This document shows positions 1 through 64,000 of a DNA stretch of 64,000 nt, one piece after another (the stretch's first letter is position 1; every line of letters begins with the position of its first letter). The stretch lies in IMG/VR virus record IMGVR_UViG_3300050821_003452, positions 12,590 to 76,589 of that record; one strand, given 5' to 3'. The stretch is from a virus. The notes under the pieces are model-generated. The model had not been told where the DNA came from. It saw nothing but the letters and a program-made list of their open reading frames with translations, and made no database searches. The position numbers and the translations under genes are program-made.

Positions 1-249
1 TCCCTGAAGCCAGTAACGATGCCCCAGAACCAAGAGGTTGATTACCCCAAAGAACATCATGAGGAAGATGATAACGCCGTTCCAGCTACTCCAATCCCGG
101 AACAGAACCACGTTGACATAAGCAAGAATAACAAGCTGGAGACTTGCCAGATACATTCCGGTACGATCAAGCAGCCAAAAATAGGCTGCCTGAAGCGTAT
201 CGATGATCCATTGATCTACTGTAGCGAGCAGCGTGTTGATGCGGGCCAT
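1..249 (-). CDS. Membrane protein, partial (runs off window)
   Basis: Hand-translated MARINTLLATVDQWIIDTLQAAYFWLL...; hydrophobic segments; start overlaps the stop of 249..1349 (TAATG). Confidence 0.6.
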   Translation of the reverse strand, partial: MARINTLLATVDQWIIDTLQAAYFWLLDRTGMYLASLQLVILAYVNVVLFRDWSSWNGVIIFLMMFFGVINLLVLGHRYWLQG

Positions 250-1349
250 TAGGAAGCCTTCTTGACGCGGCCAGTCTTGCCCTTGCCGTAGTATTCCATG
301 CGGCGCAGCACAAGATGACGCGAAGTCTGCTTGTTCTTGTTGATATGATCGATGATATGGCGACGGAGCAATTCACCCGCCGTAGCGCCAGCGCCGGCCA
401 GACGAATAATTGTCGGGTCCTGCATCGGAAAGGACTTCAGCTTGCGCTTCATGTCGCCATCAATAACCAGTTTGTTACCATCCCAGAAATCTTCATGATC
501 AGACAAGATGCCGGCAAACTGGATCAGGAAGTTGCCCTTGGTCTGGGTTGCGCGATCCTGATACTTGATGCCGCGCAAGCCCCAGATTTCATCAACGGCC
601 TCAAACAGCACGTTGATGTTATTCCGGAAGGTCTGAAGACCAACAGCAGCAACCGCGCGATCCATGGTGACAGGAAGATCGCCGCCAGCCGTGATATGAC
701 GGCCACCAGTCGTGGTATGCCTATGAAGGGTCATGCAGATTTTGCCGAATAGGAGCGCAGTGAGAAGCTCCCCACGGTGCATTTGCTGATCCCAGCAGAC
801 CTTGGCGTTAAGAGCAAAGTTGCGGTCATGCATGGTCAGCCCATAAAGCGTGGCCACACTATGATGATGGTTTCGCTTATTGCGAAGGATCACGCTCGGC
901 GCCATGGCCTTGCGCTGAAGATTGAGAACAGTGAAAAGATCGTTCTCGCTGTCTCGCGTAGTAGAGAACCTGACTTCAGCGCCAATGCGGATTGAAGCGG
1001 CCTTGTCGGGAAAGTCAGTCGCGAATTTTCGCAGGGCCGAAATGCGCTGGAGGCCGTCAATAATGTATACATCGTTTTCCAGCAGCATATCATCGCCGCG
1101 TGAGGTATATTTCTCGCCCCGCATGCCCAACATGATATCTGGCAAGCGAGCGCCGGCTTCAACCCCTCTGCGCAGAGAGCTAACCTTGCCTCCACGGTTC
1201 TCCATAATCTCGCGCTGGTAGTCGCCAACGCGAAGGTTCTGAATGGCTTCCATATCAAGCCATCCATGGGCAACAATCTCTCCGTTCTTTTCATCCAGCC
1301 GGGATGACTGGAGACGAACGGAATTCATCTCTCGATCAGACTTGGCCAT
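249..1349 (-). CDS. ParB/Srx-like (DGQHR-type) domain protein
   Basis: YIIDGLQRISAL motif; AGAGGGAA RBS. Confidence 0.6.
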   Translation of the reverse strand: MAKSDREMNSVRLQSSRLDEKNGEIVAHGWLDMEAIQNLRVGDYQREIMENRGGKVSSLRRGVEAGARLPDIMLGMRGEKYTSRGDDMLLENDVYIIDGLQRISALRKFATDFPDKAASIRIGAEVRFSTTRDSENDLFTVLNLQRKAMAPSVILRNKRNHHHSVATLYGLTMHDRNFALNAKVCWDQQMHRGELLTALLFGKICMTLHRHTTTGGRHITAGGDLPVTMDRAVAAVGLQTFRNNINVLFEAVDEIWGLRGIKYQDRATQTKGNFLIQFAGILSDHEDFWDGNKLVIDGDMKRKLKSFPMQDPTIIRLAGAGATAGELLRRHIIDHINKNKQTSRHLVLRRMEYYGKGKTGRVKKAS

Positions 1350-1399
1350 GAATTTCCCTCTTTCGACTATAGTTGCTCTCTATAAACGCCGATTATGGC

Positions 1400-1900
1400 T
1401 TATTTATAGCGATACTCCGTATGAGCATTGTTGCGGATGCTGTGAAGAATTTTGGGCGCCTTGCGCTTCTTGATACCCCGACGCGAATTACGATTGGTCT
1501 TGTCTTTGCCGCCACCATGCTTGCCATGAGGCAACTCTGACTTGGAGAGCGGGTTGATCTTGTAGGAGCCCGGCTCAAAGTTGCCGCCGCGATCAAAGGA
1601 AACAATCTCGGTGCGCAGGGCGCCGGGGGTCTTGCCGCGAAGCCAGTATCTTTCTCCGACTTTAAGAAAGATGCGGCCAATGTGAATGCGAGCCTCGGTA
1701 ATGTGTGGAAGACGCCTTGCAGCCAAAGCCGCCGCACAACTTCCGGGCGCCTTGGTGCTCGCCTTGCGGCAATCCTCGCCGGTAATGTGAAGCATGATCG
1801 GCTTCTTGAGATTACGAACTGGAAGACCCTCGATGCGAGCAAATTCTTGCGACTTGGTAGGCATGGATTTTTTCCTCTTTGGTGAAACTGCCTCACCCAT
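1400..1900 (-). CDS. Hypothetical basic protein
   Basis: 166 aa ORF, divergent from the Cro-like gene. Confidence 0.6.
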   Translation of the reverse strand: MGEAVSPKRKKSMPTKSQEFARIEGLPVRNLKKPIMLHITGEDCRKASTKAPGSCAAALAARRLPHITEARIHIGRIFLKVGERYWLRGKTPGALRTEIVSFDRGGNFEPGSYKINPLSKSELPHGKHGGGKDKTNRNSRRGIKKRKAPKILHSIRNNAHTEYRYK

Positions 1901-1903
1901 TAA

Positions 1904-1937
1904 CCCATCTTGGGATGCATGTCAAGCACAATTTGGG
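1904..1937. promoter_or_regulatory. Two CCCA-N3-TGGG putative operator copies in a divergent promoter region
   Basis: CCCATCTTGGG 1904-1914; CACAATTTGGG 1927-1937 (1 mismatch). Confidence 0.5.
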
Positions 1938-2005
1938 TTGACCTTCAAACTTTTTTCTGTTAAGAGTTTTTTCTGGCAAAAATTCAAACGTCAAGGAAAA
2001 TCGAT

Positions 2006-2200
2006 ATGCGACTTCGCGGTTGGATGGACAAGACCAATATCGATGTTCTGGGCGCCGCTAAGCTCTTTGGTGTATCGGTTCATGCAGTCAAGAAGTGGCT
2101 ACGCGGTGATCGTATCCCAAGAGACAAGATGAAGGCTAAAATCAGCAAGCTTACGAAAGGTGCCGTTTCAGGCAATGATTGGGTTCCAAATGGCGATTGA
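2006..2200 (+). CDS. Cro/XRE-like HTH regulator
   Basis: 64 aa, AAKLFGVSVHAVKKWLRGDRIP helix-turn-helix, TKGAVSGNDW end typical of Cro-like proteins. Confidence 0.8.
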   Translation: MRLRGWMDKTNIDVLGAAKLFGVSVHAVKKWLRGDRIPRDKMKAKISKLTKGAVSGNDWVPNGD

Positions 2201-2657
2201 TAACTGGACAGCAGAAGAGAAGAGCATCTTGATCGAACACTGGGATAGTAACAAATCGGCCCAAGAAATCTCCAATATGCTTGGCACCAAGAGCAGAAAT
2301 GCGGTGATCGGGAAGGCTCACAGATTAGGCCTCGCCTCACGCAAGAAAGCTTCGCCGCCCCGGAACCCAACCAAGGTTCCGAAAGTTGCAAACGATAACA
2401 CCGAACCCAAGATGGCAAAGATCAGGACCATAAAGGCCAAGCCGCCTACCAAGCTCTCGGCAGAGGTTCCTCTTCCGACTGGTCAGCACCCTATTACCAT
2501 CATGGAGCTAACTTCCAACACTTGCCGGGCTATCGTGGGTCGCGGCTCCAATGGACTTGCTACATATTGTGGTGAGGAAGTGTTCCCCGGCAAGGTCTGG
2601 TGTCCCGGCCATTGCGTGCTGTACTTCAATCATGAACCACGGCGGCGCTCGGCATGA
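2190..2657 (+). CDS. gcrA: GcrA cell-cycle regulator homologue
   Basis: NWT..W....SAQEI...LG..SRNAVIGKAHRLGL N-domain; C-terminal IMELTSNTCRAIVG...YCG...WCPGH. Confidence 0.92.
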   Translation: MAIDNWTAEEKSILIEHWDSNKSAQEISNMLGTKSRNAVIGKAHRLGLASRKKASPPRNPTKVPKVANDNTEPKMAKIRTIKAKPPTKLSAEVPLPTGQHPITIMELTSNTCRAIVGRGSNGLATYCGEEVFPGKVWCPGHCVLYFNHEPRRRSA

Positions 2658-2824
2658 GTACCGGGTCGGTCTACGCTAAATATGAGCTTCCGGAACAAAA
2701 TCCGGAAGCTCACTTGATGTACCGGCCTGAGTTTAGTTTGGAGGAAATGGAAGCCGCTAGGCAGCTAATTAGTGCCTTGCGCCAAAGCCCACCTTGCGGA
2801 CCTTCCCGCCCTGACCCTGATTGA
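2654..2824 (+). CDS. 56-aa protein carrying the C-terminal tag (subtype A); absent from ORF track
   Basis: ATGA overlap with gcrA stop; MSTGSVYAKYELPEQNPEAHLMYRPEFSLEEMEAARQLISALRQ... Confidence 0.65.
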   Translation: MSTGSVYAKYELPEQNPEAHLMYRPEFSLEEMEAARQLISALRQSPPCGPSRPDPD

Positions 2825-3893
2825 ATAGGTCGGCAATAGAGTAAGTGCCCTTCTCGATAGGAATAGGCACGCCGGCAACCTTGGCCGCCGCCTGAGCTTC
2901 ATTCAGGTCCAACTCGCGGGTCCTGATCACGCCATAACAGCGCCCCGGCCTTAAAAGCGCTTCGTCCACCCGGCCAAAGTCAGCGGACCCCAGATTGGTA
3001 GTAAACACCAGTTTCTTGTTGGGAAGCTTGATAAGCCCGTCACTGACAGAGAGAAATCTGGCCATCATCTTATTGCCGTCATCCCGCTCGGAAAGGATGG
3101 TATCGGCGTCTTCGATGACCATGATCTCGGAGTTATCGTTAAAGAGAAATCCCTGAAAAACGGCGTCTTTCTCCATGAGTTTTTCGTCATAGATCACATG
3201 GGCAGAAAGCTTATGATCTATGATCAGGTGCCTGAGAAGCGTGGTTTTCCCGGTGCCGGGAGGCCCCGCAAGAAGCAGGACGCTGGCATCGGAAGCCAGA
3301 TATTTATCCATGAAATCATAGGGGTCGCCAAGGTCCGGGTAATATTCCGGATGCAGTTTGGTCTTGTTTGGTGGAAAGTAAATATCGCGGGTTTCGGTGC
3401 CGTGGCGCCCCTCATACCACCATTTGACCTTGGCCATTTTCTCGTTGGCAAAGGCGCTCTCGATCTCCTGCTTGATATCCAGTGCCACGTCTTTCTCGGC
3501 ATAGATATATGCCGTTATATCATGAACATCTTCGTTTTCTTCGCCATGGCGAGAGTTATTGTTGAGGATAACCAAGCGATCCGTACCCTCAATAACCACC
3601 AAGTTTGAATTAGGCATGGACAGGCGAGATTTATCTTCGCCCGCAATAACATGAACCTGATGATAGATATCGAGGGCCGAATTGGCTTTGCGCACCACGA
3701 TCTTTGTGGTTTCTGAATAGATATTAAGCAAGGTGCGCGCGATGAATTGCTGGATGATCTGGTTCTCCAGCGACGTATCAACAACCGTCGCATGCTCCAT
3801 CTGAAACGAATTGGTCTTGTCCATTTTCTTGCCTCTTGCCTTCAGGCTCTTTGCTGCCCTAAAATCATCCCAGTGAGTATTCCAGTGTGACAT
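2769..3893 (-). CDS. AAA+ ATPase (classical clade, BCS1-like)
   Basis: Walker A GPPGTGKT, Walker B MVIEDAD, SRH DEALLRPGR; start may be 3824. Confidence 0.88.
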   Translation of the reverse strand: MSHWNTHWDDFRAAKSLKARGKKMDKTNSFQMEHATVVDTSLENQIIQQFIARTLLNIYSETTKIVVRKANSALDIYHQVHVIAGEDKSRLSMPNSNLVVIEGTDRLVILNNNSRHGEENEDVHDITAYIYAEKDVALDIKQEIESAFANEKMAKVKWWYEGRHGTETRDIYFPPNKTKLHPEYYPDLGDPYDFMDKYLASDASVLLLAGPPGTGKTTLLRHLIIDHKLSAHVIYDEKLMEKDAVFQGFLFNDNSEIMVIEDADTILSERDDGNKMMARFLSVSDGLIKLPNKKLVFTTNLGSADFGRVDEALLRPGRCYGVIRTRELDLNEAQAAAKVAGVPIPIEKGTYSIADLFNQGQGGKVRKVGFGARH

Positions 3894-3926
3894 TTCTAGA
3901 CTGGATCAAATCTTTAGGGCTAATTT

Positions 3927-4286
3927 ATGACTAAGATCACGATGCATCTTCCATTTCCTCCAAGCACAAATTCATTGTGGCGTTCAAGCAGAGGGCGCGT
4001 TCATCTTAGCGCTAAGTATAAAGCATGGTTGAATACAGCCGGCTACGAATGGATCGCACAAAAGAAACATCAGCCTAATGGAATATCCGGGCATTTCAAA
4101 GCCATTTTAATACTTAACGAAGATATGCGCAGTAGAAAAGATTGCGATAACCACGCGAAAGCGCCTCTTGACCTTGCCAAACAGCACGGATTGATCGTGG
4201 ATGACAAACTTTGCGATGCAATTCTTATCAAGTGGGGCTCGCCAAAGAAAGCTCCATTAGGGGCCAGACTTGTTCTTAAGGGTTGA
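3927..4286 (+). CDS. rusA: RusA-like Holliday junction resolvase
   Basis: LPFPPSTNSLWR, RKDCDNHAKAPLD, IVDD motifs. Confidence 0.88.
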   Translation: MTKITMHLPFPPSTNSLWRSSRGRVHLSAKYKAWLNTAGYEWIAQKKHQPNGISGHFKAILILNEDMRSRKDCDNHAKAPLDLAKQHGLIVDDKLCDAILIKWGSPKKAPLGARLVLKG

Positions 4287-4559
4287 ATAGATTTCTTGCT
4301 CGAATAGAATATTCTCCAATTCTGTTTTTGGCTCTTTATCTTTCGGTAAATATTCAAAAGTGTCCGAAAGATAATCCCCGTCCATTTGCCCGGCCCGAAA
4401 TTCATTATCATCCCATTTAACATGAACCAGCCAATCCTTCATATACTCCGACCAATAAGTTTGTTTTGTAATTATGGCTATGGCTCCAGCCCTTGCCGCC
4501 ATCCCGCCCCGATCTACAGGCATGAAAACCCTATCACCCATTTCAAATATTTTCTTCAT
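4257..4559 (-). CDS. Small SH3/KOW-like protein with degenerate C-terminal tag
   Basis: FEMGDRV start; ends TELENILFEQEIYSTL. Confidence 0.7.
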   Translation of the reverse strand: MKKIFEMGDRVFMPVDRGGMAARAGAIAIITKQTYWSEYMKDWLVHVKWDDNEFRAGQMDGDYLSDTFEYLPKDKEPKTELENILFEQEIYSTLKNKSGP

Positions 4560-4891
4560 GACATACCCTCCAGTATTTCCATAGCCTGCATGGTTTCGTT
4601 ATATTCTTCATTTCCTACTTCTATCGGGGACGGTTCTTTGAATAATTCCACAAAATCTTGCCAATACTCGTTTTTATACTTTTTATCGGCCCATTCTACA
4701 GATGTAGCCCAATAAGTTGGCGGCTCATTCGGTACGGCGAACGGACCTACACTATGGCCCTTGCGACTAACATTTTCAGGGCGCCATTTTCGATTGGCGG
4801 TAACAATTCCAATGCCTTCGCGCTGGAGTTTATTTTGGGTATTATATACCCTGACCCTATCACCGATCTTGAATTTTGGTTCGTCGCTCAT
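4556..4891 (-). CDS. Small SH3/KOW-like protein with C-terminal tag (B)
   Basis: FKIGDRVRV start; ends GNEEYNETMQAMEILEGMS. Confidence 0.8.
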   Translation of the reverse strand: MSDEPKFKIGDRVRVYNTQNKLQREGIGIVTANRKWRPENVSRKGHSVGPFAVPNEPPTYWATSVEWADKKYKNEYWQDFVELFKEPSPIEVGNEEYNETMQAMEILEGMS

Positions 4892-4896
4892 GGTTG

Positions 4897-5141
4897 CCCA
4901 TTATGGGTATAATCTTGTTGGTTTCAAGGCATTGACACACAAGCTGTAGAGGCTTGCCAGCAAGATCAGGATGTGATTGGATTTGGACTTCCGGGCCAAT
5001 TGCCCGGTCCCCCCAAGAGGGAAAATAAAGGGGACCGGGCTTGAGGCTCAACACTAGTGCAGGAGCTTGCACCAATGGAACACGTCTGTTTTATAGACGC
5101 TATCTATAACAATATCAAGACCGGCATGGTTCCAATTTGGG
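4897..5141. promoter_or_regulatory. Divergent promoter region with CCCA-N3-TGGG copies
   Basis: CCCATTATGGG 4897-4907 followed by TATAAT; TCCAATTTGGG 5131-5141. Confidence 0.5.
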
Positions 5142-5148
5142 ACCGGCC

Positions 5149-5817
5149 ATGACATCCACCGAAACTCTCATTCAAGAACTGGTTAATCTTGGGTGCCCCG
5201 CAGCACGGGCCTTCACCCTTGTCAGTGAGGCTAGAACGCAATGGGCCGCTGAACCAAAACAGCGCTCCCGGCACTCCCTCGCCCAGTCGAAATATTATTT
5301 CAAGCGGAAGGCTAAACGATCATCCGATGATCATCCGATGATCAGTGATGATCATCATGATCACTCAAAAGAAAGTCTCCATACCTCTAAAGAAAACATA
5401 GGTTATACATATTCTGTTAACTCACTACGTTCGTTAACAGCACCGGAAGACGGTTGCGATCTGTTCAAAAAAGGTCTCCCGCTTCTATCTCAACTCACTG
5501 GAAACAAAAGCCATTCTTCATTGCGTTCACTGCTTGGGCGCTGGGTAAAGATGGTCGATGGCGATCATGTTCATGTTCTCGCCGCCATCGAAGACGCCGC
5601 CCGGGAACAGCCCATCGATCCAAGGGGCTGGATATTTGGCCGGCTCAACCAAATCGTTCGGGAACGCAATAAAAACAGGCCAGAAAGCTACCAGAAAAAG
5701 GAAAGCAACCATGCCGTTCTTGCCGCTGTCGGAGCCAAAATCAGAGCCCTCTACCCCGAAGACCAACCCCAAGACGGCCCACCACTGGCTAACGCAGCTT
5801 TTCGGCTTATTCCCTGA
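5149..5817 (+). CDS. Putative replication initiator (lambda O-like organisation)
   Basis: Internal iteron-like repeats; C-terminal SLLGRW...IDPRGWI domain; context with Cro and RusA. Confidence 0.55.
   Translation: MTSTETLIQELVNLGCPAARAFTLVSEARTQWAAEPKQRSRHSLAQSKYYFKRKAKRSSDDHPMISDDHHDHSKESLHTSKENIGYTYSVNSLRSLTAPEDGCDLFKKGLPLLSQLTGNKSHSSLRSLLGRWVKMVDGDHVHVLAAIEDAAREQPIDPRGWIFGRLNQIVRERNKNRPESYQKKESNHAVLAAVGAKIRALYPEDQPQDGPPLANAAFRLIP
5318..5364. repeat. GATGATCA-based tandem repeats, candidate replication origin iterons
   Basis: gatcatccgat gatcatccgat gatcagtgat gatcatcat gatcac. Confidence 0.6.
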
Positions 5818-6310
5818 TACGGCGAACCTAAAATCTGAAATGGTTCAAGCCATGGTATTGATATTTTCTCAATATCCAGAAAGCACGCTCAAGGTTATTG
5901 TTAATCCTCTGGAAGGCCTCCCTTCTAAATTCAAGTTCTTGCCCGGCGTCATGGAATTTGGGGCGGCCTGCGCGGAAATCTCTGCTGCGGTTGAGTTGCA
6001 AAAGCAGAGAATTGCCGACCATGAACGAAAGGTTTATTACCAAGCCCTGCCGGCCCCTGAGAGGCCCGCTGAGAAGGGTTGCTATGAGGGGCCTATCGAA
6101 CTGGTCAAACCCGGGGATATCCTCTCATGGGAGCGCCATGCTGAATACAGGGCCTATATGGAAGCCAAACATGGTTTTGACCCCGGGCGGGCAGTAGACC
6201 CCAAGAACTGGATGGATAGCGGTAGGCGCCCATTCGATACACTATCTGGCAAGCACAGTGCTAACCAAAATCAATCTACGGAAGAACCTAACCCCTTTGA
6301 TATTTCCTAA
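5711..6310 (+). CDS. Hypothetical protein, possible replication partner
   Basis: Overlaps the initiator-like gene; GGAAAG before ATG; acidic NPF C-terminus. Confidence 0.55.
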   Translation: MPFLPLSEPKSEPSTPKTNPKTAHHWLTQLFGLFPDTANLKSEMVQAMVLIFSQYPESTLKVIVNPLEGLPSKFKFLPGVMEFGAACAEISAAVELQKQRIADHERKVYYQALPAPERPAEKGCYEGPIELVKPGDILSWERHAEYRAYMEAKHGFDPGRAVDPKNWMDSGRRPFDTLSGKHSANQNQSTEEPNPFDIS

Positions 6311-6315
6311 TAATC

Positions 6316-6591
6316 CTATCCCTCGATAAGCTGCCTTCCTAGTTCGATTTCCTCTAATGAGAAATCTGGCTCGACCATAGGATAGTCATTTTTTTCTGGA
6401 ATAAGATCGTCTTCTGCATACCAAATTCTATCGATTGGAGGGGACATACCATCCCGGTTAACCAAAAAAATATCAGTACTGTCTTTTCTCTCTATTTTTT
6501 CAGTAATCTTGCCATGAATTTCATAATGCGGGGCATTGGAGTTATCTTCATATTCCCGCGTAACAATGACAACACGATCTCCCACCTTCAT
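6316..6591 (-). CDS. Small SH3/KOW-like protein with C-terminal tag (A)
   Basis: MKVGDRVVI; ends EPDFSLEEIELGRQLIEG. Confidence 0.8.
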   Translation of the reverse strand: MKVGDRVVIVTREYEDNSNAPHYEIHGKITEKIERKDSTDIFLVNRDGMSPPIDRIWYAEDDLIPEKNDYPMVEPDFSLEEIELGRQLIEG

Positions 6592-6965
6592 GTCATGTCC
6601 TCCATGATTTTCTGGGCTTGTTCTATTTCCGACAACTCAAAAGTATTGCCGGCGTTATTAGTATTTGTAACCATCTTTTTACGCTTGCGATAAAACGTGG
6701 ATTTATGCATCCATGTTTCTGGTGTAAGGTCCCTTCCTGCGCCACTCATTTCAAGGCAATACAATGGGCCTTTCTGATAAAGGTCAAAAGGGTCAGAAGT
6801 GTCAAATCTGCCATATTTGTTTCGGCGTAACATCGCATAGTGCCCAAGATAATGGTCATTATGAAACTCTGGCACCCAGATATCATTGGCCTTATACAAT
6901 GCCTTTATGAGCTTTATATCTCTCGGCAAAAATGGCCGGACGTGGTATTCTACTTTGTCAGACAC
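6588..6965 (-). CDS. Hypothetical protein with C-terminal tag (A)
   Basis: Ends NTFELSEIEQAQKIMEDMT. Confidence 0.75.
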   Translation of the reverse strand: MSDKVEYHVRPFLPRDIKLIKALYKANDIWVPEFHNDHYLGHYAMLRRNKYGRFDTSDPFDLYQKGPLYCLEMSGAGRDLTPETWMHKSTFYRKRKKMVTNTNNAGNTFELSEIEQAQKIMEDMT

Positions 6966-7269
6966 CTTGCATTTCCTTTATGTAGAATTCTGCTAATTCC
7001 ATATCGTCCAAGTCGAAGTCCGTTTCCATGACTTGCTGATAAGCCAGAGGCTCAACATGGGCCTCGCGAAACCAGAATTTGGGATACTCTCTTCTTCCTA
7101 CGATTACCGGATTGTCGAATTCAACCTGAAAATCATATCCAGCCGACGCTATAGCCCTGACAGTGCCGAATGGCTCTTTAGTGAAGAGCATAGGCAGATT
7201 ACCATCGCCATTCGCAGTAGGAACGGTTCTGATCAGAATTCTAACCCTATCACCTTCTTTGTAGGTCAT
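6958..7269 (-). CDS. Small SH3/KOW-like protein with C-terminal tag (A)
   Basis: YKEGDRVRI; ends ETDFDLDDMELAEFYIKEMQGV. Confidence 0.8.
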   Translation of the reverse strand: MTYKEGDRVRILIRTVPTANGDGNLPMLFTKEPFGTVRAIASAGYDFQVEFDNPVIVGRREYPKFWFREAHVEPLAYQQVMETDFDLDDMELAEFYIKEMQGV

Positions 7270-7604
7270 GACAAATCCTCCAGTATCTTGCTGCCGGCCT
7301 CGATTTCATCTAGTGTAAAATCCGGCTGGAGCATTTCAAAGCGTTCTGGTTCAATGTGTTCGAACCCGTACCACCATTCTGATCGGTTCCCATCGTGCTT
7401 AAAAGAAATCAGCAAATCATAGTCAGTGGCATGAGTTTGGTTGGCGCTTAAATCCTCAATAACCCCTATTTGTCCCTTGATGGGACTGTAGCGTTTATCA
7501 TGTGGGCCTCTTCTGTAAGGTTCCCTTCGGCTATCTCTTAATGGGACATAATCGATAAGAAACCTAATCCTGTCGCCTATTGCGAATTTTTGTTTGGGTC
7601 CCAT
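7266..7604 (-). CDS. Small SH3/KOW-like protein with C-terminal tag (A)
   Basis: FAIGDRIRF; ends QPDFTLDEIEAGSKILEDLS. Confidence 0.8.
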   Translation of the reverse strand: MGPKQKFAIGDRIRFLIDYVPLRDSRREPYRRGPHDKRYSPIKGQIGVIEDLSANQTHATDYDLLISFKHDGNRSEWWYGFEHIEPERFEMLQPDFTLDEIEAGSKILEDLS

Positions 7605-7822
7605 GCCGGCACCTTTGGTTTATCATTCATAAGCATTTCCTGAAGGCGCTCGTTTTCGAGTTGAGTATCCTCAAGGGTTTCTTCTAGGCTTGCCAGACAT
7701 TGCAGAACAGCGTTAGTTAGTTGCGCCATCGCACTACTCGCATGAAGCGGGTTGGCAAACTGGTCCGGAGTTTTCGGAAGCTTGTCGATTAGCTCTCTAA
7801 ATTTTTCAGTGTAGACGCCCAT
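7577..7822 (-). CDS. Hypothetical coiled-coil protein
   Basis: 81 aa, GGAGAAG RBS, in operon. Confidence 0.6.
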   Translation of the reverse strand: MGVYTEKFRELIDKLPKTPDQFANPLHASSAMAQLTNAVLQCLASLEETLEDTQLENERLQEMLMNDKPKVPAWDPNKNSQ

Positions 7823-8045
7823 ATTTCTTCTCCTGCGATGACAGTCTCATATTCTTCTGCGCCGTTATTCATGACTTGCTTATTATATGGAAGCGCATCA
7901 AGGCCCGCTCTCAGGATTTTACCAATGTTGGCATTTGCCGTATTGCCGCCGTTTTATCGAAATACTCCGACACCCATATCTGGTCGTCTCCAGAAAGGTT
8001 CTGGTATTCGTTATGGGCCCGATCCCAAAGCTGCCTATCAACCAT
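7789..8045 (-). pseudogene. Frameshifted tagged gene (B)
   Basis: MVDRQLWDRAH...EYFDK, then -1 frame NGGNTANANIGKILRAG...GAEEYETVIAGEEIWASTLKNLES; break at the T-run 7952-7955. Confidence 0.6.
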
Positions 8046-8283
8046 TCATGATCTCCTGCGCTGTTATGGCCTCTTCGTACTCTTGGGCCGCGACTGTCAT
8101 AGGGGTGGGGACCAAATCCGGCATACGCCAATAAATGGCTTCCAATAGTGCCTGCCCATCATAGAGCGGGACCCTGTTTATTTTGTAGCGTCCGATGATA
8201 GTAGCGCGTTCAGCGGTCCCCTCAGGGGCCACTTTGTTCAAAAGGTTGACTATTTCAACCCACTTTGCGGTATGTATGGCCAT
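8038..8283 (-). CDS. Hypothetical protein with C-terminal tag (B)
   Basis: Ends TPMTVAAQEYEEAITAQEIMNG. Confidence 0.75.
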   Translation of the reverse strand: MAIHTAKWVEIVNLLNKVAPEGTAERATIIGRYKINRVPLYDGQALLEAIYWRMPDLVPTPMTVAAQEYEEAITAQEIMNG

Positions 8284-8308
8284 ATGCTATGATCCTCTTA
8301 TGTTGGTC

Positions 8309-8326
8309 TTTACACCCAAACTGGGG
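8309..8326. promoter_or_regulatory. Putative operator TTTACACCCAAACTGGGG
   Basis: 17/18 identical to 9686-9703; contains CCCA-N3-TGGG. Confidence 0.55.
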
Positions 8327-8330
8327 CTAA

Positions 8331-8798
8331 ATGATGGTTACTAATTCTGTGCTGCGCGATCCCAAGAGAGAACTCTTTGCGCAAAAAGTTTCTGCCGGCG
8401 TTCCCAAGGAACAGGCTTACCAAGAAGCGGGCTACCTTGGAAAATCAAAAATGGGCAGTTCTCGTCTTATGAATATCCCTGCCGTGCGAGCCCGCATCAA
8501 CGAAATCATGGATGCTGGCGCCAAGCGTTCTGAGCTAACCAGAAAGGGTATTCTGGAGAGAATATTCGAAGACTGGGAGACCGCACGTAAACTCGGCCAG
8601 ATACCTGCTGCGCTCAAAGCCGGGGAATTATTGGGTCGCGAGATGTTCCGGATGTTTACCGAACGAAAAGAAATTGGTGGCCCGGGGGATTTCGATCAGA
8701 AGTCTGAGGAAGAGCTTCGTCAGATCGTTACAGAGGAACTAAAACAACTGGGCTGGGAAGACCTATCAACCCAACCTCCCTCAGATACCGTCAATTAG
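8331..8798 (+). CDS. terS: Terminase small subunit
   Basis: KRELFAQ....G...QAYQEAGY......SRLM..PAVRARINE, AALKAGELLG...MFTERKE. Confidence 0.8.
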   Translation: MMVTNSVLRDPKRELFAQKVSAGVPKEQAYQEAGYLGKSKMGSSRLMNIPAVRARINEIMDAGAKRSELTRKGILERIFEDWETARKLGQIPAALKAGELLGREMFRMFTERKEIGGPGDFDQKSEEELRQIVTEELKQLGWEDLSTQPPSDTVN

Positions 8799-9062
8799 CT
8801 CTTGCGCTTCGTGGATTTCATCTAGCGTGAAATCAGGTTCAGGTGGCTTTAGTTTGATTATCTCCAGGTCTTCCTCTGGATAAATAAATCCATCATGATG
8901 GGGGTGTATCTCTTCCACATGCGGCCAAATAACGCGACGCCAAGTTCTTTTACTGTTGTTTGGCTTGGTGTCTAATGCCGTTATTCTTCCAGTTTCTCCC
9001 TTGGATTGGTGCAACCAGTGACTTAGATTACCTTTGATTTTTACCAGATCACCTATTTTCAT
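8781..9062 (-). CDS. Small SH3/KOW-like protein with C-terminal tag (A)
   Basis: MKIGDLVKI after GGAGGG RBS; ends EPDFTLDEIHEAQELIDGI. Confidence 0.8.
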   Translation of the reverse strand: MKIGDLVKIKGNLSHWLHQSKGETGRITALDTKPNNSKRTWRRVIWPHVEEIHPHHDGFIYPEEDLEIIKLKPPEPDFTLDEIHEAQELIDGI

Positions 9063-9120
9063 CTTTATCCCTCCATAATTGCTTAACACAGTCCCCCGTA
9101 AGGGACTGGCCTTAAGCAAT
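9063..9120 (-). promoter_or_regulatory. Intergenic stem-loop element E0 (variant lacking the alternative strand)
   Basis: TGA ATTGCTTAA GGC CAGTCCCT TACG GGGGACTG TG TTAAGCAAT ...GGAGGG...ATG. Confidence 0.6.
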
Positions 9121-9201
9121 TCAGAATGGCGCCGTGATGTATCCGGCTATGTAGCCAGCGCAGAATAACTCCACGCAGAAAACCAGACGGAAAAATATCA
9201 T
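9121..9201 (-). CDS. 26-aa hydrophobic peptide
   Basis: TAATG coupling to the 9201 ORF; MIFFRLVFCVELFCAGYIAGYITAPF. Confidence 0.45.
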   Translation of the reverse strand: MIFFRLVFCVELFCAGYIAGYITAPF

Positions 9202-9608
9202 TAATGCACCGTATGGCCGGCGTGGCCATCCTCTTCGTTATGGTCCGGATCACCGCACTTGCCGAAAGCCGCTTTGGCCAAATCGGAAAGCTCGTCCGGA
9301 TCGGTTTCGGCCTGAGCCATACAGGCCAGCATGAAGGGAATATAAGCCTCTTCAGGCACGCCAATGGCTTTCAGCACTTCATGGGATTTATCTACACCCC
9401 ACTTGGCATGTTCCCCAAGTTTGTGATGCTTGTGGAAATGCTCGGCCTTTTCATGCAGAAACGGCACGATGCAAAGATATTTTGCAAGAGCCTTTTCAGC
9501 ATCGTCGCCGGGGAAAACAGCAAGAAGGTGTTCTTTCTCAAGGACAACACCGTTGACCTTGAATTCCTTCTCGGTTTCCTCGACCTTGATCTTGATCATT
9601 CCAAACAT
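9201..9608 (-). CDS. Hypothetical His-rich protein
   Basis: 135 aa, AGAGGGAA RBS. Confidence 0.7.
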   Translation of the reverse strand: MFGMIKIKVEETEKEFKVNGVVLEKEHLLAVFPGDDAEKALAKYLCIVPFLHEKAEHFHKHHKLGEHAKWGVDKSHEVLKAIGVPEEAYIPFMLACMAQAETDPDELSDLAKAAFGKCGDPDHNEEDGHAGHTVH

Positions 9609-9680
9609 GATTTCCCTCTCTCGATTGAAGCATAAGCGCTTCGTGCTGCGCTATGGACTAGCGTAGGACGAAAGGCTTGC
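9609..9680 (-). promoter_or_regulatory. Bistable intergenic RNA element E1 (partly decayed)
   Basis: CCTTTCG TC CTACGCTAG TCCA TAGCGCAG CA CGAAGCG CTTAT GCTTC ..GAGAGAGGGAAATC ATG. Confidence 0.6.
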
Positions 9681-9710
9681 TTATATTTACACCCAAATTG
9701 GGGAAAATCT

Positions 9711-10268
9711 ATGTCTAAGACGTGCTCACGATGTTCTCAAACGAAACTACTGACGGAGTTTTATGCCCGTGGATCATGGTGCAGGACTTGCAACAAGACT
9801 ATATGCAAAGCGTACTATGAAGCTCGGAAGCGACGGAATGGGAAGCTGGTAAGGCCGCGCAATCCGATCATTAATGGTCTCAAAAATTGTCGCCAGTGTA
9901 ATACTGTAAAGCTCATATCAGAATTTTGGAAACACGGTAAATTTCCCGGCGCGTACTGTAAGATTTGCGCTAGTGAGGCAGGTAAGGCGTGGTATAAAGA
10001 GAATAAGCGTAAGGATAAGGATTGGAAACTGCGTCGCACTTACGGCCTCACCATTGATCAGTACGAACAAATATTGGCTCGACAGAATTATAAATGTGCT
10101 ATTTGCAAAGTTTCTAATCCGAAAGGTCGGAATGGCTTCAACGTAGATCATTGTCACGAAACTAGTAAAATTCGCGGTTTACTTTGTTCCAATTGTAACA
10201 TTGGAATAGGAAATCTTCAACACGACCCGGATATTCTCCGGGCCGCATTGAAGTATCTCGAAGTCTAG
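9711..10268 (+). CDS. Endonuclease VII-like HNH (putative homing endonuclease)
   Basis: YGLT..QYE.....Q...CAIC...VDHCH.T.KIRGLLCSNCN.GIG; antisense to the surrounding operon. Confidence 0.9.
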   Translation: MSKTCSRCSQTKLLTEFYARGSWCRTCNKTICKAYYEARKRRNGKLVRPRNPIINGLKNCRQCNTVKLISEFWKHGKFPGAYCKICASEAGKAWYKENKRKDKDWKLRRTYGLTIDQYEQILARQNYKCAICKVSNPKGRNGFNVDHCHETSKIRGLLCSNCNIGIGNLQHDPDILRAALKYLEV

Positions 10269-11431
10269 TAATCAACCGTTCGCCCAAAGGGCGCGCGGAG
10301 CTTGTTGTGGGCAGCGAAGTTCACAAATACGACGGGAAAGGGCGGTTCCTTGCCAAAGGAACCCGTCTCTAAATCTGTGAAAAAGATCATGCCAACTGAT
10401 CCGGCATATTCTTCGTTCACAAGCTTCATGAGACTTTCAAAGTGCGTCCCTCCGCCCCCGCGAGGCTTCCATTCAATGACACCCTGCGAGTTGGTTACGA
10501 CCGAAATTGACTTCGGTTCAGTGTCCACGGCAATAAGCGTGGCTTGGTTGATAATATTCTCGTCCAAAACCGCTGACGCCTCTGTCTTCATGGCTTTCAA
10601 CATATCATCACTCACAGAGCCAGATACGTCAAATACCAACAGAAGATTGTAGATATTGTCATCGGCATAACCCGGCATAATCGGGTCCTGCCTACGACGA
10701 TTTACGCGGGTCCAAGAACGACTTTCGCGTGATTTGGCATCGCGCGACATATCCCGGATAATATCCCGCCAATTCAGTTTCTCGACTGGCAATAATTCTT
10801 CTACCAATCGCTGAATGTTGGCCGGCATATTGCCGGCCTTCTTGGCCTTGTCAGAGGCGTTTGCTACCGCGCGTGACCAATCCTTGGCTGCCTGATCGGC
10901 CTCTTCCTGATCTTCCGGAGAGGGGTCTTCCATGCCGCCCGGTTGGTTAGCACCGTTTTCACCATCGCTTTGGCCTTTGCCGCCGCCTTTGCCACCACCA
11001 CCTTTCTTGCTTTCCTGTTCTTCCAGAAGCTCATAAATCTCTTCCGCAGCTTTATTAGGATAAAGCCCATCGCCTTTCATTAACTCGGGATGTTGTGGAA
11101 AATACTGATGAACCAATGGCCTTACTGAAAAGTCAGTGGCTTGGTTCCACTTGTCCTTGTCGCGGGACTTCCTGCGGGGAACATGCGCCAATGCAAGGTG
11201 CATGATCACTTCAAGAATATCGCCCTCAATGTACTGATCATTTTCCTTGACGTATTCCGGATTGAAAAAGATGTTGATGCCGTTAGTCCAGATTGCGGGC
11301 CTACGGTCACTTTCTTCAAGCCGGGCATTGAACAGAAGGGACGCAAAGAAAGGATTGCGCCGCGCGATACGTTCGCGTGCCACCAATACCCGTCGCATTG
11401 CATCCGTATATTTGGTATTCCAGTTCCACAT
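10265..11431 (-). CDS. VWA-domain protein with DUF2201-like N-terminal region
   Basis: MIDAS-like FDVSGSVS, GGGGTHF, FFTDLE; NPFFASLL...WTNG..IFFNP. Confidence 0.85.
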   Translation of the reverse strand: MWNWNTKYTDAMRRVLVARERIARRNPFFASLLFNARLEESDRRPAIWTNGINIFFNPEYVKENDQYIEGDILEVIMHLALAHVPRRKSRDKDKWNQATDFSVRPLVHQYFPQHPELMKGDGLYPNKAAEEIYELLEEQESKKGGGGKGGGKGQSDGENGANQPGGMEDPSPEDQEEADQAAKDWSRAVANASDKAKKAGNMPANIQRLVEELLPVEKLNWRDIIRDMSRDAKSRESRSWTRVNRRRQDPIMPGYADDNIYNLLLVFDVSGSVSDDMLKAMKTEASAVLDENIINQATLIAVDTEPKSISVVTNSQGVIEWKPRGGGGTHFESLMKLVNEEYAGSVGMIFFTDLETGSFGKEPPFPVVFVNFAAHNKLRAPFGRTVDY

Positions 11432-11503
11432 GATTTGTTCCCTCTTTATGAAGCATGTCGCTTCGTGCTGCCCTAGATTGCTCTAGGGCAGTGTCGAAAC
11501 GTC
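11432..11503 (-). promoter_or_regulatory. Bistable intergenic RNA element E2
   Basis: TAA GA CGTTTCG ACA CTGCCCTAGA GCAA TCTAGGGCAG CA CGAAGCG ACAT GCTTC ATAAAGAGGGAA. Confidence 0.75.
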
Positions 11504-12526
11504 TTACTTCTTATCAACCGCTTCCTGTACCAAGCTCGCCAAGTCTTTGTTGGACTTGAGACTGGTATCGCGCGCCATGGCTTCGTGTGCGGCCATGGAA
11601 CGGATATCCGGAGTAAGCCGCGAAAGATACTCGGCAAACTTGGAGGCGTTCTTGAGGTCGATGTTCTTGGCCACGGCAGACGCCACAACATACTGATAGT
11701 GTGGATCAGTCGGGACCTTGGCCTTGCTCGGATTAGCCAGAATATCGCCCATCTTGGGAAGTCCCGCCGCAAGGTTATTGATGAACGTCATAAACTGACG
11801 CGAAAAGCCGTCACCAAGAATAGCCTGAGCATTGTTCTCAAGAACAGCCTTGGAGCTATCCATTGAGAGGTTTTTCAGGACCTTGTTGAAGCTTTCCAAA
11901 GACCTTGGCGTCGGAAATGCCGGATCAGTCTGCGATACCTTGTGAATATCGTCAGGCCGAAGTGTCAAATACGCGACAAGGCGCGGGTCCCAACCCCAGA
12001 TTTTCATCTTTTCGATCAAACCCGGAGCGTCGGGTTCCACACTGACATGCGCCATGCGGTTCTCAAGAGGCTTCAGCATCTTGTTATCGCCGCCGCCGTC
12101 AGTCCGGGTATTGCTTGCCAGCAAAACGCGGTTTTTGTTGGGCAACGGAAAGCCGCCCAAACCACGATCCAGCACAAGGCTATAAGCCATCTGCTGAAGC
12201 TGTACACTCGCATGTCCGAACTCGTCATAGAACATCACGTGCATATTGCCGTCTTCCTGCGGAATGAATGCAGGCCGCGTCCAATAAGTCGCACGATTGT
12301 CCTTGTCGATAATCGGCATGCCAGTGCCATCCACAATATCCTTTGTGGAAAGCCGGGTATCATGCAAGATCGAAGTGCCGTATTCTTTGACTATGGCTGG
12401 CAAGACTTCGTTCTTGATGATAGAAGACTTGCCCACACCAGTCGGGCCATAGATCATTACCGGAACATCGGCAAAGACCAAAGGCAAGACGGTATCTGCA
12501 AGCTTGGTTATTTTCACCTTAAGCAT
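11504..12526 (-). CDS. MoxR-like AAA+ ATPase
   Basis: GPTGVGKS, MFYDEF, LASN, LENR, FPTPRS; adjacent to the VWA gene. Confidence 0.88.
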   Translation of the reverse strand: MLKVKITKLADTVLPLVFADVPVMIYGPTGVGKSSIIKNEVLPAIVKEYGTSILHDTRLSTKDIVDGTGMPIIDKDNRATYWTRPAFIPQEDGNMHVMFYDEFGHASVQLQQMAYSLVLDRGLGGFPLPNKNRVLLASNTRTDGGGDNKMLKPLENRMAHVSVEPDAPGLIEKMKIWGWDPRLVAYLTLRPDDIHKVSQTDPAFPTPRSLESFNKVLKNLSMDSSKAVLENNAQAILGDGFSRQFMTFINNLAAGLPKMGDILANPSKAKVPTDPHYQYVVASAVAKNIDLKNASKFAEYLSRLTPDIRSMAAHEAMARDTSLKSNKDLASLVQEAVDKK

Positions 12527-12607
12527 GTTTGATTTTCCCTCTCGTCTGAGCAACATTGCTCACCAATGCGCTATATGGCTAGTACAGCGCATGGCGTGAA
12601 CAGTGAT
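12527..12607 (-). promoter_or_regulatory. Bistable intergenic RNA element E3
   Basis: TAA ATCAC TGTTCAC GCC ATGCGCTGTA CTAGCCA TATAGCGCAT TG GTGAGCA ATGTT GCTCA GACGAGAGGGAA. Confidence 0.75.
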
Positions 12608-12799
12608 TTACGCATACCTGCTATGCGTTATTGAGGTATCAAGACTGTATCCATGAGACCACACTTTTAGCGTTGTGCCGTCCGTAAAGGTAAGGATAAT
12701 TGTCTCGTTATTCCCGTTGGTATTGTTGGCAGTGTCCATTGCCATGTATTCGGCATGAGAAATGGTCTTGCCAACAAGCTCAAAGATATTCACTGGCAT
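12608..12799 (-). CDS. Hypothetical protein
   Basis: MPVNIFELVGKTI...ILTFTDGT. Confidence 0.6.
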   Translation of the reverse strand: MPVNIFELVGKTISHAEYMAMDTANNTNGNNETIILTFTDGTTLKVWSHGYSLDTSITHSRYA

Positions 12800-13736
12800 C
12801 TTCCACCATCGAAGTGATTTCCTTGTCCCGCAAATCAAGACTTGCGAGCGTGGCCATGACTTCGTTAGCTACTTCCAGAGCTTTTGGCTTGCCATAAGGC
12901 GCAACAGGATCGTTGAACCTTTCAGGCCTGCGGCGCCAGTAGTCTGCGCTGAAATAAGTCAACCGGCCTAAATCAGTGATGACTTTCTTGATTTGCTTGT
13001 TCTCAGTCAGATTAAGCTTCTCAAGAATTTTTTGAGTATCCCTGATATTATCGATCAAGCTATCATGAATTTTGCCAAGTAATTCGCCCGTAGAAGGCTC
13101 TACTTTGACGTTTTCAAGCTTGTCAATAAAGGCCTGCACGACTTCTCTTGCGCGCCTTACCATGTCATGAGAAGCATCAACTAGCCGTTCTTCGATTTCA
13201 GCCTCAATGGAAGCTTTCGCTTCGCTTGCTGCCTCTTTCGAAATTTCAGCCATCAAATGCCCACTATCAGGCATAGGCCAATAACTAACCTTTGCCGTGA
13301 ATAGCGCCTTAGCCTCGTCTTGGCTAGGATATTGCCGGCTATCGAATAACGGTCCTAAATCCCTTTCACTGGCTGCAACAAGTGCAGGATAGTAAAAGAT
13401 ATATTCGGAGCGCGCGTCTTCTAAATCTTTCAGCGCGGCATTTACGTCATAGCGAAAAGCCTCCAGTGTTTTCACTGGAATCAATCGCATGTTTTCATTT
13501 CCCCATGGCAGGGTATAACGGTAGACGACTTCGCGAACGCGCTGGCTTGCCGCTAATATCCTCTTGACCGTTTTATGATTGCGGTCGATCAGATAAGTAG
13601 AGGCTTGCGCACGCTTGTCAGATACATGATATGTATTCTGAACCAACGTTGAAGCTTTACTATTCTTGCGTTGGCCAAGCAATCCGCCGTTGGAAATGGT
13701 GACAGATACCAGCATTGCTTTCTTAGTGATATCCAT
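12780..13736 (-). CDS. Hypothetical helical protein upstream of the AAA/VWA pair
   Basis: 318 aa, TLPW...RLIP and LGPLFD..QYPS motifs; strong RBS. Confidence 0.75.
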   Translation of the reverse strand: MDITKKAMLVSVTISNGGLLGQRKNSKASTLVQNTYHVSDKRAQASTYLIDRNHKTVKRILAASQRVREVVYRYTLPWGNENMRLIPVKTLEAFRYDVNAALKDLEDARSEYIFYYPALVAASERDLGPLFDSRQYPSQDEAKALFTAKVSYWPMPDSGHLMAEISKEAASEAKASIEAEIEERLVDASHDMVRRAREVVQAFIDKLENVKVEPSTGELLGKIHDSLIDNIRDTQKILEKLNLTENKQIKKVITDLGRLTYFSADYWRRRPERFNDPVAPYGKPKALEVANEVMATLASLDLRDKEITSMVEDASEYL

Positions 13737-13803
13737 TTGATCCCTCTCTCTATTAGAGCTTAATGCTCTATGCTGCACTGTTGCCAGTGCAGAGGTAGAA
13801 CAT
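13737..13803 (-). promoter_or_regulatory. Bistable intergenic RNA element E4
   Basis: TGA ATGTTCTA CCT CTGCACTG GCAA CAGTGCAG CA TAGAGCAT TAA GCTCTA ATAGAGAGAGGGA. Confidence 0.8.
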
Positions 13804-14022
13804 TCAGGAGTTAAGCCAATCCTTGGCCGCTTTCATGGCTTCTTTATAATTGACTACGGCAATGGTATTGCCGGCTATCGCCGTAGGATAAATGGGTTTC
13901 CCGTTTTCGTCGCGGAAATAGATTTCCCAACCTTGACCATAATGGCGAACGCCAACGTGGCCTTTTGATCCCTCAAAACTATACCACTGGTTGGCAAGTT
14001 TCTTGCGTGCTATCTTATTCAT
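13804..14022 (-). CDS. Hypothetical protein
   Basis: 72 aa, RBS, flanked by elements. Confidence 0.7.
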   Translation of the reverse strand: MNKIARKKLANQWYSFEGSKGHVGVRHYGQGWEIYFRDENGKPIYPTAIAGNTIAVVNYKEAMKAAKDWLNS

Positions 14023-14087
14023 GTGCTTCCCTCTCTATTGAAGCTTAATGCTTCTCACTACCGCTCGTAAGCGGTAGGACAGAAACA
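14023..14087 (-). promoter_or_regulatory. Bistable intergenic RNA element E5
   Basis: TAA TGTTTCT GTC CTACCGCT TACG AGCGGTAG TG AGAAGCA TTAA GCTTC AATAGAGAGGGAA. Confidence 0.8.
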
Positions 14088-14390
14088 TTAGAGCGTGGCA
14101 GTTTTGCCTTTACTGCCGTAGAATTGCAGACTTTCTTGATCCCGCAGAATTGTCTCATATTCGACGGTATCAATTCCCGTTGCCGCCAAAAACCGGAACG
14201 TATCGAAATTGTCGTTTGTGCTTCGTAGATAGTCTGCAAACAAACGGGCAATTTCGAGGCGTTTATCAGGGCTAACGCGCGAGATAATGCCGGCGATATA
14301 TGCAAAGTGTCGATGTTGCATAAATCCGGATTTTATCACTCTTGCGCTAACCCTGTCCTTGGCTAGTGCCGATTTAGCTGATAACGGCAT
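14088..14390 (-). CDS. Hypothetical protein
   Basis: MPLSAK...RHFAYIAGII...FADYL..TN.NFD..RFLAA. Confidence 0.65.
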   Translation of the reverse strand: MPLSAKSALAKDRVSARVIKSGFMQHRHFAYIAGIISRVSPDKRLEIARLFADYLRSTNDNFDTFRFLAATGIDTVEYETILRDQESLQFYGSKGKTATL

Positions 14391-14580
14391 TTTTCTTTGC
14401 CTTTCTATAAGCCACAATGGCTGCATAAATCTTTTGCTCAGGTTCATGCGTCATTTCAGCGATGTTCTTGACGGTTTCATGTAACGCAAGGGCAATGCCT
14501 TTGTTTCTGCCAAGCCTAAACGAGGCATAAACGCCAAGGCCATAAACTAGGCCGATCATGAGATAATTTTCTATTGCCAT
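14374..14580 (-). CDS. Small membrane protein
   Basis: N-terminal TM segment, AGAGGGAA RBS. Confidence 0.6.
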   Translation of the reverse strand: MAIENYLMIGLVYGLGVYASFRLGRNKGIALALHETVKNIAEMTHEPEQKIYAAIVAYRKAKKNAVIS

Positions 14581-14588
14581 GGTTCCCT

Positions 14589-14795
14589 CTATTCGTCGTT
14601 TGGAGTTTCGATTAAATCTGGCAAATCGGGCGGAATAGCTGCGGCAATTTCAAGTTTGCCTAACAGCCAGTCCCAATATCCAAGGCGCGTATTGTCCTCA
14701 GATACGTCCCGCTGCCAGTCGGCAACCGGAAATTTATCGTTCTCTTTCCAGATGCCGCCGTGTTCGTCTGCCAGCAAATAAGCTTCCGGGGACAT
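14589..14795 (-). CDS. Hypothetical protein
   Basis: FPVADWQ..V....TRLGYWDW; TAATG coupling. Confidence 0.65.
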   Translation of the reverse strand: MSPEAYLLADEHGGIWKENDKFPVADWQRDVSEDNTRLGYWDWLLGKLEIAAAIPPDLPDLIETPNDE

Positions 14796-15052
14796 TATTT
14801 TGCCCTCTTGTTATCTGCCCGATAACCTTTTCGGTTATAAGCATATGAAGCTTTCGGCGCAGTGAAAGTCACAACCTTAGGCGTAGGCTGCCCGACATGC
14901 TGGCGCGCGTCTTTAAGTGTCTTATGCGCGACAATCTGCGAGGCATCGCCAATGCTGCTTTCCCGCACGGTTTGATACCGCACTGTTTCGCCGCGAATAT
15001 TGGAAACCTTTTGGATTGCATGACCGTTGTAACGGTCGATTGTTCTTAACAT
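14795..15052 (-). CDS. Hypothetical protein
   Basis: 85 aa, strong RBS. Confidence 0.65.
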   Translation of the reverse strand: MLRTIDRYNGHAIQKVSNIRGETVRYQTVRESSIGDASQIVAHKTLKDARQHVGQPTPKVVTFTAPKASYAYNRKGYRADNKRAK

Positions 15053-15126
15053 GGTTATTCCCTCTCTCTATGGTGAAGCAAAATGCTTCGCAATGTAGTA
15101 GGATTAGCTACTACATGCCGAAACAT
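15053..15126 (-). promoter_or_regulatory. Bistable intergenic RNA element E6
   Basis: TGA ATGTTTCG GC ATGTAGTAG CTAATC CTACTACAT TG CGAAGCAT TTT GCTTC ACCATAGAGAGAGGGAA. Confidence 0.8.
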
Positions 15127-15519
15127 TCAAGCGTTGGCAAATTCAATCCAGTCCGATACATTGGGCGCGTATTCGTGATGATAGTCGAAATTGAAATTAT
15201 CTAATTCCGCCTCAGGAATAAGATAATCTGCGATATTATCACGCCAAGCTATTTCGTAATCATCCCATTTGCGAGAGATTAAATATTCCAGATGCCTGTT
15301 ATTGTCCCAAGCCTCATTCCATGTTCGGTCCCTCCATCCGCCGCGCTTGATAACCATCATTTCCGAATAAACCATGCTGGCATTATTTGCCCAGTTTCGG
15401 GAATACGGATTGCCAACCATAGGCAAGGGATGCTTGTATTTGCCAAGCCGTGATGGCATTGTCAGGCCGGTTTTGAATTTATACGGCCAAGCTTGAAAGC
15501 CTGCTTTCTTCTTTGCCAT
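15127..15519 (-). CDS. Hypothetical protein
   Basis: MAKKKAGFQAW start after RBS. Confidence 0.65.
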   Translation of the reverse strand: MAKKKAGFQAWPYKFKTGLTMPSRLGKYKHPLPMVGNPYSRNWANNASMVYSEMMVIKRGGWRDRTWNEAWDNNRHLEYLISRKWDDYEIAWRDNIADYLIPEAELDNFNFDYHHEYAPNVSDWIEFANA

Positions 15520-15587
15520 GATATTTTCCCTCTCAATGAAGCTTGAGTGCTTCCCAATGCGGCGCGAACGCCGCACGGCGGAAACAT
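15520..15587 (-). promoter_or_regulatory. Bistable intergenic RNA element E7
   Basis: TGA ATGTTTCC GCCG TGCGGCG TTCG CGCCGCA TTG GGAAGCAC TCAA GCTTC ATTGAGAGGGAA. Confidence 0.8.
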
Positions 15588-15698
15588 TCATTTGGCTTTG
15601 TAAGTGATTTGCACATTTTGACCGATAAGCCAGTGTCCAATTCGCAAAAATTGGACCCCTAGCCAAATACGGTAATTGCGCTTAAGCCAGATATTCAT
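15588..15698 (-). CDS. 36-aa peptide
   Basis: ATGA overlap with the upstream gene; stop abuts E7; MNIWLKRNYRIWLGVQFLRIGHWLIGQ... Confidence 0.5.
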   Translation of the reverse strand: MNIWLKRNYRIWLGVQFLRIGHWLIGQNVQITYKAK

Positions 15699-15865
15699 GG
15701 GCGCATAATTTCGAAGTGCCGATAACCTTCGCGCCAGCGCCGTGCTTTCCAAGTGAGTGGATTGTACGGATTGGCGTGAATTGAATATCCCTTGCCGGCC
15801 ATAACGAAACCTGTTTCGAAAGCTTCGTCGCGACCTGCGATGGCTGTTGCTAGACTGTAGATCAT
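15695..15865 (-). CDS. Small protein (AF..G...NPY...W..G motif)
   Basis: MIYSLATA start after RBS. Confidence 0.6.
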   Translation of the reverse strand: MIYSLATAIAGRDEAFETGFVMAGKGYSIHANPYNPLTWKARRWREGYRHFEIMRP

Positions 15866-15937
15866 GATATTTTCCCTCTCGATATAGAGCACAATGCTCT
15901 AGACTGTGCTGGAATAACCAGCACAGGGTTAGAACAT
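15866..15937 (-). promoter_or_regulatory. Bistable intergenic RNA element E8
   Basis: TAA ATGTTCTA ACC CTGTGCTGG TTATT CCAGCACAG TC TAGAGCAT TGT GCTCTA TATCGAGAGGGAA. Confidence 0.8.
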
Positions 15938-16000
15938 TTATCGCCGTTTATGCTTGGCAAATAACGACTGGGAGGCGAAAAACCTGAAAACATATTTCAT
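15938..16000 (-). CDS. Possible 20-aa peptide
   Basis: MKYVFRFFASQSLFAKHKRR; stop abuts E8. Confidence 0.35.
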   Translation of the reverse strand: MKYVFRFFASQSLFAKHKRR

Positions 16001-16004
16001 GGTT

Positions 16005-16226
16005 TTATGCCCAATGGTCGATATTAGTGACCCACATATTGCGCGGCGAAGTCTCGCCCTTGCGGCGATATAACTTGACGTTATATGGCCGGCCGTCATC
16101 GTGGAAAAATTCGAAGATATCGAATGTATTCACCGATTTCGGGATAGGACCATGCAACGGGACAAGCGGCATGCTCCAATCGGTATTTGCGGGGCGATCC
16201 TGATCATATTCGCTTTGCTCTGACAT
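16005..16226 (-). CDS. Hypothetical protein
   Basis: 73 aa, AGAGGGAA RBS. Confidence 0.6.
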   Translation of the reverse strand: MSEQSEYDQDRPANTDWSMPLVPLHGPIPKSVNTFDIFEFFHDDGRPYNVKLYRRKGETSPRNMWVTNIDHWA

Positions 16227-16298
16227 GAATATTTCCCTCTATTTAGAGCGTCCTAAATGGACTAACCCGCTAGGTGTTCTAATACCTAGCGGAATAAA

Positions 16299-16574
16299 TT
16301 AAGCAGCAACCATTTCGCGATAATTCGCGGCGGTTTTGAACGCTTGTGCCGTGGCGCGCATGTAATTTTTGTACACACTCGGCATAACTAGTTCCGCAAT
16401 CTGCCAGTGATAGTCGGCATAATGCGCAACGCGTTCTTGGTAGGCTTCCCAAGCTGGAATGCGGATGCTTTCATAAACATCCTGTTGAGCGGGCGAAAGC
16501 AAATCGGCGGCCAACTCGCCCCAATTTACTTCTGCCAAGTCATCCAGCGCCAAGGCTTCAGAAAGTGTAAGCAT
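16299..16574 (-). CDS. Hypothetical protein, first gene of the leftward operon
   Basis: 91 aa, AGAGGGAA RBS. Confidence 0.65.
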   Translation of the reverse strand: MLTLSEALALDDLAEVNWGELAADLLSPAQQDVYESIRIPAWEAYQERVAHYADYHWQIAELVMPSVYKNYMRATAQAFKTAANYREMVAA

Positions 16575-17332
16575 GGAATGTTCCCTCTATTGATTGACCG
16601 TAAATGGTCTAACAGCCGTCGAGGGATAGCCTTTCAACCCTAGAAAGCCTTGTGGGCGATCAGGCGGAATAGGCTATCCCCCTAGGCCAAACGTAAGAAA
16701 ACCTCCCAGCGGGCTTTGTAAGCCGTTTGAGGGGCATTCTAGAAAGGGAAAGGGTGCAGTCTTTAAGACTGCTATCATGCTAAGATGCAATGCTTTGATT
16801 TTTATCCCCTAATCAACACTCTCGACCGTTCACGGCTTGCTAGGGTTTATTCGTGGAATTACCAAATGCGCGCGATGGCGTTCTTTTGGATTTGCCCGAT
16901 ACCTACTGATTAGAGGGGATAGCGCGGTTTTTCCCTTAGGTTACCCTCTGATTGCGTCCCCGCGCTGTTTCCGGACCTTGATCCGGGCTTTGGGTTGGCT
17001 GGCACTGTAAGGTGCCTCATACTCTCGCCTAAGCTAACTGTCACCGTTGGCTTGCCGTCTTATGATCCTAGAGCGCTCCGTAGTCGGGAAGCACGTTAAC
17101 GGTTTCTAGCTTGGCAATGGAACCGGGCAATTTATGAAGTCTTGCCAAGACTTGGCTAGGGCTTGATCGGCCTAGCGAGTGAAGTGGGTTGGTATGTGAT
17201 CTCCTAGTGAATTAAACTAAGGCAAGACATACTCTCTTGCCAGCCATTGAGAAGTCATGGAAATGCATGGCTGCTATGCAAAAACGCATAACCTGCTATA
17301 ATCGACGCGTCGAATATGGAGTGGGCAGGGAC

Positions 17333-17584
17333 ATGAATATCACGGTTGATATTGGGCAAATCCTTATGGGAATTGCACAATTGGTTACGGTTGGATTATT
17401 GGTTCGCAACATGAAAGCCGGCAGAAGGCGCGACAAGGCAATCGAGGAAATACATCTTGCTACTAACAGCATGAAAGACGCGCTGGTGTCGGCCACAGAA
17501 AAGGAAAGCTTCGCGCGTGGCGTCAGGTCTGGCGAGTTGTCATCGATGAATATCAACCATCGGAAGGCTGATGATAAAGGGTAA
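17333..17584 (+). CDS. Small membrane protein (1 TM; holin-like role possible)
   Basis: IGQILMGIAQLVTVGLLV; GCTATAAT -10-like box upstream. Confidence 0.55.
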   Translation: MNITVDIGQILMGIAQLVTVGLLVRNMKAGRRRDKAIEEIHLATNSMKDALVSATEKESFARGVRSGELSSMNINHRKADDKG

Positions 17585-18358
17585 TATAATTGCGTGATGG
17601 CATCCCGCGCTAAGATGCTTCGCAATGCACAATGACAAGTATGTTTACACTGTCAAGATTACTCTATTACCGTAGGTATCGCAACTGCGAACCTGATATA
17701 CTCAATTCCGGATATGGCTCTGGGATCGAATAGGATGACCAGCGATAAGCGATAATATCCCCGCTAGGTAACCAACCCGAAACCGCAGCCATATTGCTAG
17801 GCCTTCTAATTGAATAATATTAGGGCCATTCCGGTCATGATCATGCACCCAACGCATAACTCTGTATACTAGAGCTATGCATATAACGCGGGACAAGATA
17901 AACCAAAGACTTAACCAAACCTATGCAATATCCGCATAGCTTAGAACCAATGAACGATTATGCACCTGCAACATTCATGTGACGAATACCAATAGCTGAT
18001 ATACGAATGATAAATGAAGGCAATCGTTAGGGAAAACTGTCTTGCCGCTCTCGCCTACTGTGAAACCCATGTTGGTGTATCAGCTATTTGATGTTGCGAC
18101 TACCGCAACGTGGCTACCCCTCTACTGGGCCACCGCAAACGATAATCATTTGCATCTGATGATTGTGGTGTATCGTCAGCAAACATCATGCCAGACACCT
18201 ACGCATTACATGCATTGCACCTATGCGCCTATAGCATGGCTCATGGTGCGTTGCGGCAGGAAAAGGGACCCGGACCCGGTAGGACCCCCGTAATAGAGCG
18301 GGCCACCTGTTGGCCGTCTTTTCTGTCCCATCTTTTCTGTAATAAAATCCTAGAGAGA

Positions 18359-18420
18359 CCCACTTTGGGATTGTTGATTTCGGCTTCGCTGTTTGTGATC
18401 TCCTGATATCCCAATTTGGG
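18359..18420. promoter_or_regulatory. Two perfect CCCA-N3-TGGG copies upstream of the tagged-gene operon
   Basis: CCCACTTTGGG 18359-18369; CCCAATTTGGG 18410-18420 followed by CATAAT. Confidence 0.55.
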
Positions 18421-18445
18421 CATAATTTAGTGGTAGAGACCCAAG

Positions 18446-18739
18446 ATGTCCAGTAAAGCGCAGAAATATGATTTTCGGGTTGGGGACTTGGTGGTCTGTG
18501 CTGACATTTCGGGCGACACCAGACAACTGACGCTTGGCGTGACTTATAAAGTAGAGAAAATACTCAGGAGCCATATTCAGATTATTGGCGACCGTGGATA
18601 TCCTATTAACAGATTTGCTAGGCAATTTAAGCCGGCGCCGGTTCCCGAAGTTATTACCTCCGAAGTTATTACCTCCGATGACCAAGAATACCATGAAATC
18701 CTGAAGGCTCAAGAGATTTATGAGGATGCGACCAAATGA
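18446..18739 (+). CDS. Small SH3/KOW-like protein with C-terminal tag (B)
   Basis: FRVGDLVVC; ends DDQEYHEILKAQEIYEDATK; 15-bp tandem duplication at 18645-18674. Confidence 0.8.
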   Translation: MSSKAQKYDFRVGDLVVCADISGDTRQLTLGVTYKVEKILRSHIQIIGDRGYPINRFARQFKPAPVPEVITSEVITSDDQEYHEILKAQEIYEDATK

Positions 18740-18999
18740 AAACAGGAAATACCGTCTGGTGCATCAATGGCGGGCCGACGCCGGTTGGCGAAAGCTCGTA
18801 TCTGACTGTCGGTAAAGAATACGAAGTCGAGCTGATTACCGCCAATCATGTCCATGTTACTGGAGATCATGGATGGGTTGTGGTGCGCCGAAGGGACAGG
18901 TTCGCGTTGATGGCCCCCACGTCTCCGATGGAGAGTATGGCAGAAGAATACCATGACGCCCTCCAAGGCCAAGAAATATACGAGAGCCTGATCGAATGA
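18736..18999 (+). CDS. Small SH3/KOW-like protein with C-terminal tag (B)
   Basis: MKTGNTVWC...LTVGKEYEV; ends SPMESMAEEYHDALQGQEIYESLIE. Confidence 0.8.
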   Translation: MKTGNTVWCINGGPTPVGESSYLTVGKEYEVELITANHVHVTGDHGWVVVRRRDRFALMAPTSPMESMAEEYHDALQGQEIYESLIE

Positions 19000-19472
19000 A
19001 ATTCATGGTTGGCGATAAAGTCAGGGTGATCATTCCCCAATGGCACGGGAACCGTGAGGGTGAAGTCAATCATGCTTGCTCAATCCATGCTATCTACATA
19101 ATTGGGTGTCGCGCCGTGGTAAATTTTCTTGGTCTGTTCAAAACCAAGCCTTCCATTGCCAAGCCGCTTCAGGTGCCGGGAATATCCCCGCCGCCTCAAT
19201 TTTCCATAGGCGATATAGTTATGCTCAGGGATATAAACCCCTACAAGGGCTCGCTATCCAGCAAGAACACATATTCAGTTCTCAGGTTTATACCTCCGGA
19301 CCATCTTTGCGTTCAATCCGATACCGGAGATAATTCTTGGTATTCCGCCAGATATTTCACCTTGGTACGGCAATCGCCCCTTACGGCAGCCGACGAATAC
19401 GAAGAGATCATGAAAATTCAGGACAGCCTTGATTTAGCCGAATTTCAAGGTCATAAAGACCACAGAGACTAG
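18996..19472 (+). CDS. Double SH3/KOW-like protein with C-terminal tag (B)
   Basis: FMVGDKV and FSIGDIV units; SPLTAADEYEEIMKIQDSLD. Confidence 0.75.
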   Translation: MKFMVGDKVRVIIPQWHGNREGEVNHACSIHAIYIIGCRAVVNFLGLFKTKPSIAKPLQVPGISPPPQFSIGDIVMLRDINPYKGSLSSKNTYSVLRFIPPDHLCVQSDTGDNSWYSARYFTLVRQSPLTAADEYEEIMKIQDSLDLAEFQGHKDHRD

Positions 19473-19678
19473 CATAACATGGGTCCGTCCTCCGAAGCGG
19501 ATACCCTGCTGTAGTTGGGAAACTGGTAGAGCCCATAGTCTTCAGGTCTTGCGGCGGCCTTGTAAGCTGAGCGGCATAAACCTTGGCGGATGAAAGCCAA
19601 AACACGGCAAGTCACACCAAGACCAGCAAGCTGGTCTAAGATCAGAAGTAATTCTTCTTGGGGCTGCCGTAAATTCTA

Positions 19679-19960
19679 ATGTCTGAACCCAAACCAGAGA
19701 ACGCAAAGAACCCGGCGAGCTTCGCTCCCGGGGACTTTGTGCATTTCGAAGACTATCGGAACAAAGAAGATGTTTACGGCTATGTTACTCACGTTCAAGG
19801 CTCAGATGTATGGGTAGATGTAGATGCCGAGAATAAATGGATCGTCAGTGCATCAAGTCTGACATTTGTAATGCCCGCCAAAACACCGATGACGGACGCC
19901 GCAGAGGAATACGAAGAAACAATTCTGGCACAAGACATGATGGAAATCCTCCATGGATGA
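19679..19960 (+). CDS. Small SH3/KOW-like protein with C-terminal tag (B)
   Basis: FAPGDFV; ends TPMTDAAEEYEETILAQDMMEILHG. Confidence 0.8.
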   Translation: MSEPKPENAKNPASFAPGDFVHFEDYRNKEDVYGYVTHVQGSDVWVDVDAENKWIVSASSLTFVMPAKTPMTDAAEEYEETILAQDMMEILHG

Positions 19961-20249
19961 AGACGATAAAATCCGCCATGCCAAATCAGTTAGGCGTATT
20001 TATAATGAAGACCAGCAACAAAAAGATGAATTTGGGGCTTTGCTAAAGATCGTGGATGATAGATTTGGAGAGGAGTGGCGCTCCAAGATCATCGATCTTG
20101 TCTGGCTGGATGCAACAGACGAGATGTCTTATCGCGATCTTTATAATCTTGCCATCCATAAAGCCAAGCTAAAGCTGAATATAATTGTGCTTGATGCCAC
20201 CGAGTATGAAGAAACCATGCGCTTCTCGGATATTATGGAGACGCTATGA
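19953..20249 (+). CDS. Helical hypothetical protein with C-terminal tag (B)
   Basis: Ends DATEYEETMRFSDIMETL. Confidence 0.75.
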   Translation: MDEDDKIRHAKSVRRIYNEDQQQKDEFGALLKIVDDRFGEEWRSKIIDLVWLDATDEMSYRDLYNLAIHKAKLKLNIIVLDATEYEETMRFSDIMETL

Positions 20250-20794
20250 TGATTTGGTATTTTTTATACTTTATCTGGGCATTTACTGGCGTATCCATAA
20301 TAGGTGCGCTTGTGGTCATTCGTTATAATATCTGCATGACAAGAATGATGAATGTAAAAAGCGACTTGTGGAGCGGGTATGATTGTAATTTTTGTGCACT
20401 GGGCGAAAACTGTCATCATCTCAAGACAGAACTAAGACATATCGAATGGGATCAAGTCCACAAGTGTATGTTCTGGGGCAGGAACTATCGTCGGCATCTT
20501 GAGCCACTGACCCAGTGTGCATTGAAAGGTATTTATCCAGAAGAAAATGATTGTCCTATATTCTGGAATTCCTACAAGAATATTTACCCTCTTCTGCAAG
20601 AAAAGCAGCGACGGCAGGTTCTTGCCAATCTTACAGGCTGGAACCAACCACAGGTGATGTTTACGCATGAACTTGAATGTCTTGGTTTCAATGTCTGGGT
20701 TTTTGATAGTAAAAATAACTCTACTAATGCCGGCGCAGAAGAATATCTTGAGGCCATCAAGGCGCAGGAAATTGCAGAGCAAATGGGACTATGA
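20246..20794 (+). CDS. Membrane-anchored hypothetical protein with C-terminal tag (B)
   Basis: N-terminal TM; ends GAEEYLEAIKAQEIAEQMGL. Confidence 0.75.
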   Translation: MMIWYFLYFIWAFTGVSIIGALVVIRYNICMTRMMNVKSDLWSGYDCNFCALGENCHHLKTELRHIEWDQVHKCMFWGRNYRRHLEPLTQCALKGIYPEENDCPIFWNSYKNIYPLLQEKQRRQVLANLTGWNQPQVMFTHELECLGFNVWVFDSKNNSTNAGAEEYLEAIKAQEIAEQMGL

Positions 20795-21297
20795 AACGCA
20801 TCCTGATATGCGGCAGCAGGGAATTTTCCAATTGGGATATATTCTGGAATGCTCTACATGAGATCGCTTGGTGTTATTTTGCTAGAGGGCCGCTGGATAA
20901 TCAGGGTAATTTTACCTATGCGGTGACTGTCATCTGCGGCGGCGCAAAGGGTGCTGATACGCTTGCGATGGAATGGGCGGCAATCGAGAACGTCAATCTG
21001 GAAATCTATCTGGCTGAGTGGGACAAATTCGGCAAGTCTGCCGGCTATCGCCGCAACAAGAGAATGCTGGATGAAGGCAAGCCTGATATTGTAATTGCTT
21101 TCCCCGGTGGCATCGGGACAAAGATGATGGTGGATATCGCCAGACTGGCCAACGTGAAGATAATTAAGGTAAATGTCACTCCTGCCGGATCGCACTATGT
21201 AATAAGCGAGGACACCGCAGGCAGCCTAGACCCCGGTGCCGAAGAGTACGAGCAAATTATGGAAGCGATAGATTTAGTGGACAAAATGTCTCCATAA
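20791..21297 (+). CDS. YspA/SLOG-family (DUF2493-like) protein with C-terminal tag (B)
   Basis: RILICGSREF, GGAKGAD, AGYRRN..ML, AFPGG.GT..M; ends GAEEYEQIMEAIDLVDKMSP. Confidence 0.88.
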   Translation: MKRILICGSREFSNWDIFWNALHEIAWCYFARGPLDNQGNFTYAVTVICGGAKGADTLAMEWAAIENVNLEIYLAEWDKFGKSAGYRRNKRMLDEGKPDIVIAFPGGIGTKMMVDIARLANVKIIKVNVTPAGSHYVISEDTAGSLDPGAEEYEQIMEAIDLVDKMSP

Positions 21298-21550
21298 TGC
21301 CGCATTTCGATGCTATCTACCGCGAGATGGTCGAACCGATGACTTGCGGTGTTTGCACCAAATGCTTCAGGTATTTATCGGGTAGACGCAAAGGACAGTG
21401 CATCCATGGCGGGCCGTATTTAGGTTATGTTCATGTCGAACCAAGCGAGAATGCAGAACCGGAAGTACCGCAGGAAAATAGCGGCAATAGAGAGAAAATA
21501 CCGGAAGCGTACTCAACAGGAAATCTATGAAGATGTATTGAGGTATCAAT

Positions 21551-21802
21551 ATGCCCAAGCGCGGCAAGCATTTGAAGCCAGAAAAGCCTCTTTACCTGAA
21601 GGGGCACGCAAGGCAGATATGGAGGGTGGTTGATGGTGCGGTTCTTGACGCCTTCAAAAACCACCCCGATTATCTGACCCACAAAGGTTCTCGGAACCAG
21701 ACCGCAAGGCGCAGTGTCGTCAAGCGGGTTACTGGCTCCGTTCTGAGCTACTTGGTGCAAGCCAAGTGGGGGCGCTCCGGTGCATCGTGCCGGCGCCTGT
21801 AA
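21551..21802 (+). CDS. Hypothetical basic protein
   Basis: GAGG RBS; IWRVVDGAVLDAFKNHPDYLT. Confidence 0.6.
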   Translation: MPKRGKHLKPEKPLYLKGHARQIWRVVDGAVLDAFKNHPDYLTHKGSRNQTARRSVVKRVTGSVLSYLVQAKWGRSGASCRRL

Positions 21803-21920
21803 ATGGCAGGAAGAGTTAGCGCGAAGATGGCTCTTTTTGCCGACTGAAGAGGTTCTAACCTTTTCAGGGCGGGGAGGGAAGTTACGCTCCCTCCCCGCTA
21901 ACGTCTTGAGAGAGGGAAAT

Positions 21921-22181
21921 ATGTTTCTCACGAAAGAGCAAGCCAAAGAGACATGGTGTCCGTATGCGCATGTCGTATCGCTGCCAGCGCCAGTTATATC
22001 CGGATATAATAGAGCTTGGATAAGAGGCGGCAAAGCTGAAAATAATCATCCAGCTTGTACGGGATGCCTTGCCGATAAGTGCGCCTGTTGGCGCTGGGAA
22101 GCCTCTCTAACTGATATAGACCTGACGACTAGCTCCGTTGAGAAGCGCGGTTATTGCGGTCTGGCCGGCAGACCATGCTAG
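21921..22181 (+). CDS. Cys-rich protein, paralogue 1
   Basis: TKEQAKETWCP...CLADKCACWRW...RGYCGLAGRP. Confidence 0.75.
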   Translation: MFLTKEQAKETWCPYAHVVSLPAPVISGYNRAWIRGGKAENNHPACTGCLADKCACWRWEASLTDIDLTTSSVEKRGYCGLAGRPC

Positions 22182-22456
22182 TCACTGAACAGGAAGCCCA
22201 GAAGCGTTGGTGCCCTATGGGTCGCCAGCCGACCATGGTGCCTACAGGCGCCAACGCAAATATGTGGACGCATGTAGCCGCCAATCGTCAACCCAATGGC
22301 GACGTGCCATCCTGTCTGGGCTCTCTATGCATGGCTTGGCGATGGCATGACGAAAAAACCTATCGTGAAATTGATGTAACCACTAACGAAGTTCTGGACG
22401 AACAGCCAAGGCGAGGGTTTTGCGGGTTATTTGGGAAGCCTGAGTATGCAGAGTAA
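22175..22456 (+). CDS. Cys-rich protein, paralogue 2
   Basis: TEQEAQKRWCP...CLGSLCMAWRW...RGFCGLFGKP. Confidence 0.75.
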   Translation: MLVTEQEAQKRWCPMGRQPTMVPTGANANMWTHVAANRQPNGDVPSCLGSLCMAWRWHDEKTYREIDVTTNEVLDEQPRRGFCGLFGKPEYAE

Positions 22457-22940
22457 TTCGCGCTGCACAAAATGCGGCAAGACCAAAACGGCCAATGAAT
22501 TTGGCGTAAGGTATCGTATTTTGGTATCTGGTAAAAAATCTGGTCCATTTTTGGAAAGCTGGTGCTTGCCGTGCAAGCGCATCTATAATGGAAGAAGCGG
22601 CCCACGAAGAAGCGTCCGCAAACAAAAATTAATAGCCATGCATGGCGGCAAGTGTGTCAAGTGCCATGGCATTTTTCACCATGCGGCCTATGATTTTCAC
22701 CATAGGGACCCCTCTCAAAAACACTTCCATCTTACCGCTCTTTACGATAAGAAGTGGGATCGGTTGGTTGCGGAAGCCGCCAAATGTGATCTAATATGCT
22801 CTAACTGCCATCGCGTAATGCATTACGAAGAGGGTATTATTGTTTTTCCAAGCAAGGCCACAACGATGCTGGCCTCACGCAGGAAGGCTCGTCTGAACTA
22901 TCAACAAGATCAGGCAAATTACCGCAATAATAGGGAATAA
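22446..22940 (+). CDS. HNH endonuclease
   Basis: GGKCVKC...YDFHHRDP..K...EAAKCDLICSNCHR..H. Confidence 0.85.
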   Translation: MQSNSRCTKCGKTKTANEFGVRYRILVSGKKSGPFLESWCLPCKRIYNGRSGPRRSVRKQKLIAMHGGKCVKCHGIFHHAAYDFHHRDPSQKHFHLTALYDKKWDRLVAEAAKCDLICSNCHRVMHYEEGIIVFPSKATTMLASRRKARLNYQQDQANYRNNRE

Positions 22941-22945
22941 CAGCC

Positions 22946-23386
22946 ATGGGCGTTCTAGAAGAGCTTCACGACGAACACAAAGCCCGCCAAGAACGCATCG
23001 CCAAGGCGGCATTCAAGACAGTCGCCCTCCCACCTAAACCACTAACCATCACAAGCGAAGACCTGCCATTTGCCAGTTTTGATATTATTCTCAATGAGAT
23101 ATGTGCATATTTCGGAACTAGGGTAGAAGATATCCTTTCCTCCCGCCGCCAAGCCGATCTTGCCAAAAAACGCGCCATGCTGGCCTACATGACTTATCTG
23201 CTGACGCCTTTATCTAACCCTCAAATTGCCATAAAAATGAACCGAGACCCCACCAGCATAGGTTACGCTATCAACAGGGTCAGAAATAACCTTAGCATGC
23301 ACACCGAGACCATCGATATACTGGAAGCCAAGATCGTCCCGCTGCTGGAAGAAAAAACCCAGCGGGTCAAGAAAAGAGATAGATAG
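22946..23386 (+). CDS. DnaA C-terminal (domain IV)-like HTH protein
   Basis: ICAYFG..VEDILSSRR......R....Y....LT.LS.PQIA..MNRD.TSI.YA. Confidence 0.8.
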   Translation: MGVLEELHDEHKARQERIAKAAFKTVALPPKPLTITSEDLPFASFDIILNEICAYFGTRVEDILSSRRQADLAKKRAMLAYMTYLLTPLSNPQIAIKMNRDPTSIGYAINRVRNNLSMHTETIDILEAKIVPLLEEKTQRVKKRDR

Positions 23387-23787
23387 TGAGTACCTTCATT
23401 GCATACTTGTTGCTTGGTGTGGCTGCCGGCATCATCGCGAGTGTGATCTGGAAGCTTCTCAGCCATGAGCGCAAATTCAATAACTATGTGGCAGAGCTTC
23501 GCGGCATGACCGAGGCCATGAAGCAATCCAATCGCGAAGTCAGTGAGCTTCACTTCAGGGACATTACTGGAAGGCCGCGCATTGTGCGGATCGTGGTGGA
23601 TTATGGCCTGACCGATGAAGTGCTTTCTGACGGCTTGATAGATTTTGTCCGCTCTACCAAAGTGGCCAACAACACCGACGAGATGATATTCTCTCCCCGC
23701 GCAGTCCGAGAACTTCGCGCCAAAGGCCTTGAGCCTGATGATGTTGTCAGGCAAATGCTGATTGCATCAGGGATTATGCCGCGATGA
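23386..23787 (+). CDS. Membrane-anchored hypothetical protein
   Basis: N-terminal TM helix. Confidence 0.6.
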   Translation: MSTFIAYLLLGVAAGIIASVIWKLLSHERKFNNYVAELRGMTEAMKQSNREVSELHFRDITGRPRIVRIVVDYGLTDEVLSDGLIDFVRSTKVANNTDEMIFSPRAVRELRAKGLEPDDVVRQMLIASGIMPR

Positions 23788-24248
23788 TCTCACGCTTGCT
23801 GGATTATATGGAGAAAATAGCCAACCCAAAAAAGGAAACTCCAGTGGCAAATATAAACTCATATTATGGCATTGCCGGCACTGCGCCACCGACAGTGCCG
23901 GCTGGTGGCAGCGGTACCTATTGTTCAACCGGCAGTGCTGGCATCAGTGCTGGCATTGCTTACCATCAGCATGCCCAAGTTAACAAGGTTAATGGCATGG
24001 GCCTTCCAATGTTCCCAAGCGGACAGGTGGTGACTATTTCCTTTCGCGATGCTTATGGTGTTATGTTCTCGCTGGCGGTTGATAGCACTGTTGTTACGTT
24101 GATGAACCATATTGATGGTATCCATGGCATGGCATCAGCGCAGTTTACGCCTGTGACTAAATTCAAGATGAATGATGCAGATTTCTCCATCGATGAACTG
24201 GAGAAAGCCGAAAAGGTTATGGAAGAGTTGGGATATGAGCGAGCCTAG
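23784..24248 (+). CDS. Hypothetical protein with C-terminal tag (A)
   Basis: Ends DADFSIDELEKAEKVMEELG. Confidence 0.7.
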   Translation: MISRLLDYMEKIANPKKETPVANINSYYGIAGTAPPTVPAGGSGTYCSTGSAGISAGIAYHQHAQVNKVNGMGLPMFPSGQVVTISFRDAYGVMFSLAVDSTVVTLMNHIDGIHGMASAQFTPVTKFKMNDADFSIDELEKAEKVMEELGYERA

Positions 24249-24717
24249 TCATACCAGACCCAAAATTGTCAAAGATACTTCTCCACTCTCCAACAATAGG
24301 CAGACGATAGGTCTGCGCATCAAATGGCTTCGCGCCCAGCAGAAGCCATACATGACACAAACGCAACTGGCACAATTGGCCAAGATTTCTCAGTATAGTG
24401 TAGCGCATCTGGAGCTTGGTCGGGGAACAGATTTTAGAATTAGCACGCTGCGGAAGATAGCCAACGCCTTGGGTTGCGAAGTCTACATCAACATAAAGTC
24501 GAGACCATCGAGGGCTGAAGGGGAGTGTATGGTTCCAAGTCTTGAGTTGCCGCGCCCTGTAAGACCGAAGACCAAAAGCACGGCGAGAGGCCGGTGGCTG
24601 GCCGCAAAATTCCAACGTTCTTTTCTGAAAAAGGATCACCCGCTCGAACGGTTTCAAGAACGTGTAGACTTTTACGCAGCGAAGCGTTTGGCGCGCGAGG
24701 CCGAGAAGGACGAGTAG
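24235..24717 (+). CDS. XRE-family HTH regulator
   Basis: IGLRIKWLR...MTQTQLAQLAKISQYSVAHLELG...ISTLRKIANALG. Confidence 0.85.
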   Translation: MSEPSHTRPKIVKDTSPLSNNRQTIGLRIKWLRAQQKPYMTQTQLAQLAKISQYSVAHLELGRGTDFRISTLRKIANALGCEVYINIKSRPSRAEGECMVPSLELPRPVRPKTKSTARGRWLAAKFQRSFLKKDHPLERFQERVDFYAAKRLAREAEKDE

Positions 24718-25525
24718 AGTACCAAACATCCTTGCAGGCCGCGATCATCTGGCCAAATTCGACCGGCTCCATGCTGAAAGCAGCATCTGACCCGCCAATG
24801 GCGCGATCAATAATGAAGTGCTTCTCGATTATAGAGGCCCCAAAGGATACCGCGCCGCAAGCAGTACCAATGCCAAGAGTATGATCACTAAAGCCAACCT
24901 CATGACGGCCTCCAAGTAAACTTTTCAGGGGTCCTAATGCCGGCAAATTGGTGCCTGCTGGGTCAGCAGGGTAGTCCGATACGCAATGCAGTAGTGCCAG
25001 ATTGGACACTGACGAGAGACTGCCGGCATTATAGGCATTGATGGCGTCGATGATTTCTCGGGAAGTGGCCATGCCTGTAGATATAATTACAGGAAGGCCT
25101 GTGCTTGCTGCGTAGCGTATAAGGGGCGTGTCTATTAACTCGAAACTACTAATCTTTAAAGCTATACTATCCAGACTTGAGACTAAATCGACACCAGAGA
25201 AGTCAAATACAGATGAAAATAGCGGTATATTCTTGGTCTTGGCGTATTTGAATAGCTCCCGAACCATGTCGGGAGGCGTTTCTGCTTCTTTATACAGATC
25301 AAATAGCCTTTTTCCCTTCCACAGACCGCTCTCCAATACATAACCATCGTTTGCACAGAGCTTTTCTGCTGTATAACACTGGATTTTGATGGCATCAGCG
25401 CCTACGTCCATGGCTGCGTCCATGGTTTCGCATGCCGTCTTGACGCTACCGCCATGGTTGCTCGAAATTTCTGCCACTACATAGGGCAAATAGTCAGGAC
25501 CGATCTCTCGACTGCCTATTTTCAT
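24488..25525 (-). CDS. pseI: Pseudaminic acid synthase (NeuB family)
   Basis: VAEISSNHGG, DAIKIQ, KISSFE, IISTGMA, LLHCVSDYP, GFSDHTLG, IIEKHF, C-terminal SAF domain. Confidence 0.88.
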   Translation of the reverse strand: MKIGSREIGPDYLPYVVAEISSNHGGSVKTACETMDAAMDVGADAIKIQCYTAEKLCANDGYVLESGLWKGKRLFDLYKEAETPPDMVRELFKYAKTKNIPLFSSVFDFSGVDLVSSLDSIALKISSFELIDTPLIRYAASTGLPVIISTGMATSREIIDAINAYNAGSLSSVSNLALLHCVSDYPADPAGTNLPALGPLKSLLGGRHEVGFSDHTLGIGTACGAVSFGASIIEKHFIIDRAIGGSDAAFSMEPVEFGQMIAACKDVWYSTRPSRPRAPNASLRKSLHVLETVRAGDPFSEKNVGILRPATGLSPCFWSSVLQGAATQDLEPYTPLQPSMVSTLC

Positions 25526-25695
25526 TTTTCTAACTCACCCAGAAGCTTTGAAATCTTCTTATCGGCCTTACGGATGTTCCTGAGAACCATTTTAGTTCTA
25601 GTTGGAGCGCAATTAATGGCGATTTCCAATATTTTCATCCATAGGTCATTGTTTCTAGCCCTAATTTCCTTGATCTTATATAGTTTTTTTCTCAT
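25522..25695 (-). CDS. 57-aa hypothetical protein within the sugar cluster
   Basis: MRKKLYKIKEIRARNNDLWMKILEIA...; ATGA overlaps at both ends. Confidence 0.6.
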   Translation of the reverse strand: MRKKLYKIKEIRARNNDLWMKILEIAINCAPTRTKMVLRNIRKADKKISKLLGELEK

Positions 25696-26771
25696 AGGGC
25701 ATCTCTCAACTTGCTGACCATGGTGTTGATCTCTTCATCGGTTGGATCGAAAGCACATACCTCGAATAATACCATGCGATCTTCTACGTCTTCGACCGCA
25801 GGAAGCCAGATTTGGCGCGACTTGAAGGCTTTCAATTCATAGAGCGGTCTCAAATAGCCGGCCCTGAATGGCTCAGGTATTGGTTTTCTTGGTTTGGTTC
25901 TTAATTGCGCTCCCCAGACGTAGTAACTATGGGTACATCCTTGTCTGATGGAAGGTGGTATAAGAACATCATTGGGCGGAATTAAGTCGGTGATCTTCTG
26001 AGCCAGAGCCATCCTGCCGGCGATAATCTCTGGCGCTTTCTTAAGCTGCTCAATGGCCATAGCGGCAGTTATCTCCGTCATGCGCAGATTAAGGCCGGTT
26101 ATGCCCCCGCGCATTTCGCCATGGTTCATGGCCTCTCTGAGCTTGGTATCAAGTGTATTACTTGCTGTGACGACTATTCCTCCCTCGCCAACCTGAAGAT
26201 GCTTGTGGACGTTAAGGGAGAATACCCCCATATGGCCAATCGTGCCCGCATAGCGACCCTGCTCTTGAGCAAAAATCGACTGAGCATTGTCCTCAATGAG
26301 ATAAACTCCATGGTCATCACATATGGACCGCAATTCGTGAAGATGTGCGGCGTGGCCGAAAAGATTTGTGACGATCACTGCCTTGGTCTTTCGAGTAATC
26401 GAATTAGCCACGTCCACGGGATCAAGCGTGTAGGTCTCTCTCTCGATATCGGCCCAGACCAGCGTGGCGCCAAGTACCTTGGGTGCTGCCGCTGTAGCAG
26501 ACATAGTATATGGCGAGACAATGACTTCATCGCCGGGACCAACCTCGATAGCCATACAGGCCGCAAGCAGCCCAGACGTGGCGCTATTAACGGCAACGGC
26601 ATGTTTGATATCGAAGGCTTTCTCCCAGCCTAACTCAAGTTCAGTTATGGCCCTTCCACCAGTTGGGTGTGAGCCGATATATCCAGAGAGCGGATAACCC
26701 TCAATAATATGATCAGCCGCGCCACGCTCTGCATTCCCGATTGTATTGAAGCTCTTCATTATAGTTCTCAT
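25692..26771 (-). CDS. DegT/DnrJ sugar aminotransferase (PseC-like)
   Basis: VNSATSGL, LIEDNAQS, FSLNVHKHL..GEGG. Confidence 0.9.
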   Translation of the reverse strand: MRTIMKSFNTIGNAERGAADHIIEGYPLSGYIGSHPTGGRAITELELGWEKAFDIKHAVAVNSATSGLLAACMAIEVGPGDEVIVSPYTMSATAAAPKVLGATLVWADIERETYTLDPVDVANSITRKTKAVIVTNLFGHAAHLHELRSICDDHGVYLIEDNAQSIFAQEQGRYAGTIGHMGVFSLNVHKHLQVGEGGIVVTASNTLDTKLREAMNHGEMRGGITGLNLRMTEITAAMAIEQLKKAPEIIAGRMALAQKITDLIPPNDVLIPPSIRQGCTHSYYVWGAQLRTKPRKPIPEPFRAGYLRPLYELKAFKSRQIWLPAVEDVEDRMVLFEVCAFDPTDEEINTMVSKLRDAL

Positions 26772-26904
26772 GTTTCAGGAAATTGGCTCTAGCATCCTGC
26801 ATTGTTTTGCCACTACCAAGACAGATGCCATAACGAAATCCGCAATACCAAATCTTGGTTTCTTCATCTTGGATGAAAACATATTTCGGCAGGAATTTAA
26901 TCAT
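26713..26904 (-). CDS. Small hypothetical protein
   Basis: 63 aa, ATGA coupling to pseB. Confidence 0.45.
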   Translation of the reverse strand: MIKFLPKYVFIQDEETKIWYCGFRYGICLGSGKTMQDARANFLKHENYNEELQYNRECRAWRG

Positions 26905-27824
26905 AGCGTATCCCTTATCTCTTCCACTGAAAGAAAGCGCTCATTAGTATCGGATGAATATCTCATGCCGGGCTTGGTGTTATTCGTTGTATCCGGATTA
27001 AGGATATACCTATCCCAGCTTTCGAGGGCCATATGGCTTTCATCGTCTGTGATCAGCGTCTCATGCAGCTTTTCTCCGGCCCGAATGCCGATCATGGAGT
27101 GATTACCGCCCGGGTCAATCGCCTCTACCAAGTCCATGATATGGACAGAGGGTATCTTGGGAACGAAAATCTCGCGGCCCTTCATCATGCTCTCTGAAGA
27201 AAGAACAAAGTCCACCGCCTCGTCCAGCGTCATCCAGAACCGTGTCATGCGCTGGTCGGTTATCGTGAGAGGTAGACCCCGAGCATGTAGGGATTTGAAT
27301 AGGGGGACCACACTACCGCGACTGCCCACCACATTGCCGTACCGCACAACGCTGAACTGACACCGCCCAGCAGCCAGATTATTAGCGGCCACCATGATCT
27401 TTTCGGCTGCAAGCTTTGTCGCCCCATAGAGGTTAAGCGGGCTGACAGCCTTGTCGGTGGAAAGTGCGACAACTCGGCTAACACCAGTCGCCATCGCTGC
27501 CCTGCATACATTTTCTGCCCCATGAATGTTGGTCATCACCGCTTCGAATGGATTATATTCGCAAGTCGGCACGATCTTCAGAGCCGCCGCGTGGACTACA
27601 AGATCGGCTCCATACATGGCCATCTCAAGGCGCTTACGATCTCTTACGTCTCCTATGAAAAATCTCATGGCTGGATGATCAAAGTGATGCGCCATGGCCT
27701 CCTGAAGCTGCTCTCCGCGAGAATATATGATTATCTTGGCCGGTTCCATAGGAAGAACCTTGCGCACGAAGGCATTGCCGAAGGAGCCGCTGCCTCCGGT
27801 GATCAGGATAGTTTTACCTTTCAT
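26901..27824 (-). CDS. pseB: UDP-GlcNAc 4,6-dehydratase (inverting), PseB/FlaA1 family
   Basis: ITGGSGSFG, HAAALK.VPTCEYNPFE, LSTDKA, YGATK, VRYGNVVGSRGSVVP, MTRFW, GEKLHE. Confidence 0.92.
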   Translation of the reverse strand: MKGKTILITGGSGSFGNAFVRKVLPMEPAKIIIYSRGEQLQEAMAHHFDHPAMRFFIGDVRDRKRLEMAMYGADLVVHAAALKIVPTCEYNPFEAVMTNIHGAENVCRAAMATGVSRVVALSTDKAVSPLNLYGATKLAAEKIMVAANNLAAGRCQFSVVRYGNVVGSRGSVVPLFKSLHARGLPLTITDQRMTRFWMTLDEAVDFVLSSESMMKGREIFVPKIPSVHIMDLVEAIDPGGNHSMIGIRAGEKLHETLITDDESHMALESWDRYILNPDTTNNTKPGMRYSSDTNERFLSVEEIRDTL

Positions 27825-29791
27825 CGCACAGTTTTTCCCTTGATGACTTCACCTTCCAGTTTCACGCCGGCTGAAATGGCCTTGAGGGTGCTATCCCAAG
27901 CATAGATAACACGATCCAATTCTGGCTTATTGTGGGCGTAGCAGGTATTATGAGACCCTATGATCAGCACGCCATTCTTGGCCATCTCCTGAATGAAGAT
28001 GCTCTGAAGGTGTTTATCCCTGAACTTAATTCGGTTTAGTTCTGGACGTGAATATAACTCAATACCTTCGACACTATATTGCTTGATAAGCGTATTGATT
28101 TGTCCTCTGAGAACCTCTCCGACTGTAAATAATTTATCATGGACTTGGAGCGCGGTCAGCTTATCAATGGTGGCAATCGCTGCCGCAATCGAGAGCGTTT
28201 CCCCGAAGAAGGTCCCTGAATAAGAAATCTCAGGCATGCGCTTCATGTACTTCTCAAGACCTACAAGAGCGCTGATAGGCATGCCATTGGCCATGGCCTT
28301 GCCGAAGGTGGACAGATCGGGCGTGACACCATATTCGCGCTGGAGCCCGCCCATTCCGCAGCGGAAGCCAGTTATGATTTCATCGAAGATCAGAATGATG
28401 CCGGCATGATCACACTGCCGTCTTAGAAGCTCTAGCTCTTGTCGCGATTTGAACTCTGGCTCCAGTATAATAGCTGCCGGCTTTACGCTTTCGCTATCAA
28501 ACATAAAGGCATCAGGAATTGGCCTTGATAAGTTTTGCACATAACCCGGGATACCGTTAGTGTGCTCACTTACCGACATACTCCAATCGTGCCAACCATG
28601 ATATCCCCCGACATAGACCCTATCCCGCCCTGTAATATGTCTGGCAAGCCTTATGCCGGCAGTAGTCACGTCACTGCCGTTCTTGCCGAACCGAACCATT
28701 TCCGCAGATGGAATGTGGTAGTTTAGTTTCTCGGCAAGTTCCTCTTCCAGAGGCGTTGCCAATGAAAAAGAAATTCCTCGCGATAGTTGGTCCCGTATGG
28801 CTTGGTCAACGTCAGGGTCCCGATAACCAAGAACATTAGGCAGCAGGCCACCAACAAGGTCCACGTAGTCATGACCATCCACGTCGAACACATATCCACC
28901 ATCTCCATGGGTTACGAAAAGGGGCGCCACCCCTTCAGGGAACATTAGCTTGGATTTACTGAAAGTCTGCGCTCCCAGAGGAATAAGATGTTCTGCCTGT
29001 TTTAGGCACTGGGCAGATACCTTGTATGAGCGCGTGGTTGTTTCCCGCTTCAGGTCTTCGTAAAATCTCTCATTGCGCGAGAGATGCGAGTTAAGGTCTC
29101 TCAGCGCAGGATTAGCGGAGAGAACACCCAGAATATCCAGATAGCTGGGAGAATAATAAGAAACAGGTAGCAGATCGGAGACAGCTTGAATAAAAGCATA
29201 GTCTTCCGGACTATCGAGTACCCACCTTTCCCTAACCAGATCAGGAAGCGGACACACCAGATTAACGGCGCTAAAACGATAACGGTTGCGCACCATAAAA
29301 CGAGTGACAGTATCACGATCAGTTCTGCGAATGGCCTCTTTATTGGATGCTTCAAGAATAGCCCTAGTAAAGACTTCCACGTCAAGGCCATCTGGGTAGC
29401 TGGGTGGGTCTGTGTTTGTGGCGTAGTCTGCATTCTTCATTTCCCTTAACTTGATGACTTCACCAATGACGCGCGGGTCCAGAAACGGACAGTCGCCAGT
29501 TAGCCTTACGATAATGTCGGCATTATGTTGGTGCGCAGCCCCCAAGAACCGCGAGAGTACATCCGTCTCGGAGCCCCTGAAGACCGCAACACCTTTGGCA
29601 AGAGCCCACTCAACAATAGGATCGTCTTGCGGCAACGTCGAAGTCGCCACAACAACCTGATCCACGCCGGGGGATTGCTTGGCGGCTTCTACCACCCAAT
29701 CTAGAACTGGTCTACCGCTTAAGTCTTTAAGAACCTTGCCGGGTAGTCTGGTACTGCCCATACGGGCTTGGCATATCGCGACTGTTTTCAT
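27821..29791 (-). CDS. SpsF-type cytidylyltransferase fused to a class III (GSA-like) aminotransferase
   Basis: QARMGSTRLPGKVL, RGSETDVLSRF, RLTGDCP; then GAQTFSK, YHGWHDW, FDEIITGFR, FGKAMANG. Confidence 0.9.
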   Translation of the reverse strand: MKTVAICQARMGSTRLPGKVLKDLSGRPVLDWVVEAAKQSPGVDQVVVATSTLPQDDPIVEWALAKGVAVFRGSETDVLSRFLGAAHQHNADIIVRLTGDCPFLDPRVIGEVIKLREMKNADYATNTDPPSYPDGLDVEVFTRAILEASNKEAIRRTDRDTVTRFMVRNRYRFSAVNLVCPLPDLVRERWVLDSPEDYAFIQAVSDLLPVSYYSPSYLDILGVLSANPALRDLNSHLSRNERFYEDLKRETTTRSYKVSAQCLKQAEHLIPLGAQTFSKSKLMFPEGVAPLFVTHGDGGYVFDVDGHDYVDLVGGLLPNVLGYRDPDVDQAIRDQLSRGISFSLATPLEEELAEKLNYHIPSAEMVRFGKNGSDVTTAGIRLARHITGRDRVYVGGYHGWHDWSMSVSEHTNGIPGYVQNLSRPIPDAFMFDSESVKPAAIILEPEFKSRQELELLRRQCDHAGIILIFDEIITGFRCGMGGLQREYGVTPDLSTFGKAMANGMPISALVGLEKYMKRMPEISYSGTFFGETLSIAAAIATIDKLTALQVHDKLFTVGEVLRGQINTLIKQYSVEGIELYSRPELNRIKFRDKHLQSIFIQEMAKNGVLIIGSHNTCYAHNKPELDRVIYAWDSTLKAISAGVKLEGEVIKGKTVR

Positions 29792-30681
29792 ATTCCGGCC
29801 TTTGCTCTGATTGCCATGACTGTGTAGAGCGCCCTTACGCCGTCTTCGCCGGTAGCCAGAGGCTCAAGGTGTCTTCCCTGTTGTATGCTATCCAGAAAGC
29901 ACTTCATTTCGTCTATGTAATTATCATCCCATGTATCGCTGGCCTGAAACGCCATATGCGGCGGACCGCCACCCATTCGCATGTAGATTTCACGCAGAAC
30001 AAGATTGACGTAGATCGACCCTTTTTCGCCCTCTATCCAGAAATATCGCTGCTCTGGGTCTGAGTAATAATCGGCTTGCAGATAGACGTTTCCTTTGACT
30101 TTGGGGAACTTCATCTCTACAAAGGCATCAGTAGTGTCGTTACCGTTACTGTCCACAGGGACAGACGCGGAAACTACATCTCCTTCTCCCAACAAATAGT
30201 GAGCTAGATCAATCTCATGGCTGAGCCAGTTGCGAACGATGCCGTCCATCAAATATGGCGGCTTGGTTGTTTTTTGGTAAACCGTGAAGCTCGCGGCGAG
30301 AATGTTGCCGATGGATGGAAGCAATTCCTTAGTCTTCTGGACGCAATGGTGGAACCGAAGATTAAAGCCAGTGGCGATGATCAGGCTGCGGTCCTTGTAC
30401 CGAATGCCTTGCAAAAAACCATCGATTAACGGTGGGCAATCATAGCCGATTGGTTTCTCAACCAGCACATGCTTACCGGCATGAAGAACATCCATAAGAT
30501 CATGAGCATGGATTTTGCTGGGAGTGGCGATTACAATGGCATCTGCGTTTGTGAAAACATAGTCACGATACGAGGGCCGAGAAACTGATGGATCATATGC
30601 AACAAATTCATGACCGAGAAACTCAATATTTAGAGCATGCCGCGTGCCAATAGAGCCATATCCTAGAATTCCAATTTTCAT
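29788..30681 (-). CDS. Gfo/Idh/MocA oxidoreductase
   Basis: ILGYGSIG.RH, IATPS..H, HVLVEKP, GFNLRF, SHEID. Confidence 0.9.
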   Translation of the reverse strand: MKIGILGYGSIGTRHALNIEFLGHEFVAYDPSVSRPSYRDYVFTNADAIVIATPSKIHAHDLMDVLHAGKHVLVEKPIGYDCPPLIDGFLQGIRYKDRSLIIATGFNLRFHHCVQKTKELLPSIGNILAASFTVYQKTTKPPYLMDGIVRNWLSHEIDLAHYLLGEGDVVSASVPVDSNGNDTTDAFVEMKFPKVKGNVYLQADYYSDPEQRYFWIEGEKGSIYVNLVLREIYMRMGGGPPHMAFQASDTWDDNYIDEMKCFLDSIQQGRHLEPLATGEDGVRALYTVMAIRAKAGI

Positions 30682-31307
30682 TTCAGGTCCTCGACTGGCC
30701 ATCCTGCGCTCAGGTCCTTCTTCAGTACCCAGATAGCGGTGTCTTTGTCGGGCTTGATCTTCTTCACCAACGAGTAGGCCGGATTGGCCAGCCAGAGCTT
30801 GGAGTAATCCATCTTGTAAGAATAAGCGTCATCAAGGTGTTTATAGGGAACGCAATGAGGATGATCAGGATCAAAATCGTGGATGATCAAATACCCTCCA
30901 TCCATCAATGCATAGTCTCCGGTAGAAACTATTTGAGATAGATGATTTGGCTCACATAGATAGAGGCAAAACCCATAAATAATAATCCCGCATTCACCAT
31001 ACGGTTCTCGCGCGGTTCCAACTCTAAAGTGTAAGCTCGGAAACCTTATTGCGCCCGCCTCTATCGCGGCCCTTGATGGATCGCAGCCATAACATTCAGC
31101 GCCAGTTTTTAATCTTATTTGCTCTAGTCTCCAGCCATTGGCGCAGCCGTATTCCAAGATATCTCCCCGAGACCACAGCTTAACTACAAGCTGCGCAATT
31201 TCGTCATCCGGCTTTTCCATTTTGTGGAAATTGCGATTGAACCATGCATCTGCCTCGCCTTTAAGAAAGGCTTCTTCCTGCTTGAGCATGAACGGAAACA
31301 TTTTCAT
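30678..31307 (-). CDS. Class I SAM methyltransferase
   Basis: ILEYGCANG, GCDPS, GFCLY. Confidence 0.85.
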   Translation of the reverse strand: MKMFPFMLKQEEAFLKGEADAWFNRNFHKMEKPDDEIAQLVVKLWSRGDILEYGCANGWRLEQIRLKTGAECYGCDPSRAAIEAGAIRFPSLHFRVGTAREPYGECGIIIYGFCLYLCEPNHLSQIVSTGDYALMDGGYLIIHDFDPDHPHCVPYKHLDDAYSYKMDYSKLWLANPAYSLVKKIKPDKDTAIWVLKKDLSAGWPVEDLK

Positions 31308-32166
31308 TCTTGAGGATGATCATGAAGTTAGGCGAACACGCATAGAATTCACCAAATGTAGGCAATTGTGAGGCGATGGCATTGATCGGGTTATTATAAT
31401 CCGGTTCTACGCCCTGATCTTGGCATATTTTAGCGTAGATCACCCGCGAAGCCATATAATACATATGGCCGATGTTCTCGACATACTCTTGGGTCAAAAG
31501 ATGCCCTTGGATTTGGGAGATGAACTTCTGGAATTCGGCCTGCGGGATATAAAAATTATGCCAGCGCTCCTTTATGGCCGGCAGTCCCAGCCTTCCTCTA
31601 ACTGCGTTCAGGTTCTTCAGGCCCTCGTCTACGTTTTCTACTAAGATCATGCGGCCATCCTTGGAGAGTAGTTTTCGCATCTCCAAGATGCCGATCTTCT
31701 GTTCTTGCCAGTTAGCAAGATTGATCAGGCAGCGGGTAGATAAAACCACGTCAAAGGTGGCGCCCTGCAAGTGCCCATTTCTTGACAAAGAAAGTACATC
31801 GCCATCATAATAATCAATATTAGGCGCCAGATTATGCCTGATGGCTTCATTGATCATCCCCTGTGAGAAATCCACCCCAATAATCTCTGCATCAGGAAAG
31901 GCCTTGGCGAGAGCCAGCGTGGTGTAGCCATTGCCGCAGCCAACATCCAGAATGGTGTCGTGCTTCAGGCTGCCGACCACATGCAGGATGCGTTCGACTT
32001 CAAGCTGGCGATAATGATGATCAGGATTGGTAGCAAGATCAGAAGCGCCATGTTGTTTGGCCTGATCTTCCCAGAAGTCATGAACCGTTGCTGGTTGTTT
32101 CGGTTTGGGTGGCCTGCCCCGTTTTTTGGTTGATGGAGATAACTTTGGCTGTTCGGAACTTGCCAT
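31261..32166 (-). CDS. Class I SAM methyltransferase
   Basis: ILDVGCGNG, GVDFSQGMI, RCLINL; start uncertain. Confidence 0.85.
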   Translation of the reverse strand: MASSEQPKLSPSTKKRGRPPKPKQPATVHDFWEDQAKQHGASDLATNPDHHYRQLEVERILHVVGSLKHDTILDVGCGNGYTTLALAKAFPDAEIIGVDFSQGMINEAIRHNLAPNIDYYDGDVLSLSRNGHLQGATFDVVLSTRCLINLANWQEQKIGILEMRKLLSKDGRMILVENVDEGLKNLNAVRGRLGLPAIKERWHNFYIPQAEFQKFISQIQGHLLTQEYVENIGHMYYMASRVIYAKICQDQGVEPDYNNPINAIASQLPTFGEFYACSPNFMIILKNENVSVHAQAGRSLS

Positions 32167-32668
32167 AGAGATGCATGTCCTGTGGTTGACCGCGAACAAG
32201 AAAATGCCCGTGGATGATGGCTTCGTGTGTGAATTGGAGCTTGTCTAGTATCCTGATCATGGCCTTGTTGTTTGCCATACAGCCAGCCTCAATCTTGCGA
32301 GTGCCGCTATCAAACAGATAATGAGAGATAGCTTCCCATGCCTCGCAACCAAGGCCTCGGCTCCAGTATTGCTTGACGCCGATCAGGATACCCATATTTG
32401 CGGTCTTGTTGTCAGCATCCCGAAAAGCAGATGCAGTACCAATATGGGTTCCGTCGAAATGGATATCCCAGAAATAGTTGTCACCGCTCTGAAAGGAACA
32501 GAGATATTCATACTGGGAAGCTTCAGTGTGTTTTCGGTGGCGCTGTTCAGAATACTGCATGACAACCGGGTCGTGTAGCCAGCGCAGGTAATTTGAAACA
32601 TCCATCTTCTCGTACATGAACGGCGGCATCAGGGTGAGCCTAGCCGCCCTGAGCGTCGGTGTGGTCAT
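32078..32668 (-). CDS. GNAT (RimJ-like) N-acetyltransferase, PseH-like role plausible
   Basis: YLRWLHDP.V, HIG, MGILIG.K.YWSRGLG, N.AM. Confidence 0.85.
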   Translation of the reverse strand: MTTPTLRAARLTLMPPFMYEKMDVSNYLRWLHDPVVMQYSEQRHRKHTEASQYEYLCSFQSGDNYFWDIHFDGTHIGTASAFRDADNKTANMGILIGVKQYWSRGLGCEAWEAISHYLFDSGTRKIEAGCMANNKAMIRILDKLQFTHEAIIHGHFLVRGQPQDMHLYGKFRTAKVISINQKTGQATQTETTSNGS

Positions 32669-32904
32669 TTTTTGGTGCGCCCGGCAGGATTTGAACCCAC
32701 AACCCGGCGCTTATATGGCGCACGCTCTACCGTTGAGCTACGGGCGCTTGGATATGTCTGGATAGCGTGCTCGACCAAGCTCCGCATGTTCTTGAGAAGA
32801 AACACCATGTAGCGCGAGTTGGCATCGAAATCTCCCAAAGCTTCACGCTGGGAGATGACTTGTTCGACTTCGCCCTTGAAGGCTTGGAGTTGTTTTTTGT
32901 TCAT
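32665..32904 (-). CDS. Hypothetical protein whose 3' end reads through a tRNA-like gene
   Basis: 79 aa; last 25 codons coincide with tRNA 32673-32747. Confidence 0.5.
   Translation of the reverse strand: MNKKQLQAFKGEVEQVISQREALGDFDANSRYMVFLLKNMRSLVEHAIQTYPSARSSTVERAPYKRRVVGSNPAGRTKK
32673..32747 (-). tRNA. tRNA-Ile(TAT)-like, atypical (A33, 27-43 mismatch)
   Basis: GCGCCCG TA GCTC AACGGTA GAGC G TGCGC CATATAA GCGCC GGGTT GTGGG TTCAAAT CCTGC CGGGCGC A CCA. Confidence 0.75.
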
Positions 32905-33110
32905 GGTTTCTTTAACGAGCGATCTGCATCATGACCCCGGGGCCCTCTTCCAATGTGAAGCATCGCGCATTCTGGGCAGATATAAACGCCGACTTTTGCC
33001 GGATTGCCGCGCTTCCTATTTCTCCACGTCAACTTATTCGCTTCCTTTTCTGCTTGGTCGAAGCTGGAGAAGGCGATCTTGCCGCGCTCATGGCATCTAG
33101 GTCCGCTCAT
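32901..33110 (-). CDS. Small zinc-finger-like protein
   Basis: C...GK..F.S...A...VYICPEC...HIG. Confidence 0.65.
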   Translation of the reverse strand: MSGPRCHERGKIAFSSFDQAEKEANKLTWRNRKRGNPAKVGVYICPECAMLHIGRGPRGHDADRSLKKP

Positions 33111-33122
33111 GACTTTCTCAAT

Positions 33123-33674
33123 TTAACAAGAACACGAAAAGGTATTGGGCTTGTGCAGCACTTTATGGCCCAGAACAACCTCAACATGATCCCAAAACTC
33201 AGGCGGGATTGAGGCGTGGCCATCCATGTCATAAAGACTGAAATAATCGGCATCAATCCTAATGTTGGGATTATGGCCCTTGATGCCCTCTATGACGGTC
33301 TCATAGCCGGGGCAGTCATTGTTATTACAGAAATCCCGCAGCCAAGCTTCTGACGTGGCTTTGTTATAGCCAAGCTCTGGCTCGCCTTTGAACGCTGGGT
33401 GGGTCCAGTCATGGCGCAGCGACGTGATGGTGTTCGGGTTGACGAACATCCAGAAGCGGTCGCCGGGATTGACGGGCTTTTTCAGGAAAGGGTCCACGAT
33501 GCCAACAGACAGCGGCCATGGACATATATCGACCGTGATTTGATCGTCGTCTACAAAAGTAATAGGCGTGCCGGGACTTAGCATGCGCTTGGCAATAACA
33601 GGAGCCACCGCAACGTGAATAGCATCGCGCGGTTCATTACCAGTCCTCAGTTGACCGACTTCAGTGTTAGACAT
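33123..33674 (-). CDS. Hypothetical phage protein
   Basis: RDAIHVAVAP, GIVDPFL, ITSLRHDWTHPAF, ends FSCSC; AGAGGGAA RBS. Confidence 0.75.
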   Translation of the reverse strand: MSNTEVGQLRTGNEPRDAIHVAVAPVIAKRMLSPGTPITFVDDDQITVDICPWPLSVGIVDPFLKKPVNPGDRFWMFVNPNTITSLRHDWTHPAFKGEPELGYNKATSEAWLRDFCNNNDCPGYETVIEGIKGHNPNIRIDADYFSLYDMDGHASIPPEFWDHVEVVLGHKVLHKPNTFSCSC

Positions 33675-33692
33675 TGATTTCCCTCTCAAAAG

Positions 33693-33780
33693 TGGCGGGG
33701 AGAGTAGGATTTGAACCCACGGAATCTTGCGGTTCTCTCGTTTTCAGGACGAGCGCGATAAGCCTCTCTGCCATCTCCCC
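33693..33780 (-). tRNA. tRNA-Ser(TGA) with C33
   Basis: GGGGAGA acceptor, CTCGT CCTGAAA ACGAG anticodon arm, long variable arm, GGTTCAAATCC, G73, CCA. Confidence 0.88.
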
Positions 33781-33839
33781 TTAAACCCACTATGGCACGA
33801 TTATTTGTCTAAAATAGGGCGTCGGGTTATATAATCTCA

Positions 33840-34121
33840 ATGACTGAATTGCCCCAGATTGTCATCCCGCGCCCGGGCGGGGAAGCCAGACCCTATAAGA
33901 CGCCGGATAAGCGCTGGGAAGAAGTTACACGTGAGATGTATGGCAGCAGTGAGTTACCGGATAGCATTCATCATCGCCATGATCCAGTCTGGAATGAACG
34001 ATTTTGGAGCATTCAGAATGCCCACGATCAGTCCGAAGGTAAGAAATTTGGATTTTGGGCCATTATTGGTATTATTTTCGTTCTAATGGACATGACTTGG
34101 TACTTCAGGGTGCGTTTCTAA
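33840..34121 (+). CDS. Small membrane protein
   Basis: C-terminal TM; TAATG coupling to terL. Confidence 0.55.
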   Translation: MTELPQIVIPRPGGEARPYKTPDKRWEEVTREMYGSSELPDSIHHRHDPVWNERFWSIQNAHDQSEGKKFGFWAIIGIIFVLMDMTWYFRVRF

Positions 34122-35761
34122 TGGAATTGCTTCGCAATGAGAGAATTACGCGCCTGAAAATGGCGACGATGAAGCTGCAAGAAAAGCAGCAAGCCAAAGC
34201 CTATGAAGGTCATCTTATTGATTTTGTGAAGTATTGCTGGTCGATTGTGGACCCAGCCATTCCTTTTATTGAAGGCTGGGCAATTTCGGCAATATCTGAG
34301 CATTTAGAGGCTGTTACAAGAGGCGAGATAAGAAGGCTTCTTATCAACGTGCCTCCGGGCTTTTCAAAAAGCACATTGACCAACGTGATGTGGCCGGCAT
34401 GGGAGTGGGGACCACAAAATCGGCCTTGGTATCGATATGTCTGTGCCTCTTATTCGAACCACCTGACCGAGCGCGACAACATGAAGTGCCGGAACGTGGT
34501 TATGTCCGAGCGCTATCAGAAACTTTGGGGCAACAGGTTCAAAATCTCCAACGAGCAGTTCACCAAGGTCAAATTCGCCAACGATCAGACTGGCTGGAAA
34601 CTGGCGACTTCGACTGGAGGCATCGGCGTCGGTGAGCGTGGCGATAGGTTCGTGATCGACGACGCCAACAACACCATGATGATGGAGAGTGAGGCCGTCC
34701 GCTGGACCACCAATATGTGGTTTACGGAAGTCGTGCCTGACCGACTTAATAATCCCAAAGACAGCGCAATTGTCGTTATTCAACAGAGACTTCATGAGGA
34801 AGACGTTTCTGGCGTGGCCCTCTCAAGGAATCTTGGCTACACGCATCTCTGCGTTCCAATGGAGTATGTACCGCACGGCATGGTAAATGGGTATGATACT
34901 ACCGGAAAGATCAGGAATTTCGATACTTGGGATGCTGAAGAGGAACAGCCAGTTAAGGTCTTCTGGCAAGACCCACGCACGCAAGACGGAGAGCCGGCGT
35001 GGCCAGAGCGATTTGGCCCGGATGAAATTGAGGAACTAAAAAGTGCCAAGGGGCCATACGCTTGGGCTGGTCAGTATCAGCAAACCCCCGAAGTTCGTGG
35101 TGGTAGCATCATACGGCGAGACTACTGGCAGCACTGGGAAGCTCCACGCTTTCCAGATAATATAGAATACATACTGGCCTCCTTGGATACCGCTTACACC
35201 GAGAAACAAGAAAACGACGCCAGTGCCCTGACGATCTGGGGTGTTTTTAGGGATGCCAACAAGAACCCCAAGGTTATCTTGCTTTATGCGTGGGAAGAGC
35301 GCCTAGAAATTCATAAGCTTGTTCAAAGGGTTATAAGTAGCTGTAAAGGTGATGCGGCAACCGGGAGGCCGCCTGTAGATAGGTTGCTTATTGAGGCCAA
35401 GGCTTCAGGCTTATCAGTTAGTCAGGAAATTCGCAGAATAATTGGCTTCAATGGTGAATTCGGTATCGAGCTAATTAATCCCACCAAGCAGGGCGATAAA
35501 GTCGCCCGCGCGCACAGCGTTATTCATATGTTCTCAGATGGCATGATCTACACCCCCAAAGGTTATACTTGGTGTGACAAAGTAATTGATCAGTCTGCCG
35601 TTTTCCCCAAAGGCTCTCATGATGACTTGGTGGATAGTACTACTATGGCCCTGAGATATCTGCGCGATTTCGGCTTCGCTCTAATGCGAGAGGAAGCCAA
35701 ATTCGACCTTGAAGAAGAATTCCGATATCGTCCCCGCCAGCGCGTGCTCTACCCGTGCTAG
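34121..35761 (+). CDS. terL: Terminase large subunit
   Basis: RLLINVPPGFSKS, FVIDD, IQQRLHEED, SLDTA, IEAKASG, FPKGSHDDLVD. Confidence 0.95.
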   Translation: MELLRNERITRLKMATMKLQEKQQAKAYEGHLIDFVKYCWSIVDPAIPFIEGWAISAISEHLEAVTRGEIRRLLINVPPGFSKSTLTNVMWPAWEWGPQNRPWYRYVCASYSNHLTERDNMKCRNVVMSERYQKLWGNRFKISNEQFTKVKFANDQTGWKLATSTGGIGVGERGDRFVIDDANNTMMMESEAVRWTTNMWFTEVVPDRLNNPKDSAIVVIQQRLHEEDVSGVALSRNLGYTHLCVPMEYVPHGMVNGYDTTGKIRNFDTWDAEEEQPVKVFWQDPRTQDGEPAWPERFGPDEIEELKSAKGPYAWAGQYQQTPEVRGGSIIRRDYWQHWEAPRFPDNIEYILASLDTAYTEKQENDASALTIWGVFRDANKNPKVILLYAWEERLEIHKLVQRVISSCKGDAATGRPPVDRLLIEAKASGLSVSQEIRRIIGFNGEFGIELINPTKQGDKVARAHSVIHMFSDGMIYTPKGYTWCDKVIDQSAVFPKGSHDDLVDSTTMALRYLRDFGFALMREEAKFDLEEEFRYRPRQRVLYPC

Positions 35762-35769
35762 GGGCTTAA

Positions 35770-38601
35770 ATGGTCAGGTCAGTTAATACCGGCACAATCC
35801 GCTTGGATGACCCCAAGCAGCAAAATCCATTTACCTTGCCGTCTACTGTTAATCTGCCACAGCCGGCACCAAACGGTGCCATGACCATTGAAAATGGCAT
35901 AGGCAAGACTGAACATCCTGATGGATCGCTGACGGTTGATTTTTCTCCTAAGGCTACACAAGCAAAAGGTAAATCTGGGGACTGGTTTGGAAATCTTGCC
36001 GACGAGATTGATGCTGGCGAGCTATCTAGGATTGCCTCAGAGCTTCTGGAAGGCATTCAATCCGATGATCAGTCTCGTAAAGACTGGCTAGAGACCCGCG
36101 CAAGAGGTATTGCGCTTCTTGGACTTAAATTGAATGAGCCCAAGGGAGAAGTAACTTCAGAGGGCGTGTCTTCGGTCCAGCACCCTCTTTTATTGGAAGC
36201 CACCCTTCGATTTCAAGCCAATGCCAGAGGTGAGTTGCTGCCGGCAGCAGGTCCAATAAAAATCCGCAATGACGCGCCCGTTGCCCCAAAAATACCATCT
36301 TATACGATGCCAATGTCTAACCCGCAGGGTCCGCCTGCTGGTCCGGGTGGCGGTCCTCCACAACCGCCTCAATCGCAACCTGCCCCCGGTGCGATGCCGT
36401 CACCCGGAGCCCCTCCCAACGGGGGGCCTCCTATTCCACCCCCGCCGCCTACCCCGGGCTCTGGGCCTATGCCCGGCCCGGGGGCTTCTCCGCAACAGCC
36501 GCCCCCGCCTCAGACTGGATTGATGGCGCCGCCCAAGCCGGTCATTCCCGGGGGCATGAATTCTGCTTCAGATGAATTAGCAGAAGCGCTTGAGACTGAC
36601 CTTAATCATTGGATTACGGCAGTCGCGACAGAATACTATCCCGACACCGATAGAATGTTGTTCTGGGTTGGATGCGGCGGCCAAGGTATCAAGAAAGTAT
36701 ACAACTGCCCGCTACGAAGGAGACCCGTTTCCGAAAGCATCGATGCGGAAGATTTGATTGTCTCCAACGCCGAAACAAATCTGGAAAACTGCGGGAGAAT
36801 TACTCACCGCATCAAGATGCGTCCCGCCGTTCTCAAGCGCATGCAATTGGTGGGCGCTTATCGCGACATAGAATTGACTGGGCAGCAATACATGATGCCC
36901 GATCCTGTTAAAGAGAAGAAACAGGAAATCCAAGGCATTATTCCGCAAGTAAATCGTCCGCAGGATGCCGAGCATGAAATCTATGAGTGTTACTGCGAAT
37001 TGGATATCTCTGGTTTTGAACACAAGACTAAAGGCAAGATAACAGGACTTCAGCTTCCCTATGTCGCCACCATCCACAAAGAGAGCCGGCAAATCCTCGC
37101 GCTTCGCCGCAACTGGCGCGAAGACGATAAAATGTGCATGGCGAAGGAATATTTCGTTGATTTTGCCTTTGTGCGCGCTCTTGGCTTTTATGGTATTGGC
37201 CTTATCCATATTCTTGGAAACACCACAAGCGCCCTGACGGCAGCGTGGCGTATTCAGCTTGATGCCGGGATGTTTTCTTGCTTTCCCGGCTTTGTTTACG
37301 CCAAGCAATTTGGCCGGCAACTCACCAATCAATTCCGCGTTCCCCCGGGCGGTGGCATTCCCATCGATACCGGCAACATGCGTATTCAGGATGCTGTCAT
37401 GCCGCTCCCTTATAAGGAGCCCGGCAGCGCATTCATGCAACTGACCCAGAATATCGAACAGCTTGGTCAGCGTGTTGGCGGCACGGCTGAAATCTCGGTT
37501 GGCGAAGGCAACCAAGAGGCCCCGGTAGGCACGACGCTGGCGCTGATTGAGCAGGCTACCAAGACCATGGATGCCGTGCATAAGCGGCTTACGTCTGCGC
37601 AGGCCAAGGAATTCCAGCTTCTCAAGGAGCGCTTCAAAGAAGACCCGGAAGCCTTCTGGCGCCATAACAAGCGTCAGACGCATCCTTGGGAGAAGAAGCA
37701 GTTTCTTGAGGCGCTAGACAATAGCAATCTTGTTCCTGTTGCCGATCCGAACAATCCGACCAGCATGCACCGCATTGCCAAGGCGGTGGTGATCAAGACG
37801 CTTCAGCAGGGCGCTCCCGATCTTTATGATCCAATCGCAGTCGATACCCGCATTATGCGGATTACGGGCATCGATCCCGAGGGCCTCTTCAGGCAGACAC
37901 CGCAGGAGCCGCCGCCCAATCCAAATCTCATTGCAGCGCAGGCCAAGCAGCAAGCCAACCAGCAACAGGCTCAAAGCCAGATGTTGCAGATGCAATTGAA
38001 AATGAAAATTCAGGAGATGCAGTCTCAGGACAAGGCTGCTGACCGCACTTCACGCGAGAAGACCGAGCAGATGAAGATCATGCTTGAGCGTCTTCGCATT
38101 CAGGAAGAGAGCATTATCCATCGCGGGCAGGCCGAGCAGGAAATGCATCACAAGGCCCTCAATCTTTTGATGGACCATCAAAGCGATCAGGCCAAGAACC
38201 AGAATGACATTGCCATGCAGCAGCAGAAGCAGGCCGCTGATATGGAAATGAAACGCGGCGGCATGGTCTTGGATATGCACCACAAGCATATTGAGAAACA
38301 GCATGACCTTGATATGCAGCGCGAGACCCACGCTCAGGAAATGCAAATGGAGCGCGAGCGTCACCAACATGAGCTTGAGCTATTGCGGGACAAGCATGAG
38401 AAAGAGCTTGAGCATAAGAAGGCCACGTCCAATGCTGATCTCAAGCATCAGCGATCCATGGACCGGCAGGAAGTCACCAGCAAGCGCCACGAAATCCAGA
38501 GCAAGGAGCGCATCGCCAAGATTGGTGCGCAGGCCAAGATCGCGGTGGCCAAGCAGGCGGCCAAGCACAGGCCGAAACCCACAAGTGGGGGAAGCAAATG
38601 A
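35770..38601 (+). CDS. Portal protein (podovirus type) with Pro-rich insertion and long coiled-coil tail
   Basis: Follows terL; SRKDW, HPLLLEA...QANA..ELLPA.GP, GFYGIGLIH, PLPYKEP, PVGTTLAL. Confidence 0.88.
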   Translation: MVRSVNTGTIRLDDPKQQNPFTLPSTVNLPQPAPNGAMTIENGIGKTEHPDGSLTVDFSPKATQAKGKSGDWFGNLADEIDAGELSRIASELLEGIQSDDQSRKDWLETRARGIALLGLKLNEPKGEVTSEGVSSVQHPLLLEATLRFQANARGELLPAAGPIKIRNDAPVAPKIPSYTMPMSNPQGPPAGPGGGPPQPPQSQPAPGAMPSPGAPPNGGPPIPPPPPTPGSGPMPGPGASPQQPPPPQTGLMAPPKPVIPGGMNSASDELAEALETDLNHWITAVATEYYPDTDRMLFWVGCGGQGIKKVYNCPLRRRPVSESIDAEDLIVSNAETNLENCGRITHRIKMRPAVLKRMQLVGAYRDIELTGQQYMMPDPVKEKKQEIQGIIPQVNRPQDAEHEIYECYCELDISGFEHKTKGKITGLQLPYVATIHKESRQILALRRNWREDDKMCMAKEYFVDFAFVRALGFYGIGLIHILGNTTSALTAAWRIQLDAGMFSCFPGFVYAKQFGRQLTNQFRVPPGGGIPIDTGNMRIQDAVMPLPYKEPGSAFMQLTQNIEQLGQRVGGTAEISVGEGNQEAPVGTTLALIEQATKTMDAVHKRLTSAQAKEFQLLKERFKEDPEAFWRHNKRQTHPWEKKQFLEALDNSNLVPVADPNNPTSMHRIAKAVVIKTLQQGAPDLYDPIAVDTRIMRITGIDPEGLFRQTPQEPPPNPNLIAAQAKQQANQQQAQSQMLQMQLKMKIQEMQSQDKAADRTSREKTEQMKIMLERLRIQEESIIHRGQAEQEMHHKALNLLMDHQSDQAKNQNDIAMQQQKQAADMEMKRGGMVLDMHHKHIEKQHDLDMQRETHAQEMQMERERHQHELELLRDKHEKELEHKKATSNADLKHQRSMDRQEVTSKRHEIQSKERIAKIGAQAKIAVAKQAAKHRPKPTSGGSK

Positions 38602-38858
38602 CCACGGCGCCCAATTTGATCGTTCTGGCGGGCTTTTTGCCTGAGTTTCAAATTGGCGCTACAGTACGCCTGAAATCTGGCAGCCCGACCATGACTGTGA
38701 CGGCGGTAGAAGACCGACACGTTGAAGTTCACTGGTTTGAGGGCGATGTTGGAATGCAGAAGATTTTCCCGGTAGCGGCATTGAAAGCCATATCGAAGTC
38801 TAGGAGAGAGCAGGATGAAACCGTTTGCGGACGAAGCTCACAAGACAAAGCGGGCTAA
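38598..38858 (+). CDS. YodC/DUF2158-like protein
   Basis: FQIGATVRLKSGSPTMTV...VHWF. Confidence 0.75.
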   Translation: MTTAPNLIVLAGFLPEFQIGATVRLKSGSPTMTVTAVEDRHVEVHWFEGDVGMQKIFPVAALKAISKSRREQDETVCGRSSQDKAG

Positions 38859-39066
38859 GATGGGCTGCATAACCGGCTCGCCAGCCAACTTCGAAAGTGG
38901 CGCAGATAAAGCCGAGCGCCTTTGCCGTGGCGGCATGGCCGATGGTGGAGAAGTGGAAGCAACCCCGCTCCCGGCAAGCCCTTTCGAAGAAGTAAAACCT
39001 ATTAAATCCCCGCGTTCCGGGCGAGCGCCTCGCCAGCCAGTGACCCCACCCCCTAATGAAATGTAA
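38815..39066 (+). CDS. Small GG-motif protein
   Basis: LCRGGMADGGEV. Confidence 0.55.
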   Translation: MKPFADEAHKTKRAKMGCITGSPANFESGADKAERLCRGGMADGGEVEATPLPASPFEEVKPIKSPRSGRAPRQPVTPPPNEM

Positions 39067-39077
39067 GGAAACCCAAT

Positions 39078-39374
39078 ATGTCTCACCCCTTCAAGAAAGA
39101 AGCCCACAAGAGCCACAAGGAAAAAGCCAAGAGCATGGGCAGGGTGAACAACCTTGATATCCCTATTATGAGCGCTGTTGGCGAGAACCGCGCTGGCGGC
39201 ATCCATGAAAGCTCAGCGACCATGCAGCATATGAAACAGGCCGGCGATAATGGCATGAAGCGCGGTGGAAGAGCCTATCCACTTCATGAAGCCGGCTCAG
39301 GCAGTGGTGAGGGTCGTCTTCAGAAGAACCACAAGGGCAAGCCGCCGTTAAAGCCGATTATGCATGGCGACTAA
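39078..39374 (+). CDS. Small basic GG-motif protein
   Basis: GMKRGGRA, AGSGSGEGRLQK; AAGGA RBS. Confidence 0.65.
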   Translation: MSHPFKKEAHKSHKEKAKSMGRVNNLDIPIMSAVGENRAGGIHESSATMQHMKQAGDNGMKRGGRAYPLHEAGSGSGEGRLQKNHKGKPPLKPIMHGD

Positions 39375-39562
39375 TGGAAACCGTCTTTGAAAGACGCCTG
39401 AAAGAGAAAATCGGCTTGATGCGCGACATGGTAATCCAGTCCATGGCCGATACCGGGTATTCCTCTTTTGACGAATACAGGTACAATCTGGGTTATCTTC
39501 AGGCGCTCAGGCGTGTGGTTGAAGAAATAGAAGAAGTCCAAGACGAACTAAGGAAATCCTGA
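39374..39562 (+). CDS. Small conserved head-region protein
   Basis: SFDEYRY..GYLQAL. Confidence 0.65.
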   Translation: METVFERRLKEKIGLMRDMVIQSMADTGYSSFDEYRYNLGYLQALRRVVEEIEEVQDELRKS

Positions 39563-39972
39563 TGCCGGTTGTTTCTGCCCAAAAAATTACCCAGCTTTCA
39601 CAAGCAAAAGACCCAAAAACCGCAATGTTAGAGGCAATTGGGGATACTTCCGGGGAAGAGCTTTTCCACAATCAGATTTTGGTTGTGACCTATGTGAGAC
39701 CCGAAAAGACCACTGGCGGCATCATCCGGCCTCAGACGAATGTAGGAGAGGATGAATATCAGGGAAAGGTGGGATTAGTGGTAAAGAAGGGAAAGACCGC
39801 CTTCGTTTCTGACGACGAACAGGACTTCAAGGACCAAGACGTTGATGTTGGCGACTGGGTTGTTTACCGCGTGGGGGACGGTTGGGCTTTGACTATTCGC
39901 GGTACGCCGTGTCGCATTCTTACTGATCGAACCATCCGAATGAAAGTTAAAAGCCCGGAGGATATTTTCTGA
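39562..39972 (+). CDS. GroES-like co-chaperonin
   Basis: ILV....PEKTTGGII.P, VGLVVKKG..AF, VDVGDWVVY. Confidence 0.8.
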   Translation: MPVVSAQKITQLSQAKDPKTAMLEAIGDTSGEELFHNQILVVTYVRPEKTTGGIIRPQTNVGEDEYQGKVGLVVKKGKTAFVSDDEQDFKDQDVDVGDWVVYRVGDGWALTIRGTPCRILTDRTIRMKVKSPEDIF

Positions 39973-41042
39973 TGCCGCGCACGCGTCCACTTAAAACCAA
40001 GGAGGAAATCGACAAGGTTCCTCTTGAGAGGCCGGTTACTGTTTCTCTCGAACCAGATGGAGTGGTCAATCTTGAGGACGAGCAAAATCCATTTGAGGAA
40101 AATCAGCCGCTTAAAACCAAGACGAAGCCCGCACAATCTGAGCAAGTTCCAGATAGACAGACTGGAAAAACGCGCCCTCAAAATGGGGCTACCGATCCCG
40201 AAGATGACGTATCGGACCTAAGGCAACAGCTTGAGGATATGCGTCGCGCCAAAGACGAGGGCGATAAGCGCATTGCCGCCGAAATCCGCGCCCGTCAGGA
40301 AGCCGAAAAAGCGGTTCGCGAGCGTGAGCGTGAAGCTTCTCACTCGCGCGTGCGCGCCGAAGATGCTGAATACGATGCCATTCTTAATGCCATCGATGCC
40401 GCGAAATCAGAGGCCGAGCGGGCCGAGCGCGATATCGCCATGGCCAGTGAGGCCGGCGATCACAAGACGGTAGCAGAAGCCAATCGCCGTCTTGCGCGGG
40501 CCGAAAGCCGATTGGCGCAGCTAGAAGACGGCAAAGAAGCCATTGAAAGCCAGAAAACAGTAGAAGCCGCGCGGCTCAAGGCGGAACGCGAAAATCCTCG
40601 CCAGCAAGAGCGTCAGGCTCCCGGCTCGATTGACGAATATATCGATCAGCTTCCCAATTTAATGCCAAGCCAGCGTGATTGGCTCAGGGAGCATCCAGAC
40701 GCGCTCACCAACCCAAGGCTCAATATGCGACTTCAGGGCGCGCATGTTGAAGCCGAAGATCAGGGTTTGCGTCCGGGTAGCCAGAAATATTTTGACTACC
40801 TTGAGAGCCGCCTTGGCTACACAGAACAGGAAGATGAGGAAACACAAGTGAACAGAACGCCTGTATCGGCGCCACCCTCCAAGGCCGCTACCAATCCATC
40901 CACTGGCAGGCCCAGCACGCGGCAGATTACCCTCACTCCGGAACAGCGCGAGATTGCGCGTCTGTCTGGTATCGATGAAATCACATATGCCAAGCAACTT
41001 CAGAAGCTTAATGCCATGAAGGCTGAGGGCACACTTAACTAG
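39972..41042 (+). CDS. Probable capsid scaffolding protein
   Basis: Acidic coiled coil upstream of MCP; C-terminal ITLTPEQREIARLSG...YAKQ. Confidence 0.65.
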   Translation: MPRTRPLKTKEEIDKVPLERPVTVSLEPDGVVNLEDEQNPFEENQPLKTKTKPAQSEQVPDRQTGKTRPQNGATDPEDDVSDLRQQLEDMRRAKDEGDKRIAAEIRARQEAEKAVREREREASHSRVRAEDAEYDAILNAIDAAKSEAERAERDIAMASEAGDHKTVAEANRRLARAESRLAQLEDGKEAIESQKTVEAARLKAERENPRQQERQAPGSIDEYIDQLPNLMPSQRDWLREHPDALTNPRLNMRLQGAHVEAEDQGLRPGSQKYFDYLESRLGYTEQEDEETQVNRTPVSAPPSKAATNPSTGRPSTRQITLTPEQREIARLSGIDEITYAKQLQKLNAMKAEGTLN

Positions 41043-41052
41043 GAGAAATCAA

Positions 41053-41649
41053 ATGGGCCGTCCCCCGGGCGTCAAGAACAAGCCCAAGGTTGCTACCGTT
41101 GAGCAGGTTGGTGGGACCATGAAGTCCACGCCGCGTATGGCCGGCTCAACTGCAAGGGAAGCCATTGCTCCGCTTAAAACCAAGGCCAAGCCAGTTCGTG
41201 TCGATCAGCAAGTCTATGATCGCAGAGTGGCTTTGGAGGAAGAGCAGGACGCACTTTATATTCCGCCCGAGCTTATTCCTGATGGCATGAGATATAACTG
41301 GAAGACGCTTTCGGTACTGGGCCAGCAGCAAACCCGCAGATTTGGCCGGTTTGAGGCCACCGGATGGTCTCCAGTCCCGGCAGAGCGTCATCCGGGCCTG
41401 TTTACTCCCAAGGGCTTCAAGGGAAATATCGAATATGACGGCTTGGTCCTGATGGAAAAGCCGGAAGAGTTGTGTCTGCAAAGCGAGGCCCGGGAATATA
41501 TGAAAGCCCGCGCCCAAGTGATGGGTAAAGAAGCCCAGATAAGGGGTGGCGATGTAGATGGCGTTGGATTTGACACCAAGCATCGCTCTGCACAGCGCGT
41601 TAATCGCGTAAGTAAATCCTATGAGCCTTTCAAGGTCCCTGAAGAATGA
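41053..41649 (+). CDS. Conserved head-region hypothetical protein
   Basis: PDGMRYNWK, GWSPVP, DGLVLMEKP. Confidence 0.7.
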   Translation: MGRPPGVKNKPKVATVEQVGGTMKSTPRMAGSTAREAIAPLKTKAKPVRVDQQVYDRRVALEEEQDALYIPPELIPDGMRYNWKTLSVLGQQQTRRFGRFEATGWSPVPAERHPGLFTPKGFKGNIEYDGLVLMEKPEELCLQSEAREYMKARAQVMGKEAQIRGGDVDGVGFDTKHRSAQRVNRVSKSYEPFKVPEE

Positions 41650-41836
41650 GCCAAACTCCAGATATGCCAGACGATTTTTGGCCAGAAGAAATTATTGTAG
41701 TGGGGAAATATAAAAATCACGAATTGGCGTTTGCCATAACCCTTAATGGGTTCCATGCCGGCACCGATTTAGCTGGATTTGAAACGAGTATAAATGCCTT
41801 GCGTCGGTGTCTCTGGAATGAGGTAGAGCACCAAAT

Positions 41837-41870
41837 TTGACAGATATTAGTTTCTGTCATAAATATACTA
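41837..41870 (+). promoter_or_regulatory. Sigma70-like promoter overlapped by an inverted repeat
   Basis: TTGACA-17-TAAATA(TACT); TGACAGA...TCTGTCA. Confidence 0.5.
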
Positions 41871-41963
41871 ACTGTTAAGTACGCGCTGTACTTAATTTCC
41901 CCCTCCATCACGCGCTGTGGTGGCTCAACCGAACGCAACAATTGCGTTCAGAAAGAGCTACCT

Positions 41964-42461
41964 ATGGCTGATACCAACAGGATTAAGGAAAGGGCTATCG
42001 ACGCAGCCGCGCTGCGCGAACAGCTTTCCTATGATCCTGTTTCTGGTGTGTTTGTTTGGCTGAATGACCGTGGATTTAATCCACGATCTAAAGCCGGCAC
42101 ACAGGCTGGAACGGTATTGCCAACCGGCTATCGGTTAATCCGCGTAGATGGCTATCGTTATCTCGCCCATCGTCTTGCTTGGTTCTATGTCCATGGGGTT
42201 TGGCCCTCTGGTGAGATCGATCACTTAAACCAACAGAAAGACGATAATGCGATATCCAACCTGCGGGATGTTGATCGTAAGATCAATGTCTGGAACCGGG
42301 AAATGTCTCCACACAAGCGTCGGTCTGGTTATGTTGCCCGTCTTTATCGAGACGGCAAAATTGTAATCAGGCGGCAATTCCCAACCAAAGAACTTGCGAC
42401 ATTGGCTAGAGAAATAGCCCTAGCGCAGTTCAATGCCTTAAACGGCTACGCAGGAGTATAA
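41964..42461 (+). CDS. HNH homing endonuclease
   Basis: LSYDP.SG.F.W, YLAHRLAW..V.G.WP..EIDHLN..KDDN.ISNLR. Confidence 0.9.
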   Translation: MADTNRIKERAIDAAALREQLSYDPVSGVFVWLNDRGFNPRSKAGTQAGTVLPTGYRLIRVDGYRYLAHRLAWFYVHGVWPSGEIDHLNQQKDDNAISNLRDVDRKINVWNREMSPHKRRSGYVARLYRDGKIVIRRQFPTKELATLAREIALAQFNALNGYAGV

Positions 42462-42464
42462 ATC

Positions 42465-43088
42465 GTGACCAACACAATGGCACCGTTTGGTTTCCGGCAG
42501 TTCCGTCGCCTTGATGGCGGCGCCCCGACTGCTGGCTTTGACACGCTGACCATCGCGTCCAGCGATACCAACCTCTATTTCACGGGCGATCCGGTCGCAA
42601 CTTCGACCACAGGCCCGTATGTCACCACACTTTCAACCGTACAAGTGCTGGTGCGCGGCATCTTCTTTGGTTGCGAATTCTTCAGCCCGACTTTCAACCG
42701 CAAAACTTGGTCGCCGTTCTTTCCGGGCTCTGTCCAGACTTCATCTGGCACCAATGACGCTCAGGCGTGGGTCTGCACTGACCCCGATATGATGTATACG
42801 GTTCAGTGTTCATCGATTGCCCAAGTCACGTCATCCATGATCGGCCTGAACACCGGCCCGAACATGAGCATCGCGCTGCTTTCTTCTCAGGGCAACCAGA
42901 CCACGGGCGTTTCCGTGACAACCTTGTCCACGGTAGCGACGACTAACTCTTCCGCACCCTTCCGCATCATGGACTTGTATTCCAACTGGGCGCCTCCGGG
43001 CGTCAATGGCACGGACAATACCAACGTGGGCAACATCGTGATTGTTGCGCCCAATAACTTCGACCGCAAGAATACCACCGGCATCTAA
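42465..43088 (+). CDS. Virion structural protein (possible capsid decoration), Ser/Thr-rich
   Basis: APFGFR start, GIFFGCEF, DPD; immediately upstream of MCP. Confidence 0.65.
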   Translation: MTNTMAPFGFRQFRRLDGGAPTAGFDTLTIASSDTNLYFTGDPVATSTTGPYVTTLSTVQVLVRGIFFGCEFFSPTFNRKTWSPFFPGSVQTSSGTNDAQAWVCTDPDMMYTVQCSSIAQVTSSMIGLNTGPNMSIALLSSQGNQTTGVSVTTLSTVATTNSSAPFRIMDLYSNWAPPGVNGTDNTNVGNIVIVAPNNFDRKNTTGI

Positions 43089-43100
43089 GGAGTAATCTAA

Positions 43101-44015
43101 ATGCCCGTCGCACTAGCTCAAATTCGTGACTTGCTTCTTCCCGGCCTGTGGGGCGTGAGTGGCAAGTACGAGCAGATCGAGCGTCAGTGGTCCAAGTTGT
43201 TTAAGACCACGGACAGCAAGATGGCGCTAGAGCGCCGGGCGTCCATGCGCTATCTGGGCCTCGCCCAGCTTAAGCAGGAAGGCGGCGTTACTGCCTTCGA
43301 CAATTCAGCCGGCGAGCGGTATGTTTATAACCAAGAACACAACGAAATCGGTCTGGGTTATGCCATCACCCGCAAAGCCATTGATGACAACCTCTACAAG
43401 GCAGAGTTTGGACCATCCAACGATGGTTTGATGGCCTCTTTCCAGCAGACGGAAGAGATATACGGCGCCAACGTGTTCAATACTGGCACCACGTTCAATG
43501 CGAACGTGGGCGGCGATGGTGTGGCACTTTACTCAACTGCGCACCCGATTGACGGCAATACCATCGGCAATCGTCCGACCACCGATCAGGACTTGAACGA
43601 GACTTCGCTGCTGAACGCCGGCATTTCCGTGCGCTCGACTTGGCGAGACAACGCTAATCTGAAGATTTACGCTCGCGCCAAGAAGACGATTATTCCGACC
43701 CAGCTTGAGCCGATTGCGCTACGCCTGTTCAGATCAGAGCTTCGTCCGGGCACGGCAGACAACGATGTTAACGCCATCCTTGGAATGAACGATAGCTTCA
43801 AGGAAGGCTTTATCGTTAACGACTATCTGACAAGCTCGTTTGCTTGGTTCTTGCTGACCAACGTGGACGGCCTGATCTACATGAACCGTATCCCGTTTGA
43901 GATGGACATGAGCGTGGAGTTCACGACTGATAACCTGCTGGTCAAGGGTTATCAGCGTTATAGCTTCGGCTATTTCGACTGGCGATCCACGTATGGGAAC
44001 TTTCCTACGAGCTAA
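43101..44015 (+). CDS. Major capsid protein
   Basis: LLLPGL, KQEG, GYAITRKAIDDNLY, GGDGVALYSTAHP, NDVN, AWFLLT, RYSFG..DWR. Confidence 0.85.
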   Translation: MPVALAQIRDLLLPGLWGVSGKYEQIERQWSKLFKTTDSKMALERRASMRYLGLAQLKQEGGVTAFDNSAGERYVYNQEHNEIGLGYAITRKAIDDNLYKAEFGPSNDGLMASFQQTEEIYGANVFNTGTTFNANVGGDGVALYSTAHPIDGNTIGNRPTTDQDLNETSLLNAGISVRSTWRDNANLKIYARAKKTIIPTQLEPIALRLFRSELRPGTADNDVNAILGMNDSFKEGFIVNDYLTSSFAWFLLTNVDGLIYMNRIPFEMDMSVEFTTDNLLVKGYQRYSFGYFDWRSTYGNFPTS

Positions 44016-44026
44016 GGAACAGGAAA

Positions 44027-44986
44027 ATGGTTCTCATAACCAACACCGGCCCTATTGTTGCGTTTGGTATTACTCGCGACAGCAACGGCAATGTTACGCA
44101 GTACAATGAAGAGCGTGGCACTTCGCTTTACGATCTTGGCACAGGATTTGCGGACCCGCGCATTCCATATGCTTATAAACCCGGCTCCGCAGTCGGCACT
44201 CCTATTGTTGGGTTCTTCGATAATCTGGGGCTAGTGGATTACATTCCAGCTACCGCCTCTAGCAATGCTCTTGTTAGCAACGGCTCTAGCACTGTTAACG
44301 GCTCACTTACACTGACCGCAACTGGTGCCGGCGTGATTGCCACGACTATTGTGGCACCAGAGAGCGGTCAGACTGTTACTGTATTTGCTCTAGACAGCAC
44401 TGCGGCAACCCTTCCTATGGGTCAGGCCGGCACGGTCCAACTTTGGAACCCCGCCGCTGGTGCGGGCCGTTGTATTTCTGTTACGGCTTCTTCCAGCGGC
44501 AGCACTGGCGCCACGGTCAGCATCGCTGGCCGCGATATGTACGGCATCAAGATGACTGAGTTGGTTACGCTCAGCACGGCAACTGCGCCCGCAGTTGGAA
44601 CCAGCCAGAAAGCGTTCAAATATATCTCGTCCATCACGGCATCCACCACGTTCACTGCTGGTTTCATTGTGGGCACCACGGACACCTTCGGCTTCCCGTT
44701 GAAGCTGGCATATTGCGGTGTCAGCACCGTGGTTAATCTATTGGCCTCGTCCTTTTCTTCTGCTGTTGCCGTCGCACTTTCTTCCGCCTCAACCACGTTG
44801 GCGTCAACGGCTACTACGTCAAACTCTACCAATGGTGACGTGCGAGGTACTTATGCTTCCACAACTGCATCCAACGGAACCTTGCGGTTTCAAATAGTCC
44901 AGAATATGACTGCCAACCAGATGGCGGCTATCACCAGCACCAACCACGCTTCTGTGTTTGGTATTCCTCAGTTTAGCTCAGTGTAA
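44027..44986 (+). CDS. Ser/Thr-rich virion protein
   Basis: G.DMYG..MTE, KAFKYISSI, VGTTDTFGFP, GDVRGTY. Confidence 0.7.
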   Translation: MVLITNTGPIVAFGITRDSNGNVTQYNEERGTSLYDLGTGFADPRIPYAYKPGSAVGTPIVGFFDNLGLVDYIPATASSNALVSNGSSTVNGSLTLTATGAGVIATTIVAPESGQTVTVFALDSTAATLPMGQAGTVQLWNPAAGAGRCISVTASSSGSTGATVSIAGRDMYGIKMTELVTLSTATAPAVGTSQKAFKYISSITASTTFTAGFIVGTTDTFGFPLKLAYCGVSTVVNLLASSFSSAVAVALSSASTTLASTATTSNSTNGDVRGTYASTTASNGTLRFQIVQNMTANQMAAITSTNHASVFGIPQFSSV

Positions 44987-44998
44987 GGAGACCATTTG

Positions 44999-45295
44999 AT
45001 GGCCAAGCACAGGCACGAAAAGCACAAAAAAGAGCATGAGAAGAAGGAACACTTCAAGCGTGGCGGGCACGTCAAGCTGGATGCCAAGGACGACCTCAAG
45101 GGCGCCGATGACTACTCTGGTAGCGGCAAGCCGGAAGTAGTGAAAGCTGCCGAGAGCCGTAAGGATAGCTTCAAGAAGGGCGGCAAGGTTATGGGCCACA
45201 AGTCCAAGGCCCGCATGGACAAATATGCCCGTGGCGGTCGCGCTGGCGGGTCCCCGTTCTCGTCTGCCAAGATCAAGGAAAATACGGCGGCTTAA
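44999..45295 (+). CDS. Basic protein with repeated [FY]xxGG motifs
   Basis: FKRGG, FKKGG, YARGG. Confidence 0.7.
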   Translation: MAKHRHEKHKKEHEKKEHFKRGGHVKLDAKDDLKGADDYSGSGKPEVVKAAESRKDSFKKGGKVMGHKSKARMDKYARGGRAGGSPFSSAKIKENTAA

Positions 45296-45297
45296 CC

Positions 45298-45480
45298 ATG
45301 GCCAAGAATTGGATAAAGGGAGCTATCAAACATCCCGGGGCTTTGCATAGTCATCTGGGTGTTCCGCAAGGTCAGAAAATTCCTGCATCCAAGCTTGCGA
45401 AGGCAAGTCATTCATCTAATCCGACTATTAAGCGCGAAGCCGCTCTTGCCAAGACCTTGAAGGGCTTCCACCACAAGTAA
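45298..45480 (+). CDS. Small basic phage protein
   Basis: WIKGAIKHPGALH..LGVP.G.KIP..KL..A...A.LAKTL. Confidence 0.75.
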   Translation: MAKNWIKGAIKHPGALHSHLGVPQGQKIPASKLAKASHSSNPTIKREAALAKTLKGFHHK

Positions 45481-45488
45481 GGAAGCTC

Positions 45489-45833
45489 TTGATGCCTATG
45501 ATGCCGGTCTACATTACCCTGAGTTCGACCGGAACCTCACGGGCGGTCAATCTCGACTATAATTCCAGAAGTCCATTCAATGTCTCCGTTGGTGTGACTT
45601 ACGGCTCCAGCACCATGACGGCGACCTATGGCGTGGAATACACGCTTCAGGACCCGCTCTATCAGAGCCTAATTGGCTCGACTGCCGCGCAAATCTGGAT
45701 CGCGGACGCCAATCTTCCTGCCGGCCAGACCGCGACCGGTACCACCAATTATATGTTTCCTGTGGCGGCTGTGCGCTGCACAGTAAGCGCAATCTCGTCT
45801 GGCTCAGTGACCTTCTGCGTGATGGAAGGATAA
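45489..45833 (+). CDS. Beta-rich virion protein
   Basis: TYGVEYT.QD, NYMFPVAAVR. Confidence 0.65.
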   Translation: MMPMMPVYITLSSTGTSRAVNLDYNSRSPFNVSVGVTYGSSTMTATYGVEYTLQDPLYQSLIGSTAAQIWIADANLPAGQTATGTTNYMFPVAAVRCTVSAISSGSVTFCVMEG

Positions 45834-45840
45834 CTGATGC

Positions 45841-46074
45841 ATGGCGGTTTCCCTTACAGGCATAACGGTCACGCTGCCATCGGTGGGCGTATCTTTAACT
45901 CCGACGACGCTTCAGTTACCATGGGGAGCGGTGTCTGAGAGTTTGTTGCTGACTGTGAGTATACCGGGATCGACTACTGGAGGATCAACAAGTAGTTCCA
46001 GTCCAACGCATACACTGATCTTCACTGGTTCCTCTAACTCGATGTATATTCCCTTGATGGGAGGCTTTGGCTAA
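45841..46074 (+). CDS. Small Ser/Thr-rich protein
   Basis: STTGGSTSSSSPT. Confidence 0.55.
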   Translation: MAVSLTGITVTLPSVGVSLTPTTLQLPWGAVSESLLLTVSIPGSTTGGSTSSSSPTHTLIFTGSSNSMYIPLMGGFG

Positions 46075-46912
46075 CGTGGCAGATAATTATACGGTAATAA
46101 ATTCCTGCGGCCAGACCATCACGATGAAGTCCATCGATATCGGCGGTGGGGTGGAAACTATTCAATCCATCCCAACCTCTACTGCTGGGACACCGCTTGT
46201 ACTGAACCCATCCAGTACGCCTACCAGCACCATGGCGGCGATGTTGGTGGCCATCTCTCCTAATGGAGTAAACGCCAACGGCCAAGCGACAATGGCCAAC
46301 TCGGCTCCTGTTACGATTGCCAGCAATCAGAGCGCTGTGGCGGTTAGCCTGTCTTCGGCTACCGTTACTTTATCCAGCAATCCAACAGTAATTCTATCGA
46401 GCAACCCCACGGTTATTCCATCATCTGCGATACAAGTTACCCTGACAAGCAATGTGGTCGCCGTATCCTCTGGAACAGTAACTCTCTCATCCAACCCAAC
46501 AGTCATTCCATCCAGCGCCCTTACCGTTGGCTCTGGAAATATTTCATTGGTGCCAACCACCACGGGTGGGCTTTCGCTATCTTCTGTAATCATAGCGAGC
46601 GGGACCAATTCCACGCTGGTTAGCTCGTCCCCCAGACAAATCTACAAGGTGGAGTGTTTCAATAACACGGCCACCATCGGTTATCTGCATCTCTACAATC
46701 TATCCAGCGCGCCAACCGCTGGTAGTTCTCTTGTATTCGATAGATATCTGGTTCCGGCCAACACCAGTGGCGCAGGCGTCATCTCGGAACTTGTCAATGG
46801 CGTGTCATATGCGACGGGGATTGGATATACCTTTACTGGAGGTATTGCAGATAGCGATACCACGGCCATCTCTTCAAATGCTTCCTATATCGTGAATATT
46901 TACTATAAGTGA
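46067..46912 (+). CDS. Ser/Thr-rich virion protein with LSSNPTV repeats
   Basis: GQATMANSAPVTIASNQS; VTLSSNPTVILSSNPTVIPSS. Confidence 0.7.
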   Translation: MANVADNYTVINSCGQTITMKSIDIGGGVETIQSIPTSTAGTPLVLNPSSTPTSTMAAMLVAISPNGVNANGQATMANSAPVTIASNQSAVAVSLSSATVTLSSNPTVILSSNPTVIPSSAIQVTLTSNVVAVSSGTVTLSSNPTVIPSSALTVGSGNISLVPTTTGGLSLSSVIIASGTNSTLVSSSPRQIYKVECFNNTATIGYLHLYNLSSAPTAGSSLVFDRYLVPANTSGAGVISELVNGVSYATGIGYTFTGGIADSDTTAISSNASYIVNIYYK

Positions 46913-46920
46913 GCATGTAA

Positions 46921-47751
46921 ATGGCCACTTATTTTTGTGTAAACAGTTCACTAGGACAGACTTGGAATAGCAGTAATACTGTTATGTGGTCTACCACCAG
47001 CGGGTTGACTTCGGTTCCTGCTGGACCACCACAGGCCGCCGACACGGCTACATTTGATGGAGCGTCTGGCGGCGGCACAGTCACGGTTGGTTCCAGCATC
47101 AACACCACTAACACCGTGTCTATTTTGACCATGGGAGCCTTCACTGGAGCGCTGGATTTCAGTGTAAACAACATCAGCCCAACCATAGGGACCATGACTA
47201 ATTCCGGAACCGCAACCCGAACTCTTAATATGGGAAGTGGCACTTGGACAATAACCGGAAATACTGGAAACCCTTGGAATTTTACAACGGTTACCGGCCT
47301 AACTCTAGTTTCAAGCCTGTCCACAATATTACTATCCGCCACGGCGGCGGGATCAAGAACCCTTCAATTCGGGGGGACGACAATCAACAATCTATCCATC
47401 TCAAACCCATCTAGGAATAATTTACAGGTCAGGTTTGCCGATGCTGTGACGGTGGGCGGGTCTCTCACGATAAGCAATGTTGGGAACGTCCGCGTGGACG
47501 CCGCATTAACAGTGACTGGGGCTTGGGCATTTGATGGTACTTCTACAAACCCAGCGGTTCTTTATTTATCAGCACCGACGACGTTTACTGTGGGTGCCGC
47601 AAATACTTGGACGTGGATATATGTACAAAATATAACCAAGGCCGGCGCCGGCTCAATTACCGCCAATAATTCTTTCGATGGCGGCTCCAACACCAACATC
47701 ACCATTAATTCACCACCCTCTGGTGGTGGCGGGGGTATAATTGGTGGATAA
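46921..47751 (+). CDS. Beta-helical adhesin-like virion protein
   Basis: W....WSTTSG....AGPP.AADTATFD, TRTLNMGSGTWT. Confidence 0.65.
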   Translation: MATYFCVNSSLGQTWNSSNTVMWSTTSGLTSVPAGPPQAADTATFDGASGGGTVTVGSSINTTNTVSILTMGAFTGALDFSVNNISPTIGTMTNSGTATRTLNMGSGTWTITGNTGNPWNFTTVTGLTLVSSLSTILLSATAAGSRTLQFGGTTINNLSISNPSRNNLQVRFADAVTVGGSLTISNVGNVRVDAALTVTGAWAFDGTSTNPAVLYLSAPTTFTVGAANTWTWIYVQNITKAGAGSITANNSFDGGSNTNITINSPPSGGGGGIIGG

Positions 47752-50700
47752 TGACGGTTGGAATACTCAATATTGCCGCCGCCCTAGCACCTTCTTCTGG
47801 GTTTAACGGCGGCCAATCCCAGATGAATATGAGCCAGCTTAACTTTGCTGCTGTCCCATTCATTAATCTCGCCAAGACCGCCACGCTTCCGACAATTAGT
47901 TCTGCCGATGCCAATAATGGCTTTATCGTCAGCCCTAGTTTGCAGGACGCTAATGGCTATGCAACGTCACTTCCAGTTGGAGCCACGGGTACTCGACAAA
48001 ATGCCCCAATCGTCAACCCATCGGCGCGCGGAACGACGCCTATTGTGGTCCGGTGGATTGGCTCATGGACGCTGACGGGTTCGGCTGGAACGGCGGTTTC
48101 TAACAATGTCACAGCGGCCAACAACAGCACGACCGTCACGCTCACGGTCGGATCGCCCCATTATTATCGTGCTGGACAGGTGGTAGCACTTTCCACGTTT
48201 GCCGCGCCGTTCACTGGCTTCAACGGGCACACCTACCAGATAGCATCCACCACGACGACGACGATCACGCTGACCGGAGCGGATAGTTCTGGCTTTGGTG
48301 CTTATGTCTCAGGTGGCACCGTAACCAACTCTCTCTTGGCAGGAACTACGGGCGGTAGGTACGTCTACACTCCGGCAGAGATCGCAATCACGGCTATTAG
48401 CTCACCTAATGTCCAGCTAGGTTTCTCCGTTACGGGGTCAACTCCGGTCAGCGAGATCGAGGCGATGTACGTTGACGAAGAGGCGGCCTATGACGCCGGT
48501 GCTGTATTTTCTCCAAAGTTCATAAGTTTGTTGCGCGATACATTGCGCGTAGGAAAAATTCGCTTTCTCGACTGGCAGGGTGGATCGAGCGGAGCAAACA
48601 ACTCCAACGTCACAACGTGGGACACGGCGAGCAAACCAGAAACCTATGTAAGCTATGCGGGCGACTGGTGGGACCTTAACCGCTGGGTACCGACCGTCAC
48701 CGTTGGAACTGGACCACCCACATCGGCCACAGGTTCTACGCAGGACTACGCGATCACTGTTGGCAGTGGCAACTTCACCGACAAGCAGACTATCCAGCTT
48801 CGGTTCCCGCTGACCGCGAATGCAAATTCCACGCTGACTTGGAGTGGAGGCACCGCCACCGTGACTACAGCATCTCCACATAATGTGCCAACCGGGTTGC
48901 TTTTTCCCGTTATCATTGCGGGGGTGACGGCCACAGCCTATAACGGAAACTTTACTGCGACATCGACCGGCGCTAGCACATTCACCTACGCACTTGCCGC
49001 CAGTCAGTCCGACGCGACCGTTCCCGGCACCTATGCCATCCTTGTCAACTCCATGCAGAAGAACGTCACGCTGTCCGGCACGGTCGGAAGCGGGGCCTTG
49101 CAGGTGGCATGGCCGGCCCACGGTTTTTCGAGTGGCACGCCACTTGTCGGGTTTCCGACGAGTGGCAGCACGCAATTGCCAAACCCAATAGCATTCAGCA
49201 CGACCGTCTATGTTGGAACAGTCGTTGATGCCAACACTTTTAATTTGTCGCTAACTGCTGGTGGCGCGGACATTATTAGACAATCGACTGGGGCCACTGC
49301 TGCTACTTTTGTGCGGCCAGCAACGCTTTCAATCAATGGCAATACGCCTGTTCCAATCAAGATTGGATATGGAGATGCGGCTACTGCTGGGGCGCAACCG
49401 GACAATGCGAGCTACAGCACGGTCGTCTTTGACGCAGCCATGAACTCGCTTCTGCTATGGAAGCACTCTTCAAATGGTGGGGGCATTATCAACGGCGTCC
49501 CGCCATCGCTGATGTTCCGGCTATGCAAAGAAGTCGGCGCTCACTGTTGGTTTGTCACTCCGTTCCTAGCCGCCGAACCGATGACAGATTACATAGCGCA
49601 ACTTATGACGGCAGGTAAAAATTATGCAGCATCCAACGCCCCGTGGATGATGATTGGGATCGAAGGACCAAATGAAACATGGAACAGTGGGCCCAACTTC
49701 TTCGCCACCCGTTACGCTTGGAATAAATCCTACATCAATTGGCCCCCATCTCCTTCAAGCACCAACGCCGGGTTTGATCATGATAACTGGTATGGCAAGG
49801 TAATCTCAACTATCGGACAGGACGCTAATACGGTGTTCGGCGGCAATACTACTAAATACGATGTTTATTTGGGTGTCAGAGAGTCGAATGGGGGCGTGCC
49901 GACGCTAAATGATCCGCGCCTGAAGGCTACTGCCTATGCTGCCCAATCAGCACCAGCGCAATCTGGATACAACAAAAATCCCGGCTATATGTATGCCACT
50001 AATGGCTGTACAGCGGGGTATTTTGGCCCCGGCTTCTACGGATGGCCTCCCGAAATGCCGCTAGCCTACGACTTCGCCGTCAACGGCAACGCTGGTGCGA
50101 TGACCACCTATCTTGCCAGTTACACGGTCAGTGGCATGCACACCGGCAGCTTGGCGACACTTGCAACCAGAATTAGTGGGACGGCAACATACTTTGCGGG
50201 ACCATGGGGGACTGGTCCAACCTACACGCTTGGCCTTCAAGGGTATGAAGGTGGTTCCGATGCGGAAGACGCCGCAGGTAACAGCACATCGGTCGTGACC
50301 GCCGCGACGAATGACGCGACCGGAGCGGTGCTAACGATGCCGACCGCTTTCATCACCGGCAATAATCTGGGAACCGCTCAATCTAACAGCCCAACCAACG
50401 CGGCGGCAGTCGGCATGATGTTTCAGGTGACTGGAGCAGCAGGCGGAACATGGGGCAGCTTGATAACCGGGGCAGCACAGAGCCAGAACGTCAGCGCCAT
50501 CAGCGGGGCAGATATTCCATACACGGGGACTGCCATTGTGGGGCAGGGCGTTAATTTCACAGTAGGTAACACAAGCTCGACGCTGCCGGCCAACCTTGTC
50601 AATGGCGTCACCTATTACATTGTCAGCGTCAATGCCGGGGTTTCGCTTGAGGTTTCGGCCACTAAGGGTGGCTCGCCAATCAGCCCGAGCGGAGGCACAG

Positions 50701-51071
50701 GCCAGATCACCGTGCAGCCGGGCTGGGTTGTGAAGGCTATCAATGTCGGCAGCGATCCGCTTAAGGTGCAGATTGACGTTGATAGCTCCGGCTTTGGTAC
50801 CTACACCGCAAGTTCTGCGACTGTGACCTACATCAACGGCATCAATTATCTGAACTCGCTCCGTCGCGCAGTTCGAACAAGTTCACTATTGCAGAACTAC
50901 TACTACGGTGGGGCCTCATCCTACATCGGAACATGGACAACGGCAGGGGCGACTTGGCCGTCGCATTACCACTTCTTTGGTGCGCTCAATGATCCGTGGG
51001 GAATTTTTGAACCTAGTTCCTACGCCACGATTTCCCCTTCTGGGTTGGCCATAGCGGCATTTAATGCCTAA
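47751..51071 (+). CDS. Large receptor-binding/tail-spike protein with a GH-A-like glycoside hydrolase core
   Basis: IRFLDWQ, LCKEVGAHCWF, IEGPNETWN, YEGG; interspersed TASPH...NG.F beta modules. Confidence 0.65.
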   Translation: MTVGILNIAAALAPSSGFNGGQSQMNMSQLNFAAVPFINLAKTATLPTISSADANNGFIVSPSLQDANGYATSLPVGATGTRQNAPIVNPSARGTTPIVVRWIGSWTLTGSAGTAVSNNVTAANNSTTVTLTVGSPHYYRAGQVVALSTFAAPFTGFNGHTYQIASTTTTTITLTGADSSGFGAYVSGGTVTNSLLAGTTGGRYVYTPAEIAITAISSPNVQLGFSVTGSTPVSEIEAMYVDEEAAYDAGAVFSPKFISLLRDTLRVGKIRFLDWQGGSSGANNSNVTTWDTASKPETYVSYAGDWWDLNRWVPTVTVGTGPPTSATGSTQDYAITVGSGNFTDKQTIQLRFPLTANANSTLTWSGGTATVTTASPHNVPTGLLFPVIIAGVTATAYNGNFTATSTGASTFTYALAASQSDATVPGTYAILVNSMQKNVTLSGTVGSGALQVAWPAHGFSSGTPLVGFPTSGSTQLPNPIAFSTTVYVGTVVDANTFNLSLTAGGADIIRQSTGATAATFVRPATLSINGNTPVPIKIGYGDAATAGAQPDNASYSTVVFDAAMNSLLLWKHSSNGGGIINGVPPSLMFRLCKEVGAHCWFVTPFLAAEPMTDYIAQLMTAGKNYAASNAPWMMIGIEGPNETWNSGPNFFATRYAWNKSYINWPPSPSSTNAGFDHDNWYGKVISTIGQDANTVFGGNTTKYDVYLGVRESNGGVPTLNDPRLKATAYAAQSAPAQSGYNKNPGYMYATNGCTAGYFGPGFYGWPPEMPLAYDFAVNGNAGAMTTYLASYTVSGMHTGSLATLATRISGTATYFAGPWGTGPTYTLGLQGYEGGSDAEDAAGNSTSVVTAATNDATGAVLTMPTAFITGNNLGTAQSNSPTNAAAVGMMFQVTGAAGGTWGSLITGAAQSQNVSAISGADIPYTGTAIVGQGVNFTVGNTSSTLPANLVNGVTYYIVSVNAGVSLEVSATKGGSPISPSGGTGQITVQPGWVVKAINVGSDPLKVQIDVDSSGFGTYTASSATVTYINGINYLNSLRRAVRTSSLLQNYYYGGASSYIGTWTTAGATWPSHYHFFGALNDPWGIFEPSSYATISPSGLAIAAFNA

Positions 51072-51121
51072 ATCGGACTTGCACCGATAGAGGTTTATAT
51101 ATCGAAAATGGTAATCAATAT

Positions 51122-51430
51122 ATGACCATTGGACTTCATCAAGTAGCTAAGCCATCCACGCTGGTAATCACCGGAACACCAATAACTGTGACTCAAATCA
51201 ACGTGCCATATACTGGATTTAGCGTCATCGGAGATGGGGGTACACCCCCGTATATATATTCTCTTACCAGCGGAACATTCCCACTTGGGTTAACCATAAA
51301 TTCTTCCAGCGGTCTTGTAAGCGGGACGCCTCTGGCGGTAATATTGTCATCCAGCCTTACGCTTCAAGTAACCGATAAATATGGAAGAACCGCTCAACTG
51401 GCGTCTTTTTCCATAAATGTGACGCTCTAG
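51122..51430 (+). CDS. Ig-like (He_PIG-type) domain protein
   Basis: GGTPPY.YS..SG.FP.GLTINSSSG.VSGTP, QVTD. Confidence 0.75.
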   Translation: MTIGLHQVAKPSTLVITGTPITVTQINVPYTGFSVIGDGGTPPYIYSLTSGTFPLGLTINSSSGLVSGTPLAVILSSSLTLQVTDKYGRTAQLASFSINVTL

Positions 51431-51488
51431 CATTTAGCATTAGTACCGTGATATCTTCTTATGCCACAATAACCTTTCCGACCAATAA

Positions 51489-51854
51489 ATGACTATCAGT
51501 TACACCACGCCGACGATTAATAATCGCCTTCAGGAGGTATTAAATAGTATTGGCCCAGTTGGGGCGATGCGCTTGCTGACAAGTACAAACCAAACAGTGG
51601 GATTAATATCTCTCGCTAACCCTGCCGGCACTATAAATGGCGGCGTCCTGACATTTACCACCCCCGTTTCAGCCCCGCTGACGTTTATTAGTGGCCAAAT
51701 TGTGGCTGCTGATATAGAAGACGGCTCAACCAATGTGGTTGCTTATGGACTTACTGTAGGCAATTCCACTTTGTACGATATCGTCATGACGGCTACCACG
51801 GTAAGCTCTGGCCAGATCGTGACTATGACCTTCGGAACCATTACGGGGAAATAA
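51489..51854 (+). CDS. Virion structural protein
   Basis: GVLTF, GLTVG...DIV...TTVSSGQ.V. Confidence 0.65.
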   Translation: MTISYTTPTINNRLQEVLNSIGPVGAMRLLTSTNQTVGLISLANPAGTINGGVLTFTTPVSAPLTFISGQIVAADIEDGSTNVVAYGLTVGNSTLYDIVMTATTVSSGQIVTMTFGTITGK

Positions 51855-52730
51855 ATGGACAGCATCGCCAAGCTCACGCCAACCGGCACTGAATTGCTCA
51901 AAAACGGCAAGGCTCATGCCGGCAAAAGAGGGCGCCCACGAACCAAACCGTCCAATTTTGTCCAATTAACGCACTCCATTATTCCTGAGAAGCCAGCTAC
52001 CCAGCAAGCGCAGATCGCTCAAATTGAGCAACCTAAGCAACCCCTCAAAATCGCCCTGATTGGTACTGCGCCGTCCTCACGGGACCTCGCACCATTTAAC
52101 GATCCATCTTGGACCATCTGGGCCTGTTCGCCCGGGAATGCCCACGGCACGCTGCCTAGGGTGGATACATGGTTTGAAATCCATTCCAACCTGATGTGGC
52201 CTGAATGCGTATCCTACGGGGCGCCATATGTGGAATGGCTGAAACAGCAGAAATTCCCGATTTATATGCAGGATCAAAGACTTGTTCCTAATGCCACGCC
52301 GTTGCCAATCCAAGAATTAGTCAACGAATTCGGCAAATACTTCTTTACTTCCAGTTTTGCCTACATGCTGGCCATGGCCATCAAGGCCGGCGCTGACGAG
52401 ATATCCCTATTCGGCATCGATATGGCGTCCAAGGACGAATATATCCTTCAGCGTCCGGGCGGTCATTATTTCATGCAGGAAGCCGCCAAGCGCGGCATCA
52501 AGGTCAACGTGCCCTTTGAGAGCGACCTTGCCCAGCACCCTCCGCTTTATGGTTATGACAGCAGCACCCCATTTGGGCGCAAACTACATGTCAGAAAAGT
52601 GGAAATCCAGAACCGGGTTGCCGGCATGGAAGCCGAACTAGCGAAACTCAACCACAGTATCGCCTATCTGAAGGGTGCCTTGGAAGATTTAGATTATGTC
52701 TCTTCCATATTTGGGGGCCTCCAAACCTGA
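51855..52730 (+). CDS. Maf/sialyltransferase-like (GT29/GT42-like) putative glycosyltransferase
   Basis: KIALIGTAPSS...IWAC...D.WFEIH; TSS.AYMLAMAI..GADEISLFGIDM. Confidence 0.55.
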   Translation: MDSIAKLTPTGTELLKNGKAHAGKRGRPRTKPSNFVQLTHSIIPEKPATQQAQIAQIEQPKQPLKIALIGTAPSSRDLAPFNDPSWTIWACSPGNAHGTLPRVDTWFEIHSNLMWPECVSYGAPYVEWLKQQKFPIYMQDQRLVPNATPLPIQELVNEFGKYFFTSSFAYMLAMAIKAGADEISLFGIDMASKDEYILQRPGGHYFMQEAAKRGIKVNVPFESDLAQHPPLYGYDSSTPFGRKLHVRKVEIQNRVAGMEAELAKLNHSIAYLKGALEDLDYVSSIFGGLQT

Positions 52731-52792
52731 ATTTGTTTTTGCTCACCAATTCCGCTATTGTGACGCAATAAGGGCTTCTTGGAGATAAATAT

Positions 52793-53347
52793 ATGGCTAA
52801 CTTCAGCATCACGAATTCCTCGGGCACGCTGAGCCTCGGTACTACTCAGCAGGCCATGACGACTTCGTTCAAGACCCTTATTTCCATGGGGAATTCTTCC
52901 TCCACGACCGCCACGGCGGCTGGTACTGCCGCCCAATACCGCAGAGGCAAACTTTACGATATCCTGATTGGCACCAACGGAACCCCCGCCGACAACGCCA
53001 TGGAATTCGACGTGGCGAGAGTTACCATGTCCACGTCTGTTGCGACGCTGACGGTATCCTCACTATCCAGCAACTATGCACTTGATCCCGCAGACTTAAC
53101 CGGCTGCGTCAACCAGTTATGCATCAACTCCACCACTGAATTCACGGTCTCGGTCTCGTCGGCTATTCAGGCTTGGTATATCGGTATTAACCAGCGGGCC
53201 AGTTATCGTTGGGTTGCGGCGCCGGGCTCCGAGATTGTTTGGCCGGCAGTATCTTCGGCCAGCGCCTATGGTGTTCTTGCACTTCGCGCCCGCTCTCCCG
53301 CCTATAACGGCACCGCTACCGCCACCGTGTTATTCCAAGAGCAATAA
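52793..53347 (+). CDS. Ser/Thr-rich virion protein
   Basis: GTPADN, NQRASYRWVAAPGSEI. Confidence 0.65.
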   Translation: MANFSITNSSGTLSLGTTQQAMTTSFKTLISMGNSSSTTATAAGTAAQYRRGKLYDILIGTNGTPADNAMEFDVARVTMSTSVATLTVSSLSSNYALDPADLTGCVNQLCINSTTEFTVSVSSAIQAWYIGINQRASYRWVAAPGSEIVWPAVSSASAYGVLALRARSPAYNGTATATVLFQEQ

Positions 53348-53349
53348 CA

Positions 53350-53607
53350 ATGCGCAACGCTGGTGGATATGCCTTCAGCTTCAGCCCTGATGGCATCCAT
53401 CAGGAATGCGACACGTTTACTTGCGCGCACTGCGGGGGCATCGTTCACGTCAAGTCAAAATGCAATCCTGATGATCTTGGTGGAATGTGCCGGCTTTGCA
53501 TGAAGATGATTTGCCCTCAATGCGTTGATCTTGGCTGCACTCCATTTGAGAAGCGCCTTGAACAGGTCGAAAAACGCGACCGCATCCTCAGGTCATATGG
53601 ATTATAG
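53350..53607 (+). CDS. Cys-rich zinc-finger protein
   Basis: CAHC, CRLCMKMICPQC, CTPFEK. Confidence 0.7.
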   Translation: MRNAGGYAFSFSPDGIHQECDTFTCAHCGGIVHVKSKCNPDDLGGMCRLCMKMICPQCVDLGCTPFEKRLEQVEKRDRILRSYGL

Positions 53608-53609
53608 AG

Positions 53610-54743
53610 ATGGCCATACTCCTGCCAATGGGGGACCGCCATTGGCGAACGCCATCTCAGGCACAACCGAAGAATATCTTCGGTCACGAGAACCAAACCA
53701 GATTTAGCGCGACGGCTCGTTTTCATGATGGTTATATCGTCTGGCGCGGCTGGTTTGATGATCGCAATGATTTTGATGCCTTCATTCGGGGTATTGTCAC
53801 CGGGTTAATTCATTACGAGAGACCTCTCTGGAGATTGCCCACGCCATGGTGGCACCCGGATATTGATGCCCCGCTAGGATATGAATTTTTAACCACGCAG
53901 TTCATTACGAGCGGAGCCACTTGGCCGGTTCCGCCAGATTGCGTTGGCGTTAACAATCTATCCGGCGAGTTCATAGATACCATCGCCGCAGGCGGTTCCG
54001 GTGGGATGAATTCTTCAACTGGCTCTGGCGGCAGTGGAGGGGCATGGAGCCGTATTACAACCCTCGCACTTACACCAAGCGGAACCATCAATATTGGGGT
54101 CGGCACTGGTGGCGCTGGCTACACGGGCGCAAGCGCTGGTCGTAACGGAAATGCTGGTACTGATACTTGGTTTAATGGCTCTACGCTTGTAGCGGCATCG
54201 GTTGGCGCGAAGGCTGGTGGAGCGGGCCTATCTACCGGCGCAGCAGTAGCCGGTGGGCTTGCATCTGGGCGTCCAAACAGCGGAAATACAACAGGCTTTA
54301 ATGGTGGTGGATCAGGTGCCGTCACCACTTCAGGGGCCACTGGTGGGGGTGGTGCGGCAGGGCTTAACGGTGCAGGAGTATCTTCTGCCGGCACGTCTGG
54401 TGGCGTTGCTACCGCTGGCGGCAATGGAGATAATGGTTCTGGCGGCGCTGGTTCCGGTGCGGGCAGTACCTCTCCCGGTGGAACCGGAACGGAGTACGAT
54501 GGAACTTCGCATGGCTCTGGCGGTGGATCGGGAGCAACTGTGGCCATCAGTGCACACGTTGGCGCGGGAGGAAATTATGGTGCTGGTTCTGGAGGCACGG
54601 ATGACCCAGCCAATACCAGTGTTATAGGGGCCGGGGCTCCCGGATTAATTGTCGTTCGCTATACTCCATTTATACCCATTTCCGTTTTGGTTCCGGAATT
54701 TCCATTTGTCGCACGGCGCTACCGTGTAGTGAACTATGGGTAA
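53610..54743 (+). CDS. Glycine-rich tail-associated protein
   Basis: W.VP.DC, GGSGGAWS, GDTWF-like motif, G.GAPGLIVVRY. Confidence 0.75.
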   Translation: MAILLPMGDRHWRTPSQAQPKNIFGHENQTRFSATARFHDGYIVWRGWFDDRNDFDAFIRGIVTGLIHYERPLWRLPTPWWHPDIDAPLGYEFLTTQFITSGATWPVPPDCVGVNNLSGEFIDTIAAGGSGGMNSSTGSGGSGGAWSRITTLALTPSGTINIGVGTGGAGYTGASAGRNGNAGTDTWFNGSTLVAASVGAKAGGAGLSTGAAVAGGLASGRPNSGNTTGFNGGGSGAVTTSGATGGGGAAGLNGAGVSSAGTSGGVATAGGNGDNGSGGAGSGAGSTSPGGTGTEYDGTSHGSGGGSGATVAISAHVGAGGNYGAGSGGTDDPANTSVIGAGAPGLIVVRYTPFIPISVLVPEFPFVARRYRVVNYG

Positions 54744-54749
54744 ATCATA

Positions 54750-55517
54750 ATGCCCACAGACAGCCTTTTCCAATATCAGCAACTTGCTAAGCCTGTTTTT
54801 ACTGGCCCTGAACAAGTTACTGAAAGTCGCTGGCATCAGCCATGGAGCGAGCCAGTCAGGGTCAAGATTGATCCAAGGCTGGCCATAGCGCTCGCTGCGA
54901 GCGGACCATTTTTTACTCCGGAAACCTTTGGCGAAATCATATTTATTTCCAAATGGTTCGCGCCATTCAGCGACCCCGTTCGTATTAAACAGGGCCTTTC
55001 TGCCGCCGCACAACAGACGTTAACTTCTCAGGGTCCAATAAATCCAATTGTCTCGTTTGGATATTACAATTGGCTAAGTGAGCCTGTCAGGATCAAGCTT
55101 AGAACCCCGCCCGGGGCGCCAGACTTCTCGTTTGGCGATGAACGGCCTCTGGTTAATTTCAGCTATTTTAACTGGCTATCGGAGCCTGTGAGGCTAAAGC
55201 CAAGGCTTCTGGAGGGCTTACAGGAATTTCTGGAGCGCGCCTCCTTCATACCTGTGAGTTACTCAGCAAGCCTGAATGTCACTGAGCAGGGAGATTTCCT
55301 TCAGGCCGTCCTCTACCAGTTCAATCTCCCGATCACGGCCTTGGTGGATATCATCACCAATGACCCGTCGCACCGGGGAAATGTGGGCATAATTGCGCCT
55401 TTGCCGCAATCTAGTATAGTTACGGCCATAATCGAACCTAATTCGGTTCAGGCTACGGGCATCGTGTCGCCAGTAGTCGCCGCTGGGGCTAGGGTAGCGA
55501 TAATCACGGGGCCGTGA
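54750..55517 (+). CDS. Protein with four S[ED]PVR repeats
   Basis: WSEPVRVK, FSDPVRIK, LSEPVRIK, LSEPVRLK. Confidence 0.65.
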   Translation: MPTDSLFQYQQLAKPVFTGPEQVTESRWHQPWSEPVRVKIDPRLAIALAASGPFFTPETFGEIIFISKWFAPFSDPVRIKQGLSAAAQQTLTSQGPINPIVSFGYYNWLSEPVRIKLRTPPGAPDFSFGDERPLVNFSYFNWLSEPVRLKPRLLEGLQEFLERASFIPVSYSASLNVTEQGDFLQAVLYQFNLPITALVDIITNDPSHRGNVGIIAPLPQSSIVTAIIEPNSVQATGIVSPVVAAGARVAIITGP

Positions 55518-55813
55518 TGACCACCAATATAGTGCAGGGCAATACGGCTCAGTTCGTGGCCGAATTCTTGGATAGCAATGGCAACGTCACTATTCCGTCT
55601 GGAGGTACGCTGAATATCACCTATCCGACCAATAATCAGGGCACCACAACGGCCTCTACGGCCATTGCTATGACCCAACAGAACAGCTTTTTTACGGCTA
55701 CATGGTCTTCCAGCGTGTCCTCTCTGGGGCTCGGGACATGGAATATCACCGCGACCGGAACCGTCAGTACATCAGCCCAAGCGCAGGGCACGCTTAGGAT
55801 CATCACGCCATGA
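55514..55813 (+). CDS. Small Ig-like structural protein
   Basis: Beta-rich, Thr/Ser-rich. Confidence 0.6.
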   Translation: MMTTNIVQGNTAQFVAEFLDSNGNVTIPSGGTLNITYPTNNQGTTTASTAIAMTQQNSFFTATWSSSVSSLGLGTWNITATGTVSTSAQAQGTLRIITP

Positions 55814-56520
55814 CAGTTCCTCAAGTTACATCAGGCACTTATCAGTTCCAGCCCTCTTTAGGCGAGGCGGTCCTGAACGCCTATGCCCGGATCGGGGTAC
55901 GCCGCACTGAAATCCTCCAGACCCATTTGGCGGATGCTCGCATGGAGGCGAACCTGCTTCTTGCGCGCTTTGCTGATAATCAGCCAAATCTATGGACTGT
56001 GGACCTTCAGTCGCTTCCGCTCATTCAGGGAGGCGCGACCTATACCGTGCCGGCTGAAACGGCAATGATCTTGGACGTGTATATTCGCTACGGAAACCCC
56101 ACGACCGACCGGGCCATGTACCCGATTTCCAGAAGCGAATATTCGACCTATCCAGAAAAATCGCTACAGGCGTTTCCAACGGTTTTCTGGTTTGACAGGC
56201 TTATTTCGCCTCAGATTACTCTCTGGCCCGTGCCTGACGGAAACGGCCCTTATACGCTTTATTATTACCGTGTCCGCCAAGTCCAAGATGCTGAATTCAG
56301 CGACGGAACCAACGCGCTCAATGCTGAAATCCCTTACCTGTGGCTAGATGCTTTTGTGGCCGGGCTGGCCGCAAGATTAGCCCGCATTTATGCGCCTTCT
56401 CTGGAGCAAATCAGAAAGGCGGACTTCGATGAAGCTTGGGGGCTTGCTGCCAAGCAGGATACCGAGAACGTCAATATGTTTATAAGCCCCGGGCTTAACA
56501 CATATTATAGGAACAATTGA
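55810..56520 (+). CDS. Head-tail adaptor-like protein
   Basis: TSGTY.F, NLWTV, ISRSEY, LWPVPD, GLA..LA. Confidence 0.65.
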   Translation: MTVPQVTSGTYQFQPSLGEAVLNAYARIGVRRTEILQTHLADARMEANLLLARFADNQPNLWTVDLQSLPLIQGGATYTVPAETAMILDVYIRYGNPTTDRAMYPISRSEYSTYPEKSLQAFPTVFWFDRLISPQITLWPVPDGNGPYTLYYYRVRQVQDAEFSDGTNALNAEIPYLWLDAFVAGLAARLARIYAPSLEQIRKADFDEAWGLAAKQDTENVNMFISPGLNTYYRNN

Positions 56521-57236
56521 TGGCTTGGCGCCAGCATGGAAGGGCTAACGTCAGCCGCAACAGCCCAAGAGCTTGGGCGGTCTGCGATGACTGCGGATTT
56601 CTTTTCAATAAAGAAGACCTTCAATTCCAGTATGAGTGGTTTGGCGCCAGAACCCAGAATACCAACTTTCTGAAGTGCCACAGATGCCTTGATGAGCTTC
56701 AAGAGCAGCTTCGTGTCATTGTCCTGCCGTCTGACCCTGTGCCTGTGTTAAATCCACGTCCAGAGAGATACTCAGTTGACAACAATCCTATATCTCCGAT
56801 TGGCGTTAGTTTCGGCACCATGACGCAGGCTGCCGGCCTTGATGCGGCCTTTGACAGCAACACCAATAAGCCGATGTTCATGTCTGCGGTTCAGTATAAT
56901 TCCATCAACGGCCCAAATACGGTTGGCCGCAGTTGGCTTGGCATTAATCCAAATACCGGACAAGGCATCATCGCCAATCGCTTTCAGGTCTGGGCGCCTA
57001 ATGACGCCAAGCTATTTGGCGGTGGCGCGGCAGCATATTCGTTTCAGGGATCAAACACTCCGATTGGATTTACCACGATTTCCGGCGGGACAACTGCCGG
57101 CACGATTGGTGAAACGCTTGACGTGATGGTCACGGCCACAACTTTTTATCTCTATCATCAGTTCGTACTCACGGGAGACGGGATCAATTCCGTCTCGGTT
57201 GCCCAGCTTAAAATCTACAGCGCGAGTTCGCCATAA
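56517..57236 (+). CDS. Tail-region protein with N-terminal Zn ribbon
   Basis: AVCDDCGF...C.RCLD..QEQ, DP.PV.NPRP. Confidence 0.65.
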   Translation: MMAWRQHGRANVSRNSPRAWAVCDDCGFLFNKEDLQFQYEWFGARTQNTNFLKCHRCLDELQEQLRVIVLPSDPVPVLNPRPERYSVDNNPISPIGVSFGTMTQAAGLDAAFDSNTNKPMFMSAVQYNSINGPNTVGRSWLGINPNTGQGIIANRFQVWAPNDAKLFGGGAAAYSFQGSNTPIGFTTISGGTTAGTIGETLDVMVTATTFYLYHQFVLTGDGINSVSVAQLKIYSASSP

Positions 57237-57964
57237 TGCTAAATTATAACTCATACATCACCGAGATCGCGGCCATGACCGTGATTTCGTCCAATACGCT
57301 GGTCAATGGCGACAATCAGTTCGGACCTATCGCACCGGGCATGATCGATTATGCGGAACAGCGAATTTACAGAGAGGCGGATTTCCTTGCCACATACATC
57401 ACCGACACCAGCACCAATGTTGTGGCAAACCAGCGCGTTTTCACTTATCCAACGGGCCAAGGCAGCTTTCTCGTTATCGATCAGATCAATATTTTTACTC
57501 CCGCCACCGCCACCGCTTCAAATGCGTTCAGGGTTCAGCTTCAAGTCGCCTCAAGACAATTTATCAATACACTTTATCCCAATAACGCCACTGCCATCGG
57601 AATTCCTACATACTTCTGCCCTGCTACCGCAACTTCTTGTCTTCTCGGGCCCGTACCTGATCAAAATTATAACGTAGAGGTTACCGGCACTCAGAGGCCG
57701 GCACCGTTATCGTCGTCAAATTCCAGCACATTCCTGACGCAGGTTCTACCGGACTTATTCGTCGCGGCGACCATGATCTTCATGTCTGGATATATGCGAA
57801 ATTTTGGTTCGCAAGCTGATGACGCGGCTATGGCCACCTCATGGGAAGCGCAGTATGGCAAGCTGTTCCAGTCCGCCATCACAGAGGAATTCCGCAAGCG
57901 CTATGCCAGCCAAGGATGGCAAAGTCAGCTACCAAATCCAGTGGCTACGCCCCCAAGGGTATGA
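57236..57964 (+). CDS. Tail tubular/adaptor-like protein
   Basis: IDYAEQRIYRE, GPVPDQNY, STFL...PDL. Confidence 0.65.
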   Translation: MLNYNSYITEIAAMTVISSNTLVNGDNQFGPIAPGMIDYAEQRIYREADFLATYITDTSTNVVANQRVFTYPTGQGSFLVIDQINIFTPATATASNAFRVQLQVASRQFINTLYPNNATAIGIPTYFCPATATSCLLGPVPDQNYNVEVTGTQRPAPLSSSNSSTFLTQVLPDLFVAATMIFMSGYMRNFGSQADDAAMATSWEAQYGKLFQSAITEEFRKRYASQGWQSQLPNPVATPPRV

Positions 57965-57967
57965 TCA

Positions 57968-58465
57968 ATGGTTACCGCAGAAAGATTAAGATCAATTCTG
58001 GATTATGATCCAGAAACCGGAATTATCCGATGGAAAATAAACCAGAGAAGCGGCAAGAAGTCCGGAGATATTGCCTCGTATTGCGGGGGTGTCGGATATC
58101 TTTGTCTCCGAGTTGATGGAAGGCGTTATAGGGCACACCGATTAATTTGGCTTATGCAGACAGGTAGTTGGCCAACCAGTCAGATCGATCATGTCAATGG
58201 CGTTCGCAACGATAATAGGTGGATAAATCTAAGGGAAGCCACACCAAGTCAAAATTGTGCAAATTCGGTTCACGGCGGAAGCTTTTCTGGATTAAAGGGT
58301 GCGCATTATCGACCCAATAGAAAAGGTTACAAAAAATGGACTTCTTCAATCGTAAAGAATAGAAAATTAATATATCTGGGAGCCTTCGCCACAGCAGAAG
58401 AGGCTCATAGTGCCTATGCGATAGCAGCAGCAAGGCTCCATCGTGAATTCATGAGGTTGGCCTAA
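57968..58465 (+). CDS. HNH-AP2 homing endonuclease
   Basis: YDPETG, AHRLIW, IDHVNG.RNDNRWINLR, YLG.F.TAEEA..AY. Confidence 0.9.
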   Translation: MVTAERLRSILDYDPETGIIRWKINQRSGKKSGDIASYCGGVGYLCLRVDGRRYRAHRLIWLMQTGSWPTSQIDHVNGVRNDNRWINLREATPSQNCANSVHGGSFSGLKGAHYRPNRKGYKKWTSSIVKNRKLIYLGAFATAEEAHSAYAIAAARLHREFMRLA

Positions 58466-60486
58466 TGTCTATGACCTCCATTAACCTCCGTCCGGGGGTT
58501 AATACAATGCAAACCCTCTCGCAAAATGAAGCCGGCGTATCGGCGTCCAACCTTGTGCGTTATCAGCAAAGCATGATCCAGAAGTACGGCGGCTGGACGC
58601 AATATTATCCTATCGCGATTGGTTCCACCATCAAGGAGCTATGGGGCTGGGAGGGCCTGACAACCAATAAATATCTGGCGATTGGCGCCACACAATCCCT
58701 TAGCGTGATCGTGCAGGGGTCCAACCAGAATATTACGCCTCAGACCGCAACCACCAACGATGCGGTGAATGTCTCGATTTCGTCAGGCAGCAATATCGTT
58801 ACCTTTATTGATAACGGTTCAAGCGCCACCACGCTGACCACGATCTATCTCAATACGCCGATTGCGATTGGCAATCTTCTTCTCAATGGAGCCTATCCTG
58901 TCAATTCCGTTGGGAGCGTCAATACTTATTCGATCCTGTCAAGCGTGGCCGCAAGCACCACGATTACCAGCAGCGGTGTGGTGCCGTTTTTTTCGGTGTC
59001 GTCTGGAAGCGCGACCGTAACGGTGACATTACCCAATAATAATTTTCCGACTACGCTTGGGCTCTATCAGCAGTTTATCGCACCTACCGCGCTCGGTGGC
59101 GTGACCATCCAAGGCCCCTATCAGATCAGGTCCGTTATCGATAGCACCAGTTTTACCATTAACACAGTCAATCAGGGGTCCAGCGCCGCAACAGGCTATC
59201 AAAACGGCGGCAATGCGCAGATCGTATATTACTACACGCTGGGTCCTCCTGCGGCTCTTGGTTATGGCGCTGGAGGTTATGGTCTGGGCGGGTATGGCAC
59301 GGGCGTAACCGCTCCTGCCGGCAGTGGTGCTCCGATCACTGCCACGGACTGGAGCTTGGCCAACTGGGGTGAGACGCTTCTGTCCTGTCCTTCTGGCGGC
59401 CCGCTTTATGCGTGGTCTGCCAATGCCGGCTTCCAGAATGCGCAAGTGGTCGCCACGGCTCCCTTCTTTAACGGCGGCATCTTTGTTTCTCAGCCGCAGC
59501 AAATTTTGGTGCTATGGGCCAGCGATCAAACGACAGGCGTACAGGACCCGCTTCTTGTGCGCTGGTCCGATGCTTTGGATTACACCAACTACAATGTGAC
59601 TTCCCAGACGTGGGCCGGCTCGTTTCGTATTCCAACCGGGTCGGTCATCAAAGGCGGCATCCAGTCGGCTCAGCAGGGTATTATCTGGACCGATATCGAT
59701 TGCTATGTCATGCAGAATGTCGGCCAGCCTATTGTGTTTGGATTTAACCGTGTTGGTTCTGGCTGCGGTCTTGTTGGTCAGCATGCCTGTGGAGTGCTCA
59801 ACGGTAACGTCTACTGGATGAGCTTCAATAATTTCTTTGTGCTTGACAGCAATGGCGTGCAGATTTTGCCTTGCCCGGTCTGGAATTTCGTATTCCAGAA
59901 TATCGACACCATGAACTTCGCCAATGTGCGATGTGCCATAAACAGCCTCTTTAATGAAGTCGCGTGGTTTTTCCCTGCGCTCAATGGCACAGGCCAGAAC
60001 ACGCTTTATGCCAAGTTCAATATCTCGGAAAACGAGTGGGATTATGGCATGCTTGGCCGCTCGGCATGGATCGATGTAACTGTTCTTGGTAATCCAATCG
60101 CGGCGGATTTGGCTGGTATTCTCTGGCAGCACGAAATCGGATATAATGCCGGCACGGTTGCTATCGATAGTTCGTTCCAGACCGGCTATTGGTCCATTAC
60201 GGAAGGCAACGATATGGCCTTCGTGGACTGGATACTGCCGGATATGACGTTCAGCCCTTATGGGTCTGGCACCAGCGCTAACTTGGCTATTACGTTCTTT
60301 GCCACTGACTATACGGGAGATACACCACGCACTTATGGACCATATAACTTCAACGGCGCCACAGAATTTATCAATACAAGAATTCGTGGAAGGTTTCTCA
60401 GTATGAAAATAGAAGGTGATGATCTTGGCTCATTTTGGCGCATCGGTCGCCTTCGCTATCGTTATGCTGTGGATGGGAGGCGCTAA
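58465..60486 (+). CDS. Tail nozzle/stabilisation protein (P22 gp10 / tubular B-like)
   Basis: LRPGVN, DWSLANWGE, DPLLVRWSD, YWMS...FF, FNEVAWFFP, R.AW.D, DGRR end. Confidence 0.7.
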   Translation: MSMTSINLRPGVNTMQTLSQNEAGVSASNLVRYQQSMIQKYGGWTQYYPIAIGSTIKELWGWEGLTTNKYLAIGATQSLSVIVQGSNQNITPQTATTNDAVNVSISSGSNIVTFIDNGSSATTLTTIYLNTPIAIGNLLLNGAYPVNSVGSVNTYSILSSVAASTTITSSGVVPFFSVSSGSATVTVTLPNNNFPTTLGLYQQFIAPTALGGVTIQGPYQIRSVIDSTSFTINTVNQGSSAATGYQNGGNAQIVYYYTLGPPAALGYGAGGYGLGGYGTGVTAPAGSGAPITATDWSLANWGETLLSCPSGGPLYAWSANAGFQNAQVVATAPFFNGGIFVSQPQQILVLWASDQTTGVQDPLLVRWSDALDYTNYNVTSQTWAGSFRIPTGSVIKGGIQSAQQGIIWTDIDCYVMQNVGQPIVFGFNRVGSGCGLVGQHACGVLNGNVYWMSFNNFFVLDSNGVQILPCPVWNFVFQNIDTMNFANVRCAINSLFNEVAWFFPALNGTGQNTLYAKFNISENEWDYGMLGRSAWIDVTVLGNPIAADLAGILWQHEIGYNAGTVAIDSSFQTGYWSITEGNDMAFVDWILPDMTFSPYGSGTSANLAITFFATDYTGDTPRTYGPYNFNGATEFINTRIRGRFLSMKIEGDDLGSFWRIGRLRYRYAVDGRR

Positions 60487-60710
60487 TGCCACAAAATCCA
60501 TTAACCAATGTTCTCTCTGCTCTCCAGAATGGTGTGGCGGCGATAAATTCCCTCAACAAAACCCTCGGTGTCGTTTTTCCCGGCGCTACTGCGTTGTCCA
60601 CGGTAGCGCCTTCGTCTGTTGGCAGCGTGACCTTTACCTCCAGCGAACCCAAGGGGTTTTTATCTATAACGACCAGTTCCGGTTATTCCGGTAAAATAGC
60701 AATCTATTAA
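60486..60710 (+). CDS. Small structural protein
   Basis: LQNGVAAINSL. Confidence 0.6.
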   Translation: MPQNPLTNVLSALQNGVAAINSLNKTLGVVFPGATALSTVAPSSVGSVTFTSSEPKGFLSITTSSGYSGKIAIY

Positions 60711-60721
60711 GGAACAGGATC

Positions 60722-62812
60722 ATGCCATCCCATAGTGTCAAGCAAGCCAAGGTTATGAGCGCCATTGCTCATGGCTGGCATCCTGATCAGGGCTCAGTAG
60801 CTAAAATCCCTCTGAAAGTCGCCAAAGATTTTCACAGTGCTGATGCCGGCCATAAGTACGGCAAAGGCATGGATAAAGCCAAACGGGCCAAGCGTATCGT
60901 CAAGAAGGCGCGCAAGAAATTTGCCGATGGTGGCGACACTGGTTTTCCAACCAGTGAGTTCCCGGGCAATCTAGGCGATCCAAATGCGGCAGCGTCTTTT
61001 CAGGATCGGTTCAGAACGCAACGTCAGCCGCAGGGCAATCTTCTGAGGGGCCTGACCAACAGGGCGGAAGATATCAGGCAAGAACGAAATCTACCTGCTC
61101 CGCACTATGCCGATGGTGGCGATACCGCAGACGATATGATCGGTGCCGCACAACAGCAATTGGCCACCCAGCAAGATCGTCTTCCCGCCGCCTCAACAGG
61201 CGATCCTACCGCGCCAGACATAAGGGGGGATTTTTTAGAGAAGCTAACCGGAGATCGTAATTATTCTTTGGACAAGATGAAAGAAAACTTCCGGCAAGGT
61301 CAAGAAGCATACGCTAATAAACCATACGAAGAGAGGCGAGACGAAGCCATCAATGTTGGTATGGGCGCCGGTCCCGGTATCATGGTTGGGCCTTATGGCG
61401 CGCATATGCTACGTGCCGCTAATCGTGCTGCGGCCATGCCGCATCCGGTTTATGGTGAAGAGGCCGCTCAAGCCGCAGAGAGGCTGCGACCTGAATTCCG
61501 TGATGCCTACAAAGGCTGGCAGGCCGACGCCCGCGATGCTCAGGCCCGCGCTACTCTGGAAAGCCGGCAAGCAAGTGGCAATCCTTACGATACTGACGTT
61601 TGGAGGGGCTCTGGCTGGTTCCGTGGCGACGAAGGCATGCCGCGCAAGGAAATCCCTGATATTGGTGCAAGTCTTAAGAAAATTCCCGGCACGGACACCT
61701 ACAGTCTTGAGCATCCTGCCGGCGATTTGCACAAAATTTATGACATTCCGCCTATTAGATTTGATCCAAACATGAACAATAAATATGCAGAGGTGTGGCC
61801 GGATAGTAGCAAGATCGTAATTGGTGGGAGACCCTCAGACCCGGGAACTGTTTCTAGGGCTCTACATGAAATTCAGCATGTTATTCAAAAAAAGGAAGGG
61901 TTTGCTTACGGCTCTAATCCGGATCATCCTTTCTTGTCTGGAAAGGAAGAGGAAACTTTCCCCGGAGAGGGAATTCCAAAATGGCAGAAAGATATGATTT
62001 TAGCCGACCCGCGCAATGGACACGTTCTTCCTGAATTGGAAAATGTTCATCCAGCGGATGCCTCCAGATGGGTTGCATATAATCGTCACGCTGGGGAAGT
62101 GGAGGCAAGAAACGTGCAGGATCGTCGCGCCAAGAGCTTTAGATATCAAGCTCACCCGGAGGATACAGAGCGGGTTCCCCGTGGAATATCTGTCATTAAC
62201 AAGGAGTATATCCCGCGCGCTAACAAGGATATCAAAATTTACGATACAAGACATATGGACCCAGAAGAAATTATTCCGGGTGGCGCTCATAGAATATATA
62301 GTGATAAGTATGCAAGCGGCGGTGGCATAGAGGGCGGGTTCAATCCAGAGCGCAGTGAGGCTTATGGTCTTGCCAGACAGGGCATGTTGCACTCTTCCGT
62401 GCCGGGCCGTACTGACAAGCTAAATCTCAATGTCCCTGCCGGCTCTTATGTTATCCCGGCAGATATCCCAAGTGCGCTAGGTCAGGGTAATTCCATGGCC
62501 GGCGCGAACGTCCTCAACAAGATGTTCACCAAGGGGCCTTACGGGATGAACCTGAGCAAATCTCAGGGGCCGCGCACGCATGCCAGAGCCGCAAGCCTTA
62601 GCAAATTAAGATTTGCCGATGGTGGCGACACATCAGCCACGCCGATTGTGGCGGCTGGCGGTGAATACATCGTACATCCCGATAGTGTGGCAGAGCTTGG
62701 TCACGGTGACGTTAGCCTTGGGCATGATATTCTTGACAGTTTCGTCAAACAGGTGCGCGACAAGCATATTCAGACGCTCAAGGGGTTAAAGCCACCCAAG
62801 GGCTCCAAATGA
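60722..62812 (+). CDS. Internal virion/ejection protein with zincin (HExxH) polyvalent-protein domain
   Basis: GWFRG.EG..RKEI.D, LHEIQHVIQKKEGF..G.NP, Y...AGEVEARNVQ.R; [FY]AxGG repeats; PGRTD, GEYIV. Confidence 0.7.
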   Translation: MPSHSVKQAKVMSAIAHGWHPDQGSVAKIPLKVAKDFHSADAGHKYGKGMDKAKRAKRIVKKARKKFADGGDTGFPTSEFPGNLGDPNAAASFQDRFRTQRQPQGNLLRGLTNRAEDIRQERNLPAPHYADGGDTADDMIGAAQQQLATQQDRLPAASTGDPTAPDIRGDFLEKLTGDRNYSLDKMKENFRQGQEAYANKPYEERRDEAINVGMGAGPGIMVGPYGAHMLRAANRAAAMPHPVYGEEAAQAAERLRPEFRDAYKGWQADARDAQARATLESRQASGNPYDTDVWRGSGWFRGDEGMPRKEIPDIGASLKKIPGTDTYSLEHPAGDLHKIYDIPPIRFDPNMNNKYAEVWPDSSKIVIGGRPSDPGTVSRALHEIQHVIQKKEGFAYGSNPDHPFLSGKEEETFPGEGIPKWQKDMILADPRNGHVLPELENVHPADASRWVAYNRHAGEVEARNVQDRRAKSFRYQAHPEDTERVPRGISVINKEYIPRANKDIKIYDTRHMDPEEIIPGGAHRIYSDKYASGGGIEGGFNPERSEAYGLARQGMLHSSVPGRTDKLNLNVPAGSYVIPADIPSALGQGNSMAGANVLNKMFTKGPYGMNLSKSQGPRTHARAASLSKLRFADGGDTSATPIVAAGGEYIVHPDSVAELGHGDVSLGHDILDSFVKQVRDKHIQTLKGLKPPKGSK

Positions 62813-63360
62813 CGCCTTCCAAGGTCAGGATTGCCAAGCCTTATGACGCTCCGGAAATCTGGAGGCTGTTTCTCCAGACGCACCGCGAGAATGGATTATT
62901 TACGCTCTCGCCATCTAAATTTACCAGCTTGATGGATAGGGCGCTGCATCCTGAGGGTATATCATCTTGGGATACCAATCCGAGAGCGCAGATCGGGGTG
63001 GTCGGCCCTCCGGGGCGGCTTGAGGCTGTGGTTTTTCTTCTTATTGCCAGCTTTTGGTACTCTGAAGAGCTTCATCTTGAAGAGCTTCTTGTTTATGTCG
63101 ATCCAGAATGTCGGAATAGTAATCATGCGGGAGCCTGTCTGGACTGGATGAAGGCACTTGCTGACCAGCTTAAAATCCCGTTGGTAACAGGTATTATATC
63201 CAAAGAGCGCACGGCAGCCAAAATAAGGCTCTATGACCGAAAACTGCCAAGAGTGGGGGCTTTTTACTTTTATCCCTTGGACGAAAATCTGGAGTTGACC
63301 AAGCCGGCCACAATTATGAACGGCCCGCGCGATCCACGTAAACTCCACAAAGCTGCCTGA
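62809..63360 (+). CDS. GNAT-like acetyltransferase
   Basis: VRIA...D, FWYS, VYVDPECR; typical position before ejection genes. Confidence 0.6.
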   Translation: MTPSKVRIAKPYDAPEIWRLFLQTHRENGLFTLSPSKFTSLMDRALHPEGISSWDTNPRAQIGVVGPPGRLEAVVFLLIASFWYSEELHLEELLVYVDPECRNSNHAGACLDWMKALADQLKIPLVTGIISKERTAAKIRLYDRKLPRVGAFYFYPLDENLELTKPATIMNGPRDPRKLHKAA

Positions 63361-63420
63361 TTTGCCTAGATAAAGCCATAAAGGTATAACTGCCCTATAG
63401 ATATTGTGGGGTAATTTACT

Positions 63421-64000
63421 TTGGGCTCCAAAGGCACAGCCACTCAAACCCAGTCCGGGGTTAGCACCTATACGCCCAATGCGGCCATTGCTGGCGCTGG
63501 TAATCAAGCGCTAAGCGCGGCGCAGAATGCGGCCAACACGCCGTATAATCTGCCGACTGCCCCGGTGGCCGGATTTAATCCACAGCAGCAGCAGGCCTTT
63601 GGCCAATACAGCCAGCTTCAGAACCTCTATCAGCCATATTACAATCAGGCCTCGAATTACTTTAACCAGTCAGCCCAGCCTATTAGCGGTCAGCAGGTAA
63701 GTCAATACCTCAATCCTTATGCCGGCTATGTCCTTGGCAATCTCCAAGAACAACAGGGCCAGCAGATGAACCAGCTAACTGGACAGGCCACACAGACGGC
63801 TGGTGGAGTGGGTGCAGATCGTATTGGCGTGGCTCAGGGCGAGCTTGCTAGACAGCAGGGATTGGCGACAGGCCAAACTCTCTCAGGCATCTACGGGTCC
63901 GCCCTAAGCGCTGCCCAGCAGCAACAGCAGATGGAGCAATCTGCTGGTTATGGCTTGGGTAATCTTGGTGGAGCGAACCTGCAATCGGCCTTGGGGGCGA
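63421..64000 (+). CDS. DNA-transfer/ejection protein, partial
   Basis: TTG start, MGSKGTATQTQSG..., Q/G/A-rich, YLNPY; open to the window end. Confidence 0.65.
   Translation, partial: MGSKGTATQTQSGVSTYTPNAAIAGAGNQALSAAQNAANTPYNLPTAPVAGFNPQQQQAFGQYSQLQNLYQPYYNQASNYFNQSAQPISGQQVSQYLNPYAGYVLGNLQEQQGQQMNQLTGQATQTAGGVGADRIGVAQGELARQQGLATGQTLSGIYGSALSAAQQQQQMEQSAGYGLGNLGGANLQSALGA

Follow-up and report, generated by a model that had tools for sequence, protein, structure and literature searches.

A shared C-terminal acidic helix on small early proteins of an uncultured soil phage, and its candidate ATPase readers

About one third of the early genes of an uncultured soil phage (76.6 kb) encode small proteins of several folds that carry a common acidic helix of about 22 residues at the end. 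The window analysed here, a stretch of 64,000 nucleotides, holds 17 such tagged ORFs between positions 2654 and 24248, seven of subtype A and ten of subtype B. The tag is shown to be real, selected as a peptide, modular, and restricted to one phage clade, and it behaves like a portable address label on early phage proteins. The explanation favoured here, tentatively, is that it serves as a portable C-terminal docking helix, with the phage's own AAA ATPase (2769-3893) and DUF3150-MoxR-vWA module (10265-13778) as candidate reader.

Tagged genes and the conserved peptide

Tags were scored with a profile HMM built solely from 16 tags of two other phage records. With this foreign-trained model 17 ORFs score 8.1-26.0 bits, compared with 4.2 bits for the best untagged ORF and a maximum of 6.3 bits over 20 shuffles of all 1801 ORFs. 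Exactly 17 firm sites were recovered, and the HMM found no tag outside these ORFs across the whole 76.6-kb genome. An earlier note on this DNA had counted about 18 tagged ORFs in two subtypes; its subtypes and all of its firm sites exist, but its weak eighteenth tag, at 4257, was not recovered (no more than 0.6 bits). Each position in that note marks where an ORF has its lower coordinate and does not locate the motif itself. The tagged ORFs are:

2654-2824, plus strand: 56-aa ORF 3' of the GcrA gene; subtype A, mid-ORF, tag at about 2696-2785 (20.4 bits)
4556-4891, minus strand: barrel protein; subtype B, tag 4559-4648 (HMM)
6316-6591, minus strand: barrel protein; subtype A, tag 6319-6408 (HMM and AF2)
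6588-6965, minus strand: 125-aa basic protein of another type; subtype A, tag 6591-6680 (HMM)
6958-7269, minus strand: barrel protein; subtype A, tag 6964-7053 (HMM)
7266-7604, minus strand: barrel protein; subtype A, tag 7269-7358 (HMM)
7789-8045, minus strand: probable frameshifted gene, a 44-aa ORF (7911-8045) and then a subtype B tag (7804-7893) in another frame (7789-7953) (12.4 bits, three-frame reading)
8038-8283, minus strand: 81-aa helical-type protein; subtype B, tag 8041-8130 (26.0 bits)
8781-9119, minus strand: barrel protein, likely start 9062; subtype A, tag 8784-8873 (HMM)
18446-18739, plus strand: barrel protein; subtype B, tag 18647-18736 (HMM)
18736-18999, plus strand: barrel protein, cargo matching phrog_4927; subtype B, tag 18907-18996 (HMM)
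18996-19472, plus strand: two-barrel protein; subtype B, tag 19356-19445, then 9-18 further residues (HMM)
19679-19960, plus strand: barrel protein; subtype B, tag 19868-19957 (HMM)
19953-20249, plus strand: 98-aa helical-type protein; subtype B, tag 20157-20246 (HMM)
20246-20794, plus strand: 182-aa Cys-rich protein with hydrophobic N-terminus; subtype B, tag 20702-20791 (HMM)
20791-21297, plus strand: SLOG (YAcAr) domain protein; subtype B, tag 21205-21294 (Pfam PF10686, 2e-13, residues 3-79)
23784-24248, plus strand: Gly-rich 154-aa protein; subtype A, tag 24147-24236 (HMM)

At 7789 the tag and the 44-aa ORF upstream of it are in different frames, which makes a frameshift or a pseudogene likely, and the 2654 ORF is syntenic with a 145-aa tagged gene that follows GcrA in record G1. 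The tagged genes lie in two divergent early/regulatory clusters far from the head genes, and genes of the same subtype cluster together.

The subtype A consensus is a frequent P-M, four residues, and then [DE]-F-[ST]-L-[DE]-E-[IM]-x-x-[AG]-x-x-[IL]-[IL]-[DE]; in subtype B the frequent P-M and four residues are followed by [AG]-x-E-Y-x-[DE]-x-[IM]-x-A-Q-[DE]-I-x-E. Over 15 core codons the first codon position holds 12.2 bits of information, the second 15.1, and the third 3.7. This concentration on the first two positions indicates selection on the peptide, as the earlier note had supposed from synonymous codon variation, and it is the peptide, rather than a DNA element, that is conserved. The 16-residue tag core has a net charge of -3 to -6, so the helix is acidic as described, but the label amphipathic finds no support in the hydrophobic moment, which is 0.25 for tags versus 0.23 for random 16-mers.

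In a set of 33 tags taken from three records, the distance from tag end to stop codon is 0-4 residues for 25 and no more than 15 for 32, the sole exception being the inner copy of a tandem [barrel-tag]x2 protein; the 0-15 residues after the helix are freely variable. In the 2654 ORF the tag is in the middle and not at the C-terminus. A library-wide search of 1.84 billion representative proteins returned only 12 matches (E<=1e-3), in all of which the tag is C-terminal or lies within a tandem unit. None of the 33 tags matches any recurrent Pfam family at E<=10, PopZ-related models included, and PDB sequences gave no match. The literature yielded no published description of such a tag, in agreement with the earlier statement that no comparable system was known.

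Cargo proteins and related phages

At least six cargo types carry the tag, and several folds are represented: a small barrel (AF2), a SLOG/YAcAr domain (Pfam, 2e-13), helical proteins, a Gly-rich family, and a protein whose N-terminus is hydrophobic. The cargos had been called unrelated, which is an overstatement: about 9 of the 17 are weakly related GDxV beta-barrels, divergent paralogues of one another. Compared pairwise, tag cores are on average 32% identical and cargos 17%, against a shuffled baseline of 14%; by this measure, the tag is kept while cargos turn over and is better conserved than they are. The AF2 model of 6316-6591 has five strands, a 13-residue coil, and then a helix (residues 79-90) that corresponds to the tag, which in this model is an independent helix behind the coil. 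That the tag is portable is borne out by this range of folds and by a SLOG orthologue in the tag-less record G6, which is 43% identical, stops after the domain, and has no tag. There is also a natural [barrel-tag][barrel-tag] fusion. The architecture of 20246-20794, with its tag, recurs in G1 and P0013, and its hydrophobic N-terminus is probably membrane-spanning. The Gly-rich family of 23784-24248 is the most widely conserved of the tagged families, and 7266-7604 has no homologue but itself among 5.8 billion clustered proteins.

Fifteen records, a small and phylogenetically structured sample, were compared. The acidic tag occurs in six of them, G0, G1, G5, G7, and two fragments (G2, G16), five records related to this phage carrying it, and subtypes A and B are found side by side in every genome. 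A different C-terminal tag is found in G8 and G9, with 11 ORFs in G8 exceeding the shuffled maximum of 9.9 bits when scored with a G9-trained HMM. The acidic tag is nearly unchanged among relatives with portal identity of 57-70%. The capsid protein of this phage is highly conserved (83-88%), and the tag-less G6 and G14 share it at 71-77%.

Candidate readers and competing explanations

The genes considered as readers are:

2769-3893, minus strand: Bcs1/YjoB-like AAA+ ATPase, candidate reader (Pfam AAA; AF2 pLDDT 86; Foldseek)
10265-11431, minus strand: vWA protein with N-terminal zincin-like domain (DUF2201_N and DUF2201), candidate reader (Pfam)
11504-12556, minus strand: MoxR-type AAA+ ATPase that partners the vWA protein (phrog_1297)
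12780-13778, minus strand: DUF3150-like protein, the module's third gene (its Atlas look-alikes being DUF3150 clusters, a lead only)

The full-length AAA and the DUF3150-MoxR-vWA module are present in all tagged records except two fragments, G2 and G16, where only the module was seen; both are there in the five near-complete or largely complete tagged records that show all parts. Among records with no tags, the complete G6 has an AAA with a divergent N-domain and no module, the complete G14 has the vWA only, G10-G13 have the module and no AAA, and G15 has a partial AAA match and no vWA. Five whole genomes encode a vWA-peptidase homologue and no AAA, and none of the five has tags; nothing lay within 10 kb at 74 of 77 further vWA loci, so the module alone does not predict tags; nor does the AAA alone, since G6 keeps one of like architecture. 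Over few lineages (tags arose in about two that are independent, the contrasts are a handful, and gene content is co-inherited within clades), the comparison points to co-occurrence of the tags with two possible hubs named in the earlier note, the MoxR/vWA pair and the 2769 AAA+ ATPase.

The best Foldseek matches of 2769-3893 are Bcs1 and Bacillus subtilis YjoB, over the full length, and YjoB has been proposed as a substrate-specific chaperone (PMC9565160). The AAA N-regions are net acidic in all groups compared and thus show no charge complementarity to the tag. In the vWA protein, the MIDAS residues D268, S270, S272, T329, and D353 are invariant, and the zincin HExxH motif is lost only in the acidic-tag clade, being intact in distant homologues. 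MoxR is 61-74% identical to that of tag-bearing relatives, in which the DUF3150-like gene is conserved beside it. MoxR has a net charge between 0 and +6 in the acidic-tag clade, -3 to -6 in basic-tag phages, and -6 to 0 in tag-less genomes; the last two overlap, which makes the charge pattern weak support. In MoxR systems it is the vWA domain that captures the substrate peptide (PMC7159879), and a phage pair of MoxR and peptidase-vWA, of untested function, is already known (PMC7824862).

We infer a single common reader, and the AAA and the module are preferred for that role from co-occurrence only. The tag sits behind a flexible, often Pro-containing linker, and its addition to many small early proteins would let one partner handle them together. 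That partner would be the phage's own ATP-driven remodelling machinery: with its MIDAS intact and its zincin catalytic motif lost, the vWA protein could bind the peptide without cleaving it, and tag binding might allow the ATPases to control folding or unfolding of the tagged proteins, their assembly, or their timing.

The tag barely varies between phages, which suits a conserved host target no less than a conserved reader of the phage. A host reader could be a polar organiser, RNA polymerase, or a hub of replication or proteolysis, to which the tag would recruit many takeover proteins, the phage ATPases being mere neighbours. Near constancy of the tag while the phages' own proteins are 40-70% identical is as with a slowly evolving target; there is no phage polymerase in the annotated parts, the phage encodes host-interfacing regulators (GcrA-like and a DnaA C-terminal HTH), and the missing complementarity of the AAA N-regions counts the same way. 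A host reader is nevertheless rather unlikely: the complete, tag-less G6 and G14, whose hosts are probably similar, share the structural module (G6 also GcrA), and with no match in Pfam or PDB no mimicked host motif was found. Docking whose outcome is destruction is a special case, in which the tag would signal degradation or unfolding and an AAA+ machine of phage or host would remove early proteins at a set time. C-terminal degrons are established biology (ssrA, ClpX), the tags are C-terminal on early proteins, and two AAA+ systems accompany them. This outcome is improbable, however, given the freely varying residues beyond the helix, unlike carboxy-terminal degrons, the internal copy kept in the tandem protein, and the loss of HExxH beside vWA in the acidic-tag clade; no other protease partner was identified.

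A shade less probable again is that the helices bind one another or their own cargo, in oligomerisation or autoinhibition, with no separate reader. Short helices commonly self-associate, and the two subtypes, found together in every genome, might pair; against this, the core charge is unfavourable, one helix on so many cargo types speaks against cargo-specific packing, and the presence or absence of tags as a genome-wide set suggests dependence on another gene. Packing of tagged proteins in the head for injection, with the tag as a capsid-targeting or cargo-loading peptide on the model of T4 or encapsulins, is very improbable. A short tag on a flexible linker on many proteins does recall encapsulin loading peptides, and the capsid protein is highly conserved, but the cargos include an enzyme domain and a probable membrane protein, G6 and G14 share the capsid protein yet lack tags, and the tagged genes are early/regulatory ones distant from the head genes; nothing turned up in favour of the procapsid hub suggested earlier. 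Least probable of all, and close to negligible, is that paralogy or a conserved nucleic-acid element at the ends of genes produces the similarity artificially. The related barrels and the clustering by subtype would suit it, but third codon positions are nearly free, the SLOG, hydrophobic-N-terminus, helical, and Gly-rich carriers have no cargo similarity, and the tag is absent from a SLOG orthologue elsewhere.

Comparison with known systems

In the MIT-MIM system, Vps4, an AAA+ ATPase, offers its N-terminal domain as docking site for the C-terminal helical motif of ESCRT-III proteins. The phage likewise has a C-terminal helix and flexible linker on a set of small proteins and a co-occurring classic-clade AAA+ ATPase with an N-terminal domain. 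Unlike the MIT three-helix bundle of Vps4, this N-domain is of the Bcs1/YjoB alpha/beta type, the tagged cargos are not one family as in ESCRT-III, and the reader is a candidate only. The phage ATPase 2769-3893 has the same fold as Bcs1 and YjoB over its full length (PDB 8t14, 6sh3, 7w42; PMC9565160), and these two handle specific folded clients. Its sequence identity to them is only 14-17%, and its link to the tag is correlative. We know of no client tag described for Bcs1 or YjoB.

In peptide-processing vWA-MoxR modules, small proteins diverge fast apart from a C-terminal peptide that is conserved (Kaur et al. 2020, PMC7159879). The tagged proteins are similarly small and fast-evolving with a conserved acidic C-terminal peptide, beside a MoxR and a MIDAS-intact vWA protein with an N-terminal zincin-like domain. 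In contrast to those modules, the loss of HExxH makes cleavage unlikely, 7-17 tagged proteins of different folds replace one precursor, no radical-SAM or STAND/AP-ATPase partner is among the genes annotated here, and the module by itself is not predictive of tags. Group 2.2 jumbo phages have a MoxR and peptidase-vWA pair with a proposed role in virion assembly (Iyer et al. 2021, PMC7824862), whereas the tags here are on early proteins.

Shared terminal peptides with a single reading partner are familiar from beta-clamp motifs, clients of the SSB C-terminal tip, encapsulin cargo loading, microcompartment encapsulation, and the T4 capsid-targeting sequence. The XVIPCD domain is shared by Xanthomonas T4SS effectors (PMC7777525). 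As in these cases, one short terminal element here spans many different proteins; unlike them, it has no sequence similarity to those elements, its setting is phage early proteins, and its readers are candidates. Subtype A loosely resembles the N-terminal helix of PopZ, an acidic stretch followed by hydrophobic residues, a likeness raised in the earlier note that fails against the PopZ-related Pfam models; the PopZ helix is N-terminal and on the hub, whereas the tag is on the candidate clients.

A C-terminal peptide on small early proteins

Seventeen small open reading frames (ORFs) between positions 2654 and 24248 carry an acidic helix of approximately 22 residues, referred to here as the tag, which occurs as subtype A (7 ORFs) or subtype B (10 ORFs). 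The motif is visible in the translations of the ORFs for which an earlier note had claimed it, and a profile built from 15 copies adds the ORFs at 7789 and 2654, both scoring above the shuffled maximum. In an independent test, a profile trained solely on 16 tags of two other phage records picked out these 17 ORFs in the genome and no others, scoring 8.1-26.0 bits, with the next-best ORF at 4.2 bits and a maximum of 6.3 bits in the shuffled control (20 shuffles, all 1801 ORFs), making the tag significant against shuffled sequence. The count of about 18 proposed earlier comes down to 17, as the weak case at 4257 scored no more than 0.6 bits.

The two subtypes align without gaps in a single register and have in common an aromatic residue or leucine, a nearly invariant acidic pair (profile positions 11-12), one hydrophobic residue, a small residue (position 16), two further hydrophobic residues, and an acidic residue at the end. 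The second position of the acidic pair is acidic in 30 of 33 tags, the net charge of the core ranges from -3 to -6, and many copies carry P-M six residues upstream. Across the 15 core codons, information amounts to 12.2 and 15.1 bits at codon positions 1 and 2 versus 3.7 bits at position 3, where pairwise identity is 31%; these values bear out the earlier claim of protein-level conservation and indicate selection on the peptide. Recent gene conversion is excluded by the same figures, a DNA or RNA element was rejected because the information is concentrated at codon positions 1 and 2, and a Shine-Dalgarno constraint was rejected because the core sits 45-66 nt ahead of the stop codon. The AF2 model of the protein encoded at 6316-6591 consists of a five-strand small barrel, weakly resembling chromo/Tudor/SH3-like folds, followed by a 13-residue coil and a confident helix corresponding to the tag. 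The amphipathic character suggested previously is not supported by the hydrophobic moment of the core, which is not exceptional.

The cargos, meaning the remainder of each tagged protein, had been described as unrelated, which describes only part of the set: about 9 of the 17 are divergent GDxV barrels that resemble one another only weakly, and the others are of different types. These include a SLOG/YAcAr enzyme-like domain (20791-21297; Pfam PF10686, 50.4 bits against a gathering cut-off of 28.2), a Cys-rich protein whose N-terminus is hydrophobic, two proteins of helical type, a 125-aa basic protein, a Gly-rich family, and a 56-aa ORF. Mean pairwise identity is 32% for the tag, 17% for the cargos, and 14% for shuffled cargos. 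Cargos turn over between related phages and the flanking genes keep their place. In a relative without tags, G6, the SLOG orthologue is 43% identical and terminates directly past the domain; this orthologue and the variety of cargo types led to rejection of pure paralogy.

Two further features were observed in these proteins. On the minus strand at 7789-8045, a 44-aa ORF (7911-8045) is followed by a stretch in another frame (7789-7953) that ends in a subtype B tag, an arrangement suggestive of a frameshift in the gene, a pseudogene, or an error in sequencing. Another short motif, N-P-F-[DEK], lies at the extreme C-terminus of a conserved 250-aa protein (5558-6310, plus strand) and directly behind the subtype A tag on a helical family in four related records (G1 38372-38701, G2 36255-36590, G5 42583-42894, and G16 31900-32223).

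Distribution of the tag and its dialects

A search of 1.84 billion representative proteins with the tag profile gave 12 matches at E<=1e-3, all within the same few cargo families, and all 12 were C-terminal or within a tandem [barrel-tag]x2 protein. No Pfam family recurred among 33 tags (hmmscan, E<=10). The proposed resemblance to the PopZ N-terminal helix (Pfam DUF2497) was not borne out, since the only matches in the same search were three isolated, unrelated ones and the PopZ family was not among them; full-length tagged proteins likewise gave no PopZ family at E<=1. No sequence matching the tag was found in the PDB, and none of the 50,697 phage records gave a near or protein-level match to a tagged protein. 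ORF 7266-7604 had no homologue in the clustered protein collection, and a set with one genome for each prokaryote species contained no prophage copy. With the Gly-rich family as query, only the relative G1 and two short metagenome contigs were recovered. Literature searches on phage C-terminal tags, PopZ with phage, and DUF3150 with phage gave nothing relevant, and we found no paper describing early phage proteins that have a C-terminal tag in common.

Searches with the portal, vWA, and AAA genes led to related records, and both subtypes of the tag are present in G1 (about 14 copies), G5 (12), G7 (7), and the fragments G2 (4) and G16 (2), which together with the present genome (G0) form the acidic-tag clade. 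Candidate partners, or readers, of the tag are an AAA+ ATPase and a three-gene module:

2769-3893, minus strand, Bcs1/YjoB-like AAA+ protein by predicted fold
10265-11431, minus strand, vWA protein with a zincin-like domain
11504-12556, minus strand, MoxR ATPase
12780-13778, minus strand, ORF that looks DUF3150-like, which is a lead only

Candidate reader genes and tags in the 15 compared records
Record; AAA; module; tags
G0, G1, G5, G7; full length; present, HExxH lost; acidic tags, 7-17
G2, G16 (fragments); not seen; present; acidic tags, 4 and 2
G8, G9; full length, 43% identical; present, HExxH intact; different tag
G6 (complete; capsid protein 71%); divergent N-domain; absent; none
G14 (complete; capsid protein 77%); absent; vWA only; none
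G10-G13; absent; present (G10 without DUF3150 match); none
G15; partial match; vWA not found; none

Within this sample of 15 records, in which tags arose in about two independent lineages and contrasts are few, every record with tags, the two fragments aside, thus has both machines, and the tag has the character of an add-on that depends on which genes a genome contains. The module by itself does not predict tags. A screen of the 10 kb around the vWA gene at 80 loci yielded three tandem arrays of paralogues (L047, L071, and L084) and nothing else; this span was too narrow, because in G9 the distance between the tags and the vWA gene exceeds 10 kb.

The structural module of G8 and G9 is unrelated, and their tag, L-x-[GS]-P-[HY]-x-x-T-[IL]-[YL]-[KR]-M, is found on at least 10 small ORFs whose cargos have no detectable similarity (G8 ~31900-37430; G9 ~24900-31720). 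A profile trained on G9 placed 11 ORFs of G8 above the shuffled maximum. In each of these records, three neighbouring ORFs end in another motif, S-G-x-S-G-A-H-R-[IL]-G (G8 38267-39412; G9 22015-23177).

Candidate readers and competing explanations

The best-supported reading is that of a portable docking helix with one common partner. Reading by the phage's own AAA and MoxR-vWA proteins is placed ahead of a conserved host hub, and a timer or degron variant comes after these two. The AAA+ protein has full-length fold matches to Bcs1 and YjoB (Foldseek E 6e-13 to 1e-9, 333-395 columns), a Walker A motif (GPPGTGKT), a Walker B motif with invariant ED, and 573 homologues. YjoB has been proposed to be a client-specific chaperone (PMC9565160). 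Unlike MIT-MIM readers, which have an N-terminal MIT three-helix bundle, the N-domain of the phage AAA protein is mixed alpha/beta in the AF2 model, with Bcs1 and YjoB as best matches. Charge complementarity between the tag and the AAA N-region was not seen, as these regions are acidic in every group.

Systems that pair vWA and MoxR proteins are known to capture peptides and include small proteins that diverge fast but keep a conserved C-terminal peptide (PMC7159879), and an uncharacterised phage pair of MoxR and peptidase-vWA has been described (PMC7824862); of 50,697 phage records, 343 contain the MoxR and vWA-peptidase pair. The present module is similar in that a vWA protein with intact MIDAS (D268, S270, S272, T329, and D353, invariant in 35 homologues) adjoins the MoxR ATPase, and in that small fast-diverging proteins share a better-conserved C-terminal peptide. 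It differs from the catalytically competent, precursor-cleaving zincin of those systems in that HExxH is replaced in all close-clade sequences as well as in G1, G2, G5, and G7, and the zincin-like domain is probably a pseudo-peptidase; HExxH is intact in distant homologues and in G8 and G9. In the acidic-tag clade, the C-terminal tail of the DUF3150-like protein is acidic and contains an aromatic residue ([ED]-x-x-E-Y-x-[DE]-like), and in G8 and G9 the tail is basic (K-K-V-Q-x-Y-M-K), so that its charge matches that of the tag used in each group. The charge shift in MoxR is weak. A complex prediction for vWA (35-row alignment), tag (33-row alignment), and Mg scored 0.00, which counts neither way.

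A more specific proposal, possible but rather improbable in our estimate, is that this phage clade runs its own addressing system, in which the AAA protein and the DUF3150-MoxR-vWA pseudo-peptidase module jointly read the tag and other lineages use another dialect. One third of the early proteins would then bear a genome-wide C-terminal tag, two ATPase machines would fold, move, or time them, and the same machinery would serve a different dialect in lineages such as G8 and G9. A conserved host protein reading the tag ranks behind the phage machines, and a timer or degron role ranks third: ssrA-like carboxy-terminal degrons differ from the tag, which has 0-15 variable residues past the helix in place of a conserved end, and one tag copy is internal. 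A capsid-targeting or cargo-loading peptide is unlikely, given that the tagged genes lie in early clusters and that relatives with the same capsid protein lack the tag. Self-association of the tags and an artefact are likewise considered unlikely.

Most early phage genes are small ORFans that offer no handle for study, and a common selected tag would mean that a large group of them acts through one partner. A single pull-down using the 22-residue peptide could then assign about 17 unknown proteins to a pathway and could give a first function to the MoxR and vWA-peptidase pair and the Bcs1-like ATPase, both widespread yet unexplained. As different phages have different dialects, tag and reader may constitute a general, evolvable phage addressing scheme, and the tag could also serve as a protein-recruiting tool.

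Genome and gene layout

The record (76,589 bases, of which bases 12590-76589 are analyzed here) is a tailed phage. The one public run containing its DNA is a soil metagenome, and no RNA run containing it is listed among public runs. No close cultured phage was found, the best TerL match being 42% identical. Genes for endonuclease VII and a DnaA C-terminal HTH protein are also encoded, and the ERF and YqaJ recombination genes and tail-collar genes lie upstream of the window. Landmark genes are as follows:

2160-2657, GcrA-like regulator
34055-35761, large terminase
35770-38601, portal

The small-gene region (2654-24248) comprises two divergent clusters, on the minus strand to ~16574 and on the plus strand from 18446. 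A small-terminase-like protein (8331-8798, plus strand; phrog_51, 1.5e-9) is encoded on the opposite strand within the early tagged cluster, distant from the large terminase, and is conserved in relatives. The 56-aa tagged ORF (2654-2824, plus strand) overlaps the 3' end of the AAA gene by 56 bases. Beyond the small-gene region, a nonulosonic sugar operon of pseudaminic or legionaminic type (24488-32199, minus strand) encodes NeuB, a DegT aminotransferase, a PseB-like dehydratase, a Gfo/Idh/MocA oxidoreductase, a methyltransferase, and a cytidylyltransferase fused to a class III aminotransferase, and is kept in G1, G2, G5, G6, G7, and G14.

Follow-up and report, generated by a model that had tools for sequence, protein, structure and literature searches.

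The analyzed stretch of DNA (the window; 64,000 nucleotides, positions 12,590 to 76,589 of virus record IMGVR_UViG_3300050821_003452) belongs to the 76.6-kb genome of an uncultured soil phage, in which nine copies of a folded RNA element separate genes within one operon (Table 1). Read on the minus strand, they follow the order given in a preliminary description of the locus, i.e., stop codon, strand a, internal loop, GC-rich hairpin, strand b, short loop, strand a', AGAGGGA, and ATG; the copy at 9068 indeed lacks a'. The positions given there were one base off, and the starts begin at the ATG coordinates of Table 1. A covariance model (R1), constructed from 34 copies and run with filters off on both strands of the whole genome (the window plus L003, 76.7 kb), finds exactly nine copies, as had been counted, all on the minus strand between window positions 9068 and 15939, with E from 1e-20 to 3e-7; apart from these, it gives only three weak matches on the plus strand, where it picks up the same hairpins (E 0.03–1). 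Elsewhere, R1 identifies 116 copies in 11 further uncultured phage contigs. Carrier genomes contain 9–18 copies each, and every set is confined to one operon and one strand.

Table 1. Copies of the element and related leaders in the window, with their parts, model R1 scores, and z-scores of the fold relative to shuffled sequences.
Feature	Coordinates	Strand	a	Upper stem	b	a'	SD from	ATG	Bits	z	Remarks
Element 1	15874..15939	-	15938-15930	15926-15919/15911-15904	15901-15893 (AGAGC type)	15890-15886 (GCTCT)	15878	15865	49.5	-5.3	Fold -29 kcal/mol
Element 2	15526..15589	-	15588-15580	15576-15569/15564-15557	15554-15546	15542-15538 (GCTTC)	15532	15519	68.4	-3.2
Element 3	15063..15128	-	15127-15119	15116-15109/15100-15093	15090-15082	15079-15075	15064	15052	53.4	-4.6	Lower stem contains the stop of a 130-aa ORF
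Element 4	14028..14090	-	14089-14081	14077-14070/14065-14058	14055-14047	14044-14040	14033	14022	79.4	-4.7	Top score, E 1e-20
Element 5	13743..13805	-	13804-13796	13792-13785/13780-13773	13770-13762 (AGAGC type)	13759-13755 (GCTCT)	13746	13736	55.4	-3.5	Upstream of DUF3150-like 318-aa gene
Element 6	12535..12605	-	12604-12596	12592-12585/12573-12566	12563-12555 (TGAGC type)	12551-12547 (GCTCA)	12541	12526	41.7	-2.7	Upstream of MoxR-like ATPase gene; stop 5 nt upstream of a
Element 7	11438..11504	-	11503-11495	11491-11484/11475-11468	11465-11457	11454-11450	11444	11431	49	-6.2	MoxR/VWA gene junction; elements with other upper stems there in related phages
Element 8	9615..9678	-	9677-9669 (degenerate)	9666-9659/9653-9646	9643-9635	9631-9627	9618	9608	32.2	-2.2	No ORF ending inside; antisense endonuclease gene upstream
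Element 9, variant	9068..9121	-				none		9062	38.1	-4.4	10-bp lower stem (ATTGCTTAA / TTAAGCAAT); RBS GGAGGGA 3 nt past the helix; upstream stop ~70 nt away
Related leader	16224..16300	-	none							-4.5	Large hairpin, then constitutive small hairpin (GTCC/GGAC), RBS, ATG; -24.8 kcal/mol; outside R1 matches at E<=1
Related leader, first gene of run	16572..16690	-	none							-4.7	Long hairpin, constitutive small hairpin (GACC/GGTC), RBS, ATG; -48.2 kcal/mol; no R1 match

The element has no match in Rfam 15. At the gathering threshold the whole window yields only two tRNAs; at E<=10, window positions 8900–16800 yield only two chance-level matches; and the relatives' loci searched yield none. The folded RNA signal between these phage genes is undescribed. 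Known small self-cleaving ribozymes were also considered and rejected, with no Rfam match in the window or in the relatives' loci searched; the loop and stem bases vary among copies.

The lower stem comprises 9 bp, not 6 bp as initially described, and takes in part of the stop codon; in 91 of 110 copies, this codon begins 4 or 5 nt ahead of the G of TGTTTC. Next come the internal loop (3x2 in 64 of 108 copies) and a GC-rich upper stem of 8–10 bp, closed by an apical loop that is longer than the 2–3 nt first assigned to it (4–7 nt, and 12 nt in the copy at 12535–12605); the whole helix has 17.2 ± 2.1 bp. Oppositions in the internal loop are purine–purine (GG 72, AA 28) or pyrimidine–pyrimidine (UU 43, CC 20, CU 13), a Watson–Crick pair being seen in one of 109 copies. 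The SD lies at a median of 4 nt past a'. An extra 28–34-nt hairpin is present between b and a' in two copies (L004:7211 and L010:8177), where a' still adjoins the RBS. Five copies have an RBS and no a' (window 9068, L016:8278, L011:1533, L017:6261, and L011:3207), and L004:11220 has neither a' nor an RBS or start downstream. The constancy of a' beside the RBS in the former two and its loss from L004:11220 favor the processing model given below; the five copies count against it. All nine window copies fold better than their own shuffles (z from -2.2 to -6.2).

The three strands covary, as proposed: the window has the a/b/a' combinations GTTTC/GAAGC/GCTTC, GTTCT/AGAGC/GCTCT, and GTTCA/TGAGC/GCTCA, and family-wide, eight variants of b occur with an exactly complementary a'. 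In the long hairpin (a:b and the upper stem), 97.7% of 1882 cells are paired, and double changes are seen in 538 cells vs. 148 in shuffles; when the partner is slid by 1–3 columns, only 28–49% are paired. The b:a' hairpin is paired in 98.1% of cells, five of its five pairs covary, and 32 cells show double changes vs. 4.0 in shuffles; this test is unbiased, because b:a' is absent from the structure of the model. Both helices covary, which bears out their mutual exclusion. The U.G pair of the lower stem is retained in 92 of 110 family copies (C-G in 15, U-A in three), upper stems prefer G.U over A.C by 20 to 2, and all copies lie on the sense strand; these results support a structure at the RNA level, as the preliminary description held.

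The description of the element as bistable fails thermodynamically, the long hairpin being ahead by some 7 kcal/mol (a:b is predicted to be favored over b:a' by 7.0 ± 2.2 kcal/mol). The predicted median probability of b:a' is 0.01 in free RNA and 0.96 with a masked; in these folding models b:a' forms only once strand a is masked or removed.

Masking could be performed by the ribosome, and this is the basis of one of two models suggested initially. On reaching the stop codon within the lower stem, the ribosome would mask a during termination, and b would capture a', otherwise weakly paired to the SD; downstream initiation, or nuclease access to the long helix, would then be coupled to upstream translation. 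The geometry of the stop codon suits such a switch: given the size of the ribosome footprint, strand a would be covered at termination and the upper hairpin left undisturbed, the state in which b:a' is predicted to form. The predicted mean probability of pairing between a' and the SD region is 0.51 in the free tail; the predicted unpaired SD fraction increases from 0.45 to 0.58 with a masked (Wilcoxon p 9e-8), and from 0.47 to 0.63 with a' swapped for A residues. However, this small effect depends on helices of about 0 kcal/mol, and the SD is mostly open in both states. Moreover, copies with a' variants GCTCA, GCTCT, and GCTCC have the same RBS type as the other copies of their genome; 17 copies in which no ORF of at least 40 codons ends in the stem are paired as well as the rest (8.7 of 9 pairs in a:b, and 5 of 5 in b:a' for 15 of the 17); and the two related leaders of Table 1 have the small hairpin constitutively and lack strand a altogether. 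A switch operated by translation appears unlikely.

Alternatively, an RNA-binding protein of the phage or its host might recognize the lower stem, which is conserved, together with the fixed internal loop; so might a nuclease other than RNase III, e.g., one of the RNase E type or a Cas6-like hairpin nuclease. This would agree with the non-Watson–Crick oppositions in the internal loop of 108 of 109 copies, with the retention of TGTTTC and GAAGCA in phages that have no more than 24–31% identity in their shared proteins, and with the many operon genes that have no assigned function. Base-specific reading of the stem is, however, at odds with the occurrence of three b types (GAAGC, AGAGC, TGAGC) with compensated partners in a single genome. 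In addition, no RNA-binding or nuclease domain is found in the operon proteins tested, and the only genes common to all carriers (DUF3150-like, MoxR, and VWA) are also present in cyanophage MinM2, a phage without the element. We regard docking of such a factor as rather improbable.

In close relatives the order of small genes changes while the elements remain at the junctions, e.g., homologs of the 135-aa, 130-aa, and 119-aa genes are ordered differently in L016, L015, and L007; in L009, three copies share identical upper stems, suggesting recent duplication or gene conversion. The element might, then, be a cassette boundary or recombination module, its RNA folds being secondary to the shuffling of small early genes. 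Two known systems are relevant here. Folded integron attC sites have a similar layout, with a helix conserved at the base, a central spacer left unpaired, and a top that varies; like the element, they lie at the 3' end of each cassette and fold in a strand-specific manner. Yet the partner integrase IntI is not found in five genomes, the GTTRRRY core is absent from the element, and its a'-mediated coupling to the RBS has no counterpart in attC. PeSL (promoter-early stem-loop) cassettes of T4-type phages likewise are repeated structured spacers bounding small, shuffled early genes, but in these an early promoter is joined to the stem-loop. The element has no such promoter component: promoter-like sites are not enriched in the operon (16 vs. 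15.8 expected), none of them is linked to an element, and the variable upper stem offers no space for a PeSL-type promoter. Tyrosine recombinase (PF00589) is absent from the five genomes searched, the control being positive in 14 of 14 reference genomes. The G.U vs. A.C asymmetry indicates selection on the sense-strand transcript, to which the fixed place of a' beside the RBS also points, and the shuffling is possibly a by-product of the repeated sequence. A recombination module is, in our view, very improbable.

The other initial model, an RNase III-like site with subsequent refolding of b:a', fits best. It was proposed by analogy with the early mRNA of T7, and when R0.5, R1, and R1.3 of T7 are folded, they show the same layout. 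Like the T7 signals (R0.3, R0.5, R1, R1.1, and R1.3), the elements are repeated intercistronic hairpins of an early polycistronic region, of ~60 nt, with two stems around an asymmetric internal loop and about two helical turns (PMC3867540; PMC6121014); R1.1 itself forms a hairpin of 60 nt whose loop is asymmetric (4/5; PMC6121014). The lower stem of R0.5 contains a stop codon (that of gene 0.4), as does that of the element, and the RBS of R0.5 comes ~10 nt past the helix. The resemblance is not one of sequence kinship, R1 with filters off giving a single 5.5-bit match (E 4) in T7 400–7000. Conservation is also reversed: the T7 sites conserve the upper stem with its loop and vary in the lower stem, while the element shows the opposite. 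Further, the T7 signals have no a' strand and gain no defined 5' hairpin after the same modeled cut (four sites), whereas the element has the former and is predicted to gain the latter. Cleavage is proven for T7, while the element is known here from its sequence and predicted folds.

RNase III has little sequence specificity, and the strong conservation of the lower stem sits awkwardly with this; the three-way complementarity alone could account for it. The ideal substrate of the E. coli enzyme has 22 bp, and internal loops limit cleavage to one strand, so that stabilizing 3' hairpins remain (PMC3867540). Compared with its E. coli counterpart, RNase III of S. meliloti prefers duplexes of greater length, and its cleavage of R1.1 is atypical (PMC6121014); a helix of 17 bp might therefore be no substrate for the enzyme of a rhizobial host.

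To model the processing, we cut 108 copies within the internal loop, one base into its 3' side. The downstream piece then has at most two unpaired 5' bases in 98 of the 108, and the median predicted probability of b:a' is 0.95 (-6.4 ± 1.1 kcal/mol for the isolated hairpin), so that the refolding of b:a' into a 5' hairpin, as first suggested, is indeed predicted. Stem-loops at the 5' ends of bacterial mRNAs, e.g., in the ompA leader, are stabilizing or protective, and, similar to them, the element would provide a small hairpin within ~2 nt of the presumed 5' end, just before the SD; in contrast to them, this hairpin is hidden prior to processing and would emerge only after the cut. The leaders at 16224..16300 and 16572..16690, which carry a small hairpin and an RBS constitutively, were counted as support for this arrangement. 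The operon shows no enrichment of terminator-like sites (17 vs. 12.3 ± 3.6 expected), which, together with the count of promoter-like sites given above, agrees with one long transcript.

Cleavage followed by refolding could, then, proceed as follows. In the primary transcript, strand a, including the last bases of the stop codon, would pair with b, and the 9-bp lower stem, the conserved non-pairing 3x2 loop, and the GC-rich 8–10-bp upper stem would stack as one helix some two turns long. A double-strand-specific endonuclease, most likely host RNase III, since the phage encodes none, would cut at or beside the 3' side of the internal loop. The upstream cistron would be left ending in the stable upper hairpin, a shield against 3' exonucleases. 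The freed b would pair with a', forming a 5-bp hairpin no more than ~2 nt from the newly formed 5' end, with the SD 4–5 nt downstream of it, and the downstream cistron would be shielded from 5'-end-dependent decay. We give an even chance to the interpretation that each element is such a putative cut-and-cap signal between the cistrons of a long polycistronic mRNA.

In the RNAalifold consensus of 34 aligned copies of the element (alignment A1), a 3x2 internal loop separates a lower stem of 9 bp from an upper stem of 8 bp, with compensatory changes in 13 of 17 pairs. The covariance model derived from it (R1), applied without filters to the entire genome, returns nine minus-strand matches, the number given in the preliminary description; apart from these it gives only three weak rows (E 0.03–1), in which the hairpins are echoed on the plus strand. 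The order described there, that is, stop codon, strand a (5' side of the lower stem), internal loop, a GC-rich hairpin of unrelated sequence, strand b (3' side of the lower stem), short loop, strand a' (complementary to b), AGAGGGA, and ATG, is borne out at eight minus-strand junctions, as is, on the same strand, the ninth copy lacking a'. All copies are more stably folded than shuffled versions of themselves (z from -2.2 to -6.2), and the element is matched by no Rfam family even at E<=10.

The ORFs ending in elements 1 and 2 are doubtful, one being a 20-codon ATG ORF or a 53-aa overlapping frame, the other a 54-aa TTG frame; here the stop codon may be part of the element rather than of a real gene. 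Upstream of the first minus-strand gene, ~640 bases reach to the plus-strand gene at 17237; this stretch shows no convincing ORF and no Rfam match, and is probably the site of divergent promoters. Coordinates are collected in the table.

Features of the window and of related phage contigs (L-numbers), with location, strand, and supporting data
Feature	Location	Strand	Data
Elements 1–9	window 9068-15939	-	R1, 79 to 32 bits
Triad genes: DUF3150-like (318 aa), MoxR-like ATPase (340 aa), VWA (388 aa)	window 10265-13736	-	present in every carrier
Endonuclease VII-domain ORF, 185 aa	window 9711-10268	+	PF02945, E 1.2e-23
Doubtful ORFs at elements 1 and 2	window 15940-16000 and 15590-15694	-
Leaders with small hairpin	window 16224-16300 and 16572-16690
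Region of probable divergent promoters	window 16600-17236
tRNA genes, two	window 32676-32747 and 33696-33780	-	Rfam RF00005, 57.5 and 44.9 bits
Atu_At1 match (Rhizobiales sRNA)	L015:2440-2547	-	Rfam RF02496, 83.4 bits (gathering threshold 60)
Copies with identical upper stems	L009:7954-8016, 8422-8484, 9275-9337
Copies with apical-loop insertion	L007:7235-7338 and L010:7677-7768
Copy without a'	L004:11220

Strand b can pair with a or with a', but not with both, and these mutually exclusive helices are each backed by covariation. In the long hairpin (lower stem a:b, internal loop, and upper stem) 97.7% of 1882 cells are paired, with 538 double-change cells vs 148 in shuffles; when, as a control, the partner is shifted by 1–3 columns, only 28–49% are paired. 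In the small hairpin b:a', 98.1% of cells are paired, covariation is seen in 5 of 5 pairs, and double-change cells number 32 vs 4.0 in shuffles; this test is unbiased, because the b:a' columns lie outside the structure of R1. The three-way covariation proposed earlier is seen as an exact a' complement for eight b variants (GAAGC, TGAGC, AGAGC, GGAGC, GAAAC, GAAGT, TGAAC, and GATGC). The a:b pair said to be kept as U.G is indeed U.G in 92 copies, C-G in 15, and U-A in 3, and wobble is tolerated in strand a. In the upper stem G.U outnumbers A.C by 20 to 2, and selection therefore acts on the sense-strand transcript, in agreement with an RNA-level structure.

The description of the element as bistable has to be given up: the energy difference is 7.0 +/- 2.2 kcal/mol in favour of the long hairpin (103 copies), and folding is sequential instead. 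In the free RNA the median predicted probabilities are 0.97 for a:b and 0.01 for b:a', while with strand a masked the median for b:a' is 0.96; therefore, the small hairpin needs a to be covered or removed. Two further leaders in the window lack strand a; they combine a large hairpin with a small constitutive one and carry the RBS of the elements. Because of them, the small RBS-adjoining hairpin looks like an end state.

Scanning IMG/VR with one IUPAC pattern gives 15 loci on 11 contigs, and R1 finds 116 copies in 228 kb of related loci (alignment A2). In each of five genomes searched whole with R1, 9–18 matches fall within a single 7–16-kb operon, on one strand throughout, bar one weak opposite-strand hairpin echo. 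A second IMG/VR pattern adds seven further contigs, mostly with single low-scoring copies of uncertain status; a scan of genome contigs for prophage or host copies gives only four single chance-like matches (17–24 bits). Three copies in contig L009 share identical upper stems beside different genes, which suggests recent duplication or gene conversion between elements, and copies in L007 and L010 carry a 30–40-nt insertion in the apical loop and keep both stems and a'.

Two things point to processing: the anatomy of the copies, and the outcome of modelling a cut in the 3' side of the internal loop, one base in. The helix is 17.2 +/- 2.1 bp long; the internal loop is 3x2 in 64 of 108 copies, is closed by Watson-Crick pairing in 1 of 109, and is ordered as a purine-purine mismatch (GG 72, AA 28), then a pyrimidine-pyrimidine one (UU 43, CC 20, CU 13), and one extra base. 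The downstream pieces left by the modelled cut have at most two unpaired 5' bases in 98 of 108 copies, a median b:a' probability of 0.95, and a hairpin of -6.4 +/- 1.1 kcal/mol. Strand a' tracks the RBS, not b, and still adjoins the RBS after insertions of 28–34 nt between b and a'; where it is missing in L004, no RBS or start follows downstream. If such cutting and capping take place, one long early transcript would be divided into separately stable monocistronic mRNAs, each with a hairpin at both ends, and both the separation and the end closure would be the work of one 63-nt module that includes the refolding step. The RNase III gene is missing from all five phage genomes searched. That the conserved loop is read by a specific protein or a different nuclease seems unlikely, three b types being present within one genome.

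The ideal substrate of E. coli RNase III comprises two helical turns, internal loops limit cutting to one strand so that stabilising 3' hairpins remain, and the T7 early precursor carries five such signals (PMC3867540); in T7 R1.1, a hairpin of 60 nt contains a 4/5 loop (PMC6121014). For comparison, we folded the T7 junctions R0.5, R1 (the T7 site), R1.3, and R0.3. The R0.5 fold has the same plan as the phage elements: the stop codon of gene 0.4 falls within the lower stem, which is 9 bp long, an internal loop separates this stem from a 10-bp upper one, and the RBS comes ~10 nt past the helix. However, the T7 sites lack a', their downstream pieces show no defined 5' hairpin after the modelled cut, and there is no sequence relation. 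By analogy, we file the element as one that would work like the T7 RNase III signals, outside their sequence family, and new relative to them because of its built-in 5'-capping strand and reversed conservation pattern.

The preliminary description also offered a switch, with a ribosome terminating on the stem's stop codon triggering refolding and a' acting as an anti-SD. The stop codon geometry stands, as in 91 of 110 copies the codon starts 4–5 nt before the G of TGTTTC, and strand a would then lie under a terminating ribosome. The proposed SD release finds less backing: the SD is predicted to be mostly open in both states (0.45 vs 0.58 unpaired) and a'-SD pairing to be marginal; moreover, variant-a' copies retain the RBS type of their own genome, and the three strands are equally well kept in 17 copies without an ORF ending in the stem. 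We regard the switch as rather improbable, although it may coexist with processing. Equally doubtful is a translation-sensing junction, in which the terminating ribosome would flip the nuclease-sensitive long helix to the two-hairpin form, and the level of upstream translation would set cistron separation, decay, or downstream initiation, junction by junction.

Several other identities were rejected. N4-type virion-RNAP hairpin promoters were considered because the MoxR ATPase matches N4-like phages at ~29% identity, but there is no large RNAP gene, and the largest ORF, of 1106 aa, matches neither PDB entries nor RNAPs; PF00940 gave no match, but neither did the control for the same search. 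A promoter in each element is not supported, as the upper stems have no sequence in common and there is no excess of promoter-like sites; an intrinsic terminator disagrees with the AU-rich basal stem and the lack of a following U tract. Neither a self-cleaving ribozyme nor known ribozymes at the same junctions of relatives have an Rfam match in 229 kb of related loci. A mini-ORF opening at the ATG of strand a is rejected, since covariation with b replaces this ATG by TTG, GTG, or ACG; a link of the element to a shared C-terminal tag is rejected as well, the C-termini upstream of elements being unrelated.

The source record, a 76,589-bp IMG/VR virus record assembled from soil and rated complete (the window being bases 12590-76589), has no close cultured relatives by megablast or blastn; the cultured phages with the most similar large terminases include those of Roseobacter, Paracoccus, Rhizobium, and Erythrobacter (28–37% identity). 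No gene for a phage RNA polymerase, RNase III, or tyrosine recombinase was found. In the 73.7-kb related phage L015, the Atu_At1 match takes the position of the long hairpin inside the operon that carries the elements; a small GGAGC/GCTCC hairpin and the RBS come next. This hints that the slot of the element can be filled by other structured RNAs; it is also a clue to a Rhizobiales host and a weak hint of an alphaproteobacterial host.

The DUF3150-like/MoxR ATPase/VWA triad is common to all element carriers (24–75% identity), and is also found in Synechococcus phage MinM2, without the element. The name DUF3150 comes from the annotation of a cyanophage match; in the search for cultured relatives, only three cyanophage records match this protein, and none of them has the element. 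The order of the small genes flanking the triad differs between relatives. A role of the element in cassette recombination fits this shuffling, but leaves a' unexplained and comes without a recombinase or promoter, making it very unlikely. The endonuclease ORF is antisense within the minus-strand operon, with the VWA gene on one side, its stop overlapped by the 3' end of the ORF, and element 8 on the other; at the corresponding junction of L004, an element lacking a' is followed, after ~300 nt, by a full element without an upstream ORF. The junction seems to be a point of insertion for a free-standing endonuclease gene.

With more than 100 copies, two exclusive helices backed by covariation, and kept purine-purine and pyrimidine-pyrimidine mismatches, the element offers a clean natural case for studying how RNase III chooses its sites outside E. 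coli, how RNA folds step by step, and how 5' ends are protected; it is also a candidate for use as a compact part in synthetic operons. Related phages exchange small early genes at the junctions that the elements mark, and, if cutting is indeed followed by refolding of b with a', these phages would handle a general problem by a route not described for T7.

Follow-up and report, generated by a model that had tools for sequence, protein, structure and literature searches.

What does a phage do with genes for a sialic-acid-like nonulosonic acid, and which proteins would receive the sugar? The question is raised by an uncultured soil phage with a genome of 76,589 bp (~76.6 kb), of which a window of 64,000 nucleotides (positions 12,590 to 76,589 of IMGVR_UViG_3300050821_003452) was analyzed here by computing gene content, fold, fusions, co-occurrence, synteny, and composition. 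A sequence-only reading had proposed that a Pse-type pathway, a Maf-like transferase and Ser/Thr-rich proteins glycosylate the virion. All the genes that it named lie where it had placed them, and its interpretation is partly supported: the pathway and the fold assignment hold, while PseG is absent and the donor and the acceptor are ones that we infer. Because the transferase-like gene sits amid unusually Ser/Thr-rich particle genes, the phage probably coats its own virions with the sugar, and we put the probability that this system performs nonulosonate O-glycosylation of virion proteins at about 0.5.

The sugar genes form a cluster on the minus strand (24488-32668), which was assigned with Pfam and NCBIfam profiles, applying the curated cut-offs of the latter. 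PseB, the inverting UDP-GlcNAc 4,6-dehydratase (26901..27824, 307 aa; Pfam Polysacc_synt_2, 326 bits), scored 421.7 with TIGR03589, above the cut-off of 407.75. The best NCBIfam model for the PseI-like nonulosonate synthase of the NeuB family (24488..25525, 345 aa; Pfam NeuB, 227.5 bits) was PseI (TIGR03586, 310.8, cut-off 340.25), ahead of NeuB_NnaB (239.5). The DegT/PseC-like sugar aminotransferase (25692..26771, 359 aa; Pfam DegT_DnrJ_EryC1, 213.6 bits) had PseC as its top model (161.6, far under the cut-off of 423.5), and the GNAT N-acetyltransferase that is the candidate for the PseH step (32078..32668, 196 aa; Pfam Acetyltransf_3, 64.7 bits) reached just 20.4 bits with TIGR03585 PseH against a cut-off of 93.1. 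These two models are the best or sole specific matches for their genes, and judging from the profile scores the PseC and PseH assignments should be read at the family level only. A 656-aa fusion (27821..29791) joins an N-terminal CMP-ulosonate cytidylyltransferase (CTP_transf_3, residues 4-125, 102 bits) to a class-III aminotransferase (Aminotran_3, residues 289-618, 146 bits), and the same fused frame, at 673-743 aa, was found in every ~75-kb relative. The remaining genes encode a GFO/IDH/MocA-type sugar oxidoreductase (29788..30702, 304 aa) with both the N- and C-terminal Pfam domains, whose weak NCBIfam matches are inositol and UDP-GlcNAc 3-dehydrogenases, and two SAM methyltransferases. 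One (30678..31307, 209 aa; weak Pfam Methyltransf_23/25/11) has homologues in relatives G005 and G049; the other, of class I (31261..32199, up to 312 aa; Methyltransf_25/31/11/12, E 1e-17 to 1e-13), probably starts downstream of its overlap with the GNAT gene. PseG was not found in the whole 76,589-bp genome, nor was any glycosyltransferase found within the cluster, as the sequence-only reading had noted. The Pse-type pathway that it described is real, resting on PseB above its curated cut-off and PseI as the best synthase model, with PseG missing and PseC and PseH placed by family.

The candidate transferase is a 291-aa protein, P0001, encoded on the plus strand at 51855..52730, and we found no published description of its family. 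Its translation contains exactly the signature that had drawn attention to it (KIALIGTAPSS and AMAIKAGADEISLFGIDMAS). In the predicted structure (pLDDT 80.7), residues 1-60 are disordered, 63-228 form an alpha/beta catalytic core, and a long helix (239-286) makes up the C-terminal part. The top structural match was the Maf protein 5mu5 (Z 11.5, rmsd 2.9 A, 154 residues), followed by the GT42 sialyltransferase Cst-I (2p56, Z 10.4); in Foldseek, 14 GT42 chains ranked at the top with probability 1.0 (CstII, E 1.2e-5). GT29 matched less well; the resemblance to Maf/GT29/GT42 folds suggested earlier is borne out, with GT29 as the weaker match. By sequence, P0001 is not a member of Maf, GT42 or GT29: neither Pfam nor PHROG gave a match, and profile comparison with four genuine Mafs gave probabilities of only 6.6% and 0.7%. 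His188 is the catalytic base of CstII; no equivalents of the CstII catalytic residues or of those of Maf (Asp324, Glu415, and a Ser) were mapped onto P0001, and the residues invariant in the phage family are G70, H110, G187, E195, and Y232.

The same fold superfamily holds enzymes that are not glycosyltransferases, and P0001 might be one of these, an MptE/thiamine-pyrophosphokinase-like enzyme or a SteA-like regulator acting on an intermediate of the sugar pathway (e.g., replacing a missing step) or on something unrelated. MptE HPPK (Z 9.8), SteA (9.2), and thiamine pyrophosphokinase (TPK1, 8.0) score near Maf and Cst-I, PF01973, touched weakly by 13 of 34 relatives, spans both MptE and Maf, no significant sequence match ties P0001 to any characterized transferase, and the pathway is short of one enzyme, PseG. 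However, the best two structural matches are both CMP-ulosonate transferases, and the sole sequence-level echoes in PDB are GT42 sialyltransferases (E 0.17-0.6), aligned at the T-S...A.AI..G..EI.L.GID segment, which is the donor-binding segment of GT42. The genomes carry no folate or thiamine genes in the context of P0001. We consider this alternative unlikely, and the distribution of the family bears on it further.

The P0001 family is large and almost purely viral (4327 clusters). Nine 90%-identity clusters (475-513 aa, mutually 59-100% identical) are natural fusions of a KdsB/PseF-type CTP_transf_3 domain to a P0001-type domain. Among 15 near-complete ~75-kb relatives, sampled by their P0001-family gene, NeuB was present in 14 and the cytidylyltransferase-aminotransferase fusion in all 15; the one without NeuB retains PseB, PseC, the fusion, the oxidoreductase, a methyltransferase, and the GNAT. 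Both NeuB and a cytidylyltransferase are also present in a separate 85-kb clade and in genome G032. In the reverse direction, 22 of 34 phage records picked solely for a NeuB gene, all outside the 75-kb clade, carry the P0001 family (16/20 of those at least 90% complete, leaving four near-complete NeuB phages without it), often 2-5 kb from NeuB; all these co-occurrence counts are raw and include shared ancestry. In one distant locus (L230), a single co-directional string encodes cytidylyltransferase, NeuB, PseB, portal, the transferase homologue, and the two proteins that follow P0001 in the window (dn1 and dn2, below). The fusions and the co-occurrence with NeuB tie the P0001 family to CMP-ulosonic acids. 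Relatives keeping the gene without any nonulosonate link, which had been named as evidence against the glycosylation reading, are thus mostly not what is seen, with this two-way association and the fusions set against four small phages (41-51 kb; three at least 96% complete, and Microcystis phage Mvi-Yong1342-1) that have a P0001-family gene but neither NeuB nor CTP_transf_3. Co-occurrence with NeuB would be expected of a pathway enzyme too, and such an enzyme might be fused to a cytidylyltransferase; this role is nevertheless hard to reconcile with P0001, because the gene lies in the structural module, here kilobases from the pathway genes, and is also found in phages without any pathway.

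In all clades examined, the P0001-family gene sits in the head, packaging or tail module, where it overlaps or abuts structural genes and is never found with early or lysogeny genes, and small Ser/Thr-rich, charge-poor proteins are encoded beside it. It lies immediately upstream of the large terminase gene in L331, L332, and similar loci, with portal, head-protein, and small Ser/Thr-rich protein genes coming after the terminase in L331, and directly after the portal gene in L230. In the window, it is flanked by conserved genes for small Ser/Thr-rich proteins on the same strand. The upstream neighbor, up1 (51489..51854, 121 aa; S+T 26.4%, charged residues 6.6%), has no family match and, by tblastn, lies beside the transferase homologue at 58/81 loci. 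The downstream partner, dn1 (52793..53347, 184 aa; S+T 26.6%, charged 9.8%), directly follows it in 64/81 loci and likewise in the 85-kb clade, L075, and L230; the small gene dn2 (53350..53607, +, 85 aa) is present in 58/81 and comes after dn1 in L230 too. Structure prediction gives the dn1 product one jelly-roll domain (pLDDT 79.8, pTM 0.80), matched by an Ena pilus subunit (Z 8.4), the KHP40 cement protein, an HHIV-2 virion chain (6h82_b), and the STNV coat protein (Z 7.9 each), and by picornavirus coat proteins in Foldseek (E 3e-5). These matches are only middling (Z about 8); dn1 is a candidate acceptor or cement/decoration-like surface protein of the virion.

The Ser/Thr-rich composition claimed earlier for the virion proteins is borne out, and it is restricted to a single region. 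Taking S+T of 22% or more together with charged residues of 12% or less as the threshold, we counted 13 predicted proteins, all on the plus strand in the late region (42465-60710 of the window, plus one at the other end of the genome), compared with 0/74 genes left of position 34000, where the medians are 11.7% S+T and 21.8% D+E+K+R. Most products of the late-gene run around the major head protein gene (42465..51430, +) belong to this class, namely those starting at 42465, 44027, 45489, 45841, 46067, 46921, 47751 (1106 aa), and 51122, with S+T of 22-36% and D+E+K+R of 1-10%; a 99-aa protein at 55514..55813 (+; 32% and 3%) lies further along. Family matches among the late proteins are limited to the large terminase, the portal, and the major head protein (43101-44015, +; phrog_371); the 51122 product has a He_PIG Ig-like domain (E 2.6e-10), and those of 46067, 46921, and 47751 are weakly conserved across relatives. 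The Ser/Thr-rich late proteins are putative virion components. The 44027 and 46067 products, which had been put forward as acceptors, are no better supported in that role than the conserved neighbor dn1.

The same CMP-nonulosonate (or CMP-Kdo) transferase might instead modify a host flagellin, pilin, S-layer protein, LPS or capsule, blocking superinfection by competing phages or altering motility. The fold, fusions, and co-occurrence are silent on the acceptor, flagellin is the known acceptor of Maf (bioRxiv 10.1101/2020.06.03.131540), phage enzymes that alter nonulosonate-containing host capsules are known (PMC12053666; PMC6586298), and the sugar cluster lies on a leftward operon with non-structural genes. 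However, the constant place of the transferase gene in the structural module, conserved neighboring phage proteins that in composition resemble O-glycosylation substrates, and the lack in P0001 of the helical domains of full-length Mafs all speak against a host acceptor, and if these phages are lytic, a cell about to lyse would gain little from surface remodeling; we regard a host acceptor as quite improbable. Another conceivable role for P0001 is in the packaging of DNA, as a partner resembling a small terminase, or in its enzymatic modification. This role is raised because in many clades the family gene immediately precedes the large terminase (abutting it in L331, L332, L333, L334, and L337 with no separate small-terminase gene between), and it would suit the C-terminal coiled coil, like that of small terminases, and the Microcystis phage homologue, which lies ahead of the small terminase and carries the deposited name of a methyltransferase. 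We give it very little credence: in the window the gene is 18 kb away from the terminase, in the company of tail-side genes, and the L230 homologue comes after the portal; P0001 has an enzyme-like alpha/beta core, in which G, H, D, E, and Y are invariant, but lacks a DNA-binding domain; Pfam does not support the methyltransferase name; and the cytidylyltransferase fusions and NeuB linkage would go unexplained.

We thus favor, at roughly even odds, a two-part system that O-glycosylates the structural proteins of the phage itself with a modified pseudaminic-type nonulosonic acid. The donor would be made by the leftward cluster, transcribed away from the structural operon, starting from UDP-GlcNAc and passing through PseB, the PseC-like aminotransferase, and the GNAT; the PseG hydrolase step is not encoded by the phage and would presumably be supplied by a host or unrecognized enzyme. 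The PseI-like synthase would then yield a 5,7-diamino nonulosonate, to be activated to the CMP-sugar by the cytidylyltransferase domain of the 656-aa protein; the class-III aminotransferase in that same protein would tailor it further, together with the GFO-type oxidoreductase and the two methyltransferases. P0001, as a cytoplasmic protein, would transfer the sugar to Ser/Thr of late proteins, either ahead of assembly or in its course, and its C-terminal helix may serve in oligomerization or docking. The prime candidate acceptor would be the jelly-roll neighbor dn1, followed by the other Ser/Thr-rich, charge-poor late proteins; gene position and composition point to such virion acceptors. If so, the sugar may benefit the phage by lending negative charge to surfaces otherwise poor in charge, by shielding, or through adhesion.

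In the cytoplasm, Maf enzymes attach Neu5Ac and Kdo, supplied as CMP-sugars, by O-linkage to Ser/Thr residues of flagellin, and they are donor-promiscuous (bioRxiv 10.1101/2020.06.03.131540; PMC4065374). P0001 lacks the helical domains present at both the N- and the C-terminal end of full-length Mafs (609-646 aa) and would amount to a pared-down, Maf/GT42-like version of the modified GT-A core, and the predicted jelly roll of its conserved partner dn1 resembles phage cement and turret proteins.

The transferase candidate P0001 (gene 51855-52730, plus strand; 291 aa) belongs to a family of 4327 cluster representatives (50% identity; E ≤1e-3 in a full HMMER profile search), whose neighbours in the ESM Atlas are 90-100% viral. 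None of its 845 close relatives carries a Pfam domain, and neither Pfam nor PHROG gave a usable match for gene 51855-52730 or the genes around it. The sole match in a protein-level search of the phage collection was a protein of Microcystis phage Mvi-Yong1342-1 (PP496355.1, 34781-35584; L001:7902-8705), deposited as a 'type 11 methyltransferase'; this name looks wrong, because no Pfam methyltransferase signal was obtained across the family. Tandem copies of the family gene occur in one related locus (L075:3619-5480), and at least two copies are also present in the genomes G041, G049, G051, and G056, a pattern compatible with the use of more than one donor or more than one acceptor.

The AlphaFold model of P0001 (34 homologues; pLDDT 80.7, and >90 over most of residues 61-230) begins with a disordered stretch, continues into one alpha/beta core, and ends in a single long helix (residues 239-286). 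H110, E108, S166, D189, E195, and Y232 are invariant or nearly invariant in the family, and the Ser+Thr content of P0001 (11.3%) is ordinary. In the near relatives of this phage (the 75-kb clade), residues 1-60 (window 51855-52040) form a variable, Pro-rich, disordered N-terminus, which opens with the conserved peptide A-K-L-T-P-T-G-T-x-L-L-K before the variable linker; T8 and P9 are nearly invariant, and this peptide might serve as a signal for docking or sorting.

In an exhaustive structural scan of 48,161 chains, the M. magneticum Maf ranked first (5mu5; Z 11.5, rmsd 2.9 Å, 154 residues) and Cst-I of C. jejuni second (2p56; Z 10.4, rmsd 3.4 Å, 153 residues). Below them came MptE HPPK (Z 9.8), SteA (Z 9.2), and thiamine pyrophosphokinase (Z 8.0), and the GT29 enzymes scored around Z 7. 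VIA-align superposed residues 61-227 of the model on residues 270-499 of 5mu5, i.e., the central modified GT-A domain, while the first 14 ranks of Foldseek were all CstII or Cst-I chains (best 1ro8_B, E 1.2e-5, probability 1.0). The motifs quoted for this gene in the sequence-only reading are present in its translation, and the Maf/GT42/GT29-like fold proposed there is borne out by this ranking.

Sequence profiles gave a different picture from the fold. PF01973 (gathering score 34.6 bits) did not match P0001 even at E ≤10 and touched 13 of 34 relatives weakly (E 0.039 or worse), and the GT42 Pfam model matched none of the 34 family members at E ≤10. Comparison by hhalign with four genuine Mafs (448-646 aa, from Firmicute nonulosonate islands), tried with a close (A1) and a broader (A4) alignment, was insignificant (6.6% and 0.7% probability) and aligned a single motif of 27-29 columns, the one through which GT42 chains were also reached. 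An HMMER profile search of the PDB reached GT42 chains at a sub-significant E of 0.17-0.97 through one motif only, the donor-site segment T-S...YM.A.AI..G..EI.L.GID, in which T165/S166, G187-I-D189, and Y196 of the family stand opposite the T-S, the G-I-D, and a Tyr of GT42. Judging from the structural matches, the fold of P0001 is Maf/GT42-like, but by sequence P0001 falls outside Maf, GT42, and GT29.

The fold by itself is insufficient to define a transferase, since its superfamily also holds MptE HPPK, SteA, and thiamine pyrophosphokinase; P0001 could instead share the fold without being a transferase, as an enzyme that possibly catalyzes a step of the pathway. MptE even falls within PF01973, as does Maf. 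MptE HPPK and thiamine pyrophosphokinase (8SD5, 9HJC) nevertheless score below Maf and Cst-I and belong to a pterin or thiamine context, whereas the family has no such context and is linked and fused to CMP-ulosonate genes. We consider this alternative unlikely, while granting it some weight.

Three independent lines of sequence evidence, namely domain fusions and co-occurrence counted both from the family gene and from NeuB, suggest that the family is tied to CMP-ulosonic acids. The family representative P0257 (492 aa) joins CTP_transf_3 to the family domain, and a targeted search found nine distinct clusters sharing this architecture (59-100% identical), all with cytidylyltransferase Pfam domains. 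With NCBIfam models, the fused cytidylyltransferase domain groups with KdsB/PseF-type CMP-ulosonate synthetases. A scan of viral contigs with P0257 found nothing, a scan of genome contigs with the fusion alignment found cellular SpsF/PseF-like cytidylyltransferases only, and a search for P0001 within longer fusion proteins found one uninformative 525-aa protein. A second fusion partner of the family is seen in the metagenomic protein P0240 (504 aa), which carries an N-terminal PhyH-like Fe/2-oxoglutarate dioxygenase domain with a weak E of 0.0014, below the cut-off; either the sugar or the acceptor might thus be hydroxylated.

Counted from the family gene, NeuB was present in 14 of the 15 near-complete ~75-kb relatives and the cytidylyltransferase-aminotransferase fusion in all 15; the lone relative without NeuB keeps PseB, PseC, the fusion, the oxidoreductase, one methyltransferase, and the GNAT. 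NeuB and a cytidylyltransferase are both present in the 85-kb clade and in the genome fragment G032 as well. For the count from NeuB, records were chosen by NeuB similarity alone, and the 34 outside the 75-kb clade were searched with the family profile. The family gene was found in 22 of them, including 16 of the 20 that are at least 90% complete; the carriers are genomes of 42-94 kb, and the gene is frequently 2-5 kb from NeuB. In the locus L230, genes for a cytidylyltransferase, NeuB, PseB, the portal, and homologues of the transferase and its downstream neighbours dn1 and dn2 form one co-directional string. Because pattern scans of 2.9 million IMG/VR contigs gave only a few hundred matches for the family, and likewise for NeuB, the overlap between two such rare families is far beyond chance, in counts that ignore shared ancestry and joint movement as one module. 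The co-occurrence with pse genes that the sequence-only reading had put forward as a check is thus strong from both ends.

Three phages of 41-51 kb (G019, G020, and G030; at least 96% complete) and Mvi-Yong1342-1 carry the family gene without NeuB or a cytidylyltransferase, and four near-complete NeuB phages have no family gene. Mafs are promiscuous, accepting donors including CMP-Neu5Ac and CMP-Kdo (bioRxiv 10.1101/2020.06.03.131540), which could explain family members in phages without sugar genes, and we infer that these carriers are compatible with a host donor.

In the 85-kb clade (L248 and L249; G029 and G028), the NeuB-like genes encode only ~217 aa, with the Pfam match in two pieces, and that of G028 has a TGA inside the match; they may therefore be truncated, frameshifted, or broken. 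A locus search with the single PseI protein returned no loci. NeuB homologues ~38-39% identical to the PseI-like enzyme of this phage are found on giant-virus MAG contigs in IMG/VR (GVMAG; L268, L270, L277, L281, and L303).

The sugar cluster of this phage (24488-32668) lies on the minus strand, opposite in direction to the structural operon. Genes for tRNA-Ile (anticodon TAT; 32673-32747) and tRNA-Ser (TGA; 33693-33780), both on the minus strand, fall between the cluster and the rightward structural operon with its terminase, and a 188-aa ORF between the two (33123-33689) gave no family match. Among the products of the cluster, PseB scored above the cut-off of its NCBIfam model (TIGR03589; 421.7 versus 407.75). 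The synthase, which clearly satisfied Pfam NeuB, matched PseI best (TIGR03586; 310.8 bits, below the cut-off of 340.25, versus 239.5 for NeuB_NnaB). PseC was the best model for the DegT aminotransferase, at 161.6 far under the cut-off of 423.5, and the GNAT reached 20.4 with the PseH model, of which the cut-off is 93.1. The PseF-type cytidylyltransferase was matched at the family level only (CTP_transf_3, 102 bits) and, unlike canonical PseF, is fused to a class-III aminotransferase in a protein of 656 aa. Pfam and NCBIfam scans also identified a GFO/IDH/MocA oxidoreductase and two SAM methyltransferases in the cluster. The PseG model (TIGR03590) was blank at E ≤1 across the whole 76,589-bp genome, while control genomes were matched. 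Given the absent PseG and the extra enzymes, the pathway predicted from gene content is Pse-type, incomplete by one hydrolase and with four extra tailoring activities. The Pse-type pathway proposed earlier is present, with PseB above its cut-off and the synthase closest to PseI, but lacks PseG.

The source record (76,589 bp), of which the window spans bases 12590-76589, is 100% complete according to CheckV, and the window holds a GroES-like gene alongside genes with family matches to the large terminase (34055-35761), the portal (35770-38601), and the major head protein (43101-44015). An HNH endonuclease gene (41964-42461; phrog_99, E 1e-45) is inserted within the head module, directly 5' of a Ser/Thr-rich gene and the major head gene. 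A search of the phage collection at the DNA level with the window gave no match, and most of its late proteins had no match among cultured phages; the relatives in IMG/VR are contigs of ~65-77 kb, many of them with direct terminal repeats.

In this late region, the gene for P0001 directly abuts up1 (51489-51854; 121 aa) without a gap and is followed by dn1 (52793-53347; 184 aa) and dn2 (53350-53607; 85 aa), all on the plus strand, and the block of four is kept in 58-64 of 81 related loci. By HMM, dn1 is also downstream of the family gene in the 85-kb clade, L075, and L230. The model of dn1 is a single jelly roll (pLDDT 79.8, pTM 0.80), with structural matches to the Bacillus Ena pilus subunit (Z 8.4), the KHP40 phage cement protein, an HHIV-2 virion chain (6h82_b), and plant satellite-virus coats (Z 7.9 each), and the HFTV1 turret (Z 7.2). 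Because these scores are middling, we hold a virion-surface role of dn1, as judged from its model, to be plausible. In other NeuB-bearing clades, the family gene is directly 5' of the large terminase gene, with an unrelated small Ser/Thr-rich gene just before it and another after the major head gene; this second type of upstream neighbour has no detectable relation to dn1 (hhalign probability 0.4%). The phage G032 also encodes nonulosonate synthesis, and three genes 3' of its transferase-dn1-dn2 block in L230 it has a gene (L230:7694-9904) whose 736-aa product is rich in Ser/Thr, poor in charge, and contains BNR/Asp-box and Sortilin-Vps10 repeats, i.e., a sialidase-like propeller.

The target of P0001 could be the host surface instead of the virion. 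Full-text literature searches on phage nonulosonates and virion glycosylation brought up only work on host-glycan binding or editing and on flagellum binding. Maf genes are located in the flagellin glycosylation island, whereas the family gene lay within a structural module of the phage in each of the clades inspected, and this phage genome has no flagellin gene. We regard a host-surface target as improbable. A small-terminase role for the family was dropped because its gene does not keep a constant position with respect to the terminase from clade to clade, and we give hardly any credence to a packaging or DNA role for P0001.

Thirteen proteins of the genome contain at least 22% Ser+Thr and at most 12% charged residues, and every one is encoded in the late rightward operon; none of the 74 genes left of window position 34000 falls in this Ser/Thr-rich, charge-poor class. 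The medians for late versus other genes are 18.2% versus 11.7% for Ser+Thr and 9.7% versus 21.8% for charged residues. The 81 related loci contain hardly any homologues of the products of the genes starting at 46067, 46921, and 47751 (the last of 1106 aa), in contrast to the conserved head protein and transferase block, so that the region 46067-51071 looks hypervariable and is possibly involved in host recognition. The protein 47751 has a weak E1_FCCH match, and 53610 has a Gly_rich_2 domain. A tape-measure reading of 47751 was set aside because its composition is Ser/Thr/Ala/Gly-rich and charge-poor.

We propose that the leftward operon would make a CMP-activated, tailored Pse-type sugar, and that P0001, as a cytoplasmic enzyme of the Maf/GT42 fold, would move it onto Ser/Thr of the late proteins before assembly, an activity inferred from the CTP_transf_3 fusions and the NeuB co-occurrence. 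Such a transfer would parallel the action of Maf, which modifies flagellin before export (PMC4065374; bioRxiv 10.1101/2020.06.03.131540). The first candidate acceptor would be dn1, and the C-terminal helix (239-286) may serve in oligomerisation or docking of the enzyme. An acidic sugar would add charge to nearly charge-free proteins; a benefit to the phage is speculation. Taken more broadly, the family may be a dedicated, phage-wide 'virion sialylation' enzyme, with which many unrelated tailed-phage lineages would O-link CMP-ulosonic acids to small surface proteins of the head or tail that are rich in Ser/Thr, so that otherwise charge-poor particles would gain an acidic sugar coat. The donor would be a phage-made Pse/Leg-type sugar if the pathway is carried, and host CMP-Kdo or a host nonulosonate in the phages without it (such as the 41-51 kb phages and Mvi-Yong1342-1). 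The sugar of this phage would be a pseudaminic-type acid with extra amination and methylation, chemically undescribed so far. To this tentative reading, with coat, donor sources, and undescribed sugar claimed jointly, we assign a probability of roughly 0.4.

Nothing in our full-text literature search described nonulosonic acids on phage particles, phage-encoded nonulosonate virion glycosylation, or an enzyme of the Maf/GT42 fold encoded in a structural module of a phage. If the proposal is true, tailed phages would use sialic acid-like sugars, as bacteria, archaea, and giant viruses do, and would place them on their own particles. This would bear on the surface charge of phages and their stability in soil and water, on their recognition by immune systems and lectins, and on their adsorption to mucus and minerals, and would recast the many NeuB/Pse genes annotated as 'auxiliary' in viromes. 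The family would also constitute a new and compact group of enzymes that transfer nonulosonates to proteins. Very few enzymes of this kind are characterised (PMC5420450), and the family might offer tools for glyco-engineering.

The genes of Maf and of the phage family alike are linked to those of Pse/Leg-type pathways and of a cytidylyltransferase, and Maf and P0001 would both be cytoplasmic, soluble enzymes with Ser/Thr-rich surface proteins as presumed acceptors. Maf is, however, ~610-650 aa long, a three-domain protein with N- and C-terminal helical domains that P0001 lacks; its catalytic residues are Asp324, Glu415, and a conserved Ser in M. magneticum numbering (bioRxiv 10.1101/2020.06.03.131540). 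The family is nearly all viral, unlike Mafs, which are known from M. magneticum, Geobacillus, and Clostridium. The GT42 enzymes (CstII 1RO7/1RO8, Cst-I 2P56, and Pasteurella multocida ST 9C08; ~260-300 aa) resemble P0001 in size and in an N-terminal G-x-x-P-S loop, but their acceptors are lipo-oligosaccharide glycans, not protein Ser/Thr. The invariant residues H110, E195, and Y232 form a pattern of the family's own; in CstII, the catalytic base is His188, and Tyr residues bind phosphate.

As for virion glycosylation, Freeman et al. reportedly found in 2023 that mycobacteriophage capsid and tail-tube proteins are O-glycosylated by phage glycosyltransferases. Chlorovirus and giant-virus capsids and fibrils are also glycosylated, with virus-encoded sugar pathways (reviewed for chloroviruses in PMC7019647). 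As here, the known systems have a virus-borne glycosyltransferase and at times their own nucleotide-sugar pathway, and they modify Ser/Thr-rich structural targets in the cytoplasm, as we propose for P0001; unlike here, they use GT-A/GT-B enzymes and UDP- or GDP-sugars (hexoses, rhamnose, viosamine, bacillosamine, and others). The nearest known kinds are thus Maf-type protein nonulosonylation and virus-encoded virion glycosylation.
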